Assembly: GCF_028641065.1 (NCBI RefSeq)
Contig: NC_073394.1
Coordinates: forward strand, 23,622,001 to 23,686,000
Direction: 5' to 3'
Source: Leucoraja erinacea
Lineage: Eukaryota
DNA length: 64,000 bases
In this document: one piece after another, positions 1 to 64,000 of the stretch
Layout of the letters: each line of letters starts with the position of its first letter
How positions within the stretch are numbered: the stretch's first letter is position 1
Translations under genes and position numbers: made by a program
Notes under the pieces: model-generated
What the model saw: only the letters and a program-made list of their open reading frames with translations
Database searches by the model: none
Told to the model about the DNA's origin: nothing

Positions 1-2070
1 TCCTTTGTGTGGGAGCCACACTTCATCACTGAAATTTCCCTAGGTATCACCAATTGCTTATGAGATATTTGAGTTCCTTCCGAGGTTAGGAATCCTCTAC
101 TCCTCCATAGTTGTCCAAAGTCATGTATTACTCTGAATGCATATCTAGAATCTGTATATATGTTCACCCTTAAATCTTTCCCAACAGTATATATACAGCT
201 CAGCCTGTTGAGCTGAATAGGGTGATTCAAAAGCAGCTGTCTCTACACTGTTCTCATCCTGGTCTACAATAGCGTACCCAGAAAGTCTCTCTCCCTGGGG
301 CCCAATGGATGCATGTCCGTCTACGTATAGTGTCATGTCAGAGTCTTCTATTGGAGCGTCTCTTAGTTCCTCCCTTACAGATGTTTCCTGCATTATGAAC
401 AAACAGTCATGTCCTGCTTCCGACTGGTCCTCTGGACGTGAAATGAGGAAAGATGCCAGATTAATAGAAGTACAGTGTCTAAATTCGAGTTTTGGATTGT
501 TCAATAGATACATTTCGTAGTTATTTTGACGAGCCATTGTAAGATGCTGAGTTTGCAGTTGTCCCAACAAATCTGCCACCGAATGGGAACTGTACACTAC
601 TATTTCCTGCTGTAAGGTCAAGTTTGAAGCAGACTGTAGACTATTACAGATTTCTGTTCGGGTCTGGGTGCATAGTGGGTGTCCCCTTGCTACTGGGTCG
701 AACTTTGATGAAGCCACTGGTCTGTGCTTATCCCTGTGTTTTTGGGTGAGGGCTGCAGTCGAGCAGTCAGAAATGATGGTAAAGTAAAGTTGGAAGGGTC
801 TATCGTAGAGTGGCCTTCCTTGTGCTGGGGCCTGCATTAAAGATCTCTTCAAATTCTCGAAAGCTTTCTGAACATCTTCGGACAACTGAAATTCGCCCTC
901 TAGGCTAGTCAATTCCTTGGTGTCTAGTGCAATATTAGGGATCCAGGGTCAGCAGTAGTTCACCATACCGAGCCACTGTCTCATTTGCTTAGCCTCCTTT
1001 GGGACAGGAAATTCGCAAATTGGTTCAAGTCTGCTGTTCTCTAAACTTCTCTCTGTAGCTGAAATTATTACTCCCAAGAACTTAACTTTTTGTTGAGCCA
1101 TCAATACTATGGACTGAGAGACCACATATCCTAAATTTGCCAGATGATTCAATAATTGAGCAGTGTCCTCACGATTGCTCTGCTCATCTAAACTAGCCAC
1201 TAACGTCTACATACTGCACTAAAGTGGATTTCCTTTTAAAACTTAAAGTGCTTAACTGTTCTTGAAGACATTGAGAAAACAAGGTGGCCGAATTAATAAA
1301 TCCCTGAGGTAGTTTTGGCCACGTATATTGTTGTCCCCTGTAAGTAAAGGCAAATAAATACTGGCTGTTCTTGTGCAGAGGTAATGAGAAGAATGCATGT
1401 TGCAGGTCAACAATTGAAAAATGTAGACCGCTGGAATTAAATCTAGAATATGAGCCGGGTTTGGCACCAAGGCATGGAGTGGTTCTACCACTGCATTGAC
1501 AGATCTTAAGTCCTGGACCAGCCTGTACTGGCCCTCTTTCCCTGCCTTGGGCACTGCAAGGATTGGTGTGTTCCAAATAGACTGACACTTCACTAAGACG
1601 TCTTGTTCCAGCAATCCCCGAATCAGCTTGACTATACAGGTACTAGGAATTGCCTGTTGTTTCAACGGGTGCTGATGTATCGATGACAGTGTCACCCCTT
1701 TCTGGAGAGCTACCCGGATGGGATCAATGCAAACACATCCTACCTGAGTTGCGTCTTCTGCCCACACTTGCGGGTCCACATACTCACATACCTCACTCCC
1801 CAGATGCTGGCGTAGCTGGGCAACAACTGTCCTCGGGGTCTGATAAAACTTAACAATACATTGATTAGACAAGTTTTGTTCTTCATATACATTCGGATCT
1901 GCCAGATCAATTGCTTTCTTTACCATTGCACCCAAGTCTTTTTCACTTGCTGGAAAATTCACCTTCCCCGTGATGTGGGGAGCAACCTCTACCAGACAGA
2001 ATGTAACCATGTATATAAAAATAATTTTATTGTGACAGAATTGTTGCCAATCAAGATCCTTCATTCACAC
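1..2070 (-). mobile_element. Degraded endogenous retrovirus pol (RT, connection, RNase H), class I (gamma/epsilon-like); runs off the window start
   Basis: Frameshifted ORFs carry WNTPILAVPK...YRLVQDLRSVN, DLQHAFFS...QYLFAFT...LPQGF...QYVDV (degenerate YVDD), KVKFLG...WLGMVNYC and RNase H LYVDG...GYA...SAQQAEL. Confidence 0.85.
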
Positions 2071-2614
2071 AATATATCCCCATAAGACAGGAGCAGAATT
2101 TGGCTGTTTGGCCCATCAAGTCTGCCCCACCTTCAATCATGGCTAATCAATTTTTCTCTCTCAACACCATTCTCCTGCCTTCCTGTAACCTTTGATGCCC
2201 TTGCTAATCAAGAAAGTTGCATTTGAAGAATTTTTGTTCCCAATCAATTGATTACAGAGCACAAGGTTTAGGATGCAGGTTCATGTTCCTTTCCACTTGG
2301 TTTCCAATCAGAACGACACTGAATGCATAACATTGTCTCTCAGCAGAGCAGTTTTGTGAGTTTCTGCAGGATAAACCGTGGCACCTCCTGATGTTGAATG
2401 AAAAGAGGCAAAGCTGCAGCCTGAGTGAGGTTTGTGGATCCACTTGGAAGCGATTATCAGGTTAATTAGAAGATACAAACATAAGAATATAAGAATATCC
2501 CCATAGAAATTATTCAATAAAAAAGTTCTGATTCTGTTTGACACAAATTGCAAAGTCCTCCAGGAAATGGAAATAGTCGACAAACCAAATGAATGCTGCA
2601 TCCGTCCAGTCACG

Positions 2615-2627
2615 TCACATGTAGATC
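2615..2627 (-). CDS. TMEM80: TMEM80 probable terminal coding exon (R-I-Y-M-stop)
   Basis: Strong acceptor tttatttttttctag|GATCTACATGTGA in the phase left by exon 5. Confidence 0.6.
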
Positions 2628-5600
2628 CTAGAAAAAAATAAATAGAATTTTTATAATAGGCTAACTTTTCACGTCAAGGTGAATCTAGTTAAAGGGAATT
2701 AATAATTTTTAGCCTATTGTCAATGTGCATAATCATGCATTTATTTAGATTTACAAGTTGATATCTATTAACAAGAGTGTAATCAATGTGTAAGCAGGTC
2801 CTCCCCGGGTTACGAACACCTGACCTATAAACACTGTGCATACATGAGAGTCTGGGAAACCAGTGGGATGCATGAGTTTGGATTTGGGAGCTTCCCCGTG
2901 ACTGCCTGGGTTTTCTCCGTGATCTCCGGTTTCCTCCCGCACTAAGAAGATATACAGGTTTGTAGGTTAATTGGTAAGGTATAATTGTAAAATTGTTCCT
3001 CGTGTGTATAGCATAGCGTTAGTCTGCGAGGATCACAAGTCGGCGCAGAGGCGGTAAGCCAAAGGGCTTGTTTCCTTGCTGTATCTCTAAACTAAACTGC
3101 ATACGCTGGTTCAACTGGCCTCCTCCTGTGCTGTACTGTTCCATGTTTCAAAGCAGCATGGAGCTTTTCACACATGATGCTGACATTGGATGCTGAAAAT
3201 AAGTCTTTACATATTCTTATTGAAGGACAAAAACACAATATAAATAGTACTGCAAGTTATTTAACCACATGCGATTTCTAATTGGAATTATTGATGCTAT
3301 GAAATCTGACTGATGGCAATCATAAATCGTGTAAAACCAAAGATTTTAGATTTCAGACTTTAGAGATACTGCGTGGAAATATGCTCTTCGGCCCACCAAG
3401 CATATCGACCAGCAATCACACGCTACACTAGCACTACCCTACACAGAGAGAATTTACAATTTTACATGTCAATTAACCCACGAACCTCTACGTCTTTGGA
3501 GTGTGGGAGAAAACCAGAGCACCCGGAGAAAACCCACACAGTCATGGAGAATGTACAGACGCATCCATAGTCAAGAATGAAATTGGGTCTCTGGCACTGT
3601 AAAACAGCAAGCAGCTCTACCACTTTAAACCTTTGCCCAGTATAAACTTTACTGAGAAGAAATTAACTCTGAGTAGCACAATTATCATTTAATTGGCCAA
3701 CAGAGATTACTTAATTTTTTTTAAACTTCCAAAATATGTATCCTTGGACCAAAGATGAACAAGTAATGGTTATAATTGTTGTGTCTGTATCACTGACATT
3801 TATGCTTAAATTTAGAAACAAGGCATCCATTCAAATTACCTGGCAAAAGATGAAACCGCAATTATGTCCAGTACTTCCTCTAATCCATAGATTACCAGAA
3901 GGATTGCATTAATTATTACATCTGCTTTCAGTACATATGTCTGCCACAATAAGTAGTACAAGGAAAGTAACATACTTCCAATTGTCAGAACCATGTTAGT
4001 TACTACTGGAACTGCTTCTTCAGTCAGATTCCCTTTAAAACCTGGGGATAGATAAAATGCAGCTATTATGATGGACTAAGAAAGACAATTACAAGCAAAA
4101 CCTGAGGCATCTTCATTGTTTAATGCAGCAGTAAATCAAATGACTCAGGTTCAAGATATGATATGCTAATTATATGTCACCTCGGCAGCATTTTAAGAAC
4201 AACTGCACTAAATAGCTGAGCTTAGTTTGGCTGAGAAAGGGGAAAAAATCGCATTCCCAGTCACCATCTAATGTCTTGGAATGGGCAGCTTTGTAAATAT
4301 TGGTTTGACAGATAGTCACCATTTTGCTATAAACTTAAGAAACAGCAAGAGGACTAGGTTATCAGAGACTGCTTTGGCAATCATCAAGAGCATTACGGAC
4401 CTTTACCTCTATGCCATTTTCATGCACTATCCCTACATCTCTTGATACATGAAAATCTATCTGAACTCAATGACTGTGTCTTCCCTGTCTCTGGGAGAGA
4501 AATTTCCAAAGAAACATCGCCACATGCTGCATGGAGAAATATCTTATCAGATGGTCAAAAACTCTTTCTCTGACCCTTACTCTGTGTTTTAAAATCATTA
4601 GTGGATACATCATTGCTTTACCTCTGTACTCAAATCCTCTTGTAATAAACTCAAAGAAATTGAAAAAAATAATGACATAACCTTTCGAAAACCATAACAC
4701 AATCAAGCAGAGGCAACGTTAGATCAGGGTGATACAGGGTGAGGCGGTCCTGAATTGCCTTTGATGGAAGTTTATCCTTAAGGTCTGGTCTCATCCACAC
4801 TTTCAACAATTGCAGTAAGATCTCCCTACTTTTAGATTCTGCCTCTTGCAATGAAGACAAATGCCTTCCCAATTATTGCTTTACCTGTATGCTAACCTTC
4901 TCTGTTTCTCATCTGAGGACATTGATCCCACTGTAGAGTAGCATTCTGTGGTCTCTCTCTATTTTCTGTGTCTCCTCACTATTCTCCATTCAAATTCATT
5001 GATGTAAAACTATGTTTTTAAATTGTATCCTCAAATTCAACTTTACTAAATTGGCTGGACAGGGAGTGGCCTGGCATATGAGCAGAAGAGGTAGGAGCAG
5101 GAATAGTCCATGTGAGCCCTGAAACCTGTTCTGCTATTCACTAGGATCGTGGGTGATCTGATCTGGGTCTGAGTTCTGTTCTATATGCTCATGTATTCCT
5201 AAATTCTCCACTTTCTCCATTTCTATTCTTCCTACAAAATTGGATAATCTTGTTTCCCCACATTATTATCGATTTGCCAATTTTTGGCCACTCTCTTATC
5301 CATTTCAGAAATGAACAATCTTCTAAAGATGGGCCATGACCTGAAATGTCACCTATCCATGTCCTCCAGAGATTCTGCCTGATCCGTTGAATTACTTTGT
5401 GTGAAAAAAAGTACTGCGTTATATTAAAAAAAAAATCTTTCAAACATAGCTAACTCAACCTCTCTTCAAGATAGATTTCCAGGTAAAGTTTCTTCATCCA
5501 AAACAAATACCTGTAGTCCCAAATTACCTCAAGTTGAATATATCTCGCTTCCTCCACAGAGGACAAACCTTGAAAGATAGCAGGTTACCATAGCTCCAAC

Positions 5601-8600
5601 TAAATGTGTCAAAACTCTCTAAACTTCATGCCCCATGTAGTGTAGAGGATCAGACAGCTCAATACAATATATACAATTTTATAAAATATCTTACCATGAT
5701 ATAACTTTGTTACTTCTAGAATTCCCATGAGAATCAGAAGAACCAAATCAAAAGCCAGATTACCATCAGGGAAACTAAAAACCCGACCTGAAATGTCAAA
5801 AAATACGAATGAATTTCCTGGACATTTTTAAATGTGAAGGTTTTTTGAGTAATTGTGTGATAAAAATGCAAAACTTACTTTTGTAGATAATCATGAGGAA
5901 AGTGACAATAAAGTAAAAAATGTAATAAAATATATTGAAATAGTAAACCATCTGTAGAGGGACGGAGGAAAGCTGTTGAAATTCTGGTTAAGGAATGATA
6001 CTGCGGTAAAACCTCGACATATCATCAACCTGGACCACTTAATATGAACAATTTCCTTGAGTTCACCTCCAGGATTTTTAAGCTGGCATCTGAAAATTAT
6101 GAAAGGATACTGCTTTCTAAAAAGGTAATTTTCAAAGTAGATAATTTTTCATATGTTTAGGCAAAAATAAAATATTTCTTCTGCATATTATGTGCACCAA
6201 AATGTAAATGCAAACATAAAGAATGAATTTATAATTTTACAAACTTCATTAAAATAAATGTTATCTTGTGTAGTATTCCGATCTTGATGCTTCTGGATAT
6301 CTGCAGAATCCCCCTCAGCAAAGCTACAAAATCAAGTACATTAGGGGCTCTTCCCCACAGCCTCACCCATATTCTGAACTTGCAGATTTCAGATTTATTG
6401 GGTCACTCATGGGATTCTCTATCTGTCTGTGGGGGTACATCCAGTATAGAGATTGCAGAAAATAGCCCACCACCACCTTCTCAACAGCAACTTGGTCTGA
6501 GTGCTAAATGATAATTGTTGCAAAATTCATCTTAAAGAAATTAATAAGGTAAACAACAACTCTTTCTGAAACATATTAAATGTCACAACGCACTGTCCTG
6601 TGTACAGTCGAATGATTATCTTAAGAAGCACAGCAATTATTAAAAATATTTCACTTTTGTCTTTGTAATTAGGTTACAGTGATAGATATCTCAATCTGAC
6701 CTGATGTCTCCCTGCAATAAAGCCTAAAAGCACACCAGTTCAATTTGCATCCTTAATGATAGGATTAAAATAGCAAATTATTTTTCCACAAGGAGGAGGT
6801 TGTTCATAGAACTACAACAAAACATCCTTGCATTTACTGCTACATCAAGATATAAATATTTGATAGATAATATAATGGCTTAGTGTGTAAATTAACTCAT
6901 AATTTGTGTACCAGGATCAGCGCAGTTTCAAACTCAGATCTGCACCAAATTAACTGGTCTTAACTTTGATCAATATACTATTTCATGCCCAAGCAGAAAA
7001 AAAAATCTCGGCAATTATTCGATACAGCATTGAAAATTTAGTTAAAAACTAAAATCGATCACAAATGAAAAATGTTCCAAGATGCTGGATGAGTGCCGTT
7101 ACCCTTTGATTTACAGAGTAGTCAGCAAGAAAGGTCAGACAATGAAGAGAGAAAAAATGGAGAATGTCTTGACTTAACAAATTTGAAGAGCAAGATTGGA
7201 ATGCAGAATGTATTGATCCCACATTTGAGTGATTGCTGCTTCACAAGGAGATACAACAGTCACAACAGCTGTCAGACCAACAGTCAAACTACCCCACATG
7301 ATAATTACACTCTGGAGTAAATGTTGCATTTCAATTACAGGCTACAAGAATGCCGAACTAGAAAAGAATGATATGCAACAGCTCCTGGCGAAAGGTAGAT
7401 TTTAGTCCAAAGGATACAACAGCAGCAGAATTCACTGTAATAGAAGATACAATTAACTATTAGTACAAAGGATTATAATTTACTTTACCAATTCACTAAA
7501 ATAAAGGAAATAAATATATTGAACTAAGATACTTAATTACTAGTATATAAAGATTTTAATTCATCATCTCAAATTATTCATATCAGCAGTCGTTGCAGAT
7601 ACAGAATCATTAAACTATTATGTTGCTAGAATCTTGAGCAAAAAACACAGGAGTAACTCAGCGAGTTAGGTAGCCTCTCTGGAAAGCAAGGATAGGTGAC
7701 GATTCGGGTCAGGATCCTTATTCAAACTGCAGCAGATTCTGACCCAAAATGTCGTCGATCTGTGTTCTCCAGAGATGCTGCCTGATCCGCTGTTACTCCA
7801 GCACTGTATTTTTGTTCATCATTATGTTGTTGAACTCAAAGTGCTGTCTCCAGAGAGAAAGTTTTATCCAAGAAACTTAAATGTTGATTCCTTGATTTCA
7901 CTGAACTTTGTTTCCACATCAAACCAATAAATATCAACCTCCATTAAATCTTTTAATTTTTCTTGAGCTGATCCACTTAGTTTCCTCAACAAAGTTGGTG
8001 CTGAAACAGTCATAAAGTTGTATAGCATGGTAACAGGCCCATCGGCTCAACTTGTCCATGCTGACCAAGTTGCCATATTGGGCCGGTCTTATTTACCTGC
8101 ATTTGAACCATATTCCTCAAAACCCCTTCTAGCCATATATCTGGCATAATATTTTTAAACGTCACAATTGTATCTGCTTCTATAGCTTAGGTAAGGCCTC
8201 AATATTAAAATACACAACTTTGTTTGTGCATGGACCTTTGTTGGCTAAATGAACAGTCCTTGTTGTAAACCTTCTCTGGTACCACTCTCTCACTCTTCTC
8301 TCAGCTGCACAGTGGCTCAGAGGAAGCGCTCCAGAGGGCCATTGACACGCCCAGAGGATTGTCGGCTGCCCTCTCCAGTCTTGGAGGGACCTACACACTG
8401 GCACCAAAAAAAAAAACCCAGATATAATAAAGGACACACACACAACAACTGCAATGGTGCTGCGTGCAGCATCTGTTTCATCAATTTCATCACCTTTGCT
8501 ACTAACTTCCACCCTACTCTCAAATTAACTTAGACTATTAGCCACACCTCTATCTCCATATTGAGCAAACTAGCTACTGGCCACTTACTAGAACCCCCCC

Positions 8601-11600
8601 CCCCCCCCAACTCTCATAACTACAGCCTACACTTCACACCCATTCTCTTGCATGGATGCCATCCCTTTCTGTCATTTTCTCCATCTCCGTGCATTTGCTC
8701 TCATGATGAGTTCTTCCATTCCAGAACATCTGAAATGTCCTCCTTATTTCAGCAAACGTTGTTTCTCTTCCACTGTGGTTGATGGAGCCCTATCATGCAT
8801 TTTCTCTGTTTCCTGGATTTCTTCCTGCTCCTTCCAAATAGAACAGTGATAGAATTAAAGTCATAGTCATACAGCACAGAAACAGGCCCTTTGGCCCAAC
8901 TCGTCCACGCCAACTGAGATGTCCGACTAAGATAGTCCCACTTGCCGACGTATGGAGCATTCCCCTCTAAACCTTTCCTATCCATGTACCTCTCCAAATG
9001 TTTTTTAAATGCTATTGCACTACCTGTCTCAACTACCTCAGACAGCTCTTTCCATATATCTTCCACCCTCTGAGTGAAAAAGTTCCTATTAAATCTTGTC
9101 TCTCTCACATTAACCTATGTCATCTGGTTCTTGATTTCCCTACTCTTGTAAATGATTGTGTGCATTCACCCTATATATTCCCCTTATGACACCTCCATAG
9201 GATCACACTTCAAACTCTTGGCCAACTTTTCCTATAGCTCAGGTTTTTGTTTCTTTACCACATCCTCATAAATCGCTGTATTCTCTTTAGCTTAATGACA
9301 TCCTTCCTGAAATAGGGTGACCAATGCTGAACACAATACTCAAAATGCAGCCTCAACAAGGTCATGCACAATTGTAACACACCATCTATACTCAATACCC
9401 TAACAGATGAAGCCAATACCCAAACAGATGAAACCTTCTTTACCTCACTATTTACCTGTGACACCACTTTCAGCTTCCTCCATCCTCCCCTTTCATCCTA
9501 CCAGCTTCTGCATTTAGCACGTCATCTATTGTCATTTCTGCCAGCTATAACTGGATCTTGCCTACAGCCACATCTTCCACTCCCCACCATTTCCACCTTC
9601 TGCATGGACCACTCACTTCCTGGTCCACTCATCCCTCCACACTCATCCCTCCCTGACCCCAGGTACTTTAACCTGCAATTGCTGTTTAGGACCCTGGATG
9701 GTGGTGAGGAGGAAGTTGCAAGATCAAGTGTTGCAGGAGTTGCAAGATTTGTTTCTACTCCTCCTCCCTCACCAACATCAAGGGACTTAAACAGATCTTC
9801 ATGTGAGGCACAGATTTGCAAGCACCTCCTCCAACCTCATCTACTGCATGCAGTGCTCCTGATGTGATCTCCTTTACTTCAGCAAGACCAAGAGCAGGCA
9901 AAGTGACCAATTTGGAAAGCTACTGCGCTCTATCCTTAGCTCCCAGTTGCATGTCATTTCAACTTACCCATTCCCGCAGCAATCTGCCTGCCCTCAGACT
10001 CCTCCACTCTCATTGCAAACTATAGGAGCAACACCTCATATTCAGTTTGGGTACTTTACAACTCAATGATATGAACATTGAACTTTCCGATATTATGTAG
10101 CCTATACCTTCTCTCCTTCCAATCCACTTCCAGTCCCCCCCATTTTGTGTTCCCTTTACCATACACCCTCCACCAGCCCTTCAAAAATTTTCACCCCACT
10201 CTTGGTTCCATCTGGCCTCTATCTCTCCTTTCTCTCAACCATTCCCATTATTACCATCTTATCAGATTTCATCATGGATAGACATTGTGTTCCTGTTTAT
10301 CACCCTCGCCTCCCTCCACGCTCTGATTCTACCTGCCTTTTATTTTGCCGTGTCAGCTTCCAGGTACCGCCGACCGCCTGTCTCTGAACTCCATCTCTCT
10401 TCCTCAACCACTTGACTCCATCTCCCATCATCCTTGTTCCCTACTCTGTCCATCGAATTTTCATTGGTGGGTCGGCCGTGCAGAGTTAGCAGCTTCAATT
10501 CCTGGGCATTAACATATCAGGTGGCCTGTCCTGAGGCCAGCACACGGTTGTAATCTTGAATGAGGCCATTGCCTCAACTTTCTTATAAGTTTAATAAGAT
10601 TCAGCATATCATCAACTTCTCTAACAACCCTTTACAAATACATTGTTGAAATTATCCTGACTGGTTGCATCATGGCTTGATACGGCAATTCTAACACACA
10701 GGAACACAAAAGGCTGCAGAGAGTGGAGGACTCAATCCATTGAGTCCAGGCACAGCCCTACCCATTCACAGAAACATCTGCATGAGGCGGCATCTACCAT
10801 CAAGAATTCCCACCATTCAGGCCATGATATCTTCTCGCTGTTACCATTGGGCAGGAGGTACAGAAGCCGGAAATCCCACATCACTAGGTTCAGGAGCATC
10901 TACCTCCCTACAACTGTCAGGGTCTTGAACTAACCTGCACAACCTTGATCAACAGAGCACTATGCACCACCTCTTTCATTACCATGATTTCTAATTGGGT
11001 ATTTCATACTAACGTCTTTCTTTTGCAGTCTTTTTCTTTTCGGTCTTTTTGTAGAATTTTTGTGTAATTTGTGTACAATTTATGTTGTTATGTAGAAACA
11101 AGAAATTGCAAATGCAGGAATCTAGAGTAAAACATTAAGTGGGGTAATACCTCAGTGGATCAGGCAGCATCTCTGGAGTACTTGAATAGACAACGTTTTG
11201 AGTCCGACCCTTCTTCAGCCTGAAAAAGAGTACCGGCCGGAAATGTCACCAATCCATGTTCTCCAGAGATACTGCCTGATCCTTTGAGTTATTCCATCAT
11301 TTTGTCTTTTACTCGTGTTTTTATGTTATCTGAATCTACGTAACCATGGCGCTGCTGCAAGCGAGATTTTCAATCTACCTGTACCGCACCATACCTGATA
11401 CGGCAATCTCCTCTTGCATCGAGCTTGAGTTGGTGCTGCAGCTGGATTCCGTGCCTACAGGGCTTCTAATTATCAAAGTTCCCAAGAGTGCTGATACTTG
11501 CATTGAAACAAGCAAGGCATAATCACTGACTTTAGAACATGATTGGAAGATGAAAAAATAAATACAGTCGTCCATTTTAAACCGAATCTCGAAAAGAAAC

Positions 11601-11828
11601 AAAGATTTCTCCGTTAAACAACCCATTTGGCATCTCATGGACTGCATTTCAAGGCACCCATGACTAATATAAGCGGTTCTACTGCCGCAAACACTTGTAA
11701 ATCGTACTAGCTTGCAGACATTTGCAATTAATTCAATGTTGTAATTACAAAATAAGTCGAAAAGATGAAAACCACACCGGTTGCCACAGCAACACGACTC
11801 TCACTGCCTCACCTTTCATCAACACCAT
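2615..11828 (-). CDS. TMEM80: TMEM80 (TMEM17/216/80 transition-zone family), 6 coding exons, 144 aa
   Basis: Exons 11813-11828, 7418-7434, 5879-5972, 5695-5787, 3840-4041, 2615-2627 join in frame (435 nt): MVLMKVNSAAVLSSVPLQMVYYFNIFYYIFYFIVTFLMIIYKSRVFSFPDGNLAFDLVLLILMGILEVTKLYHGFKGNLTEEAVPVVTNMVLTIGSMLLSLYYLLWQTYVLKADVIINAILLVIYGLEEVLDIIAVSSFARIYM. LSSVPLQM, YKS.VFS.P, LMGILE and GNLTE match TMEM80 as recalled. Confidence 0.88.
3350..3625 (-). mobile_element. tRNA-derived V-SINE (HE1-like); other copies at about 2870-3098, 16045-16195, 20560-20740, 39300-39555, 53460-53730, 54080-54370
   Basis: Shared core TTCCTCCCACACTCCAAAGAC...GGTTTGTAGGTTAATT and GTATCTCTAAA tail. The copy at 53460 keeps the tRNA-like head GGTGGCGCAGCGGTAGAG...GGTTCGATCC. 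Confidence 0.7.
3840..4041 (-). CDS. TMEM80: TMEM80 coding exon 5 (202 nt)
   Basis: ccccag|GTTTTAAAGGG...GCCAG|gtaatt; FKGNLTEE...YYLLWQTYVLKAD. Confidence 0.92.
5695..5787 (-). CDS. TMEM80: TMEM80 coding exon 4 (93 nt)
   Basis: tttcag|GTCGG...TCATG|gtaaga; RVFSFPDGNLAFDLVLLILMGILEV. Confidence 0.92.
5879..5972 (-). CDS. TMEM80: TMEM80 coding exon 3 (94 nt)
   Basis: caacag|CTTTCCTCCGTC...CAAAA|gtaagt; LSSVPLQMVYY...MIIYK. Confidence 0.92.
5973..7417 (-). other. U12-type (minor) GT-AG intron of TMEM80
   Basis: Donor GTATCCTTTG; perfect U12 branch site TTCCTTAAC at 5987-5995, 14 nt from the exon boundary; no long pyrimidine tract. Confidence 0.9.
7418..7434 (-). CDS. TMEM80: TMEM80 17-nt micro-exon (coding exon 2)
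   Basis: tcttctattacag|TGAATTCTGCTGCTGTT|gtatcctttg; converts phase 1 to phase 0 as required. Confidence 0.85.
8850..9460 (-). mobile_element. Old CR1 LINE 3' fragment nested in Penelope remnants (about 8520-10100)
   Basis: LRLHFEYCVQHWSPYFRKD and FFTQRVEDIWKEL...FKKHLERYM. Confidence 0.75.
10450..10935 (+). mobile_element. Degraded Rex1/Babar LINE 3' fragment
   Basis: Recognisably similar to the Rex1 copies at 32460 and 46351 (FLGI.IS..LSW; ILTGCI.AWYG). Confidence 0.6.
11780..11793. promoter_or_regulatory. RFX X-box at the TMEM80 5' end (start of intron 1)
   Basis: GTTGCCACAGCAAC fits the GTTNCC-NN-RGCAAC palindromic consensus, about 20 nt past the first donor. Confidence 0.7.
11813..11828 (-). 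CDS. TMEM80: TMEM80 first coding exon
   Basis: aaaATGGTGTTGATGAAAG|gtgagg in a CpG-containing region. An upstream in-frame ATG could extend the N-terminus (MLEDHHVGK-MVLMK). Confidence 0.75.
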
Positions 11829-11883
11829 TTTGCCGACATGATGGTCCTCCAGCATCCCATCAACCCCCGCGGTGCCACCAGCC

Positions 11884-11898
11884 TTGCCCCCTGGCGGC
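11884..11898 (-). promoter_or_regulatory. CTCF-like motif at the TMEM80 5' end
   Basis: Minus strand GCCGCCAGGGGGCAA matches the CTCF core CCRSYAGRKGGC. Confidence 0.45.
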
Positions 11899-13129
11899 AG
11901 GGAATGGTAAAGCCTTTCACTCAGCGAAAATCCCAGGTAAAATCTTTCTAACATGCCAAGGTGTTAATTTGAAGTAGCAACCAAACTGATTACAGAGTGT
12001 TTAGAGGGGATGTAAATAAAACGTTTGAAGAGGAGATAGCTTTAAGGTGAAGGGGGCAACATTTAAAAGGAGATGTGCAGGGCAATTTTTTTTCCAGATT
12101 GGTGGGCACCTGGAATACGCCGCCAGATACAACACTCACTGTAGTGGAGTTTGAGATATGAATAAATGTGATATAATTATAGTGTAGGATGCACACCCAT
12201 CATTAGGCTGGTAGAAATGTGTTCATCCAATCCCTCTCCAAGTTACAACAGGATTTGTTACCCGAACAGTCAAGTCGGAAATATGGCTCCAAAATGAGTT
12301 CCTACTTTGCAGAAGTATGGATTTTGCAAATCCATCCCACCAGTCTCCCAAACGTTTGTTCATATGTACGGCTATATTCCAGAGAATAAAAATATTGGCA
12401 TAGCATGTTCCAATGTAGAGTTGTGGAAATATGGACTGTAATTTCGATAATCTTGTCTTTTTTTAAATTAAAAAAAACTAAAATCAAAATTGTAGATTTT
12501 ATATTTTATGGACTTTATTCAAAAAAATCTGATATAAATATATAAAGTACAAAATAATCTGCTCATTGTTGTTGAATTACACTCCTTCCAAGACATGGAC
12601 ATGTTTATTGTGATTAAGGTAATAGGGAGAGTAGAAAGGAAGGGGTATACTTTATTACATTGCAATCACAGTGAACACTCTCCACTGGCTGATGCCACAT
12701 GGAGCACAAATGATTATGGTTATTCAATCGTCGGTGCCCATGAAACTGATGCTGGAGCTCCCCAGACATCATATCGAAAATAATGACAAACACCTCTAAG
12801 TCTGCAAGTTATGGATTTGCAGACTAGTATTCCCATGTGCTTGTGGCACCTATTTTTTTAATGTTGGTTAGGAGATGCAGTTGAAGAAGCCTTTTGGTTC
12901 TTACAGTGCATATTTGAGATGGCACCCTCTTCAATAAATGTGTCCCAGCCTTGGAAACAATGAGTGCTTAACGTGGATGGATGGGGCGCTATGAAATTAC
13001 AGCCACACTAACATTGCCAAGTATCATGGGAAATTTTGATCAAAGTATGTGATCATTTGGCCCATGCCTATTTGAAACAAGTTTATTCATGGATAACTCC
13101 TTGAGATGGACAGTCATCTCATTTTCGAG

Positions 13130-13938
13130 TGGGTCCAACATAGAACATACAGCACAAGACATAACATACATAGAGGCTCTCATTGACCCACCAACCCACA
13201 CACCAATCCCAAAACCCCTCCATCCCCACTTGTTATAGTTTATAACAATTGTTAATTGGCTTTACATATCCAATAATAACAATACTTATATGTTACAGCA
13301 TAATGTTAATGCATAATACCATATACCACCTATCATACATCGTACGTTAATACATACTATCAACATTATTACATGATATATTATTTCATGATATTGTGAC
13401 ATAATACAATACAAGACCTTATTACACTATGCAATACAATAATACATAAGTTTAATGGCCATGCATATACAATAGTTATGCCAAATGATCACACACAGAG
13501 CAAGCTAGATAAAGGAGCTCGAATACTCTAATACTAGAAATAGGTACATGGTTTTATAAGGAAGGGTAAAAGTGTATTTTTAAATAGACGAAATGAGCTA
13601 ATAGTTCTTATGGTACTAGGCAGAGTGTTCCAGTCAGAAGGAGCTTTGAATTTAAATGCACGTCTCCCAATTTCTTTGTTAGTTCTTGGAATGAAAAAGA
13701 AGGGTTGCTGAATATGTCTTAGTGAATATGAGGGTGTGTATGGTAATAGGTCTTGTTTTAAATAAGAAGGGTAATTGAGATGGATGCATTTAAAGATGAA
13801 CTGGAACCAGTGGTAGCATCTTCGAGCGTGGGGGGATAACCAGTTTATAGTTTCGTACATAGAACAGTGGTGAGTTATATATGGACACCTTAAAATAAAT
13901 CTACAAAGACTATTATAAACTACATTAAGGGTAGCCAT
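13130..13938 (-). mobile_element. L2-group (Crack/Daphne-like) LINE 3' end
   Basis: CRFI...THHCSMY...W...RR..HW...GRRAFKFKAPSDWNTLP followed by an AT-rich 3' UTR. Confidence 0.65.
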
Positions 13939-15428
13939 GCCTAATTGTACCTCTGAAACAGAGGCTGACCATCACTATGGTGCAGACCTTATGAAAGGAA
14001 AGATGCTTCAGCACATGTAAGAGTCATACAGCACAGAAACAGGCCTTTGGTGCAACTTGTCTATGCCAACCAAGATACCGCATCTAAGCTAGTCCCATTT
14101 CCCTGCTTTTAGACCATATCCTTCTAAACCTCTCCTATCCAAATGTATTTAAACGTGGTTATAGTACCTGCCTCAACCATTTCCTCTGGCAGTTCGTTCC
14201 ATATATCCACCATCTTGTGTGTGAAAAAGTTACTCCTCAAGTTCTTTCTCCTCTCACCTTAAACCTAAGCCCTCTAATTCTTGATTCCCCTACCCTTGGA
14301 AAACAAAAAGTGTATTCACCCTATCTATTCCTTTCATTATTGTGTACACTTCTATAAGATCACGCCTCCTATTCCAGATTTTGCTCCAGAAATTTTCCTT
14401 TAGCAGTGGAAGATCAGACTGCAAAATACGACAATATTCCCAAACACAAATGCAATTTACCATTGCAATGTTAAGAAAGATCCACGTGCTTTAAATCATA
14501 TGCATTAGATTGAATACATTGCATGAAATGATACAAAGCTTTAAATACCACAAACATTTGCTGGAGTACAAATAAGGAACTGCAGATACTGGTTTATAAG
14601 AGAAAAAAACAAAAGTGCTGGGTAAATCAGCGGGTCAAGCAGCAGCATCTTTGAAGAACATGGATAGGTAATGTTTCAGGTCTGGACACTTCTTCAGATA
14701 TTTGCTCTCAGGCTTGTGCTGATTTAACTTACGTCCATGGGCATCAGTTCAGAGGAACAATGTGAAAAATCATTTTGGTTTGCAGTTCCTACAATGCCAT
14801 TATAAGAAACTACAAGTAGAGTGCACAGGTGTGGATTTGATTGTGGACTAAATCACGTTAGATTTTGAAGATTTCCGTAGTTGACACTCCCATCTTAGTT
14901 TATTAACAATTACCATTAGGCTCAACATGGAGGTAAATATTTTTGGCCACTATTTGCAAGAATCACCACTTTCATGGATACACGAGACAAAAACAGAGCA
15001 CAAACACATTGGTGCAGAATTTCTAAAGTTATTTGAGTAAATATAACATAAAGGTACATAGATAAGAGGTGCAGGAGTAGGTCATTCAGTCCTTCGAGCC
15101 AGCACTGCCATTCAATGTAATCATGGCTGATCATCCACAATCAGTACCCCGTTCCTGCCTTCTCCCCATGTCCCTTGATTCCGCTAGCCCTAAGAGCTCT
15201 ATATAACTCTCTTTTGAATGCATCCAGTGAATCGGCCTTCCGAGGCAGAGAATTCCATAAATTCACGATTCTCTGTGTGAAAAAGTTTTTCCTCATCTCA
15301 GTTCTAAATGGCCTACCCCTTATTCTTAAACTGTGGCCCCTGGTTTTGGACTTCCCCAACATCGGGACCATGGTTCCTGCATCTAGCGTGTCCAATCCCT
15401 TATATCATTTTATGTCTATCATATACTT

Positions 15429-15596
15429 NNNNNNNNNNNNNNNNNNNNNNNNNNNNNNNNNNNNNNNNNNNNNNNNNNNNNNNNNNNNNNNNNNNNNNNN
15501 NNNNNNNNNNNNNNNNNNNNNNNNNNNNNNNNNNNNNNNNNNNNNNNNNNNNNNNNNNNNNNNNNNNNNNNNNNNNNNNNNNNNNNNNNNNNNNNN
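15429..15596. other. Assembly gap (168 N)
   Basis: Run of N. Confidence 1.
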
Positions 15597-16199
15597 AACA
15601 CTACGCGCAACTGTTGACATTTTTACAGATTATTACTCACATTAACCTAGTCGACGCAATAAACAGGTTCCCTTCACATTTCATGCTATATTTCAAAAGT
15701 TATTCATCATTAAAAAAGCCAAAACGGCCACATACAGATTTTTCAAGCAGCTTCGAATGACGTCACAATGCCCCCTCTCCACCTCCCCAACTGTTTTAAC
15801 TTCATAAATTCGCAAGGGGGGGGAGGAGGCCGCCACGCTGGAATGTTCTGGAAACCTCCCTTTGCCTGGCCCGCCTGGCCCAGTTGCACTGAAGATGCGA
15901 CCTTGCTCGGGTCGGCCCGTGGCCCCGCTCAGGTCGGCACCAGCCCACCGCCTCACTCGGGTCCATGCCCGCCTGCGGCCTCACTCGGGTGGGCGCCCGC
16001 GGCCACTGCTTCCCTCCCTCAGCACGGTGCTCCCTCCTCACCGCCCGAATTTGCACATTCTCCCTGCAAGCGTGTGGTTTTCCTCCCACACCCCAAAGAT
16101 GCATTGGCTTTGTAGGTTAACTTGTCTCTATAAAATTGCCACTAATGTGTAGGGAGTGGGTGAGGAAAGTGGGATAACGGAACTTGTGCGAATGGGTTG

Positions 16200-16600
16200 A
16201 CAAAAATGCTGGAGAAACTCAGCGGGTGAGGCAGCATCTATGGAGCGAAGGAAATAGGCGACGTTTCGGGTTGAGACCGTTCTTCAGACTGATGTGAGGT
16301 GGGGGGGACGGGAAGAAGAAAGGAAGAGGCGGAGACAGTGGGCCAAGGGAGAGCTGGGAAAGGGAGGAGAAAGCAGGGACTACCTGAAATTGGAGAAATC
16401 AATGTTCATACCGCTGGGGTGTAAACTTCCCCAGCGAAATATGAGGTGTTGCTCCTCCAATTTACGGTGGGCCTCACTCTGGCCATGGAAGAGGCCCAGG
16501 ACAGAAAGGTCGGATTCAGAATGCGAGGGGGATTGAAGTGCCGAACCGAGCGGAGGTGTTGGGCGATGCGATCGCCAAGCCTGCGCTTGGTCTCACCGAG
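16200..16600 (-). mobile_element. Penelope-like element 3' fragment (GIY-YIG remnant plus terminal repeat)
   Basis: GETKRRLGDRIAQHLRSVR is the GIY-YIG endonuclease motif; it adjoins the abundant CTGAAGA...GAAACGT terminal repeat. Confidence 0.75.
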
Positions 16601-16604
16601 GTTG

Positions 16605-17300
16605 ATCATACAATACAATACATCCTCCTGAATCTCCTCCTCACTGTGATGGAAGGCAAAGTCTTGTCTCTACTCTGCTCTCCATTCTTCTCCCGATGTC
16701 AAAGCCCCCAGCGGGCGATGGCAAGTCCCACGGCCATTAAGGCCGCGCCACGCGATGTAAGGCACTGATGTTGATGTTGGAGCCCCCAACGGGTGCTGGC
16801 AAGTCCCGCGGCCGTTTAAGCCGCGCCGGGCGATGTAAGGCCCCGCTCCGGGTCGCCTTCAACCCCGCAACTCGGGCGGGAGAAGTTGCCGTTGTGGGAG
16901 CTCCGAAAAGCGGTCTCCCACTAGGGACCCGCGAGCTCACGATGTGACCGTCCACCGGACCTGCGGCTGGAGCCTCCGAAGCTCCGGAGTCGGGCCGCAG
17001 CAGCGCGCCACCACAGCTCTCCACGCCCCGAAGCCAGCCAGTGTGTGTCCGGAGGCTCCGCGACTGGAGCCCCCAGATCGTTCCGGTTGGAGGCCGCTCC
17101 ACGGTGCTAGGCCCCAACGACAATGGAGACCCGACAGGGAAAAGGTCGGGTCTCCGGTGCAGGGAAGAGATTTAAAAGTTCCCCCTGCCCCCAACACACA
17201 GTTAAAAACAATAAAAAACCACTACAAACTATACACTCAACAGGACAAAAAATTAAAACAGATGGATTGCAGAGGCCACTGCAACATCGGTCGCGCCACC
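16605..17300 (-). mobile_element. GC-rich non-coding retroposon (family also at 36595-37255 and 58908-59840)
   Basis: Shared layout: GGCG head, T-rich tract, G-run plus GAACTTTT, CpG-rich core, GCCTTCC(A/C)TCACA(G/T)TGA motif, simple-repeat tail. Confidence 0.6.
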
Positions 17301-19366
17301 TATAACATGCGTTGAATAATCCAACCACATTTTTGTTTGGAAGTGGAAAGAAATAATAGAAATTGCATTCATTGCAACGTGTAAACAGAGTTGAGATACT
17401 GTATTATAATTTTGCTGCATGTCATTGTGGTATATATCATGTCTTGATTGGTGAATATGTTTAATTTGTGACTTTATTTGAAGCAGAAATAATATGTGAA
17501 TGCTTCATTGAGCATAATTCCGACTGGTAACTACGCACTTCGTCCGAGCACATTATCGCACGCGTCATGCAAGCCGTCTTAAATGACCACCTAAACTGTC
17601 ATTTGGCAACCTAAAAAGCTGCCAAGGTTGCCCGGCTGGCAAAAAAAGTTAAGTGAGAGCCCTGCAAGGTGTATAATATTTTTGACACTGTCTTAGGCCT
17701 TTCCTACATATGCTGTCACAACACACTGTAATCTCTAAACAACTTTTCAGTAATTTGCCTTGCACTCCATTTCAGAATAATAGTGTTTTAAGCCGATAAC
17801 TCGACACTAGCACTGGCAATAGATAAATAAATAAAAAGCTCAGCCTTCCAGCCCCTTATCTCATTGGCCACGCTCATCTGCAAATCGGTGTCAATCTGGT
17901 GGACTCTTCCATCTTCTTCTAGTCGTGGAGGTTGGGGATTGTGAGGGGCCTCATAAGTTGAACAACCTAGGGCCTCTCTTCATCTGAATCCGGCACTGAC
18001 CCCCCTCCCCCACACCCCTGCCCCCCCCACACCCCCGCGTTGCATTAGGGGAATGAGTTGAATTTGGGGAATGGGTGAATGCTGGAATATTGCATTGGGG
18101 AGCAGACCCAACAGGTCTGCACTTGGTCTAGTGTTTCTATCAGATTCCCTCTCATCCTTCTAAATTCCAGTGAATACAAGCCCAGTCGCTCTATTCTTTC
18201 ATCATATGACAGCCCCGCCATCCCGGAATTAACCTCATGAACATACGCTGCACTCTGTCAATAGCAAGAATGTCCCTCCTCAAATTAGGAAACTAAAACT
18301 GCACACAATGCTCCAGGTGTGGTCTAACCAGGGCTCTGTACAACTGCAGAAGGATCTCTTTGCTCCTATATTCAACTCCTCTCGTTATGAAGGCCAACAT
18401 GCTGTTAGCTTTCTTCACTGTCTGCTGTACCTGTATGCTTACTTTCAGTGACTGATGTACTAGGGCACCCAGCTCTCGTTGTATTTCCCCTTTTCCTAAC
18501 CTGACACCATTCAGATAATCTGCCTTCCCATCCAAAGTGGATAACCTCACATTTATCCGCATTATACTGCATCTGCCAGTGCCATGCATCTGCCCACTCA
18601 CCCAACCTGTCCAAGTTACCCTGCATTCTCATAGTATCCTCTTCACAGTTCACACTGCCACCATATTTGTGTCATCTGCAAATATGCTAATGTTACTTTT
18701 AATTCCTTCATCTAAATTGCTAATGTATATTGTAAATGGCTGCAGTCCCAGCACCGAGCCTTGTGGCACCCCACTATTCACTGCCTGCCATTCTGAAAGT
18801 GACCTGTTAATACCCTACCCCCAATACCATGTGCTCTAATTTTGCCCACTAATCTTCTGTGTGGGATCTTATCAAATGCTTTCTGAAAGTCCAGGTACAC
18901 TACATCCACTGACTCTCCCTTGTCCATTTTCCTTGTTTTATTTTCAAAAAATTCCATAAGATTTGTCAAGCATGATTTCCCCTTTTGTAAATCCATGCTG
19001 ACTTGCACCAATCCTGTTACTGCTATCCAAATGCACTGCTATTATCTTTGATAATCCAGCATCTTTCCCACCAAATTAGGAGGAAACAGCAGAGAGAGGA
19101 GGATGTTTCCTGAAGCCAATAAAACTAGCTCAAGATACCTTTGATAACTACAGGGGAAAGAGAGACGAGAACCAAAAAAGATCCAAAATTATTCACAGAA
19201 TTATTAGCAAAAATACAATACATTAATAAAAATATAACTGTATAACATGTTGGAAACATTATTTTTAAGATAGCTGCTTACAAAAATACTATATATGCAT
19301 TACAAATATGCACTGGCTGGCACAGAGTGTTGATCACCTCAAGGGATGTTCGCTTTCTTCAAATAC

Positions 19367-19385
19367 TCAGTCAGCTGCGATTATA
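19367..19385 (-). CDS. TMEM216: TMEM216 probable terminal coding exon (S-I-I-A-A-D-stop)
   Basis: ctttgttttcttag|TATAATCGCAGCTGACTGA in the correct phase; too short to confirm by homology. Confidence 0.55.
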
Positions 19386-22300
19386 CTAAGAAAACAAAGT
19401 GAAATATTAGGAATATACCTCAAGTACAACAACTATTCATTAAAAGGAATTAAATGATTGAACTTAAGGTAAATAAATTATTATATACATTGCCAAACAA
19501 TTAGCTCGATTTCCTGGGAAAGAAGAAAATGTTCATAGGCACACAAGAACACGAGGAAATAGGAACAGGATTAACCTTACCGAGCCTGCCCAGACTTCAA
19601 TATGATCAAGGCTATCTATGTTGGTCTAAATCCTCTTATGTACAAGATATACAGGCAAGTGCTTGGTTTGCTTGGATTGTGTATCATAATGGGCAGCTAT
19701 AGTATCCTGGAATTTGCATGACTGTCAATTAATCAACCAGACTACAATATCCCAATTATGTATGAATTTGTGTTTTTTTTTTGCTTTTCACTGTTAGTAA
19801 TATCTTAATGGGTCTGATGAGCTTTATCTATTCCGATGCACAATATTTGCAGCAAATCACACTCTCTAACCATTTCTATGATACATGATCGGATGGATTA
19901 GTGTTGCTGAGGAATGACTTGACGCTAAATTATATGGATATAATAGGCATAGTGGTCTACATACAATTCCTTCAAACTGAAAATGTCTTTGGTTATCCCT
20001 CTTGTCTTCCCTTCCCTTACATTTTCATTTAATTAAATCAAAATTTAAATCAATATCCTCTGCTTGGGAACAAAATCAATAACATTTGTTTGTCCGAAAG
20101 GGAAGTGCCAGTGACCAAATGATAATTTTGATCTGTATTTGACATACACGGCCTTCTCCCATTTTATTTCAGAACTGTTACTCCATCTTAATAGAATTAA
20201 CCTCTTTAAAGAAAAGCATAGCTTTCTTCACAACTCAGTGTATAATAATGATTTTGAACCAAACGGAAGATTCTGATTCTGGAGAAACTTGCAGCAGCAT
20301 CTTATGGAGCGAAGGAAATAGGCAACGTTTCGGGCCGAAACCCTTCTTACTGATCGGGGGCGGGGGTGGGTGGGGACAAGAAAGGTAAAAGGAGGACTAG
20401 CCAGAAGGCTGGGGGCTGGGCGGAGACAGCAGGGGGGCTGAGGCAAATTCTATTCTGCTAGTGGCAGGTTAGGTTATGTTAACTGGAGCAACAACTGAGC
20501 CTCTGATTTGGAGGATGAATGCAAAGTAAACCAGCTTGTTCCTGTTTACAATGTATTCTTCATGCTCCAGTTTCCTTCTACATCCCAAAGAAGTGCGAAT
20601 TTGTAGGTTAATTGACCTCTGTACACTGCCCCTAATGTTTAGGGAGTGGATGTGAAAGTGGGATAACATAGAACATGTGAAAAGGTGATTGATGGATGAT
20701 GTGGGCCAATGGGCCTATGTCCATGCTGTATCTCTAAACTAAGAGAATTGGGCTCAGTGTTTTTACCCTCAGTCTTGGCAGCGTAACAAGCAGGAAAGGG
20801 AGTTCACAAAATTCTGAAGAATTTGCCCAGATTTGAAAGTCGCTTCCAAACTTGAATACAAACCCATAGTCACTGTACTTGCAAGAACAGGCATGAACAT
20901 TTAATAATGAAAATCATCTGGAAATGTGCAGAGAAATTGTTCTTCTTACCTTGAGAAACTCATCAAGCCCACGATGTACAGAACCAATTCAAAGACATAA
21001 AAAACCAACAATATTGCATTGATGGTCAGTTCCAGCCTTAGAACATAGGTCTGCAATATCAGATAGTAAATTGCCATTATTGTAGATGGCCCAAGAAGCA
21101 CCAGGCTAATAGTGAGAGGCACCTTGCGTTGAGACAGATTCCCCTTGGAACCTAATGCAAAATTTAAAAAGTAATTAGATAGATATTTATCTTACATTCA
21201 ATTATTCACAGCAGAAGAGATGACTAATTGCAGTTTCAGTCTGTTACTTCACCCAGAGCCATTTTACCGTTGTGCACCTGGAAAATTATTGTTTTCTAGG
21301 CATCACAGCCAAATCTCACCTCTCCTTACCCAATTGTCAACCATTTGTCCCTCTCAACTTGATTCCCATACAGCTGCAATCCCCAATGACCCAGGTTTCA
21401 AGAGGCCAACCTCCAGAATTTTCTCCATCAGCTCTCAGCCTTATTGAATGGTTTCCTTGGCAACAGGCTATTTACTCGCTCCTGCACTACTACTTCGCCG
21501 TTTTATTCCACAAGGGTAATTTGTTAATGTACTTTTGGCCCCATCACTTCATTTCAATTGCTCAACACTTTTCATTTTTCTCAGCACTCGTTCAATATGC
21601 TGGTGACATGCACTTTGAGCATTGTGTTCAGTTTTGGTCATCCTGCTGATAGGAAAGTGGCCACTAAGCTGAAAAGAGTGCAAGGAAGATTTTAAGAGGG
21701 TTAAGGGGGTAAGTTCTCTGTTTGGAATTAAAGGAGAAGGTGTACATAGTTACAGCATTTTGTTATTTTTAATAATTTCTAGTATTCTCACTTACACCTC
21801 CTTGACCTATTGTTTGTCTCTTCACTTATCCCTTTATCATCCTGTTTTGCATTATCATATATTTTGTAATTATTGTCTGCATATTCAATCACATACTTTT
21901 GTTTTATTTTCTCCTCTTGCCATTTTCTGCATCTTAAAATGGATAGTTATTATTCTGAAACATTAACTCTGCCCCACTCCCCACAGATACTGCTCGACCT
22001 GGAGTACTTTAATTTCACTTTTAAAACAAAAAATATTTTTCACTTTAGATAGACGTTGAATTCTCTAATTTTAAGTAAATGCTACCAACACTCCCTTCCC
22101 CTCTTGCCCTCTTCCTTCACCCTAGATTAAACAGTTCCAAAGTTCGCTACATTTATTTCCTTTTTGAGATCACACTTTCTCTAGCCAACATTTACCCACC
22201 AGGGCAGCACCCTACCTGAGGTCATTTGTTGCCGCCTCCGATTTGTCCTGGTCTTTTCTCACCTCCAGCTCTTCCGTTCCCCCTCCCCCTCCATCCCCTA

Positions 22301-25300
22301 CATTCAGTCTGAAGAAGGGTCTCAACCCAAAACATGACCTATCCTTTATCTCCAGAGATGCTGCCTAACCTGTTGAGTTACTCCTGTACTTTGTATCTAT
22401 CTTTGGTATAAACCAGCATCTGAAGTTCTTTGTTTCTATATTATTTTTAACTTTGTTTGACAAGTAGTAAGATCCAAGGAAGGTAAAACACTGCATTCAA
22501 CCTTCAATGAAATAAATAGTCAATAAATAAAAAAATCCCCCCTGTTATTTTCTTCATGGCACTGGCCAGAATTCTAAATTATCTACTTTCATAAGTTATG
22601 AGGCAGAAAAGTCTGAGACATAATGTCCCTGGGATTCAACTCTATACAAACTTTCAGAAGTAGTTTTAGGGTAACTTACCAAAGAATATCCTTAATATTT
22701 CAACCCCAAGGTACAAAAACAGCATGACTAGATCCAAAGCCAGGTTTGCAGAGGCATAGGGCAACACCAGACCTATAACATATAACAAAGGAGCATTACA
22801 AGTTGGACAAGAAGTTATGCGTGGAAACTGCACATCTCAAGTCTAAGTCACGGCCAGACCTGCCACAGAATATTAGCAAAACATGGAATGATTGAAGCAG
22901 CAAGAGTTGCTTGTTATTAGTACACTCAGAACATTGGCCAAGACAAACAGTGGACCCAATAATTCCAAAAGCTCCTTCCAAATGTGCGACTCCAAACACC
23001 AAGAATGTCAAAAGGCAACTGGCCATGGATATATCAACAAGTGAAAATTCCTCTCCAAGGCACATATCATCTTGATTCTGATATACAGTATTGTTCCTTT
23101 ATCATTACTGGGTTGAAATTCTGGAACTCCTGCTCCTGAGGATTATGGAAGTACCTTCACCAAAAAGCTGTTTGGTGACTCACCGCCACCTTCAAGGAGA
23201 ATTATAGACGGGTAATACATATTGGCCTTCCCAAAGACATTAATTTAATAGAAAATGGATAATCTCACGAAATATACAAGATGCAAGGAAGGATTGACAA
23301 GGTGGATGTTGATAAGACTGTTGTCTTTTGCTCAACGTCTAGTAGGAGATGTGGTTGGCCATTTAAGATTGAGAGGAAGGGAGTTCTTCAATATTAGGGT
23401 TGTGAATCTTTGCCGTTTTGCACCCCAGTGTAGAGCAGATGTTCAGTTGTGGAATATATGCTGGCTAAATGTATCTGGTACCCATGCCAACAACATCCAA
23501 CTCTACCTCACCCGTACCAAACTTTTCCTGGTTCATTGGATTTGATTTGTGACATTGCTTCCTCAGCATTCAAAAATGGAGGGGCAATAATAGTGTTCAA
23601 TTAAATATTGGTACCTGTAATACCAAAGTCACTACCTTCAGAAACATTGTATACTTTGTACTGAATATTTTTGTCCATCTTTGGCATTGTGTCTAATTCT
23701 AGGCTGAGCAGCCATCTCATATCCTTCCTCTGAGAACGGCTGTTTCCATCTCCACCTTTATTGCTGAAACTCTGAACAGGATTTTGCTTTAATTGGAGCT
23801 TAATAATGTTAAAGCTCTCCTTGAGGGCATGCATTTTATATATTCAAAGGATGGCATGTTTTTGAAATAATTCAAACAAAATTTGGAATTTTATTGTCGG
23901 CATGTAGATGATCACTTCCTTCTAAAATTAAATGTGTAAGACCAATGCAATGACATTTCCACATATAGCTCACAGACCTCTCGTCCATGCATGCATCATT
24001 ATTAACAGGTAAGCAGCAGTGAAAGGTATTTCTGTAACTCTATGTTTATACAAGGCAGATACCCCACATAATGAATATCTGATTACCCTGCCAGGAAATG
24101 TAGTACTTGTATATAACATATTTGAGTTAAGCTTTAACAATTTCTAACAAAAATAACTTGCTGACATTCATGATCCTAGCTCATATAATAATTTGCATGC
24201 TTATCGTGGCTTTAAAACAGTTAACCAATCCATCACGGGATAATGAGCATTTTAAAGGCTTTTAAAAGGTACCACCTAAATTGTAACACAGCACAAATTA
24301 CTCCAAATTATAGTGAAACAAGCATTTAATGTGTTTTCAGTTAAGTTAAAATGTTTAACTTTTACTTCCAGTTTTTTCATTCTACTGGAAATAATATTAC
24401 TTAAAAAAAGAACCAAGCTATGTTGAAAATTTGCAAAATAAAGTGACAAAAAACCTAATTTTTTGCCCTCACATTCTACATTTTCCACTAGTCAATATAA
24501 ATAAGAAATACAATTTTAGAAGCATAGATATCACATACTACAATTAAAAGTAACGATTAAAACTCACAACATAGGATTTAGAACATACTTTTATATATGA
24601 AAAAAAGGATCTCTGCCACAAAGTACGCTGCAAAGTACCAGCTGTTGAGGAGTAGGAGAATTTCCAGTGGGGCCAGAGAGAGCTTTTGCAAAAAATTAAG
24701 GAAGGATCACAAATAACATTTTATTAATTGATGATTATATTTTAGCAAACTGAAGTTTCAGAAGTGTAACTAACTATTGAGAAATCATAAGCCTTTTATT
24801 AATGAGGGTGGCAATTCAGCATTATCAGGTTTATGTTATGGACATGACAACTGTGATTCCAATAGCATAATCCTAATTCCATGCAAAAACGACATAATCA
24901 GCAAAGGGAAGTCTTTGCAGCTGGTCTCGAACATTCCTCGTTTTCAATTATTTGCCCATGTGCATCAGGAATAATTTTTAATTCATAAAAGGATACAACT
25001 GGAGGTGGTTTTCCTGTAAAATACAACAATTATAAGACACTGGTACATGTTCCTCACAAACCATTGAGTAAAAATAAAGCACGTGTGAACTAAAGACTAG
25101 TCATGTGTAGGAAGGAACTGCAGATGCTGGTTTAAACCGAAGATAAGACACAAAAAACTGGAGTAACTCACTGGGTCAGGGAGCATCTCTGGAAGAAAGG
25201 AATAGATGATGTTTCGCATCTGAAGAAGTGTCTTGACCCGAAACGTTACTTATTCCTTTCCTCCAGAGATGCCGTCTGACCCGCTGAGTTACTCCAGCTT

Positions 25301-27258
25301 TTTGTGTCTATCTAAAGACTAGCCATCTTGTCCAGGAAAGGCTAAATTTGACCTTTCTTGGAACACATGCTAATTTCAAGTTTATTCTAACTATCACAAT
25401 TGCTGGAATTATTTATTGCTAAATCTAGGTAATTCTTTCATAAAATAATTTTGGAATACTTCCAAACCATATTTCTGCCTTGCTTCTTTACTAAGTCACG
25501 AATAAATTCCGATCAGGCAAGCAGCAACCTTTGACTCAAATGATTATTTTCAATCTTGGCCCTCCCCTGTTAACAACTTATTCTCCTGTGCAACACCTTC
25601 CTGGTAAACTTTACTTCCTTCAAGCACCTGGGTCATTCTACCTTCTACAAACCCTGGATCATTCAAATTTCTGTTACACCATGCCATCTGACCCGCTGAG
25701 TTACTCCAGCACAAAATGCTAGAGTAACTCAGCAGGTCAGGCAGCATCCTTGGAGAAAAGGAATAGGTGATGTTTCAGGTCAAGACCCATGCCTTTTATT
25801 CATCAGCTCTGTGCTTGCTGACTCACACTGCTTCTCATAAGCAACACTTCATCTTTCATTTCAGGTCCCTCGTCTTTATAAGCTCTTGTCCTTCCACTCT
25901 TCAAGACAATTTCACTCTAATTCTGGCTTTCAACATTGATCACTTTACCATTGGTGCTAAAATCTTCAGGTGTCAATCCACCAATCTTTCCTCCTTAATC
26001 TTCTCTCCCCTGCTTTTATTTATTCCTTTGATAACCCTTCTCAGCAGATTTTGATCGTTGTTATTGATAGTCAGTGCCAAATGTTATTTATTCTCCTTAA
26101 TAAGCATCTTAGGATGTTTTACAACATTAAAAGGCATTTTTTAAAATACTGATCAAATACAAACTTGGGAAAAGAAACAGGTTTATTTTTTCCCAGTATT
26201 AAGTTTTACTATCAACAGAAAACATTAGAGGTAAAACAAGCATTAAGGTGCTGAGAAATAGAGGGAGCCCAGACAGGGTGGAAGCAGGAGAAGTCTTGAA
26301 GCTGGAATCTTTTGTCAGAACTGAAAAAAACGAATTTAACCTGAAGCAAAAACTGTTATTCTCTCGTTAGTATTGCCTGTTATTCTATCGTTAGTATTAA
26401 CCAGCATTTTCCAAAATTAATTTTCAAGAAAGATTATAGTGCTTTACATTGGAAGAGGAAGGGAAATTAAGAATTGATATACAGACTAAACACAGTGAAC
26501 TGGACACTGGTTTACAAAAAAAGTTGCAAAGTGTTGCAGTAACTCAGCGGTCATACAAGCTGTTGTTAATTATTGTTGGGGGAAACCCTAATTTCTCCAA
26601 TATTGATTTCTATAATTTCAAGTAACCCTTGTATCTCCCCTCTCTCCATCCCTACCCCCACCCAAGTCGTCTTGTTGAGTCTAATTGTCAGTAACTCGTT
26701 TTCACTTAGTTTCCGTTATCATCTTTACTTTTTTGGATATCTTTCATTCATTTGTTCTATATTTCTCGGCATCACCGTCTACATCTCTCGTTTCCCTTTC
26801 CCTTTGACTCTCAGTCTGAAGAAGGGTCGTTTCCGAAACGTCACCTATTTATTTTCTTCGGAGATGCTCTCTGACTCGCTGAGTTACTCCAGCTTTTTGT
26901 GTCTATCTTCTAATTACAGATGCAAATGGTAAAATGGCCATACAGTACTTTAGTTTCTAGATACACACACTAAGCCTACTCCTTTCCAAATATGTTAACG
27001 TTCTGTTCCTGGTTGGGAAGTGAATGCCTCAATTCGTTGACATTTTATGAATAAGATTTCACGATCCCGCTCCTTCTTTCTGTGCTCGTTTTGAGTAACA
27101 AGTGTTTGTGAAGGTCGCTATTTGCTTGTCAATAACGCTTTGGAGGGTCGGGTTATGCTGGAGATCAAAGATCCTAGAGGAGCTCCTCTAGTATCTTTGC
27201 TGGAGATGGACTCGCCGCCGTCGCCCCAGATGCCGCCGCGACACTCACCTCTCGCCAT
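19367..27258 (-). CDS. TMEM216: TMEM216 (MKS2/JBTS2 ortholog), 6 coding exons, 144 aa
   Basis: Exons 27249-27258, 24997-25013, 24589-24682, 22680-22772, 20950-21151, 19367-19385 join in frame (435 nt): MARGKPPPVLSLAPLEILLLLNSWYFAAYFVAEILFFIYKSLVLPYASANLALDLVMLFLYLGVEILRIFFGSKGNLSQRKVPLTISLVLLGPSTIMAIYYLILQTYVLRLELTINAILLVFYVFELVLYIVGLMSFSSIIAAD. Confidence 0.93.
20950..21151 (-). CDS. TMEM216: TMEM216 coding exon 5 (202 nt)
   Basis: cattag|GTTCCAAGGGG...TCAAG|gtaaga; KGNLSQRKVPL...QTYVLRLE. Confidence 0.95.
22680..22772 (-). CDS. TMEM216: TMEM216 coding exon 4 (93 nt)
   Basis: ttatag|GTCTGG...CTTTG|gtaagt; LPYASANLALDLVMLFLYLGVE. Confidence 0.95.
24589..24682 (-). CDS. TMEM216: TMEM216 coding exon 3 (94 nt)
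   Basis: caaaag|CTCTCTCTG...TAAAA|gtatgt; PLEILLLLNSWYFAAYF. Confidence 0.93.
24683..24996 (-). other. U12-type (minor) GT-AG intron of TMEM216, 314 nt
   Basis: Donor GTATCCTTTT; branch site TTCCTTAAT at 24695-24703, 12 nt from the exon boundary. Confidence 0.88.
24997..25013 (-). CDS. TMEM216: TMEM216 17-nt micro-exon (coding exon 2)
   Basis: gtattttacag|GAAAACCACCTCCAGTT|gtatcctttt; gives G-K-P-P-P-V and restores frame. Confidence 0.87.
27249..27258 (-). CDS. TMEM216: TMEM216 first coding exon (M-A-R-G)
   Basis: aagATGGCGAGAG|gtgagt in a CpG island; phase-1 donor after MxxG as recalled for mammalian MAPR-G. Confidence 0.85.
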
Positions 27259-27264
27259 CTTTGC

Positions 27265-27311
27265 CTCACCATGACAACAGCTCCGGCGACCATCCGTCAC
27301 TTCCTGGTAAC
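27265..27311 (-). promoter_or_regulatory. TMEM216 CpG promoter/5' end with RFX X-box and ETS-like site
   Basis: GTTGTCATGGTGAG (27265-27278) is X-box-like; CACTTCCTGGTAAC near 27298-27311. Confidence 0.65.
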
Positions 27312-27425
27312 CAACCCCGGTCGGTATCACGCGGGATATCACACAAAGCTCTGCTTCAAAGATCTTCGGCACGAAGTGCTGGTGGAATCAGCGGGACACG
27401 GGTAGCATCTGTGCAGTAGGAATGG

Positions 27426-27461
27426 GTGACGTTTCGGGTCGAGACCCTTCTTCAGACCCTC
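27426..27461 (-). ncRNA. Minimal hammerhead-ribozyme-like motif in a Penelope terminal repeat (representative copy)
   Basis: GGGT-CTGAAGA-A-GGGTC-TC-GACCC-GAAA-C-GTC-ACCC: CUGANGA and GAAA core, stem II, palindromic loop-less stem III. Similar copies at about 16260, 25220, 26815, 40160, 52380, 58012. Confidence 0.55.
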
Positions 27462-30184
27462 CTTCGTGTTTCGACCAGAATCGTCACCATTCCTTCTCTC
27501 CAGAGATGCTGTCCCGCTGAGTTACTCCAGCTTTTTGTGTCTCTCTTCGGTTACATACTCTCTGCCGCAGAAGTAGTTGAGGCCAGTTCATTGGCTATAT
27601 TTAAGAGGGAGTTAGATGTGGCCCTTGTGGCTAAAGGGATCAGGGAGTATGGAGAGAAGGCAGGAACAGGATACTGAGGGATGATCAGCCATGATCATAT
27701 TGAATGGCGGTGCAGGCTCGAAGGGCCGAATGGCCTACTCCTGCATCTATTTTCTATGTTTCTATGTTTAAACCTGCACCTCCTTCCTACACAAGTGTTT
27801 GGTGGACATACATGAGGAGGAGGAGGACGGGGGGGGGGTCTGACTGACAGATGCGTGGGTTAAGAGACAAGGCAGAAATGCGTGTCAGATAAGGTGTGAA
27901 ATGTAAAGACAGAGGGAGGGATATGGATAGCAGGAGACAGGAGAAGAGGGGACTAAAGCAGAGACGGGGATGTATGATGTGATCTTTTTAAACCTCGCAC
28001 TCAAATTTTATCAGCTACTATAATCAAAAGGAAAAATATTTTAAAAAACAAACAACACCGGACTAGACCTCACACAACTTGAAATTCCCTTAAATAATTT
28101 GGGGATCTTTTGATTTGGAGTGTTTTACCTGAAAAGATGATGTCAACAAATCTATTTTTCAAAATTAAATGGATGCTTAATTTGTATTTCTGGAAAGCTT
28201 TCTTTTGGTGCAAAACACCTCATTTTGAATATCACTAATTAAAGCTCCTGATATACTTCTCTACTATGAGAACATCTCAGCTGTAAACTGATTATACATG
28301 AACAAATTATTTTGTTTGTCTTGGAAAATTAGTTCAATGGTGATATTTCACTCTCTCCAGATCTGGTACAATGTGGCAACTCAGTGTACAGTGTACAATG
28401 TGTGCTCATCCAGTGTACAGTGCTGTCTTTAATAAGGCAAGACACCTTGGTTAAGTAATCCAAAATACATATTTTCAACTTTATTTCAACAATTAAACAT
28501 GTTTGAAAAGCCCAAACTGGATTAACTGATGGAATTTGCCAATGGAATGAGATGAAAACTATTTTGTAGTCTGAAGAAGGGTCGTGACCTAAAATGTCAC
28601 GTATCCATGTCCTCCAGAGATACTGCCTGACCTACTGAGTTATTCCAGCACTATGTTTTTTTACTCATGATTTCAGCATCTGCTGTTCCTTGTGTCTCTC
28701 TGTTTAGTACAATAATCCCTTATTCACTGAGGTGGATAAACGAAAAGGTAACACCTTTGGTAAACTATTAACAGCAAAAAAAAATCAATAAACTTGTTGA
28801 AAATTTTCTTTACATATTTAATACAAAACAATCACAATACAGAAATGTTCAAGAAAATAATCTATTATAAAAGTTGTCATACTAATCTGGTTCACAAAAT
28901 AAACAAATATATTTTAATACAAGAACAGTTATCATGAAATCCATCATGGAGAAAATAGCAGGACTTAAAACACATTATTCAAATTAAATTGAAGAAATGG
29001 AACTGTATATTAGGGCAAACTAAATACTGCATATCATTTTGACTCAAAAATATAAAGAGTAAAAATATTTTAAAAGTTAGGCTCGAAGTGGATAAATACA
29101 ACAACAAGCTAGAGTAAAAATTCAAAACAATTACAAATCAATTAGCTAGTTCTGAAACTTGGTCACCTGTCTCCCATGTAGTGCATTACGGTCCTCAGTA
29201 CCTTATTTGTTGTGTTATTGATGGGAACAAACACAGAGATACAGCTCATTGTGCCTTTTATAAATCAATAAATTAGAGATGGTACAAGACCTTCCCCCAA
29301 TATGTTCCCCTCCCTTACAACAACATAGCTTGCAAAATTCTAACAATCCCCTTACGATGCCATCCATGCAGCTCCTTGGAAATAAAGCAAAAAAATATTG
29401 TTGAGCATATACAGGGTACAAAGTTCTATGATGTTATTCAACTTATTTTTAAAGATGATCAGATGGAGCAGATAAATTGTGTTTTACCATTTTATTTGGA
29501 AAGGAGATAGAAATGGGCAGTATGGGGCTGGGGAACTATGACTGGAGTGGAGATAGCCAGAGATTATGAGATCCGTAACGGTTAGGAGATGATGGCTTGG
29601 CGTTAATATGTGGGGCCAGAGTCAATGGGTAGGCGTGAGGAGATATCCGATCTGGCCTCAGCCTGGTCGTCTGATTTTGTTAGAGAAGTTAATAGAAGTA
29701 GGCAATCTGGGGTTGGGTAATTTTTTGTGGGAGGTAGATAGAAGCTGGCAGAATGGGGCTGGGGAATTTTTGTGTTATTTATACAAGGTAGAAAAAATGC
29801 TGAGAAACAAATGCATGGACCTGAAACTAATTTGCACCTGAAAGAATTAGCAGTGCCACAGAACTGTTCCACACCAAAAGTATGTGCCACCAAGAGGAAG
29901 GTATGAAGTGGGGGAAAACTAGCAAAACATCTTGATTAGTGAGAGTTCAATAAAAATAATGATTGTACAGAGAAAAATATAATTAATGGCAAACGCATGA
30001 TTTAGCAGTGAAGTGCTTAGAGGATTAAGCTCTCTTAATTGCATACAACTGTCTTAAAACAATATTTTATTTTCTTCAAATATGGGTAGTATACTGAAAG
30101 TTAAATATGCTCTATATTTAGTCCAAATCTTGAACATGTCAAATACTCAATTTTTAATTTGGAGTATTGCAATACTCTGCCAAC

Positions 30185-30297
30185 TCATTTTCGAACACGG
30201 AAAAATTCATTTCGGAGCCATTCCGAGTCTTCGTATAATCGTGGGTCTCCAAGGCAAAGAGTGGTTCTTTTGTAGGAATAATAGTATAACATAGCAA
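30185..30297 (-). CDS. TMEM138: TMEM138 last coding exon
   Basis: ttcccag|TTGCTATG...AAATGA; AATAAA at 30066-30071 downstream. Confidence 0.95.
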
Positions 30298-33200
30298 CTG
30301 GGAATGAAATAAAATTAAGCAGTTTCAGGTTAGTGCATCACATTTGAAATTCTCTATATTAACAGATCGTGTGACATTCCAACATACCCATACTCAATGC
30401 AGATGCATGTTTAAACCCTTAATTGGTCAAATAAGTAGCTTCTTCAAACTCAACTTCAACCAAAAAATGTTTTGGAAGAATTATTCTATCACTGTCAACT
30501 CCCCCCAACAATTGGCAATCTCCTAATAGTTGGCATCCTTTTCAACACTGGATGCTTATTAGAACCAGTCAGGCAACTTTGGAAAATAATGTTGGCTTTA
30601 TTTTCTATGTTAATCTGCAATGTAAAGTTCCTTGATTCTAAGCAAATGCTGGTTCTCCTTTTTGCAAAGTGTTTTGTTCGACATTTAGAATGATGCTTTC
30701 AAATATTTGCTTCCTTCTAACGTAAATCACATGGGTTCCATCTTGTGCATATAATTAGGATTAATCCTGTACTTCACTCACGCCCATGTCCCTATTGCAC
30801 ACATTTTCTCTATTCAGCCCTGGGCATGCATCTGCCTGTCAACCCCCTCTCCAGAGATGCTGCCTGACCCGCTGAGTTACTTCAACACTTATGTAAAGCA
30901 GCACTCGTAGTTCCTTGTTTCTCCATTTATCTGTACCAACAATCAGTTCACATTACTTTCCTCCAGTATAGTGTTGCAAAGTATAGTTGCGAATATAATC
31001 TCAGTGATCGCAGAAATAAATCCCAAACAATACCATTACTGGACATTTTTGGACTGCTGTGTTCTTGATCTTATTTACAAACCAACATTTCAATAAAACT
31101 AATACTATGCATGGACATTGGGTGCAAAAGGCTGAGATTCAATACATTTCCTTCTGTTATGTTAGTGTTTTAATATATGTTTAGTGGCAAAGAATCCAAT
31201 TTCATGGAAAGTCATTAGCTGTGTGACAAAAGTATCTTAAAAAAGATAACCATAACAACTTTGTCTGACAGCTTTCTTACCAAACCGTTGGAAGACAAAA
31301 AGTACTTGAAGCCCATTTGTCCACACAAACCTGTGCCGATACCGCCATCGCAGATTCTGTGGTGAACAAGATTAAATAGCTTAAGTAAATAATTATGGAA
31401 ACATATACAACCACTTTCATCGACATGCAAATAGATTTAGAATTGCCTTTAACACCCTGGCTTCTGTGCATCAACTAATACGATTAGCTGTCTAAGAAAA
31501 CCAAATCCCTTTGACCTTCTTTCTCGTCCCAGACATAATTAAGAATACAAACACTGTCAACAATTGTGGTCCTGAAAATGAGTACTGATACAATGTTCTG
31601 GCTTTATCCCTACATTAGTTTTGAAGATTAAAGGAAGCGTTGTTTATTTTGAACTAAAATCTGCATCTTAACTCTAAAGAAGCATGACCAGATTCAAATT
31701 ACCCTTCTATTATGACCCTAGAGATTTGTGGTTTAGGTTTATTATTGTCACATCTACAATGAAAAGCTTTGTTTTACATGTAGATCAGATATACCATAAA
31801 TAGACCAAAGCAGTTCAAACTCAAGTACAATAGACAGTGCAAAGAGGGAAGATACAGAGTGCAGAATATAGTTCTCAGCATTGTAGTGGATCAGTTCCAT
31901 AGACAAAGTGCGATGTCCACAGTGGGGTAGAGGTAAATTAGACAGTGTCCTAGCTTATGGAGGAACCATTCGGAAACCTGATAATGGAGGAGAAGAAACT
32001 GTTCCTGATTATGTTCCTGGTTACCCAGCACATACTCACACCTACCCCAAATGGTATTACAAGCCTTATCAAATCAACCAGAACTGGACATTCATTGTCC
32101 AATTTTGTTATAACTAGATCAATAAACCAAAGATTGTTATACGTAATAAGTTATAGGGAGCTTGAGTTTTAACATATTTGAGTTATAGGGAGAGGTTGGT
32201 TAGGCTGGGTCCTTTTTCTTTGGAGAGTAGGAAGCTGAGGAGTGACCTTATTGAGGTGTGCAAGATCATAAGTGTCATGGATAAAGCATGGTCACAGTCT
32301 TTTCCACAGGGTAGAGGATTCTAAGATTGGAAGGCATAGGCTTCGAAAGGATGGGGTAAGCAGAAACATACTGATGTGAAGAGGACAAAATAATAAGCTT
32401 TAAATACATGTGGAATGTAAATACAGCTATATGTATGGAATTAATAATATGGAAGGAGGCATCACAACCTGGTGCTCAGAAAACAATCTGGCTCTGAACA
32501 CCAGGAAAACAAAAGAGCTCATTGTCGACTTCAGGAGGCACAGCACCGACTTAGCCCCCCTACACATCAACGGCGAGTGTGTGGAGAGGGTCAACACCTT
32601 CCGGTTTCTCGGTGTCCATATCGCTGCTGACATCTCCTGGACGGACAACACGACAGCGGTCATCAAGAAGGCTCAGCAGCGGCTGCACTTCCTGAGGGTC
32701 CTCAGGAAGCACAACCTGGACTCTAACCTGCTGCTGACCTTCTACCGCTCGTCCATCGAGAGCCTGCTGACATACTGCATTACAGCATGGTATGGCAGCT
32801 GCACCATGGCAGACAGGGAGAGGCTTCAGAGGGTAACCAGGACAGCGCAGAGGATCATTGGCTGCCCTCTCCCCTCCCTGATGGACATCTACACCTCCCG
32901 CTGCCTTAGCAGGGCAAAGAAGATCATCAAAGACAGCTCCCATCCTGCGTTTGGACTGTTCGACCTGCTGCCCTCTGGAAGGCGCTATAGGTGCATCAAA
33001 TCCAGGACAAACAGACTCAGGAATAGTTGCTTTCTGAGAATTATATCTACTATAAATTCAAATTCACACATGCACTGACTACACCGCCCAACACGGACTT
33101 CCATCTGTATATATGTATATATGAATGTAGCGCCGCAGAATTTGTGCACCTATTCCCCCCCCCCCCCCCATCTCCCTTCTGTTTTTTTGTTTTCTGTCTC

Positions 33201-36200
33201 TTGTTTTTTGTGCTAAATTGTATGTATGCACTGAGTACGAGCAGCTTTCAGTTTCACTGTACATGTATAGTGACAATAAATGGCATATCTATCTATATCT
33301 ATCACCTTTCCACAATTGACAGACTGGAGTGAAGACCGTGAGGGAATTTTGTTTTCTCCTTAAATAAGAGCTTGAGACTTTAGTTTTTCTTACCACATAA
33401 GCATGTTGTCTTTTACAAGTTTGCTTCCAAATCTCCCCGATTTGAATTAAGGACTTTCTATCTTTGCTAATTACCAAAATATTCCACATTTATCCAGAAA
33501 TACTTTTTCTGACACAAAGAAAGATTACATTCACATAACCCTCAACACTTCTAATCAAGAAGTATGCAATTTAATACAGTGAACAATAGAACACATCTAA
33601 TTGCTGCAAGCCTTGCATACCTGAATCCAAACATGAAAGCTGACACTCAGAAAAAAGTAAATTCCAGAGATAATAATGGTTCCCGTAAACCTGTGAATCA
33701 ACAACTTGACCAGCCCTGCTTGAAAGACAAATGTGTTGAAAAACATCAGGAAGATAATGATGATATTGAAGAGGATTCCGATGTCTTGTATGCTGAAAAT
33801 AGGGAAAATAGTTAGATTTTCGGTATCAATTGCACAGAAACAATGACAATTAAAAGAAAATTGCAATTAAAATAAAAACAGACTTACAATTTTATAGTAC
33901 GTCTCTTCAAAGTGCGTTAAACTAATGGCCTATTGTTGAAACACAGTCATCGTAGTGAAACAGTAAATGAGTCTGTCAATTTGTGCTCAGCAATCTTGTA
34001 CAAACAGCTTTATTAACCAGATCTATTTTCATGAGATCTGGTTAATAATGATGAGAGTTAAATAAACTTGTGTGTAGCTAAAAGAGCCTAAAAGGGAAAC
34101 TATTTCTGATAGAATCATAGCATAGAAACAGATCCTTTGGCCCAACTCGTTCATGCCAATGTCAATCTGAGCTAGTCCCATTTGACTGAGTTTGGTTCTT
34201 TTCTATCCATGTACCCATCCAAATCTTTGAAACATTGTAATTGTATCGGCCTCAAAGGTCTGGTTACTCATACCGTAAAGCCAGGTGTGAAGAAGTTGGT
34301 CGTCAGAACCCTTTTAAATCTTTCTCCTCTCACCTTAAAGGTACGGCCTCTCGTTTTAAACTCCCTTTCCTTGGGAAAACAACTATGACCATCCACATTA
34401 TCTATGTCCCTCATGCTTTTATATACCTCCATAAAGTTACTCCTTCACCACGAAATAAAGTCCTATCCAGCCTCTATTTATAACTGAAGCTCCCCTGTCA
34501 CAATAACATCCTTCTGAATACTTTAGGCATCTCTCCAGGTTATATTCTCATTTATATGTTCATTTACCATGTTGAAGAAGAGGGGGAGAGCAAACATATT
34601 GTCTTAACCTGGTATAATCTTAAAGAAGCATATTCTTTCAATTTTTCACATCTAAGCTGTTTGTCTCTGCCTAGATTATTTTGTTTGGGAGGGATATGGG
34701 ACTCACAAACCTCCAAATTCACTATTTGCTAGTTGTCAGTATGCCTCTATACCAGTGGTTCCCAACCTTTCTTTGGCCATGCCCCACCTAATCACCTCTA
34801 AAATCCTGATGCCCCCCCCGCCATGTGGTGATATATAATTCTTATCATTTAAAAAGTGAACTCCATTTCAGCTGAAGAAGCTTAAAATGCCAATACCTTG
34901 GATTATGTAATAACTACACAATAAAGACCTTTTTTACCCAAAAAAAAATATTTACTCAAAATAACACCTGAAACATAAACTACATATGTTTACCTGATGG
35001 AAAATCCAAAAAAATAAAAATCGAAAGTTTGGACCCACAGACCTCCTCAGTCGCGCTCAATTGCCCCCCTTAAAAATCAAATTGCCCCCCTGTGGGGCGT
35101 ATGCCCCACGTTGGGAACCACTGCTCTATACAGTTTTAAAGCAGATGTGAGGAGCTACGGCCCAGAGCAAAGGGCATTACCAGGACAGAATAAAGATGAT
35201 TACAAAAAAATAACTAAACTCTATATATATTGTTCATGGGTGTTCATATAAAATGCCATGTATTTAAAACTTGTTTTATCACAGACTTGGGATAGAAAAC
35301 ATAATCTTCAATATGGTTAGAAATTGGTATCAGGGAAACCTCATCCAGAGATCTAGAACATTAATCCAAAGACATAAATTCAAACCCTATATGGCAAGCA
35401 ATTTTATTTTAAAAGAACCCCAAATTAATAATGGTCATGTCCCCTCCCTTCACTATATGTGTTCTTCAAGGAAGGGAATATGCCATCTTCACCATGTCTG
35501 GCCTACACTTGACTGTAGACCAACCAAAGTGATTGGTTCTTAACAACTTCCTCAGTTTGGAGCAATTAGGAATGTAAAATAAATGTCAACATTGCCAGCA
35601 AATCCCATGAATAAATAAATAAATAAATAATTACCAGAAGAACAATTCAGTGAACTGGTTAGTTACAAATATTTCTACTTAAACTCGAGATAGTACAACA
35701 TTGTGCACATTAAATCCTGTCATAGTTCACAAGGAGAAAGATAATTTGCAATGGCATTGAAGAAATGTTTAACAAAGTTGTAACAAAATGTGGGGCAAAC
35801 GGTTTTGTGCTTGTATATTAAATTATAAGAATAGATAGACACAAGAAAGGAAGAATTGAGGAATCCCACAGTTTTAAGATTCTGAGATTGAAGTGTACAA
35901 TACACGATGTAATGAGTCTCAAATTCAGCAGGGAATGCGCAAAGAATGGAACATAACAACATAATCAAAATAACTGAATATAATATAATCGATCTTCCCC
36001 TCTCCTCCACCCTTATGATATTGGTAAATGGCCCCATTAATCTATTAGTGTTAATATACATAATAGCACTTACATGAATATTATTAGAGGAACAACTGTT
36101 TCGATTAGTAACAGTTCAGCGAAGGAATTGGCCAACAGGTCGAAGATCAGTATAATGAATTGTACTGACAGCACAAGGCTGTAGCTTGATACTTGGAGCA

Positions 36201-36201
36201 T
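30185..36201 (-). CDS. TMEM138: TMEM138 (JBTS16 ortholog), 4 coding exons, 162 aa
   Basis: Exons 36074-36201, 33621-33792, 31281-31356, 30185-30297 (128/172/76/113 nt) join in frame: [31 protein letters not shown]...[28 protein letters not shown]...[25 protein letters not shown]...[29 protein letters not shown]. Confidence 0.96.
31281..31356 (-). CDS. TMEM138: TMEM138 coding exon 3 (76 nt)
   Basis: ccacag|AATCTG...GTTTG|gtaaga. Confidence 0.95.
32460..33300 (+). mobile_element. Rex1/Babar LINE, 5'-truncated, relatively young
   Basis: [23 protein letters not shown]...[11 protein letters not shown]...[14 protein letters not shown]...LLPSGRRYR; AATAAA plus TATC-repeat tail. Confidence 0.85.
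33621..33792 (-). CDS. TMEM138: TMEM138 coding exon 2 (172 nt)
   Basis: tttcag|CATACA...TTCAG|gtatgc. Confidence 0.95.
34753..35123. mobile_element. hAT (Charlie-like) MITE, 371 bp
   Basis: TIRs CAGTGGTTCCCAAC / GTTGGGAACCACTG; perfect 8-bp TSD CTCTATAC. Confidence 0.9.
36074..36201 (-). CDS. TMEM138: TMEM138 first coding exon (exon extends 5' to about 36276)
   Basis: aaaATGCTCCAA...TTCAT|gtaagt; acceptor gtgttttag at 36277. Confidence 0.95.
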
Positions 36202-36594
36202 TTTCCGGTGAAGTCAGTGTCAACAACACGGAGAATCAGTGGCACTATCATGCAAAGTCATGGTCTCTGCAGTAAACTAAAACACAGAGATGCATTTCAA
36301 TTACAGGATAGAAAAATGTGCACATTACATTAAAACATTATAAAAGATTCTGACTCCCCCTCCACCCAACACACTCACCACCACCAGTACTGGGTTACTG
36401 ATCTAGATTACTGGGGTTGGCAGATAATGCCTCCATCATTATATCCAAAACAGTAGTCTGATAGAGCTTAACTAATTTAGCAAGAGTACAAGGAATACTA
36501 GTTTTGGATTGGTGGCGATGAGTAAATGTACAGGTACTAATCTACACAACCCTATTCCTATCTCGACAATGGAACGCCTCAGTCTACCTCTTCC

Positions 36595-37255
36595 ACCGGG
36601 TGGCGCCGTCATCGATGGCAGCCTCGCCAACAGTCTGTGTGTTTTCGTCTTTTTTTTAGTGTTTTAATAGTATGTGTTAATGTTCTCTGGTTTGTTTTAT
36701 GTGGGGGGTGGGGGAGGGGATTGGGGGAAACTTTTTTTTAACCTCTTACCTTGCCGGAAATGCGATTGTTTTCCAGATCGCATCTCTGGTCGCTCTGCTG
36801 CCTAGCATCATGGAGCTGGAGGCCTTGCTCGAGACTGACTAAGCCCCACCGTGGGGCCGTGGACTTACCATCAGAGCTTGCGATCCGTTGCCTGGGATCG
36901 ACGCTCCAACTGCAGCCTGCGGATTTCACTATCGAGGAGCTCGCAGTCTCAGGTAGAGGCTGATGTCGGGAAGCTCCAGTCGCAGGTTTCGACCAGCCCC
37001 GACCACGGGTAGATCACCCGTCAACGGAAGGCTCGAGGCCCCCGACCACGGGAAAACAAAGAAGGGAAGAGATTTAACTTTTTTTCGCCTTCCATCACAT
37101 TGAGGAATGTGGAGGAGTCACTGTGGTGGATGTTTATGTTAAAATGTATTTTGTGTGTTTCATTGCTTTTTATTGGTATGACTGTATGGCAAATCAAATT
37201 CCTTGTATGTTGCAAAACATACTTGGCTAATAAAGTAATTATGATTATGATTACA
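36595..37255 (+). mobile_element. GC-rich non-coding retroposon
   Basis: Same layout as 16605-17300; AATAAA plus (ATTATG)n tail. Confidence 0.6.
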
Positions 37256-38557
37256 TGTTTTTGGCACTCGTCTTGTTTTTTGCACTGTCTTCTGGTAGTG
37301 TGTGGAGTGTAACTTATGTTTGATTTATGTATAATTTATTTTTGTGTTCTGCAAACAAGTCTTTTCATTGTACCTGTACCTCAGTGTGAATGACGATAAG
37401 CTTGTACCTCAGTGAATGACGATAAGCTTGAACTTGGATAATAATGGCCAACAATCCATTTATCTTCATAATTACTTGTTGTACCCATCTGCCAACTTTG
37501 TGTTTGATTAAACAAGGCCCCTCTGATACTTTTGAACTACCATGTACTGTATTCCCTCCCCATTTAAGCAGTACTCTGTTTTCCCTGCCAAATTCCTCCA
37601 CAACATCTGGCAGTTTTTTGCCTGATGAATAAATCCCTCTCCATATCCCTTTGCAGACTCTATCCTCATACCTTCCTTTCCCATTTGTATTTGTATCATC
37701 AATAATTCTGACTATTCTAGTCAGAATTGTTGATTATACAAATACAATTGGGAAAGGAAGGTATGAGGAGGATAATGTCTGCAAAGGGATTATAAATAAG
37801 GATTCATTCAATCCCTTCATCCACATCAATAATTTACACTATAGATAATTGAGACCATAACACTAGCATGTCCAATTCACTGGGACCTTTTTCAGATCAT
37901 TGAGCATTTTAGAAGATTGCAGATAACACGTGCACTGTCACTGCAGCCATTGTTTTTCAATAACATCAGATCCATGCCATCAGGTCTAGACATCTTGTCA
38001 GATTCTAGTCCCAATAGTTTCTAACACGTTTTCCCTACTGAGATTGATTCCTTTGAGTTCCTCCCTACCGTTAATCCCCAATTTTGTATTATTGGAATGT
38101 TAACTAGCATGGCCAAATTTAAAATATTTGTTCAAAATCTCTGCCTTTTTCTTATTTTCTATCAATAATTCCCCAAATTCATCTTTCTGGAAAGTACAGG
38201 CAATACAGACACAATGAAAGACTCTGGTTTGTGGTAGCAGTGAACAGAAGAAAAAAAAACTTTACTCATATAATTTGATATGAATCAAAATGGAATTAAA
38301 GGTCGCGGGTTTGAATTGGAGACGGATGCCTTTAGGATCTAGACATGTTTTGTATGCGAACACCCGACAACTGGCAGTAATAAACTGAAATAATTTAGTC
38401 ATTAATTGCAGGGTACGTGTTGATCGACGAAATGGTAAATTAGGGTGTGTTCCTTGTGAATATATATAAGGTGGGGTCCCGAATTCCCGAAGGCTCCCTC
38501 CAAACCTCTAACAGCTCCCATGCCACGCTGACCATTGATCAACCGTTCACACTAGTT

Positions 38558-39293
38558 GTTATCTGAATGGTGGCCGATGAGGAAAAGGGGAGATGCAACA
38601 AGACCTGGGGGTCATGGTACACCAGTCATTGAAAGTAGGCATGCAGGTGCAGCAGGCAGTGAAGAAAGTGAATGGTATGTTAGCATTCATAGCAAAAGGA
38701 TTTGAGTATAGGAGCAGAGAGGTTCTACTGCAGTTGTACAGGGTCTTGGTGAGACCACACCTGGAGTATTGTGTAAAGTTTTGGTCTCCTAATCTGAGGA
38801 AAGGCATTCTTGCCATAGAGGGAGTACAGAGAAGGTTCACCAGACTGATTCCTGGGATGGCAGGACTTTCATATGAAGAAAGACTGGATAGACTCGGCTT
38901 GTACTCGCTAGAATTTAGAAGATTGAGGGGGGATCTTATTGAAACTTACAAAATTCTTAAGGGGTTGGACAAGCTAGATGCAGGAAGATTGTTCCCGATG
39001 TTGGGGAAGTCCAGAACAAGGGATCACAGTTTAAGGATAAGGGGAAAGTCTTTTAGGACCGAGATGAGAATAACATTTTTCACACAGAGAGTGGTGAATC
39101 TGTGGAACTCTCTGCCACAGAAGGTAGTTGAGGCCAGTTCATTGGCTATATTTAAGAGGGAGTTAGATGTGGCCCTTGTGGCTAAAGGGATCAGGGGGTA
39201 TGGAGAGAAGGCAGGTACATGACACTGAGTTGGATGATCAGCTATGATCATATTGAATGGCCTACTCCTGCACCTATTTTCTATGTTTCTATG
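38558..39293 (+). mobile_element. CR1 LINE 3' end, young (209-aa open stretch)
   Basis: DLGVMVHQSLK...LVRPHLEYC...RRLRGDLIETYKI...FFTQRVVNLWNSLP; (TTTCTATG)n tail. Confidence 0.9.
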
Positions 39294-39661
39294 TTATACC
39301 ACTTTCTCATCCATTCCCTACACACCAGAGGGCCAATTAACATACAAATTCGCACGGCTTTGTGATGTGGGGGGAAATTTGAGCATCTCTGATACCCCAG
39401 CGGTCACAGGAAGAACCAAAGATCTTTGGGAAGAACGATCAAACTCCACACCAAAGATCTTATAGCGGAGCTCTAAGATCTTTGCTCCACACAGCACCCG
39501 AGACACGATCGAACCCGGGTTTCCAGCGCTGAGGGAGCAACACTACTGGCTGCGCCACTAAGATTCATTTCCTCTTCACTATTAAATGCACTTTCTACAA
39601 CTTGAGAACGTGGAGCTTGGTGGTGACCAAAGAGAGAGGCCAGAGCTACACCGTGGCTCAC

Positions 39662-39935
39662 CTTGTCGCCAGGCCCGCCGTCCATATGCTCGCAGCCATT
39701 CGGGCTTTCATGGAAACCGAGGACGCGACGCCATGAGCGTGAGCACGCGCATTCCCGCGCACGTCCGGCTGCACCGTCGCCAGGACCAAAGATTATAGAG
39801 GAGCTGCTCCTCTAGGATCTTTGGTCAGGACCCCTCAACAGCGGCACCAAGTGGAGAGGAGAGGAAGGGAAGGGCAGCACCAGCCGTCTGCCAAAGATCA
39901 TGGAGCGCTGTCTGCCACCCACTCGGTCACTTCCA
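39662..39935 (-). promoter_or_regulatory. TMEM138 CpG island, probable non-coding exon 1 and promoter
   Basis: CpG-dense; donor CAAG|gtgagc at 39661; imperfect X-box GTTTCCATGAAAGC at 39704-39717. Confidence 0.6.
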
Positions 39936-41409
39936 AAGATCATAGATCTATGGTGTTTAAGAAGGAACTGCAGATGCTGGAAAATCGAAGGCACACAAAA
40001 ATGCTGGAGAAACTCAGCGGGTGCAGCAGCATCTATGGAGCGAAGGGACATCTATAGATCTATGGTCTTTGGTCACTTCTGCAGCACTCAAAGGAAGGTA
40101 GACACAAACAGCTGGAGTAACTAAGCGGGACAGGCAGCATCTCTGGAGAGAAGGAACGGATGACGTTTCGGGTCAAGACCCTTCTTCAGACCGGTTAGGG
40201 AGACGGGGAAACGAGGGATATAGACGATGATGTGGAGAGATAAAGAACAATGAATGAAAGATATGCAAACAAGTAACGATGACAAAGGAAACAAGCCATT
40301 GTTAGCTGTTTGTCGGGTGAAAACGAGATGCTATTGCGACTTGGGGTGGGGATAGAAAGAGAGGGAATGTCCGCTACCTGAAGTTAGAGAAATCAAGTTA
40401 TACCACTGGGCTGTAAGCTGTCCAAGCGAAATATGAGATGCTGTTCCTCCAATTTGCGTTGGGTGAAAGCACTCAAAGGGCACTAGAGGAGCACTAAAAC
40501 ACAAAATGCGTAGGAAGGAACTGCAGATGCTGGTTTACACCGAAGATAGACACAAAGAGCTGGAGTAACTCAGTGGGTCAGACAGCGTCTCTGGCATAAT
40601 ATAATAAAGATTCTAGTGAGTGTAAAGGGAACACCTATTCCTTCGCTCCATAGATGCTGCCTCACCCGCTGAGTTTCTCCAGCATTTTTCTCTACCTTCG
40701 ATTTTTCCAGCATCAGCAGTTCATTCTTAAAGAAATAAAATTTGGTGATTTTAAAGATGCTGTTGGAAACGGACATAGTACATTTAAAGGGAGGTTGGCA
40801 ATAGGACCTCAATAACCCATATGCTTAACTCTCAGTAAAATGGTGCGCCGAGGAGCAGGAGACCAGCAGGAACCATGGAAGGTGAGCAGTGGGAACAAAT
40901 TATCAGCTTTTAGGATATCCAAACAACGGGAGAGCAGGCAGAATGTATAGAATAAGGAATCTAGATGCTGGCTTCCAAAGGAAAGATACAAAATACTGGA
41001 GTAACTCAGCCTGAAGAAGGGTCCCAATTCAAAAATGTCACATATCTATGTTCTCCAGCTGTACTGCCTGACCCGTTGAGTTACTCCAGCACTCTTGTGT
41101 CCTTAAACGAGATAGCAGATTACGGTGTATACTCTGTCACCAATACACACCAAATACAGCCGCACCAGGTCACGCAGCACAATTTTGCATTATATAAAGT
41201 TGGAGAAACGTTTCAAGTGGGGACTCTTTGTCACGCTGATGGAGTGGAGAGGAGATAGCTGGTAGAAAGTGATGAGGGGCAATTATCGGGCAAGAGCTGA
41301 TAGGTGGATCCAGGTGCGGAATTTTGATTGACAGATGAGTCAGTGGAGAGGAGATGGGAGATAAGGAGCAGGAAGGGTGGGAAAGATGAGTGAAATGGAT
41401 CAAAGGATC

Positions 41410-42350
41410 CAGTAGCTGAAACAACAGGGACAGCTGTGTTAGTCCAGGGGATGAATGTTGAGCTTTACAAAAGAACAAACAACTATTTGACAGTATATAC
41501 AGTGGAACTGTACGCTATTTTGATGGCAGTTCGGTGGATGGAACAGGTGCAACCATGTAAAGTAGTTATATGTAGCGACTCATTATCTGCAATTCAGAGT
41601 ATTGGGTCTGGTGCATCCCATAGGCGGCCTGACTTAGTTTATGAAATTCTGCTACTATTAAGCCAAGTGACAAGGAGGGGCAGTGACGCGACTTTGTTGT
41701 GGGTCCCAGCACACATTGGTGTTCTAGGGAATGAAAAGGTGGATAAATTGGCAAAGGAGGCTGTAAAAAAAAAAGAAACATAGAGGTAAACTTACAACTA
41801 TCCAAATCTGAAGGAAAACATATTGTGTGGAAGAAAATAAATCAGGAGTGGCAACAATACTGGGAACAGGAGACAAAGGGGAGACACCTCTATTCGCTAC
41901 AAAACAGAGTGGGCATTACAGCAAGAAGAGGGGGGAACAGGAGGGAACAGATAGTATTAACAAGATTGAGGATAGGACACACTCACCTGAACAGCACATT
42001 ACAAATATTGGGAAAACACCCTACTGGGCTGTGTGAGGAATGCCATCAACCAGAAACAGTTCAGCATGCCCTAGTTGCATGTAGGATATATGAGACAGAA
42101 AGAGGATTTATGATCATTGAAATTAGGAAAATTGAATTGACAGAAATATCAGTAAAGAACATTCTAGAGTGTGGAGGGAAAGGAAAAGGAATAAAGTTGT
42201 TGTTTGATTTCTTGAGGGCCTCTGGGCTTATAAAAAGGATCTAATATACAGACATGAGTACTGTGGAATGAAGCCAGAAGGTGGCAGCAATGCAACATTG
42301 CGGATGCCGGCTGCCGTAAAACTCCAAAGAAGAAGAAGAAGAAGAAGAAG
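41410..42350 (+). mobile_element. RNase H-bearing LINE (Nimb/I group) 3' end
   Basis: RNase H ELYAI...SDSLSAIQSI...WVPAHIGVLGNEKVDKLAK; RLRIGH...CEEC...ETVQHALVAC zinc finger; (GAA)n tail; one frameshift in an A-run. Confidence 0.85.
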
Positions 42351-43617
42351 AGACGAGTGAACCAAGGGATCATGGAAAGAGTGGTCTCTGCAGAAGCAGA
42401 AATGGTGGAACTGGAAGATGTATAACAGCATCAACATTGAATTATCCAATTGCAGGTGAACCCTTTCTCCACCCATAACTTCCCTTCCCCCAAACCGTGC
42501 ACACTTTTCCACTACCTCATCACCTAGTTCCTTTCCTCTCCTCCCATTCCTCCTTACTCCATTTTTCATCCACCCCCCTCTTCCCTTCTACCTACCCTCT
42601 AATCTCTTTTGTCTTCTAAATCTCCAGCCTTGGTTACTATCGCCACCCTTCTCACCACTCTCCCCTACTTATCTGACAATCAACCCCTTTCACACCTAGA
42701 CCCACATCATTTGTAGGCTCTTGCCCCATCTCTTCCCCTCTTTCTACCAGCTGTCTCCTCTCTACTCTATTAGTTAGAAGAAAGGTTGCTTGTCAATTTC
42801 CTTGCACAGATTTTGCCTGACCACTGAGTTCCTCTAGCAGTTTGTTTTTTGCTCAAGATTTCAGCATCTGCAGTCATGCTCTCATGTTTCCAAACATTTT
42901 TAATATGTATATTCTTTGTCAAGACTGTGGTTTAAAATAAGACACTGGGAGAAATCTCTGGAATAGAATCAAGTTTGCATATCTCAGCTGAAGGATGACA
43001 CCTTCAGCATGATAGAATGCACACTGTCAGCCTAAATCTGCCTGCTCATGCAAACTATGCAACATCAACATCATGTGGAGGATGTGGAAATATAATAAGT
43101 TTACAATTTATTAATGAAAGATAATGGAGCATTCTTATTGTAATAAAGGCATTTATGAATCACATTTCAAATCCTTTTCACAGGTCTCATTGAAGAATAT
43201 CCTGAAATAGTCACTGTTATAAATTTAGAAAATGTGACAGCCAATTAGTGAACACAAACTTCCACAAATCATAGTATAATGATCACTTGAAGTGATTTAA
43301 TTATTATATTATATTGACATATTATACTATAATGATTTTATTTTTATTTATCATTATAATTATTGTAGAAGAAAACTCACCTGCCCTTTTTCAAAATAAT
43401 GTTATGGAATCTTTATATCCATCAACAAGAGGAATAAGTCCCTCCATATAATTTTTAACAGTAATGGCATCTATAGCAGGACATTGAACCACAAACAACT
43501 GAAACACAGAGCAATTCAGATGGAGCAAAGAAACCATGTGCTATTTTTGTGATGGCATTGCTTCAGACTATGACAAGCCTGTGTAGTCCTTCCTAGAAGT
43601 TGCAGAATTTTCTGAGC

Positions 43618-43955
43618 CTATTCTTTTGGAAGTGGTATTCCGAGAGCTGTGTGATTCTGCACATTTCTGGCTTTTTCTACATCATCTGCGGAGCAGATGT
43701 CTTCGAGAAACAGATTTGCTAAGTTACTCAAACGTTTGTTTTTGGACAGAGAAAAGCGTAGCATACACTGAATAACTGGCACTGCTGTAATTTCTTGTTG
43801 GGACAAAGGTGTCGTCAGGTACATTAATGTGGTAATTGCAGATAGCACAGTGTCTTCATTAGAGCTGGATAAGCAGTCCAGCACTGCCTGAACTCCATTG
43901 TTCTGTAAAATATATTCTTTGTTCTGTTTCTCTAGACACAAGTTACAGAGGCCAC
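43618..43955 (-). CDS. ARMC7: ARMC7 last coding exon
   Basis: ttccctcag|GTGGCCTCTGT...GAATAG. Confidence 0.95.
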
Positions 43956-46900
43956 CTGAGGGAAAATGAAAATATTATCAAATCTAGGGTCTATGAAAAT
44001 AAGGGAATAATATACAACAATTATGGGTAAGTATACAATGAATGCCAACCCTCATTAAATATGAATTTAATTGTCAAATGTTCCATAACTCCCTTCTCAT
44101 TTAAAAAAAAATGGGACATACAGTGCCCTCCATAATGTTTAGGACAAAGACCCATAATTTATTTAGTTGCCTCTGTACTCCACAATTTGAGATTTGAAAT
44201 AGAAAAAAATCACATCTGGTTAAAGTGCACATTGTCAGATTTTAATAAAGGCCACTTTTATACATTTTGGTTTCACCATGTAGAAATTACAGCTGTGTTT
44301 ATACATAGTCACCCCCGATTTCAGGGCACCTTAGGCTTACCAAGATCAACTGTTTGGAGCATCATTAAGAAGAAAGAGTGCACTGGTGAGCTTACTAATC
44401 ACAAATGAATTCTGAAGTGTGCAGACATATCCTATTTGCTCAAATTCAAACAAATTCCTCAAATCTCATTGGCCAGCGGTTCATTCTACAGCAAGACAAT
44501 GATCCCAAACATACTGCTAAAGCAACAAAGGAGTTTTTCAAAGCTAACTAATATATGGTCAATTCTTGAATGGCCAAGTCAATCACCCGATCTGAACCCA
44601 ATTGAGCATGCCTTTTATATGCTGAAGAGAAGACTGAAGGAGACTAGCCCCCACAAAAGGATAAGCTAAAGATGGCTGCAATACAGGCCTGGTTTCTTCT
44701 TTCAGGTCCTTATGCTATATAGTGGCTCGCAACTGCTTAACACATCGTTGCGCTATTGGAGTGTGCAAGGTCTGCAATAGTCCATGGATTATTAGCATTA
44801 GGTGTAGCATTGTCTGGGTCTGTGTACCACAGTCACAGGTTGTTGTACCTTCGATGTAGTCCCATTTGTGCATTGTCACCCTTGACTCCCCGATCCCGGT
44901 TCACAGTCGGTTGAGACATCTCCAGTGTTTGTTCATCAGCACCTGGTGGTAAGCGCTCTGCTGCTAGTATGCCCATCTTGGTGGAATTAGGGACAGTCTG
45001 TTCTTCCACATCTGGAAGCGAGCTTCAGTTGGTGTTGTTTCCAATGGGGTGACGCTGGTCAGGAAACTCGTGGGATTTTAACCGCCTAGGAGGGGGCACA
45101 TGATTGTGTAATGGGTGTCTATCGTCTGACAGGCCTGGCAGAGAATAATCAGAGAAACCACCCAGCAACTGGTGATGTGCATGAATCACAGACTTCAAGC
45201 AGTCATTGCATGCAAAGGATATGCAAAAAAATACTAAACATGACTACTTTCATTTTCATGATATTGCTGTGTCCCAAACATTATGGTGCCTTGAAATGGG
45301 GGTGCCCCACCGTGCCCCAACAGCAATGTCATGAAAATGAAAGTAGTCATGTTTAGTATTTTTTTGCATATCCTTTGCATGCAATGACTGCTTGAAGTCT
45401 GTGATTCATGCACATCACCAGTATAAACACTGCTGTGATTTCTACATGGTGAAATCAAAATGCATAAAAATGGCCCTTATTAAAATCTGACTATGTGCAC
45501 TTTAACCACATGTGATTTTTTTCTATTACAAATCTCAAATTGTGGAGTACAGAGGCAAATAAATAAATGATGGGTCTTTGTCCCAAACATTATGGAGGGC
45601 ACTGTACATTAGAAAACCTTGCCACCAAATTAACATTGTGAGGACAATAATATGACTTACTAAACACACATTCATGGCTCCACAAGAAAATCTAGAGACT
45701 GAACGATACAAATTGTCTTTTAGAAAGAGTGGCTATCACACTCCAAGGCTTGCAAACTGACAACCAATCATTTTACATTGCCATTAATGCAGTTTAGTAA
45801 ACGAGTCTTGAAAACAAATTGATCGGGACAGTTATAAGACCCATACCATCTAGAATTTTTTTCCCAGTAATAATCTTCTACGTTCATATGACAAGAATTG
45901 CCCTACACTTGAGTCACCGCTCAACTGCCTCCTGAGATTTAAAGTTGATTCACAACAAGCCTCCTGCAGATCGATATGACATATTTCATGATTTGGAACT
46001 CAGGGCCACCGTAACATGTTGGGTAATCAATCTTTTGTGGAGCAGATGCCCATGTGTGGATTCTATTAAGGGTCATCCACTGTCTTTGAAGGACGTCAAT
46101 GTCAAGTACCTGTCTGTTAAATCTGTCCTCTGAGTTATATGCATCCCTCTTCAATAACAAAATGTAAGTAAGTAATTTTATTGGCCAAATATTAACATAC
46201 AAGGAATTTGCCTTGGTGCCCCGCCCACAAGTAACAACATGACATACAGTGACAGTTACGAATGACTCAGAAAAAACTAAACATTATTAATAATAAAACA
46301 TTAAAGATAAAACACCATTGATCAAGCATGTGAACCAACAAAATACCAGATCAAAGGGAGGCTACAGATTTTGGGCTTTTGGGTAGAGTAACTACTCGTG
46401 GATAACTGTTTTTATGTCTGGCTGTGGCAGCTTTGACAATCCAGAGTCGCCTTCCAGATGGAAGTGATTCAAAGAGTTTGTGGCCAGGGTGAGAGGGGTC
46501 AGAGATGATCTTGCCCGCTCGCTTCCTGGCCCTTGCAGTGTACAGTTCATCAATGGAGGGAAGGTTGCAGCCAATAACCTTCTCTGCTGATCGGACGATT
46601 CGCTGCAGCCTCCAGGTGTCGTGCTTGGTGGCTGAACCAAACCAGACCATGATGGAAAAGGTGAGAACAGTCTCTACGATGGCCGTGTAGAATTGGACCA
46701 TCATTGCCTGTGGCAGATTGTGCTTCCTCAGCTGCCATAGGATGTACATCCTCTGTTGTGCCTTTTTGATTGTGGAGTCGATGGTAGACCCCCATTTAAG
46801 GTCCTTGGAGATGATGGTTCCCAGGAACTTAAAAGACTCCACAGATGTGACTGTGGTGTTGTTGATGGTGAGTGGGGCGAGGAGAGGGGGAGCTCTCCTA

Positions 46901-49900
46901 AAGTCTACAATCAATTCCAGTGTCTTAAGAGTATTGAGCTCTAGGTTGTTGCAACGGCACCAGGACGCCAGCTGTGACACTTCCTGTCTGTAGGCAGATT
47001 CATCTCCATCCTGGATCAGTCCAATCCGGGTTGTGTCGTCCGCAAACTTGAGAAGCTTGACAGAGGTGTCTGTGAAGGTGCAGTCGTTGGTGTAGAGAGA
47101 GTAGAGGAGAGGAGAGAGTACGCAGCCTTGTGGTGCTCCTATGCTGAGCGTTTGCGGGTCCGAGATGTGCTTTCCCAGCCAAACATGCTGCTTCCTGTCT
47201 GTCTGGAAGCAGGTGATCCACCGACAGAGGGGTTCAGGCACAGCCAACCCGGAAAGTTTGGAGTGTAGTAGCTCTGGCACAATGGTGTTGAATGCAGAGC
47301 TAAAATCAACAAACAGGATCCTCGCATAGGTCCCCTGGCGGTCTAGATGCTGTACGATGAAGTGCAGGCCCAGGTTGACTGCATCATTCACAGATCTATT
47401 GGCCCGATATGCAAACTGCAGAGGGTCTAGCAGGGAGTTTGTGAGGAATTTCAAGGAATTTGCCTTGGTGCTCCGCCCACAAGTAACAACATGACATACA
47501 GTGACAGTTACGAATTACACAGAAAACACTAAACATTAATAATAATAAAACATTAATGATAAAACACCATTGATCAACCATGTGAACCAACAAAATACCA
47601 GATCAAAAGGAGGCTACAGATTTTTGGCTGTTGAGTAGAGCAACTACTCGTGGATAAAAACTGTTATGTCTGGCTGTGGCAGCTTTGACAGTCCGGAGTC
47701 GCCTTCCAAAGGGAAGTGATTCAAAGCGTTTGTGGCCAGGGTGAGAGGGGTCAGGGATGATCTTGCCCGCTCGCTTCCTGGTCCTTCCAATGTACAATAA
47801 GTAGTTTATAATCGATCTCTGGGTCAGTTCTTGAGCAGTGAAATTAAAGGGACAGGTCGGAGTATCTGTTAAATATCGCAATCATCGGATGTTGCTGGGT
47901 TAATGGAATGAGCTGGCAGAGGGGTAGTTGAGGCAGATACTATAACAAGAAGACAATTGGACAGGTAAATTGATAGGAAAGGTTTAGAGGGATATGGGCC
48001 AAACATGGGCAGGTGAGACTAGTGTAGATAGGGCCGAAGGGCATGTTTCCGTGCCATATAACTATGATCTACAACACAGAAAACCCAACCATGACCTACA
48101 TCATTGAACATCAAATAAATAGGTGGATATAAAAAAAAACGACATTTCATTGCAATACGTGCAGTGTGGTATTTTTCCCAATATACAAATGTTTGTCGTT
48201 AAATCTCTAAGAAAGTATGAATAAAAGTATGTGCTGCTCTAACAGGTTAGCCTGGAATGTACAACATTTGCAGGATCAATATAATCCGACTACAGTACAG
48301 GCAGTGACATTGCTAATAACAAACATTTCTTTTCTTACCGATTCCAAATTCTACAAATCTTTCATTTTCTTCTGTAAGCATGTCCAGAAACAGATCAATG
48401 ACTTGCAACTGTCGAAGATACTGATAGTTACTGGGATCATATGCAAAATTAGCCAGGTTTGCCAGAACTTGCTCCTTTGAATCTGAGAAGTTAACAATAA
48501 AACACTGAGCATGAATGCACATTTGATATATAAAGCCATCCTTCAATTGGTTTCTTTGTGAGTATTAAGTGATTAACATATTATTAAACAAGGAACAGTA
48601 TTCTGTAAAAAAAACCTCAACAATGCTTTCTTAGTGAAAATTCCTTAAGGTACTGCTTTATATCCCATTCTACATGGATCATAATCTTATCAAGTGTCTA
48701 TGGTTCAATGTTCCAGTGACACTTACAGGTACGAAGGAACTGCAGATGCTGGTTTACACCGAAGGTAGACACAAAATACTGGAGTAACTCAGTGGGACAA
48801 AAAGCATGTCTGGAGAACATGGATAGGTGACATTTCAGGTTGGGATCTTTCTTCAGATTGATTATAGCAGGGGGAAATCTGGAAGAGAGGTGGGGCAGGA
48901 CAAAGCCAGGCAAGCGATTGATAGATAAAATGAAGGGGGGGGGGGGGGGGGAGTGATTTGATTGGCAGATGGTTGGACAAAGGCTAGAGATGAAAATTAA
49001 AAAAATGAGAGATAAGGAAAGAAGAGGTGAAATGTTAAGCCAGATCAAGGAATAATGATGGAAGTGGGCAGGGGAGGGGGTGGGGTGCGAGGGGGTAGAA
49101 TTGGGGGGGGGGGGGGGGGGGGGGGAAAGGGAGAAATTAGTCTACATCCAGTTGGGAAACATGAACGAGAGGGGGAAACGGAGGTGTGTGGTTAGGTTGG
49201 GGCTTGTTTACCTAAAATTGGAGAATTCAGTGTTTATATCGAAGGGTTGTAAGCTACCCAAGTGGAATGAGGTGCTGTTCCTCCAGTTTGCATGTGGCTT
49301 CATTTGGGCAATGGAGGAGGCCCAGGGCAGAATGGTCAGTATGGCGTGTGGCCTCATTTGGGCACGGGGCAGAATGGTCAGTATGGGAATGGGAAGAGGT
49401 GTTAAGAAGGTTAGCAATCGGGAGATCCAAATAGCCTTAGTGGACCGAGTGCAAGTGTTCAGCAAAACAGATGACTAGTCTACGCCCTTTCCCATTCCCA
49501 TACTTTGTGTCTTGTTCGGTAAGCCAACATCTGCAGTTCTTAGTGTCTACAATAAAGGATGACAAATAATTTTGCCCCAGAAGAACAGGAAGTAAAATTA
49601 GTATGGGTGGAGACAAGCGATAAAAAGAGATAAAAAACAGGGAATTGTTTACATGACTCCTTAAAGCTGTACTGTTGGAGATAAAATTAAACACAAAAAT
49701 AGAATTTCTAGCAGAGATAATATAATGATGGGAGACTTTAATATTCATATGGACTGGGGAAATCAAATTGACAAAAATACTTGAGGATGGTTTCACAGAA
49801 TAATTTGGGACAGATAGTAACTATCCAAGGCGCGTTTGCAATTTAATAATAACAGATCCCTGAGGGAAAAGTTACCACAAGATAGAAGAATTGCGCATTC

Positions 49901-51010
49901 AGTTGATGAGTAACATAATTTAATCAGAAACTAGAGTCTTGAGTTTAAGTAATGCCAGTCACATAGAGAACTGGAGTGATTTAAGCAAGGTAGACTGAGA
50001 AATGTGATTAAATAGTTTGAAACTAGATAAACAATGCTGAAGTATTGAATGCAGTTCTGTTTGACACACGATAGGTAGCATATGATTTTGCTTAAGAAAG
50101 TAAAAAGGAAATTCGTGGGGATGTTACGGAGGGTGTAGGAAGAACTGCAGATGCTGGTTTCAACCAAAGATAGACACAAAATGTTGGAGTAACTCAGCAG
50201 GACAGGCAGCATCTCTGGAGAGAAGGAATGGATGGCGTTTCAGGTCGAGACCCTGCTTCAGTTTGAACCCGAAACATCACCCATTCCTTCTCTCCAGAGA
50301 TGCTGCCTGTCCCTCTGAGTTACTCTAGCATTTACTAGGATAGGACGTTAATTATGGAGCAAGAGAGTGAAATTAGGCTGGGCTTGTTTTCCACTGGAGC
50401 AGGGAACGCTGAGGGATGACCTGATCAAGGTTTATCAAATTTATAAGAGGTATAGATAACGTAGAAAGTCGGAATCTTTTCCGCATGGTAGGAGTTTCAA
50501 GAACAAAAGGCATAATTTAAAAGTGAGAGGTAGAAGATTTAATTGTGGCCCTATGGGTAAGTTTTTTTTTCACACAGTTGTCTGGAATGCAATGCCGGAG
50601 GAAGTGATGGAATCAGATACAATTACCACATTTAAAAGACATTTAGATTGGCATGGTAGAGATGGAAATAGTCTTAATGTGGACAAATAAGATTACTGTA
50701 GATGTACAAAAAGGCTAGCATGATTGAGGTGAGCTGAAGGGCTCATTTCCATGCTGTACTACTCTAACACACCAAAGGCAATTTAAAAAGAGTGTCAGGG
50801 GTTATGGGGAGCTATGATTGAATGGCAAAATAGCCTAATTCTGCTCCTATAACTTATATGAACATGAAATATTTCATAATTCACAAGGATCACCATCCTA
50901 CACTTACCTTGACTGTCAGTATCTTGAAATTCAGTAACAAGAGTTTGCAAGTAATCAAACCGATCTTGTCCCTGAGACTTACTTTGTAAATACCGACTGG
51001 AGGTGGCCAT
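43618..51010 (-). CDS. ARMC7: ARMC7 armadillo repeat protein, 3 coding exons, 194 aa
   Basis: Exons 50908-51010, 48339-48482, 43618-43955 join in frame (585 nt): ...[52 protein letters not shown]...VEFGIGGLCNLC...[12 protein letters not shown]...[12 protein letters not shown]. Confidence 0.95.
44121..45604 (+). mobile_element. Tc1/mariner transposon, internally deleted
   Basis: TA-flanked long TIRs starting CAGTGCCCTCCATAATGTTT; transposase remnants QQDNDPKH and [15 protein letters not shown]. Confidence 0.92.
44693..45128 (-). mobile_element. Non-LTR retroposon 3' fragment (Ingi/I-like) inserted in the Tc1
   Basis: 10-bp TSD ACAGGCCTGG (44683-44692, 45129-45138); NRL*TG...MHKWDY...CDCG...QTMLHL; GAAAGAAGAA tail. 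Confidence 0.65.
46180..47790 (-). mobile_element. Two head-to-tail Rex1/Babar LINE 3' ends (46180-47450 with a 367-aa RT ORF; 47452-47790)
   Basis: DPLQFAYR...[12 protein letters not shown]...[13 protein letters not shown]...KFADDT; the 3' UTR is duplicated. Confidence 0.9.
48339..48482 (-). CDS. ARMC7: ARMC7 coding exon 2 (144 nt)
   Basis: ttctcag|ATTCAAAG...AATCG|gtaaga. Confidence 0.95.
50908..51010 (-). CDS. ARMC7: ARMC7 first coding exon (acceptor at 51031)
   Basis: caaATGGCC...TCAAG|gtaagt. Confidence 0.9.
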
Positions 51011-52639
51011 TTGAATTGAACTCCGTGCAGCTGCATACAAAAGAGAAAATTGATCACAAACCCAAATTAAGTCAAAACCATCTAATTGTCATATGAGCTG
51101 AGAATAGAATATTTAAATTATTATTTGCTACAGCTCATACATTAACCTGGCAATACAACAAACAACTATACAATAAACAACACTATACAATAAATGGATA
51201 GCAGTATGAACATTTAGTGCAACATAAATCGAAATATACATAATTCTTAGAATCTGTGATACAGAATTGATGGAATGTCCAGAATCATGGATGAATTTCA
51301 AAATAAGAGGGAGGCCATTCATGACAGAGATAAGAAAAAGGTAATGAATCTTTGGAATTCTCATCCAGGATTTGTGGACTTGGTCAGGTCAGATTCAGAC
51401 ATCATAAGATTTGATTTGTTTTGTTTTGTTTCAGTGAAAAGCTTTGTTTTTAATGCTATCCAATCAGATAATATTTGAATACAATCAAATCAATTAAAAT
51501 AGGTTGTGCAAAGGGGAAGATACAGAATATAGTTCTAGGTATTGTAGTGCATCAGTTCCAGAGATGAAGTCAAATGTCTGCAATGGGGTAGAGGTGGATC
51601 GGACACGACCCCGGCTGATGGAAGGACCTTTCCATCATTCTCTGCCTGATAACAGCTGTCCCTGGATTTTGCTGCAAGAGACAGACCTGGCCCAATCTAC
51701 AAATACATGAAAATGCAATTTTTAATTTTATTTTTTAAATATAGGTTTTTTCCCTCTAGCTTCACTGGCAATTATGTTTAAAACTAGTGGGAAAGGATAT
51801 TCAGGTTGAATCAGAGATCGTACAGGCCACATTGAGAGCACCAAAAGCAGTAAAAAAAACATTGGTCTGAAACATCATCTGTCCATTTCCTTCACAAATG
51901 ATGCCTGACCCACTGAGTTCCTCCAATATATGTTTTTTTTTGCTCAGGAATTCCAGCATCTAGTTTCGTATACACTTTCAAAAATCTAGTGTACAAATAC
52001 TTGAAGGATTACAGGGAAAGAGGGGATGGGAATAACTGGATGATGCTAGTAAAAACTATGAAAGGTTGGATGGGGTGAGTGGCCTTTCTCCTTGGTTGAA
52101 GCAATTTTATAACCTGATAAAAGATTGGGACATGGAAGGCCATTTGACTTTACTGGCCTGACCTTTGTTTTATGACTATTATCTTAGTCTGGGGGAAATA
52201 TGTTTGGCATCTCCTCCAAAAGTCATCCAATCCATACAGATCAAGCTTCATTTCTGTGCAATGTAATGATAAGAACCCAGGGATGATTCCACCAGGGTTA
52301 AACGGGCACTAAAAAAAAATACAGAGTGCTCGAGTAACTCAGCAGGTCAGGCAATATCCTTGGAGAGAAGGAATGGGTGGCGTTTCGGGTCGAGACCCTT
52401 CTTCAGACTCAACTATTAAAGACAGTTTACCCAAAAGGAGACAAAGTGCTGGAGTAACTCAGCGGGTCAGGCAGCATACCTCAAGAACATGAATAGGTGA
52501 TGTTTTGGGTCGAGACCCTTCAAATTGATTAAGAAGGCTAAAGAAGGGACAGGAACCGAAACATCACCTATCAATGTTCTCCACGAAAGCTGCCTGACCC
52601 CCTGAGCACTTTGTCTCCTTTTGTGGAGACCAATGTAGC

Positions 52640-52930
52640 CAATCTCAGCAGCCTGGGCGCTGGAAGTTAGAGGGAGTAAATACCCAGCGCAATACAGGAT
52701 GCAGACGGCGGACACATCCTGATTCCCACCAAAGATCCTATAGCAGAGCTATAGGATCTTTGATTCCCACCACTCACCTCACGGACTCGTCACCACTTCC
52801 AAAGATTATAGAGGAGCTCTTCTAATATCTTTGACCACTTCTGCTATTATTAGGATCTTTGCTTCATCATCTCCGTCCGGCGCCCCTAGTTACTCCTCCA
52901 AAGGCAACGACATCTACCGACCGGGAGGTA
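52640..52930 (-). promoter_or_regulatory. ARMC7 CpG-rich 5' end with probable non-coding exon 1
   Basis: Donor GAG|gtgagt at 52777; GGAAGTG ETS-like motif; local CpG enrichment. Confidence 0.55.
52730..52762. mobile_element. Ultra-short palindromic insertion with 8-bp TSD (type copy of the CAAAGAT family)
   Basis: ATTCCCAC-[CAAAGATCCTATAGC-AGA-GCTATAGGATCTTTG]-ATTCCCAC. Other copies at 27166, 39417, 39452, 39787, 39934, 52800, 53332, 53497. Confidence 0.88.
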
Positions 52931-53244
52931 TTCTCGACAACTTCCATCAAAATGGTAAACCAGCATGTGCTGTTCCTTGTTTCCCTCTTCAACATTGAAA
53001 ATAGAAAATGTCGTAAAGTATCTGTGGAAAAATAAATAGTTAACTCATGCCGAGCTTTCTGTCCAGTTTTTTATATTGAAGAAAAAGCAACTATATTAAG
53101 TATAACCCAATGAGCGGTCATTTACGTGAAAGGTTTCCTCTCTGTCTCACTTTGTCTGACCTGCTGATTATCTCCAAAATGTTCTGTTTTATAGCAACTG
53201 TATTAGTCTAATTCACTAAGTATAGATGGAACAATAGAACATTA

Positions 53245-53441
53245 TGCCCATGTCCCACTTACGAAACCTGAACGGAAACCTCTGGAGACTTTGCGTCCCA
53301 CCCAAGGTTTCCGTGCGGTTGCAGGTAGGGACAAAGATCCTATATCTTTGGGTAGGGAGACTGACAAAAACCTCCGGGAACCGCACGGAAACCTTGGGCT
53401 CCAGAGGTTTCCGTTCCTGTTTCCTAAGTGGGACAGGGGCA
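53245..53441. mobile_element. Fold-back MITE, PIF/Harbinger-like
   Basis: TIR TGCCCATGTCCCACTTA / TAAGTGGGACAGGGGCA; near-palindromic throughout; flanked by TTA/TTG. Confidence 0.7.
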
Positions 53442-55239
53442 TTGCTGAACAACAAGGGCGGTCATGGTGGCGCAGCGGTAGAGTTGCTGTTACAGCCAAA
53501 GATCTTAGAGCAGAGCTCTGCTGTAAGATCTTTGGTCACAGCGAACGCAGCGCCGATCGATCCAGGTTCGATCCTGACTACGGAGTTTGTACGTTCTCCA
53601 CGGATCTTCGGTTTCTTCCCACACTCCAAAGACATACGTACAGGTTTGTAGGTTAATTAGTTTGGTAAATGTAAAAAAATGTCTCTAGTTGGGTGGTAGG
53701 AGGAGTAGGTGTTAATATGCGGGAGTGCCAATGTGTAACATTAATATAAATTCAACTGTTCAACTTCCTGTGTCCTACATTGAAATGTCAACTGCAGCAG
53801 TAGATTTACATGCCTGATATAAATTTGAACTGCTTGGAAACTTGAAATGTCATTGACAAAAATTAACAGTGAAAATGAAAGTTGTTGAAATTGTTGTGTG
53901 TACTATAGTTCATTTTCTCTTCACAAACTTTTTAATGTTTATTTATGATGTTATCTATTGTCTACTGTGTTTACAAACCTGTTGTGCTGCTGCACATAAT
54001 AATTTAATTATTCCGTTTCAGTACATATGACAATTAAGAACTCTTGACTCTTGAGAGAGTCTTGACTCTTTACTTTGGACTTTAGAGATACAGTGCGGAA
54101 GCAGCGAGTCCGCCCACTGAATCCATGCTGACCAGCAATCATCCCATACACCAACACTATCCTACACATTATGGACAATTTTATTGAAGCCAATTAACCT
54201 ATAAACCTATACGTCTTTGGAGTGTGGAAGGAAACCGGAGCACCCGAAGAAAACCCCTGTGGTTACAAGGAGAACGTACAAACTCTATACAGACAGCACC
54301 CATAATCAGGATTGAAGCAGGGTCTCTGGTGCTATAAGGCAGCAGCTCTACCACTGTGCCACTGTGCCCCCCTTAACTATCACAAGGAAAGTGACACTCG
54401 AGCTGTGACAATGAGACTTAAATTATCTAAAGATGCACAAGAGAACAAACCCTTTACTATTATTAATATGGTCTCACCAGATTTCATTCTCAAGGAAGTT
54501 GTTGCCCAAATGAGCACTTTCAAAGGATCTCTTTCAGGGAGTATTTTGATGATGTTTCAAGATTGTTGAGATGACCAAGTTTCAGGTTCAAATACATTTG
54601 ATGACACGTTTTGAAAATCTTTTATCTGATTGTTTGACCAACAAAAGCCACACAGGAGTGATTCAATGTTTCAAGGTGCCGGAGAAGCTGATGAATGATT
54701 GGGGAAAAGGGAAAAAGCAAGCAGGGAAGTGCATCACATTTCAAGTGTCTTTAACATTTGAGCCTGTAATATGTGCCTGCACTATCTGCAAGAAAGGCAG
54801 TTGTGCAAAAATTAAACTCCAACCGCACACATTATTGTAGTATGACAATATAAATGTTTTTTTTTCTCTATCTCGCTATAAAAGAGTATATCCGCACCCC
54901 AAATGTCATATTCCCGACGCCACAAAATTTTAGTTCAAATTTAATTCTGGAGACAAAATGTCTGCACCTTCCAATAAACAAAGTCAATCTTCTGCAATAT
55001 AACATGTAAATCAGCTGAACATTACCTTCAAAAATAAATCTGTATAGTGTTCCCATAAAGAGAAATGTTGTTCCACTTCAGAGGCAGAGTAATCCACTAT
55101 GTTTAATATAGCCTGACTGTACAAAACAGAGTACTTGCCGTCTGTTCATAACCACCAGAGCAGAGAAATATAAAAGTAAAAGGTCAGTGCTTGCCAGATG
55201 TTCCATGATTGTATTTCTGATCTTTGCAGATAAAAAATA

Positions 55240-56002
55240 AAGCCGATTTTGTCAAGGCAGCACTTTGAGACGGTAATCCACGCCTTTGTTACCACCCGGC
55301 TGGATTACTGCAATGCACTGTATCTGGGGGTTAGTCGGTCCTCCATTGCCCGTCTCCAGATGGTACAGAATGCAGCTGTTCGTCTCTTGACAGGCACACA
55401 AAAGCATGATCATGTTTCACACCTTTTGGCCTCTCTCCACTGGCTGCCTGTTCAGTATAGGATTTGTTTTAAAATTATTTTATTTACTTTTAAATCCCTA
55501 AGTGGTCTTGCCCCGTCCTACCTATCTGAGCTTCTTCACCCTTATTCACCCTCCCGCTCTCTCAGGTCAGATGATCAGCTGCTCCTGATTGAGCCAAAGA
55601 CTAAGCGGAAGCTCAGAGGGGACCGTGCCTTTGCTGTGTCGGCTCCGAGATTGTGGAATGAATTGCCTCTGCACGTTAAACAGGCCCCTTCTCTAGCTGT
55701 TTTTAAGTCGCTCCTGAAGACATATCTATTCTCCGTGGCCTTTGTAGACCAGTGAGGTGTTGAATTGTTTATTTGCTTTATTTGCTTGGTTTTGCTGCGT
55801 GGTTCGTACTCGTGTTTTATGTATTTTAATTTATTGTTTGGATTTTCGTATGTAATTTATGCGCCTCGTGTTAGTTGTATGTTATGTTGTTCTGCCTGTT
55901 TTATGATGTCTTGCTTGTGTTCTTTTTTCTGTACAGCACTTTGGTCAGCTTTGGTTGTTTTTTAAGGTGCTTAAGAAATAAAGTTATTATTATTATTATT
56001 AT
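55240..56002 (+). mobile_element. L2 LINE 3' end
   Basis: IHAFVTTRLDYCNAL...LQMVQNAA...LHWLPV...GDRAF...LWNELP; (ATT)n tail. Confidence 0.9.
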
Positions 56003-56039
56003 AAAATGTTCTTGCATTTACAGTGTTTTTCACAACCAC

Positions 56040-57705
56040 ATTGGTAGCCTGACATCGGTGGCGGGGGAAGATGCTGGAGTCAATCATAAAAGATGAAATA
56101 GCAGCACATTTGGAGAGCAGTAACAGGATCGGTCCGAGTCAGCATGGATTTACGAAGGGGATATCATGCTTGACTAATCTTCTGGAAATAAGATTAAGGA
56201 TGTAACTAGGAAAATGGACAAGGGAGAGCCAGTGGATGTAGTGTATCTGGACTTTCAGAAAGCATTTGATAAGGTCCCACATAGGAGATTAGTGGGCAAA
56301 ATTAGGACCCATGGTATTGGGGGTAGAGCTGACATGGATAGAAAATTGGTTGGCAGACAGGAAACAAAGAGTAGGGATTAACGGGTCCCTTTCAGAATGG
56401 CAGGCAGTGTGAACTGTGAGGAGGATGCTATGAGAATGCAGGGTGACTTGGACAGGTTGGGTGAGTGGGCAGATGCATGGCAGATGCAGTTTAATGTGGA
56501 TAAATGTGGGGTTATCCACTTTGGTAGCAAACACAGGAAGACAGATTATGATCTAAATGGTGTCAAGTTGGGAAAAGGGGAAGTACAACAGGATCGGGTG
56601 GGGTCCTTGTTCATCAGTCAATGAAAGTGAGCATGCAGGTACAGTGAAGAAAGTGAATGGCATGTTGGCCTTCATGACAAAAGGAGTTGAGTATAAGAGC
56701 AAAGACGTCCTTCTGCAGTTGCACAGGGCACTAGTGAGACCACACCTGGAGTATTGTGTGCAGTTTTGGTCTCCAAATTTGATGAAGGACATTCTTGCTA
56801 TTGAGGGAGTGCAGCGTAAGTTCACAAGGTTAATTCCCAGGATGGCGGGACTGTCATATGCTGAGAGAATGGAGCGGCTGGGCTTGTATACTCCGGAATT
56901 TAGAAGGATGAGAGGAGATCTTATTGAAACATATAAGATTATTAAGGGTTTGGACATGCAAGAGGCAGGAAACGTGTTCCCAATGTTGGGGAGTCCAGAA
57001 CCAGGGGCCACAGTTTAAGAATAAGGGGTAAGCCATTTAGAACAGAGATGAGGAAACACTTTTTCACACAGAGAGTTGTGAGTCTGTGGAATTCTGTGCC
57101 TCAGAGGGGGGTGGAGGCAGGTTCTCTGAATACTTTCAAGAGAGAGCTAGATAGGGCTCTTAAAGATAGTGGTCAAGTCAAGTCAAGTTTATTCGTCACA
57201 TACACATACGAGATGTGCAGTGAAATGAAAAGTGGCAATGCTCGCGGACTTTGTGCAAAAAGACAAACAAACAACCATACAAACTATAAACACAATTATA
57301 AACACACACATATTATTTTACATATTAAATATTGGAAGGAAAAACGTTCAGTAAAGTTAGTCCCTGGTGAGATTTACAGTCCGAATGGCCTCTGGGAAGA
57401 AACTCCTTCTCAATCTCTCCGTTCTCACAGCATGGCAAAGGAGGCGTTTGCCTGACCGTAGCAGCTGGAACAGTCCGTTGCATGGGCGGAAGGGGTCTCC
57501 CATGATTTTATTGGCTCTGGAGTTGCACCTCCTGATGTATAGTTCCTGCAGGGGGGGCGAGTGAAGTTCCCATAGTGCGATAGTGCATATCAGGGGATAT
57601 GGGGCGAAGGAAGGAATGGGGTACTGATTGTGGATGATCAGCCATGATCACATTGAATGGCGATGCTGGCTCAAAGGGCTGAATGGCTTTTGCCCTATTG
57701 TCAAT
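56040..57705 (+). mobile_element. CR1 LINE fragment interrupted by an antisense Rex-like 3' end (about 57172-57585)
   Basis: QHGF.KG.SCLTNLL, VYLDFQKAFDKVPH, LVRPHLEYCVQFW; the nested insert has a (CTTGA)n tail and GATAGTG direct repeats. Confidence 0.85.
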
Positions 57706-58114
57706 TGTCTCATGCCAGACCCACTGCTCTTTGGCAAAAACCTCACAAAGCAAATGAAGGATGGAAGAGGCTTTTAAAAAAACTTTCGGTCTCATCTGGA
57801 CATTTCTAGCAACGTTTCAGGTCAGGACCCTTCTTCAGGCCTTATTTTGAACTTGAGTTCTTTACAGTTAATTCAGACACAATGCAGTTAGTTTATTTGC
57901 CTCTTTTGAATCCTCTTGCTTCTCAGTTGCTCAGCAAGTAACTTACATGGTAAAGATTTTGGGCAGCATTCAACAAACCACCATAATAGACAATAGTCAG
58001 TGTGAACTATTGTCTGAAGAAGGGCTTTGGCCCGAAACGTTGCCTATTTCCTTCGCTCCATAAATGCAGCTGCACCCGCTGAGTTTCTCCAGCTTTTTTG
58101 AGCACCTTCGATTT

Positions 58115-58598
58115 TCACTTTCGAGTTCATTTTAAAATTCTTTTATTTGTTTTTAAATCGTTGAATGGGCTTGCCCCGCCTTACCTCTCTGAGCTGCTCC
58201 ACCCATACGCTCCTGCCCGGTGCCTCAGGTCAGCTGATCAGCTGCTCCTTGAGGTACCAAGGTCTAAGCGGAAGCTCAGAGGGGATAGAGCCTTTTCTGT
58301 TGCTGCTCCGGCACTCTGGAACACCTTGCTGTTGCACATCAGACAGGCCCCCTCACTGTCCATCTTCAAATCCACCCTAAAAACCCATTTTTATTCTCTG
58401 GCTGAGACACTGGCTGAGACATTGCTCCTGTTTTTAGTGCTTTTAATGTCTTTTAATTTTTACTGTTTTATAGTCCTTTGTTTTACGGTTTTTAATGGTT
58501 TGTAATAACTTCTTGTCCATGAGTTCTCATGTACAGCACTTTGTGGCAACTGCAGTTGTTTAAAGTGCTTTATAAATAAAGTTATTATTATTATTATT
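58115..58598 (+). mobile_element. L2 LINE 3' end inserted in a Penelope terminal repeat
   Basis: FKILL..FKSLNGLAPPYLSELL...GDRAFSVAAP.LWN; (ATT)n tail. Confidence 0.85.
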
Positions 58599-58907
58599 CA
58601 AGCATCTGCAGTTCCTTCTTAAACACAATAGTCAATAGACAATAGGTGCAGGAGTAGGCCAACCGGCCCTTCGAGCCAGCACCCCTGCAATGTGATCATG
58701 GCTGATTATCCCCAATCAGTACTCCATCCCTGCCTTCTCCCCATATCCCCTGACTCCGCTATATTTAAGAGCCCTATCTAGCTCTCTCTTAAAAGTATCC
58801 AGAGAACCGGCCTCCACCGCCCTCTGAGTCAGAAAATTCCACAGACTCACAACTCTCTGTGAGAAAAAGTGTTTCCTCGTCTCTGTTCTAAATGGCTTAC
58901 CCCTTAT

Positions 58908-59840
58908 TAAAGATGGCGGACTGCGGGGGTGATGCGCCGTTGTGTATGGCTGCTCCTCCTGCAGTCCGTCCTTTCTACCTTTTTTATTTTTATTTTTAGT
59001 TCTGTCCTTGGGAAATTTTAACTTGAAGTCTTATGTTTAGGTGGCAGGGGGGGGGGGGGGGGGGGGGGAGGGGGAAACTTTTTGTTTAATCCCAGTCCTA
59101 CCTGGTCGGAGATGCGGTTTTCTTCCGAACCGCTTCTTCGTCCTCTCTGTGCGGCCTACCATCGAGCTGGAGCAGCGCTGGAGCGACGATTTCCTGCCGG
59201 GACTATAGCTTCGCCGGCGGTGCAGATGCTGGGACACCAACACCAACACGGAGCGGGCGATGCCTTACCGGGTCGCCTTCGGGTAAGCTCCGGGGCACTG
59301 GGAACGCCGACTGCAACATCGCTGAGCTGCGGCTGCAGAGCGTCCAGCCGCGGGCGGGCGGCACTGGATTTCAACACCGCGGGGCCTGGTGTCCAAGTTC
59401 GCCAGTGTCAGAGGTCCGGCCAGCGCGGCCTGAGAACTTTGGACATTGCAATCTTCAGGGAGGAAGCGGCCACTTCAGTCCAAGCCGCTGAAGAATGTTC
59501 ACCCGACGCCGATGATCCAGCTTCGCGGCAGAGGGCCTGAGAACATCGAGTTGGCTGAGGAGGCCACATATAGACCCCGACCTCGGGTGGACTATGAGGG
59601 GGAGAACTGGATATTTTTAGTGCCTTCCCTCACAGTGAATTCTGCTGTGGGGGGACGTTTCATGTTGATTTCTATAGTGTACTGTTCTGTGTCTTTTTTC
59701 TTTTTTCTCTTTTTTGTTTTGTATGGATTTATTGACATTTGATCTGTTCAATTAATTTAATCAATCTCTGTAAAGCACTTTGGTTCAAATACTGGTTTTG
59801 TTGAAAAGTGCTATATAAATAAAGATTATTATTATTATTA
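58908..59840 (+). mobile_element. GC-rich non-coding retroposon with an L2-like tail
   Basis: AAGATGGCGG head, long G-run, CpG-rich core, then TGTAAAGCACTTTGG...GTGCTATATAAATAAAG(ATT)n. Confidence 0.6.
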
Positions 59841-62800
59841 TGATGTTCCAAAACCCCTTCTAAACATTGAATGTCCATTGCAGGTAACAACCTCCCCACC
59901 ATCAAAGGGATCTCTAAGAGGCTTTGTGTGACAATATCCCTGTAATTTATGCATATGAGCTGTGCTCATTCTCGCACATGCTCAGTAAATCAGTCAGTGA
60001 CCTTTGACTTGGAAATAAATCTTTCCTGTTTCAGACTCCAACACAAGTGTGTGTGCAGCCATCTTTCTCTGTATATTATGTACTAGTTTACTTATTTTAC
60101 AAGTACACAGATATCAAAACATGGAGGCAGTGGTGAAAGTGCACATTTGTGAATCAAATAGACACTATGATGATTAGAAAAAATGCTTTGACAAGCTTTC
60201 AGGAATCAATGTTTCAATACTCAGCGACCGGACTAGCTACATGCATGAATGAATGCAGGTCAGTTAACACACAAAGATAAGATGCTGCGTGTAAATCAGT
60301 GCTGTGGGAGTCGAAGGTTAAAACGATGTGCTGTGAGAGACTGCTTAAAAATATAATAAGCTAGTAAGAGCGAGGGAATTTGCTGTTATTTCAAAATGGC
60401 GCAGACCAGTCCATCTTTCCATGTGGTTCCACCACCCAATCTAAAGCTCAAAGAGAACAGGGTGGAATAGTGGAAAATGTTTAAACAAATGTATGAAAAT
60501 TATGCAGTGATAACAGAACTGGAAAAGAAGGAGAAACAGTATCAAAAAGCAGTATTCCTGCACACTGTTGTATCGGAGGGCGTGCAAATCTTCAATACCC
60601 TGACGTTCGAGACGGTAACAGATGAGTCAGATGTGAAAGTCATCATCGACAAGATGTCTACCATCATCATAGGAGAGACGAATGAAACCTATGAAAGATT
60701 TGTTTTCAATAAACGAGACCAGAAGTCAGGGGAAAGCATTGAATCGTATGTTGCAGAGCTGAAGGAGCTTGCTAAAACATCAACTTCTGTGAGTGCCTGA
60801 GAGAAAGCCTCATTCGCGATCGCATCGTCATTGGTATTGCAGACCGGTCAACTAGGAAGACACTCCTTCAGAAGAGGAATCTGACACTGCAGGGAACTGT
60901 GGACATTTGTAGATCCTCGGTGGTAACAACGGTAAGAATGCAGGTCATCGTCGAAGAGCCGACAATACACAAGGTGGAACAATTCACACCGAGGTAAAAT
61001 ATCGTTGATTTCCCTTCACATAGGAAGAATCAGGCACTAGTCAAGTGCAAGATCTGTGCAAGGATGCATAAGCGTAGGAAGGAGGAATGCCCAGCGTATG
61101 GGAAGGAACTGCAGCAGATGCGGACGACAAAACCACTTTGCCTGCTGCTGCAAGCAGAGGAAGGAGAGCATGCAGAACCGGAGTGGTTTTGTCGTCCGCA
61201 TCTGTTGAACAAGATGAACACTCAAAGAGTACCGGGTTCACTTCATAGTGGTAAAGGAAGGCTGGTTCACACCGCTCCTGAGTGGCAAAGCTGCACAACA
61301 GATGAAACTCATCACGGTTCACTACGAGAACTTCAAGAGCCTCAATGCTGTTAGCGAGGCTGGATCATTACTCAAGAGATATAAAGACTGGGAGACTGCC
61401 TGGCAAGGTCAAGTTGGCAACTAGGTCAGACGATATGACCCCATCACAGTGTTCTGTAAAGCCAGTACCTGAGGATGTACAGGACGATGTACTTCCAGAG
61501 CAATCCAAGGCGAAGATTTTCTCCAAATTAGATCTGAAGTCAGGATATCTCCACTGCGAACTAGATGAGGGGAGCAGTTTCCTAACAACCATGAACACCC
61601 CTTTTGGGATATATCGCTGGAAGAGATTGCCATTTGGACTGAAAGTAAGTGCTGAGATCTTCCAGAAGAAGCTGCAACAAGCCGTAGAAGGATTAAAGGG
61701 AGTGGAATGTGTGCAGATGACCATCCTATTCGGCGTAGGGGACACCAGAGAAGATGCAGAAAGAAATCACGATGCATGACTGCAAGATCTTCTTCTGCGA
61801 TGCAGAGACAGGGGCATCAAGCTGAACCGGAAAAAGTCGGTAGTGAAAACTACCTGTATCACATTTCTAGGACATATAATTACAGATTGTGGCCTGAAAA
61901 CAGATCCGAAGAAGATCTAAGCTATCATGAAGATGCCCAACCCTACCAATCCAACAGATATCCAGAGATTACAAGCAGTGTAAACTACTTGGCAAGATTC
62001 CTGCCAAGTTTGTCGAACGCATTCGAGCCTTTGAGGAGATTGACCCACAAAGAAGCAGAGTGGGAATGGTCATCAGAACATGACATGACAATGTCAAAGA
62101 TCCTGATGACAACGGCACCTATCCTGGCACACTACACACCAGACGAACAGCTGACAATACAATGTGATGCACGTAAGGCAGGTCAAGGTGCAACACTTAT
62201 GCAGAAAGGACAACCACTGTCCTATGTGAGTCAAGCATTGATGCCAACCAAGCAGAGATATGCTCAGATTGAGATGGAGGCACTAGCAATAGTGTTTGCC
62301 CTTGAGCGCTTCCATCAGTACACCTACAGACAGGGAGTGATCATGGAGAGTGACCACAAGCCATTGGAAGTCATGTCGCCAGGGCATGATGATGAGGATG
62401 CTACACTACGACATCAAGATCAAGTGGGTAAAGGGAAAAGACATGCATTTAGCAGATATGATCTCCCAAGCATACCTCCCTGACACCACAGGATCAATTA
62501 GATTCACTGATATCAACGTAGTTGAGTCCTTGAACAGAGGGGAGGACAAGGTCAAACACATCCAAGCCCATACCAAGGATGTCAAAACACCACAAACAGT
62601 TAAGAGAGTAATTCAAAATGGATGGCTAGATCACAAGGCAGAAGTTCCAGAGGCAGCACAACTGTACAACGTCAGAGATGAGTTGAGTGTGCAAGATGGC
62701 CTAGTAGTCAGAGGAGAGAGAGTTGTAATCCCTGTCACTCTACGAAGAGTTATGAAGGAGATACTCCACACCTCTCACCTGGGAGTGGAAGGAACCCTCA

Positions 62801-63700
62801 GTCGTGCTAGAGAATGCATTTTCTGGCCCGGAATGAACTCTGATGTGAAACATTTCATTTCAAACTGTGAAGCCTGCAGGACGTACAAACAACAGAATCA
62901 GAAAGAAACTCTGATGCCCCAAGACCTCCCAGATTGACCATGGGAGAAAGTGGGAACCGATATGTTTGAACTGAAGGGAAAGCACTATTTAATCACAGTG
63001 GACTATCTATCCAATTTCTGGGAGATAGACAGACTGTACGACCTGAACAGCAGGACAATCATTGTGAAACTCAAGAGCCATTTGGCAAGATACGGAATTC
63101 CCAGCACTGTGGTAAGCGACATCGGGACACAGTTCTCATCAGAGGAGTTTGCCAAATTTGCCAGGAAATGGAAATTTGACCACTACACAATTTCTCCAAG
63201 ACATACCCAAGCTAATGGAAAGTTGGAATCGGCAGCCAAGGCAGCAAAGCGAGTGCTGAAGAAAACTAATCTCTCCAAGACAGACTTTTACTTGGCAATA
63301 CTGGAATTACGCAATACCCCATGCGCAAGGAGTGAACAGTGGTCCTGCACAAAGACTACATGGAAGGAGAACAAGGACGACACTTCCAACAACATCTAAC
63401 CTCCTCAAACCACGTGGTGCTGAGATACTCACAGAAGAGAGGAAAAAGATGAAGGATTTGCAAGGAAAACAGTCAAAAATCTACAACTGAGCAACAGTTC
63501 AGAGACGACTGGATGAGAGATCATACGAAGTCGAGACAAGAGTCAGGACTTCTAATCTGACGTAACTGAGTGAATCTGAAGCAGACCGGAGAACTACCTC
63601 CACACATAACTCCAGAGAAACCACCAGACGTGGAGAAGGCGCTCTCGCCCCCATGAGTCTCGGGCGGATGGGGCTTGTTAGCCTGAGAATGTGGTCCATC
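59841..63700 (+). mobile_element. Decayed Ty3/Gypsy LTR retrotransposon (probable 5' LTR 59841-60121, PBS, gag, RT-RNase H-integrase)
   Basis: TG...CA LTR candidate with AATAAA, followed by TGGAGGCAGTGG. Gag ETYERFVFNKRDQKSGESIESY; RT FSKLDLKSGY...RLPFGL; RNase H QCDA...YAQIEMEALAI; integrase HTSHLG...FWPGM...CEAC and SDIGTQF...NGKLES. Many stops and frameshifts. Confidence 0.92.
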
Positions 63701-64000
63701 TAGGAGAGGGAAAACTCTGATTTAAAACCTCAACTGCCTTGTGGCCATATCCAGTCATGAAAAAGGTCCTGGAGTAAACCTCAAGAAAATCCGGAGTCGG
63801 AGCCCCTAAGGTAGTTCGTCGTTGTCTACAACCTCGCAGCTCCTGCGACGGCGCTGGTGCCAAACTGTAATGGCCCTACTGTTCCTTTGGATCGGGCAGA
63901 CATGGAGCGAGGGGACATGCTGCATGGGCAACAGCCTGTCCTCCATATGACATCGCTCAGGCTTGCATCCGACCACACATCACCTGCAAACTAGGATGCA

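Follow-up and report, generated by a model that had tools for sequence, protein, structure and literature searches.

In the skate Leucoraja erinacea, TMEM216 contains a 17-nt exon followed by a U12-type intron, a predicted substrate of the minor spliceosome, and its sister gene TMEM80 carries such an intron at the same codon. The comparison of vertebrate TMEM216 proteins suggests a likely loss of the intron in the common ancestor of amniotes, probably through one in-frame deletion in which the final three codons of the micro-exon also disappeared.

TMEM216 lies on the minus strand of the window, the 64-kb stretch of skate DNA that was analysed and whose numbering is used throughout. The coding part of exon 1 (27258–27249, 10 nt) ends in phase 1 at a U2-type donor, GTGAGT, and is followed by intron 1 (25014–27248, 2235 nt), also U2-type, with an acceptor ending in TTTTACAG. 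Exon 2 (25013–24997) is the micro-exon. Its 17 nt fall within the 3–27 nt that define a micro-exon, complete the codon of Gly4, encode KPPPV, and are identical in translation to RefSeq record P0040. Intron 2 (24996–24683) is a 314-nt GT-AG intron of U12 type in phase 0, with the donor GTATCCTTTT and the branch site TTCCTTAAT (24703–24695), which begins 21 nt upstream of the acceptor AG. Exon 3 (24682–24589, 94 nt) starts in phase 0 and encodes the first transmembrane segment; exon 4 (22772–22680, 93 nt), exon 5 (21151–20950, 202 nt), and the coding part of exon 6 with the stop codon (19385–19367), which matches the tail of P0040, complete the gene. The translation of exons 1–5 agrees at 138 of 138 residues with P0040, which is XP_055505574.1 of this species and begins MARGKPPPVLSL. 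The protein matches PF09799 and groups with TMEM216, not TMEM80, at 100/100, and a search with exon 5 finds elasmobranch proteins named TMEM216.

The preliminary description had proposed that the 17-nt exon bridges the phase-1 end of exon 1 and the phase-0 start of exon 3, and the identity of the spliced product with XP_055505574.1 bears out this structure and lends indirect support to inclusion of the exon in the mature mRNA. Its further claim, that automated annotation would easily miss such an exon, does not hold here: because the spliced product is XP_055505574.1, RefSeq already has the micro-exon, and its peptide is contained in the RefSeq proteins of this skate and of many other elasmobranchs. 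The concern is not baseless, though: 3 of 31 chondrichthyan records (P0010, P0016, and P0024) join foreign sequence exactly at the micro-exon/intron site. By translation, skipping of exon 2 shifts the frame and leads to a stop after 33 codons, and retention of intron 2 leads to a stop after 41 codons. Since both outcomes truncate the protein, exon 2 is expected to be constitutive, and full-length TMEM216 to depend on the minor spliceosome. Membership in the neural SRRM4-regulated class of micro-exons, which are frame-preserving and alternatively skipped, was considered and rejected, as a 17-nt exon shifts the frame when skipped. Two upstream ATGs on the minus strand (27293 and 27272) are out of frame with TMEM216, and their reading frames arrive at the donor of exon 1 in phase 0. 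These ATGs would be in frame with exon 3 only on micro-exon skipping and otherwise, if transcribed, would open an overlapping upstream reading frame.

U12-type introns are recognized by the 5′ splice site RTATCCTT and by the branch site TTCCTTRAY near the 3′ end. Intron class was judged by counting mismatches to the consensus. The donor of TMEM216 intron 2 has no mismatch to GTATCCTT and its branch site none to TTCCTTRAY; the other three introns of the gene that were scored have 3–5 mismatches at the donor and 3–4 at the branch site. In 60 order-2 Markov simulations of the 64-kb window, a donor with its branch site and AG no more than 1.5 kb away arose at a rate of 0.017 per simulated 64 kb, with a maximum of one. 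The window itself holds three such donors with two branch sites, all within TMEM216 (one donor) or TMEM80 (two donors). The earlier claim that a U12-type intron follows the micro-exon is thus upheld by a perfect donor and branch site and by this chance rate.

It is scarcely credible that these signals are coincidental, or that intron 2 is spliced by the major spliceosome. The intron does have GT-AG ends, and whereas U12-type introns have a weak polypyrimidine tract or none, pyrimidines occupy 14 of the 18 positions from −22 to −5, partly those of the branch site itself (12–13 in the U2 introns of the gene). Against this reading stand the rarity of such pairs in the simulations, the identical signals at the same codon in TMEM80, and the response of homologous minor introns to loss of minor-spliceosome function: zebrafish tmem216 responds to rnpc3 loss, mouse Tmem80 in one of six U11 sets, and human TMEM80 in the MDS set only. 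From the signals and the catalogued homologues, intron 1 would be removed by the major spliceosome and intron 2 by the minor spliceosome. Sequencing runs X12, X16, X19, and X1 give an exon depth of about 1–3 reads per run over 19000–28000, in tables dominated by repeats, and no read across 24997/24682 or 27249/25013 appears among the joints listed. The first 412 of the 733 letters of a contig from run X1, which comes from a related species and is flagged “probably DNA”, cover 24587–25026 with the U12 intron retained, and differences of X1 at the same depth (33.1) appear in exon 5. Read as a transcript, this contig, a graph path and not proof, may have its downstream introns removed and the U12 intron retained. 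Minor splicing is slow, which fits such a reading.

TMEM138, TMEM216, and TMEM80 lie head to tail on the minus strand (33800–3840), with the end of TMEM138 about 2.9 kb upstream of the TMEM216 start. A Tmem138–Tmem216–Tmem80 tandem cluster of basal vertebrates was reportedly described for the elephant shark by Venkatesh and colleagues in 2013. The same three genes stand in the same head-to-tail array in the skate, although the subject there was gene order. In Scyliorhinus torazame, a protein model (P0018) runs TMEM138 and TMEM216 together at the micro-exon, which is likely an annotation artefact arising from their proximity. ARMC7, a subunit of the activated minor spliceosome, is found directly upstream of TMEM138 (43618–51088, minus strand), a proximity that is probably coincidental; its last exon matches PDB 7dvq_K with an E value of 5e-42. 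A short, repeat-derived inverted duplication at 45090–45476, centred near 45295, carries a U12-like ATATCCTTT motif on both strands.

TMEM80 was found as a second match inside the window in a search of the skate's own genome and was identified by its nearest named relatives and by the tree. Its micro-exon (7434–7418, minus strand) is likewise 17 nt long, completes a Val codon, and encodes NSAAV. A GT-AG U12 intron of 1445 nt follows (7417–5973), with the donor GTATCCTTTG and the branch site TTCCTTAAC at 5995, and then come exons of 94 nt (5972–5879), 93 nt (5787–5695), and 202 nt (4041–3840) on the same strand. The 17/94/93/202 exon layout is common to both genes, and the U12 intron interrupts both at the same codon and phase, which means that the intron predates their duplication. 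In the tree, TMEM216 and TMEM80 form separate 100/100 clades, and since each holds sharks and birds, the duplication in turn predates the shark–bird split. The suggestion that the intron is ancestral therefore gains support from its shared position in TMEM80. Indirect transcript evidence for the TMEM80 micro-exon junction comes from P0125, a protein derived from a 1123-nt Logan contig, which matches the spliced exons, this junction included, without mismatch over 134 residues, while the matched exons span more than 3.5 kb of the genome.

Several further observations concern TMEM80 and its family. A candidate upstream exon (11419–11396, minus strand) matches the first eight residues of P0125; it may be an alternative first exon, since other rays and sharks start differently. 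The TMEM80 minor intron also contains a second perfect U12 donor, GTATCCTTT (6110–6102, minus strand), at a distance of 138 nt from the acceptor. It could be an alternative donor, and mouse Tmem80 makes heavy use of a cryptic donor in the corresponding intron; perfect-donor motifs of this kind are expected by chance about 0.9 times per window. The full TMEM80 orthologue in elasmobranchs contradicts a legend in PMC4794247 that places the orthologue in tetrapods only. The skate genome holds two further PF09799 genes (C25:18902729–18904389 and C16:45778471–45782778). Both, which we take to be TMEM17-like, have a phase-1 intron just upstream and run through the U12 column uninterrupted. The idea that the intron is older than the whole PF09799 family is therefore unsupported, and in this genome the intron is restricted to the TMEM216/TMEM80 branch. 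A metagenome scan yielded, among 102 pattern matches, one locus, a distant homologue at 26% identity that has neither introns nor a U12 donor and is uninformative.

Catalogues of minor introns place the same feature in other vertebrates. The supplements of Olthof 2019 (PMC6717393) place TMEM80 among the minor-intron genes of human and mouse, with the donor context GTG|GTATCCTGC; because GTG precedes the donor, a Val codon closes the mammalian TMEM80 exon, just as it does in skate TMEM216 and TMEM80. The human (chr11:698889–700141) and mouse (chr7:141332930–141333637) introns thus resemble the skate intron in having a GT-AG U12 donor after a Val codon, but they belong to TMEM80, not TMEM216, and the mammalian donor (GTATCCTGC) is weaker, whereas both skate donors are consensus. 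TMEM216 has no occurrence in eight supplement files of Olthof 2019, the minor-intron gene list included. In Olthof 2024 (PMC11347168), the human and mouse TMEM80 introns are “minor-like” and responsive in one data set each, and Table S6 classes a zebrafish tmem216 intron of 89 nt (14:25040329–25040417) as “minor” and responsive in both rnpc3 data sets. A human TMEM216 gene identifier is absent from that supplement; TMEM80 is likewise absent from its orthology table, so this absence adds little. The Larue and Roy supplement has no entry for TMEM80 or TMEM216.

The zebrafish intron lies in the same gene, is classed as minor, and responds to rnpc3 loss, but is 89 nt long against 314 nt in skate, and its position is presumably the same. 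In the accessible text of a zebrafish knockout study (PMC7425700), the guide encoding the first-transmembrane segment lies in exon 3, the number that this segment bears in skate. Other teleost records suggest a 14-nt exon, as opposed to 17 nt in skate. For human TMEM216, the available part of a case report (PMC12069472) places c.143 in exon 3 and c.253 in exon 4. Through a primate record (P0075), these map to residue 43 in skate exon 4 and to residue 80 in skate exon 5. As the human exon numbers run one below those of skate, human TMEM216 appears to have one exon fewer upstream.

The loss was dated by counting the residues between the split codon and the LSS column in the best 120 of 452 matches and in two further protein searches, with the fusion model P0018 and two Logan records without an organism left out; the counts are of records, not species. 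Five residues follow the split codon in 25 of 31 chondrichthyan records, in bichir, in one of two coelacanth records, in lungfish, and in 8 of 11 amphibian records, and four in five teleost records. Two residues are found in 43 of the 44 amniote records with a normal start, the remaining one, a passerine, having three, and none of the 66 amniote records lacks such residues ahead of the LSS column. Breaks or starts fall exactly on the intron site in six non-amniote records, compared with none of the 66 from amniotes. Foreign starts are joined just before KR/RR in 8 of 39 mammal records, which marks a retained phase-1 intron, so that intron 1 is the one kept in mammals. The marsupial and placental G-R-R/G-K-R agree with the first three codons of the amphibian micro-exon. 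Since the peptide has five residues in most non-amniote records and two in nearly all amniote ones, the loss of the intron, together with three codons, likely dates to the amniote stem as judged from these protein sequences.

The preliminary description had placed the loss on the way to mammals and had named the same intron in mammalian TMEM216 as the finding that would remove that claim. TMEM216 of human and mouse does not appear in the minor-intron gene list, in agreement with the numbering of the human exons, so the loss itself is supported; its timing shifts, as the shortening maps by protein length to all amniotes. Support for the absence of the intron itself covers human and mouse only, and length can change while the intron stays: the five teleost records are one residue shorter, and zebrafish keeps a minor intron. 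On these grounds the micro-exon might instead have shrunk to 8 nt in the amniote stem with the U12 intron kept, to be lost only in mammals and retained by reptiles and birds. We regard this as quite improbable, because none of the 27 sauropsid records breaks at the intron site, where six non-amniote records do, and because an 8-nt exon would often be mis-modelled.

As for the manner of the loss at the amniote stem, a single in-frame genomic deletion would have removed intron 2 together with the last 9 nt of the micro-exon. Such a deletion is favoured because the shortening abuts the intron site, because the residues G-K-R, G-R-R, and N-R-H of amniotes resemble those with which the micro-exon peptide opens in amphibians, coelacanth, and lungfish (GKR, GRR, and GKH), because the intron is short, and because the flanking introns are kept. 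The same loss could also have taken two steps, a precise removal of the intron, for instance by cDNA recombination, and, independently, an in-frame deletion of 9 nt in an N-terminal tail whose length can vary. This tail does tolerate indels, as the four residues of five teleost records and the three of one passerine attest, and the available text of Lin et al. 2010 (PMC2831892) ascribes three of eight vertebrate U12 losses to retroposition. Two independent steps are nevertheless rather unlikely, if worth some weight: the shortening abuts the intron site exactly, no intermediate occurs among 66 amniote and 11 amphibian records, and the flanking introns persist (intron 1 from isoform breakpoints, the downstream introns from human exon numbering). 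On present sequences a single deletion is not distinguishable from precise loss plus a separate 9-nt deletion.

Another route begins from a Gln codon that stands just before the LSS column in 18 of 27 records from sauropsids (turtles, crocodilians, snakes, and many birds); this codon would be a fossil of the old acceptor. The micro-exon would have been abandoned in favour of a new major-class acceptor lying 8 nt before the U12 one, so that the old intron was absorbed into intron 1 and its last eight bases now code. At minor introns, alternative splicing most often makes use of cryptic splice sites, mouse Tmem80 uses a cryptic donor at 51–83% across tissues (Olthof supplements), and in skate a spare AG lies 11 nt ahead of the acceptor of the TMEM80 U12 intron. 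We hold such an acceptor shift to be improbable, however, since the G-K-R/G-R-R of mammals and the N-R-H of skink match the start of the micro-exon peptide, as a deletion predicts, and since Arg to Gln or His takes one base change. If true, it would add a third way of losing a minor intron to the two of deletion and in-place conversion, and the gene concerned is a Joubert/Meckel gene with a sister, TMEM80, that remained dependent.

Vertebrate minor introns are very stable. Surveys anchored on human do not easily reveal losses that occurred on the human lineage, and the TMEM216 loss, for which a single deletion is preferred, offers a datable case with a built-in control, as the sister gene TMEM80 kept the intron. 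The available portion of Lin et al. 2010 (PMC2831892) counts vertebrate U12 losses in 8 of 180 clusters, with mouse Elof1 as an example. Those cases likewise concern a single U12 intron lost by deletion within vertebrates, whereas the TMEM216 loss lies on the human lineage and coincides with a three-codon shortening. The intron is only partly new: its homologue is already catalogued in human and mouse TMEM80, and a minor intron is listed for zebrafish tmem216. No report of a U12 intron loss in TMEM216 was found in the literature searched, and the MIDB, IAOD, and intronIC databases may already record the species pattern. TMEM216 thus appears to be a real, modest, and partly catalogued instance of a known, rare event, the loss being one apparently unreported evolutionary detail.

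The loss also bears on how fish models of minor-spliceosome disease are read. In the accessible portion of a 2026 u4atac zebrafish preprint (10.64898/2026.08.20.745718), tmem216 serves as an epistasis control only. Because tmem216 is a minor-spliceosome target in zebrafish but apparently in neither human nor mouse, the ciliary phenotype of rnpc3 and u4atac fish could in part run through a target that patients lack.

What the first reader, a model, noticed from the sequence alone, without database searches (positions are those of the whole stretch)
27158..53542. Promoter-restricted family of 12-38 bp palindromic insertions with 8-bp TSDs
Seen: at least nine copies of CAAAGAT...TCTTTG, each flanked by its own 8-bp direct repeat. 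They are 27166-27199 (CTGGAGAT), 39417-39428 (GGAAGAAC), 39452-39484 (CTCCACAC), 39787-39823 (GYCAGGAC), 39934-40071 (GTCACTTC), 52730-52762 (ATTCCCAC), 52800-52833 (ACCACTTC), 53332-53350 (GGTAGGGA) and 53497-53534 (GTYACAGC). All lie within about 0.8 kb of the first-exon donors of TMEM216, TMEM138 and ARMC7; I saw none in the other ~60 kb. Known: 8-bp TSDs with CA...TG ends are a hAT signature. Inference: a micro-MITE, or collapsed remnant of a hAT element, that repeatedly targets open germline promoters and marks TSS positions. I do not know a description of this family.
Basis: partly seen in the sequence, partly recalled or inferred. Interest (0 to 1): 0.85.

Follow-up and report, generated by a model that had tools for sequence, protein, structure and literature searches.

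The report
Transposon excision scars at skate promoters
Tiny palindromes crowded around gene starts in this skate sequence look like scars left when a P-element-type jumping gene landed at promoters and was cut out again, and if the pattern holds genome-wide they would map where germline genes started.

Summary
All nine inserts sit at the stated coordinates with exactly 8-bp direct repeats. The 138-bp copy is a 26-bp palindrome carrying a later 99-bp retro-insert. I found two more, one-armed, copies. All 11 lie 15-720 bp from the predicted first-exon donors of TMEM216, TMEM138 and ARMC7 in a skate; a fourth promoter in the window has none. A paralogous SINE copy is empty at three sites, so these are insertions.

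The hAT micro-MITE reading fits less well than another. No two copies are alike, lengths run 12-38 bp, arms stop at about 17-21 nt, and one clean copy has a single arm between intact repeats. That is the anatomy and size range of Drosophila P-element excision footprints (KS p=0.25 against 44 published junctions), whereas hAT excision leaves no transposon ends. P elements also target transcription starts, and one arm shares a 10-mer with the TIR of medaka Izanagi, a P-like element.

Best reading: fixed end-joining scars of a promoter-targeting P-type transposon (0.68). No parent element or transposase was found, and the genome, Dfam and Repbase could not be checked.

The parts
27158..27207 (.). 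34-bp insert 27166-27199 (17+17-nt arms) with CTGGAGAT repeats; TMEM216 intron 1, 49 bp from the donor
39409..39436 (.). 12-bp insert 39417-39428 (6+6, perfect palindrome) with GGAAGAAC repeats, inside a SINE-like repeat; a paralog has the empty site
39444..39492 (.). 33-bp insert 39452-39484 (about 19+14) with CTCCACAC repeats, same SINE-like repeat; a paralog has the empty site
39779..39831 (.). 37-bp insert 39787-39823 (18+1+18) with GYCAGGAC repeats, 126 bp 5' of the predicted TMEM138 first donor
39884..39915 (+).
39926..40079 (.). 26-bp palindromic insert (13+13) with GTCACTTC repeats, later split by a nested insertion
39955..40053 (.). Nested 99-bp common repeat (13 other BLAST hits in the window) with its own 13-bp direct repeat at 39942-39954 and 40054-40066
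52722..52770 (.). 33-bp insert 52730-52762 (about 19+14) with ATTCCCAC repeats, 15 bp into predicted ARMC7 intron 1
52792..52841 (.). 34-bp insert 52800-52833 (17+17) with ACCACTTC repeats, in the predicted ARMC7 5' UTR exon
52842..52861 (-). Tentative one-armed copy (20 nt, apparent 3-nt duplication) abutting the previous repeat; only 4 of 8 repeat bases recur
   Evidence: not recovered by the one-sided scan
53324..53358 (.). 19-bp insert 53332-53350 with GGTAGGGA repeats, inside an unrelated 199-bp inverted-repeat element (53244-53442)
53489..53542 (.). 38-bp insert 53497-53534 (19+19) with GTYACAGC repeats, inside a SINE-like repeat; paralogs have the empty site
27249..27258 (-). TMEM216 first coding bases (M-A-R-G start), donor at 27248
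39656..39667 (-). Predicted donor of a non-coding TMEM138 first exon (first intron base 39661); no RNA support
   Evidence: coding exons
52772..52783 (-). Predicted donor of a non-coding ARMC7 first exon (first intron base 52777); start codon at 51010
11807..11825 (-). Predicted first-exon donor (11812) of a second PF09799 gene: the promoter without any insert

Best explanation
The inserts are excision footprints of a P-superfamily-type cut-and-paste transposon. Step 1 (shown): something inserted with an 8-bp staggered cut at GT....AC-like targets near promoters. Step 2 (inferred from Drosophila P): on excision the transposase cut one strand at the element boundary and the other about 17-21 nt inside, leaving each flank with a single-stranded copy of the TIR tip. 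Step 3 (inferred): end joining fused the two tails, often through the short palindromes AGCT or GATC within them, or lost one tail. The result is repeat + arm + arm + repeat, 12-38 bp long and different at each site. Step 4 (inferred): such scars are small enough to be tolerated and fixed where long insertions were purged or excised. Arm variants point to several related parent subfamilies. The scars are probably immobile and mostly neutral.
For: Architecture equals the P junctions in Chan 2010 Table 1 (8-bp target + up to 17 nt + microhomology or filler + up to 17 nt + target). Lengths 12, 19, 26, 33, 33, 34, 34, 37, 38 against 44 two-sided P junctions from that table (median 30, range 7-44): KS p=0.25. 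Two copies are exactly 17+17. No long element among 831 end pairs. One clean one-armed copy keeps both repeats. Empty paralogous sites for 3 of 3 testable copies. Targets match the P core GTCCGGAC at 38 of 80 positions against 19.8 expected, 0 of 20,000 draws. P and Mu are tight TSS targeters and Ds (hAT) is broader. Medaka Izanagi (THAP domain, 8-bp TSD, 69 bp from a TSS) shares a 10-mer with one arm, shuffle p=0.003. The two arms of a copy are more alike than random arm pairs (8 against 12.7 mismatches, p=0.015).
Against: No parent element or P/THAP transposase among 368 ORFs scanned, and no genome was available. Arms of 18-19 nt, up to 21 if annealed at AGCT, exceed Drosophila's 17 nt. The target test does not separate P from hAT: Hermes 29 against 14.9, hobo 32 against 20.1, NTNNNNAN 12 against 5.1. 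The outer AT...AT of the 14-bp P motif appears at only 2 of 20 half-sites (by eye). A non-significant KS test on 9 copies is weak, and the fly table comes from Rad51 (spn-A) mutants; its deletion and long-microhomology rows were left out. No similarity to Pdre2 or Drosophila P ends (p=0.82 and 1.0), and the Izanagi match is post hoc, 1 of 3 TIRs tried. Selection against long promoter insertions could create the size ceiling under any mechanism. The junction model uses consensus arms built from these copies, so it is circular.
Confidence: 0.68

Rival explanations
1. A self-mobile micro-MITE of 33-38 bp (a pair of TIR tips), moved in trans by a P or hAT transposase. Shorter forms arose later by deletion between the GATC or AGCT repeats of the hairpin.
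For: 6 of 9 copies fall at 33-38 bp; two architectures recur (17+17 twice, 19+14 twice, with 30 of 34 and 29 of 33 matches); all two-armed copies have TIRs and 8-bp repeats; deletion between GATC repeats would give the 12-bp form.
Against: 7 length classes among 9 copies and no two identical; a one-armed copy with intact repeats. Drosophila P needs internal binding sites beyond a 31-bp TIR, and its non-autonomous copies are 0.5-2.8 kb. That 34 bp is too short for two ends to be synapsed is my inference.
Confidence: 0.14
2. Remnants of a hAT (Ac-type) element made by abortive gap repair: after excision, short stretches of both ends were copied from the sister chromatid and joined at microhomology. 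Only the shortest products survived at promoters.
For: 8-bp repeats and CA...TG ends; NTNNNNAN enrichment (12 of 20 against 5.1); the hAT TcBuster also favours TSSs.
Against: Ordinary hAT footprints are small indels from flank hairpins. Gap repair should give a broad length range, but 0 of 11 copies exceed about 21 nt per arm and no long copy is in 64 kb. 0 of 10 targets have the central TA of TcBuster-type elements.
Confidence: 0.1
3. Footprints of another 8-bp-TSD superfamily (for example Zisupton or an unclassified fish DNA element; names recalled) that cuts with a long stagger of its own.
For: The anatomy shows a long staggered cut but does not identify the enzyme; arms may be longer than 17 nt; no similarity to Pdre2 or Drosophila P ends.
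Against: In the papers read, the long stagger is described as distinctive of P; TSS targeting and the Izanagi word also point to P.
Confidence: 0.08

Closest known systems
Drosophila P-element excision footprints (Chan, Yu, McVey 2010, PMC2895639)
   Same: 8-bp target repeats flanking two inverted TIR tips joined by microhomology, bluntly or with filler; similar length range; asymmetric and nearly one-sided products.
   Different: Those are laboratory repair products at one site in a fly mutant. These are natural, diverged (3 of 80 repeat positions mismatch), at many sites, in a vertebrate, with different end sequence and arms possibly 19-21 nt.
Izanagi, medaka non-autonomous P-like element (PMC2820524)
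   Same: 8-bp TSD, ends begin CAA, shares a 10-nt word with one arm, inserted 69 bp from a TSS.
   Different: 1.3-kb element with 27-bp TIRs and a degenerate THAP domain; the shared word lies further inside its TIR; no scars described in the passages read.
Zebrafish Pdre2 / THAP9 (PMC10983969)
   Same: Vertebrate P-type element with 8-bp TSD that can be excised.
   Different: 13-bp TIR unlike these arms (longest shared word 4 nt); larger flanking deletions were reported after zfTHAP9 excision; no forward transposition seen.
hAT MITEs and hAT footprints (Ac/Ds, Tol2, TcBuster)
   Same: 8-bp TSD, short TIRs, some TSS preference.
   Different: Hairpin chemistry on the flanks gives small indels rather than TIR tips; Buster-type central TA is absent here.
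P-MITEs of Anopheles and BuT5 of Drosophila (PMC1562414, PMC3698922)
   Same: Non-coding P derivatives with 8-bp (BuT5: 8-9-bp) TSDs.
   Different: They keep about 100 bp of each parent end (P-MITEs) or are about 1 kb long (BuT5) and are repeated as whole units; these are 12-38 bp and each differs.

Membership tests
P superfamily (as footprints) | 8-bp target site duplication | tested here: met
   10 of 10 copies tested, length exactly 8; P value
P superfamily (as footprints) | Ends begin CA (CANRG motif recalled; YARNG quoted in PMC2820524) | tested here: met
   All arms begin CAAAG; not diagnostic, since hAT ends fit too
P superfamily (as footprints) | Excision leaves about 17 nt of each end at the donor site | tested here: inconclusive
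   Arms 6-19 nt, up to 21 under a microhomology model; lengths not distinguishable from fly junctions; cleavage itself not testable
P superfamily (as footprints) | Insertion concentrated at Pol II transcription starts | tested here: met
   11 of 11 within 720 bp of predicted first donors, 3 of 4 promoters; 378 of 1,000,000 placements; one window only
P superfamily (as footprints) | [quoted passage not shown] | tested here: inconclusive
   Core 38 of 80 against 19.8; outer AT at 2 of 20 half-sites; hAT motifs also score
P superfamily (as footprints) | Parent element with these ends encoding a THAP/RNase H/GTP-binding transposase | not testable with these tools
   None among 368 ORFs of the window; no skate genome on hand
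hAT superfamily | 8-bp TSD with NTNNNNAN preference | tested here: inconclusive
   8 bp met; 12 of 20 motif positions, both positions in 3 of 10 targets
hAT superfamily | Buster-type target nnnTAnnn | tested here: not met
   0 of 10 targets
hAT superfamily | Excision through flank hairpins, leaving small indels and no TIR tips | tested here: not met
   Every site keeps TIR tips; applies only if these are excision products
hAT superfamily | Parent element encoding a hAT transposase | not testable with these tools
   No hAT domain among 368 ORFs scanned; genome not available
MITE | Uniform size and high identity among copies | tested here: not met
   7 lengths among 9 copies, none identical; definition
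MITE | Two TIRs and a TSD on each copy | tested here: inconclusive
   9 of 11 have both arms; 1 clean and 1 tentative copy have one; later deletion cannot be excluded
MITE | High genome-wide copy number of whole units | not testable with these tools
   One 64-kb window only
Mutator (also a TSS targeter) | 9-bp TSD and long TIRs | tested here: not met
   A 9-bp repeat gives 5-9 mismatches; Mu values from an abstract

The most novel reading that the evidence does not exclude
Skate promoters genome-wide carry thousands of fixed P-type excision scars, often several per promoter. They would form a sequence-readable fossil map of germline Pol II promoters and a natural library of end-joining products, show that a vertebrate P-type transposase used a long (17-21 nt) staggered cut and TSS targeting in vivo, and have remodelled 5' UTRs and core promoters with hairpins.
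Probability: 0.45. Interest if true: 0.85.

Novelty: new variant of a known kind. Interest (0 to 1): 0.72.

Why it matters
DNA-transposon footprints are normally a few bases and hard to see. These are recognisable, so past transposition at promoters can be counted from one genome, including events whose elements are gone. Eleven copies at 3 of 4 promoters in 64 kb suggest many thousands genome-wide (extrapolation). They add roughly 40-280 bp per promoter and are short enough that repeat libraries may miss them (inference). They would let one test whether vertebrate P-type transposases share the long staggered cut and TSS targeting of the fly enzyme; forward transposition was not seen for zebrafish THAP9. 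They would also give presence/absence markers for skate phylogeny and point to a promoter-seeking vertebrate transposase.

Tried and rejected
Rfam: 0 matches in the window. ARAGORN: 0 tRNA genes, so the SINE label of the host repeat is recalled, not tested. Long parent element in the window: none among 831 end pairs. Transposase: Pfam on 368 stop-free ORFs (30+89+128+121; length cut-offs of 42-66 aa by region, ORFs with N left out; 618 ORFs are 45 aa or longer) gave only a DDE_3 fragment at 44409-44666 and retroelement domains. Plain GC/CpG preference: 7 of 9 CpG-rich 500-bp windows lie away from the four donors and hold no insert. Empty-site search failed for the copies outside the SINE-like repeats, for lack of paralogs (4 of 6 regions gave no hit). 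A direct alignment of filled and empty SINEs was uninformative and was redone with inserts removed; there the 53497 site aligns with a 2-base slip and one paralog is gapped at the 39452 site. Single CAAAGAT sites such as 3338, 11600, 27357 and 4507 (CAAAGA, repeat with 1 mismatch, about 1.3 expected by chance) were rejected as lacking an arm or a repeat. The predicted ARMC7 5' exon does not fold the 34-bp hairpin in its minimum-energy structure, so no RNA-structure function is claimed. Ten literature searches showed no description of this family among the titles listed. The skate genome paper passages and REPCLASS passages did not help; one classification paper was not held. A search for the partner transposase in skate proteins stayed undone for want of a usable query. 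The bacterial, phage and plasmid collections were not used.
Full report
1. Observation. The nine inserts and their repeats are exactly as reported. Among all 831 CAAAGA...TCTTTG pairs in the window, at any distance, only these nine have an 8-bp direct repeat with at most one mismatch; about 0.3 are expected by chance. A motif-free scan for 6-bp inverted ends with 8-bp repeats found 13 hits, nine of them this family. Forty block-wise shuffles gave a mean of 3.0 hits (maximum 9) and none ending in CAAAGA. The repeat length is exactly 8.

2. Corrections to the anatomy. The 138-bp copy contains a 13-bp direct repeat (39942-39954, 40054-40066) around 99 bp of a common repeat with 13 other BLAST hits in the window. 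Without it the copy is a 26-bp palindrome with one mismatch. Two-armed lengths are therefore 12, 19, 26, 33, 33, 34, 34, 37 and 38. A profile scan found a 16-nt single arm at 39892-39907 between CCGTCTGC and CTGTCTGC. It also found a tentative single arm at 52842-52861 with only 4 of 8 repeat bases. No two copies are identical. Arms are 17+17 (twice), 18+1+18, 19+19, about 19+14 (twice), 13+13, about 12+7 and 6+6. The copies of 33 bp or more are mostly joined at AGCT, and the shortest at GATC. The two arms of one copy resemble each other more than random arm pairs do (8 against 12.7 mismatches over 7 copies, p=0.015), which suggests several parent subfamilies. Three of 80 repeat positions mismatch, so the events are not brand new.

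3. Setting. The host is a skate: the last TMEM216 exon is 99% identical to Amblyraja radiata and 94% or less to rays and sharks. Four genes lie on the minus strand: ARMC7, TMEM138 (PF14935), TMEM216 and a second PF09799 gene. First-exon donors are predicted at 52777, 39661, 27248 and 11812. Only 27248 has protein support (the M-A-R-G start), and no TSS was measured. All 11 copies lie 15-720 bp from a donor, 4 in intron 1 and 7 on the 5' side. Treating the three clusters as rigid units, 378 of 1,000,000 random placements do as well. The fourth promoter has no copy and the lowest CpG ratio (0.50 against 0.65-0.75). Seven other CpG-rich 500-bp windows also have none, so composition alone does not explain the pattern.

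4. They are insertions. Three copies (39417, 39452, 53497) sit inside a SINE-like repeat (label recalled; Rfam and ARAGORN found nothing). A paralog at 54186-54378 has one copy of each target and no insert. Of seven copies or fragments of this repeat in the window, only the two within 0.8 kb of a donor carry inserts; this is a small internal control. Targets are non-random: symmetrised over 10 sites, G at position 1 in 13 of 20 and T at position 2 in 12 of 20.

5. Mechanism. An 8-bp TSD with CA...TG ends fits P as well as hAT. What separates them is the donor site. P transposase makes an unusually long 17-nt staggered cut (PMC7776569), so each flank keeps 17 nt of the TIR. Table 1 of PMC2895639 lists the repair products: 8-bp target, up to 17 nt, microhomology or filler, up to 17 nt, 8-bp target. 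Its 44 two-sided junctions (deletion and long-microhomology rows left out; flies were spn-A mutants) have median 30 and range 7-44, not distinguishable from the nine here (KS p=0.25, Mann-Whitney p=0.75). With n=9 this shows compatibility only. hAT elements hairpin the flanks and leave small indels. P and Mu are described as tight TSS targeters and Ds as broader; Mu is excluded by repeat length. The medaka element Izanagi, classed as P-like by its authors (THAP domain, 8-bp TSD, 69 bp from a TSS), shares a 10-nt word with one arm (shuffle p=0.003). That was 1 of 3 TIRs tried, and Pdre2 and fly P gave nothing. Shown: insertion, 8-bp stagger, arm ceiling, variable junctions, promoter clustering in this window. 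Inferred: excision, overhang length, end joining, the enzyme's identity, and fixation because the scars are small.

6. Against. No parent or transposase was found among 368 ORFs. Some arms exceed 17 nt. The target test favours P's core (38 of 80 against 19.8) but Hermes, hobo and NTNNNNAN also score, and the outer AT...AT of the fly motif is mostly absent. Two architectures recur, as MITE subfamilies would. Selection at promoters could produce a size ceiling under any mechanism. Clusters could reflect local hopping rather than independent hits. These leave a micro-MITE (0.14), hAT gap-repair remnants (0.10) and another superfamily (0.08) open against 0.68 for P-type footprints.

7. Novelty. 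Ten searches listed no description of this family, nor of fixed P footprints at vertebrate promoters. No paper held CAAAGATC together with all three transposon terms (20 of 225 hits listed). The library lacks most subscription papers, and Dfam and Repbase could not be consulted, so an entry there is possible. P footprints are known from the fly laboratory; their natural build-up at vertebrate promoters would be a new variant of a known kind.

8. What was read. PMC10983969: parts 1-2 of 7. PMC7776569: passages and section 4. PMC2895639: passages with Tables 1-3. PMC2820524: passages, supplement list and passages of supplement S2; its Table S1 was not in a readable form and may bear on Izanagi's promoter bias. 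Passages only: PMC2577343, PMC3878927, PMC3698922, PMC2817418, PMC10115646, PMC1562414, PMC3499496, PMC7337890. Everything else was seen as search listings. The CANRG motif, the SINE, Harbinger, Zisupton and TMEM80 labels are recalled.

9. Verdict. A real family of promoter-clustered insertion scars, most likely P-type excision footprints rather than a hAT micro-MITE. Interest 0.72.

Noticed in passing
window 3839-11830 (-): A second PF09799 (TMEM17/216/80 family) gene directly downstream of TMEM216, 48% identical in the last exon; probably TMEM80 (recalled). The order ARMC7, TMEM138, TMEM216, paralog is all on one strand, so the TMEM138-TMEM216 head-to-tail pair is present in a skate.
   Followed up: partly
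window 53244-53442: A 199-bp inverted-repeat element (44-nt outer arms, 91% complementary) that hosts the 19-bp scar; looks like a Harbinger-type MITE (recalled); no second copy in the window.
   Followed up: partly
window 45168-45422: A 255-bp palindromic element (87% self-complementary); an inner 161-bp part is flanked by TGCATGCA on both sides. Unrelated ends, intronic in ARMC7.
   Followed up: no
window 27298-27320: X-box-like and ETS-like motifs (recalled labels) just upstream of the TMEM216 start, as expected for a ciliary gene. The repeats GTCACTTC at 39926 and ACCACTTC at 52792 resemble part of the same ETS-like motif, so some insertions may have hit such sites.
   Followed up: no
window 27344-27368: A degenerate stretch resembling a right arm with the AGCTCTGCT core, about 100 bp upstream of the TMEM216 donor, with no flanking repeat; possibly an older scar.
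   Followed up: partly
window 44409-44666 (+): DDE_3 transposase fragment (E 2e-5, below the curated cut-off) in an ARMC7 intron; Tc1/mariner-like by recall, not the expected partner.
   Followed up: no
window 1-2064 and 60471-63400: Broken retroelement pol fragments (RT, RNase H; integrase domains in the right-hand one).
   Followed up: no
window 15429-15596: Assembly gap of 168 N next to a CpG-rich stretch with a TGACGTCA motif at about 15757; not linked to a gene here, and a copy hidden in the gap cannot be excluded.
   Followed up: no
window 52945-52960 (+): ATG followed by a GT dinucleotide on the opposite strand just upstream of the ARMC7 5' exon; could be a divergent first exon, but no Pfam hit was found among 89 ORFs in 52.5-60.6 kb.
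   Followed up: partly
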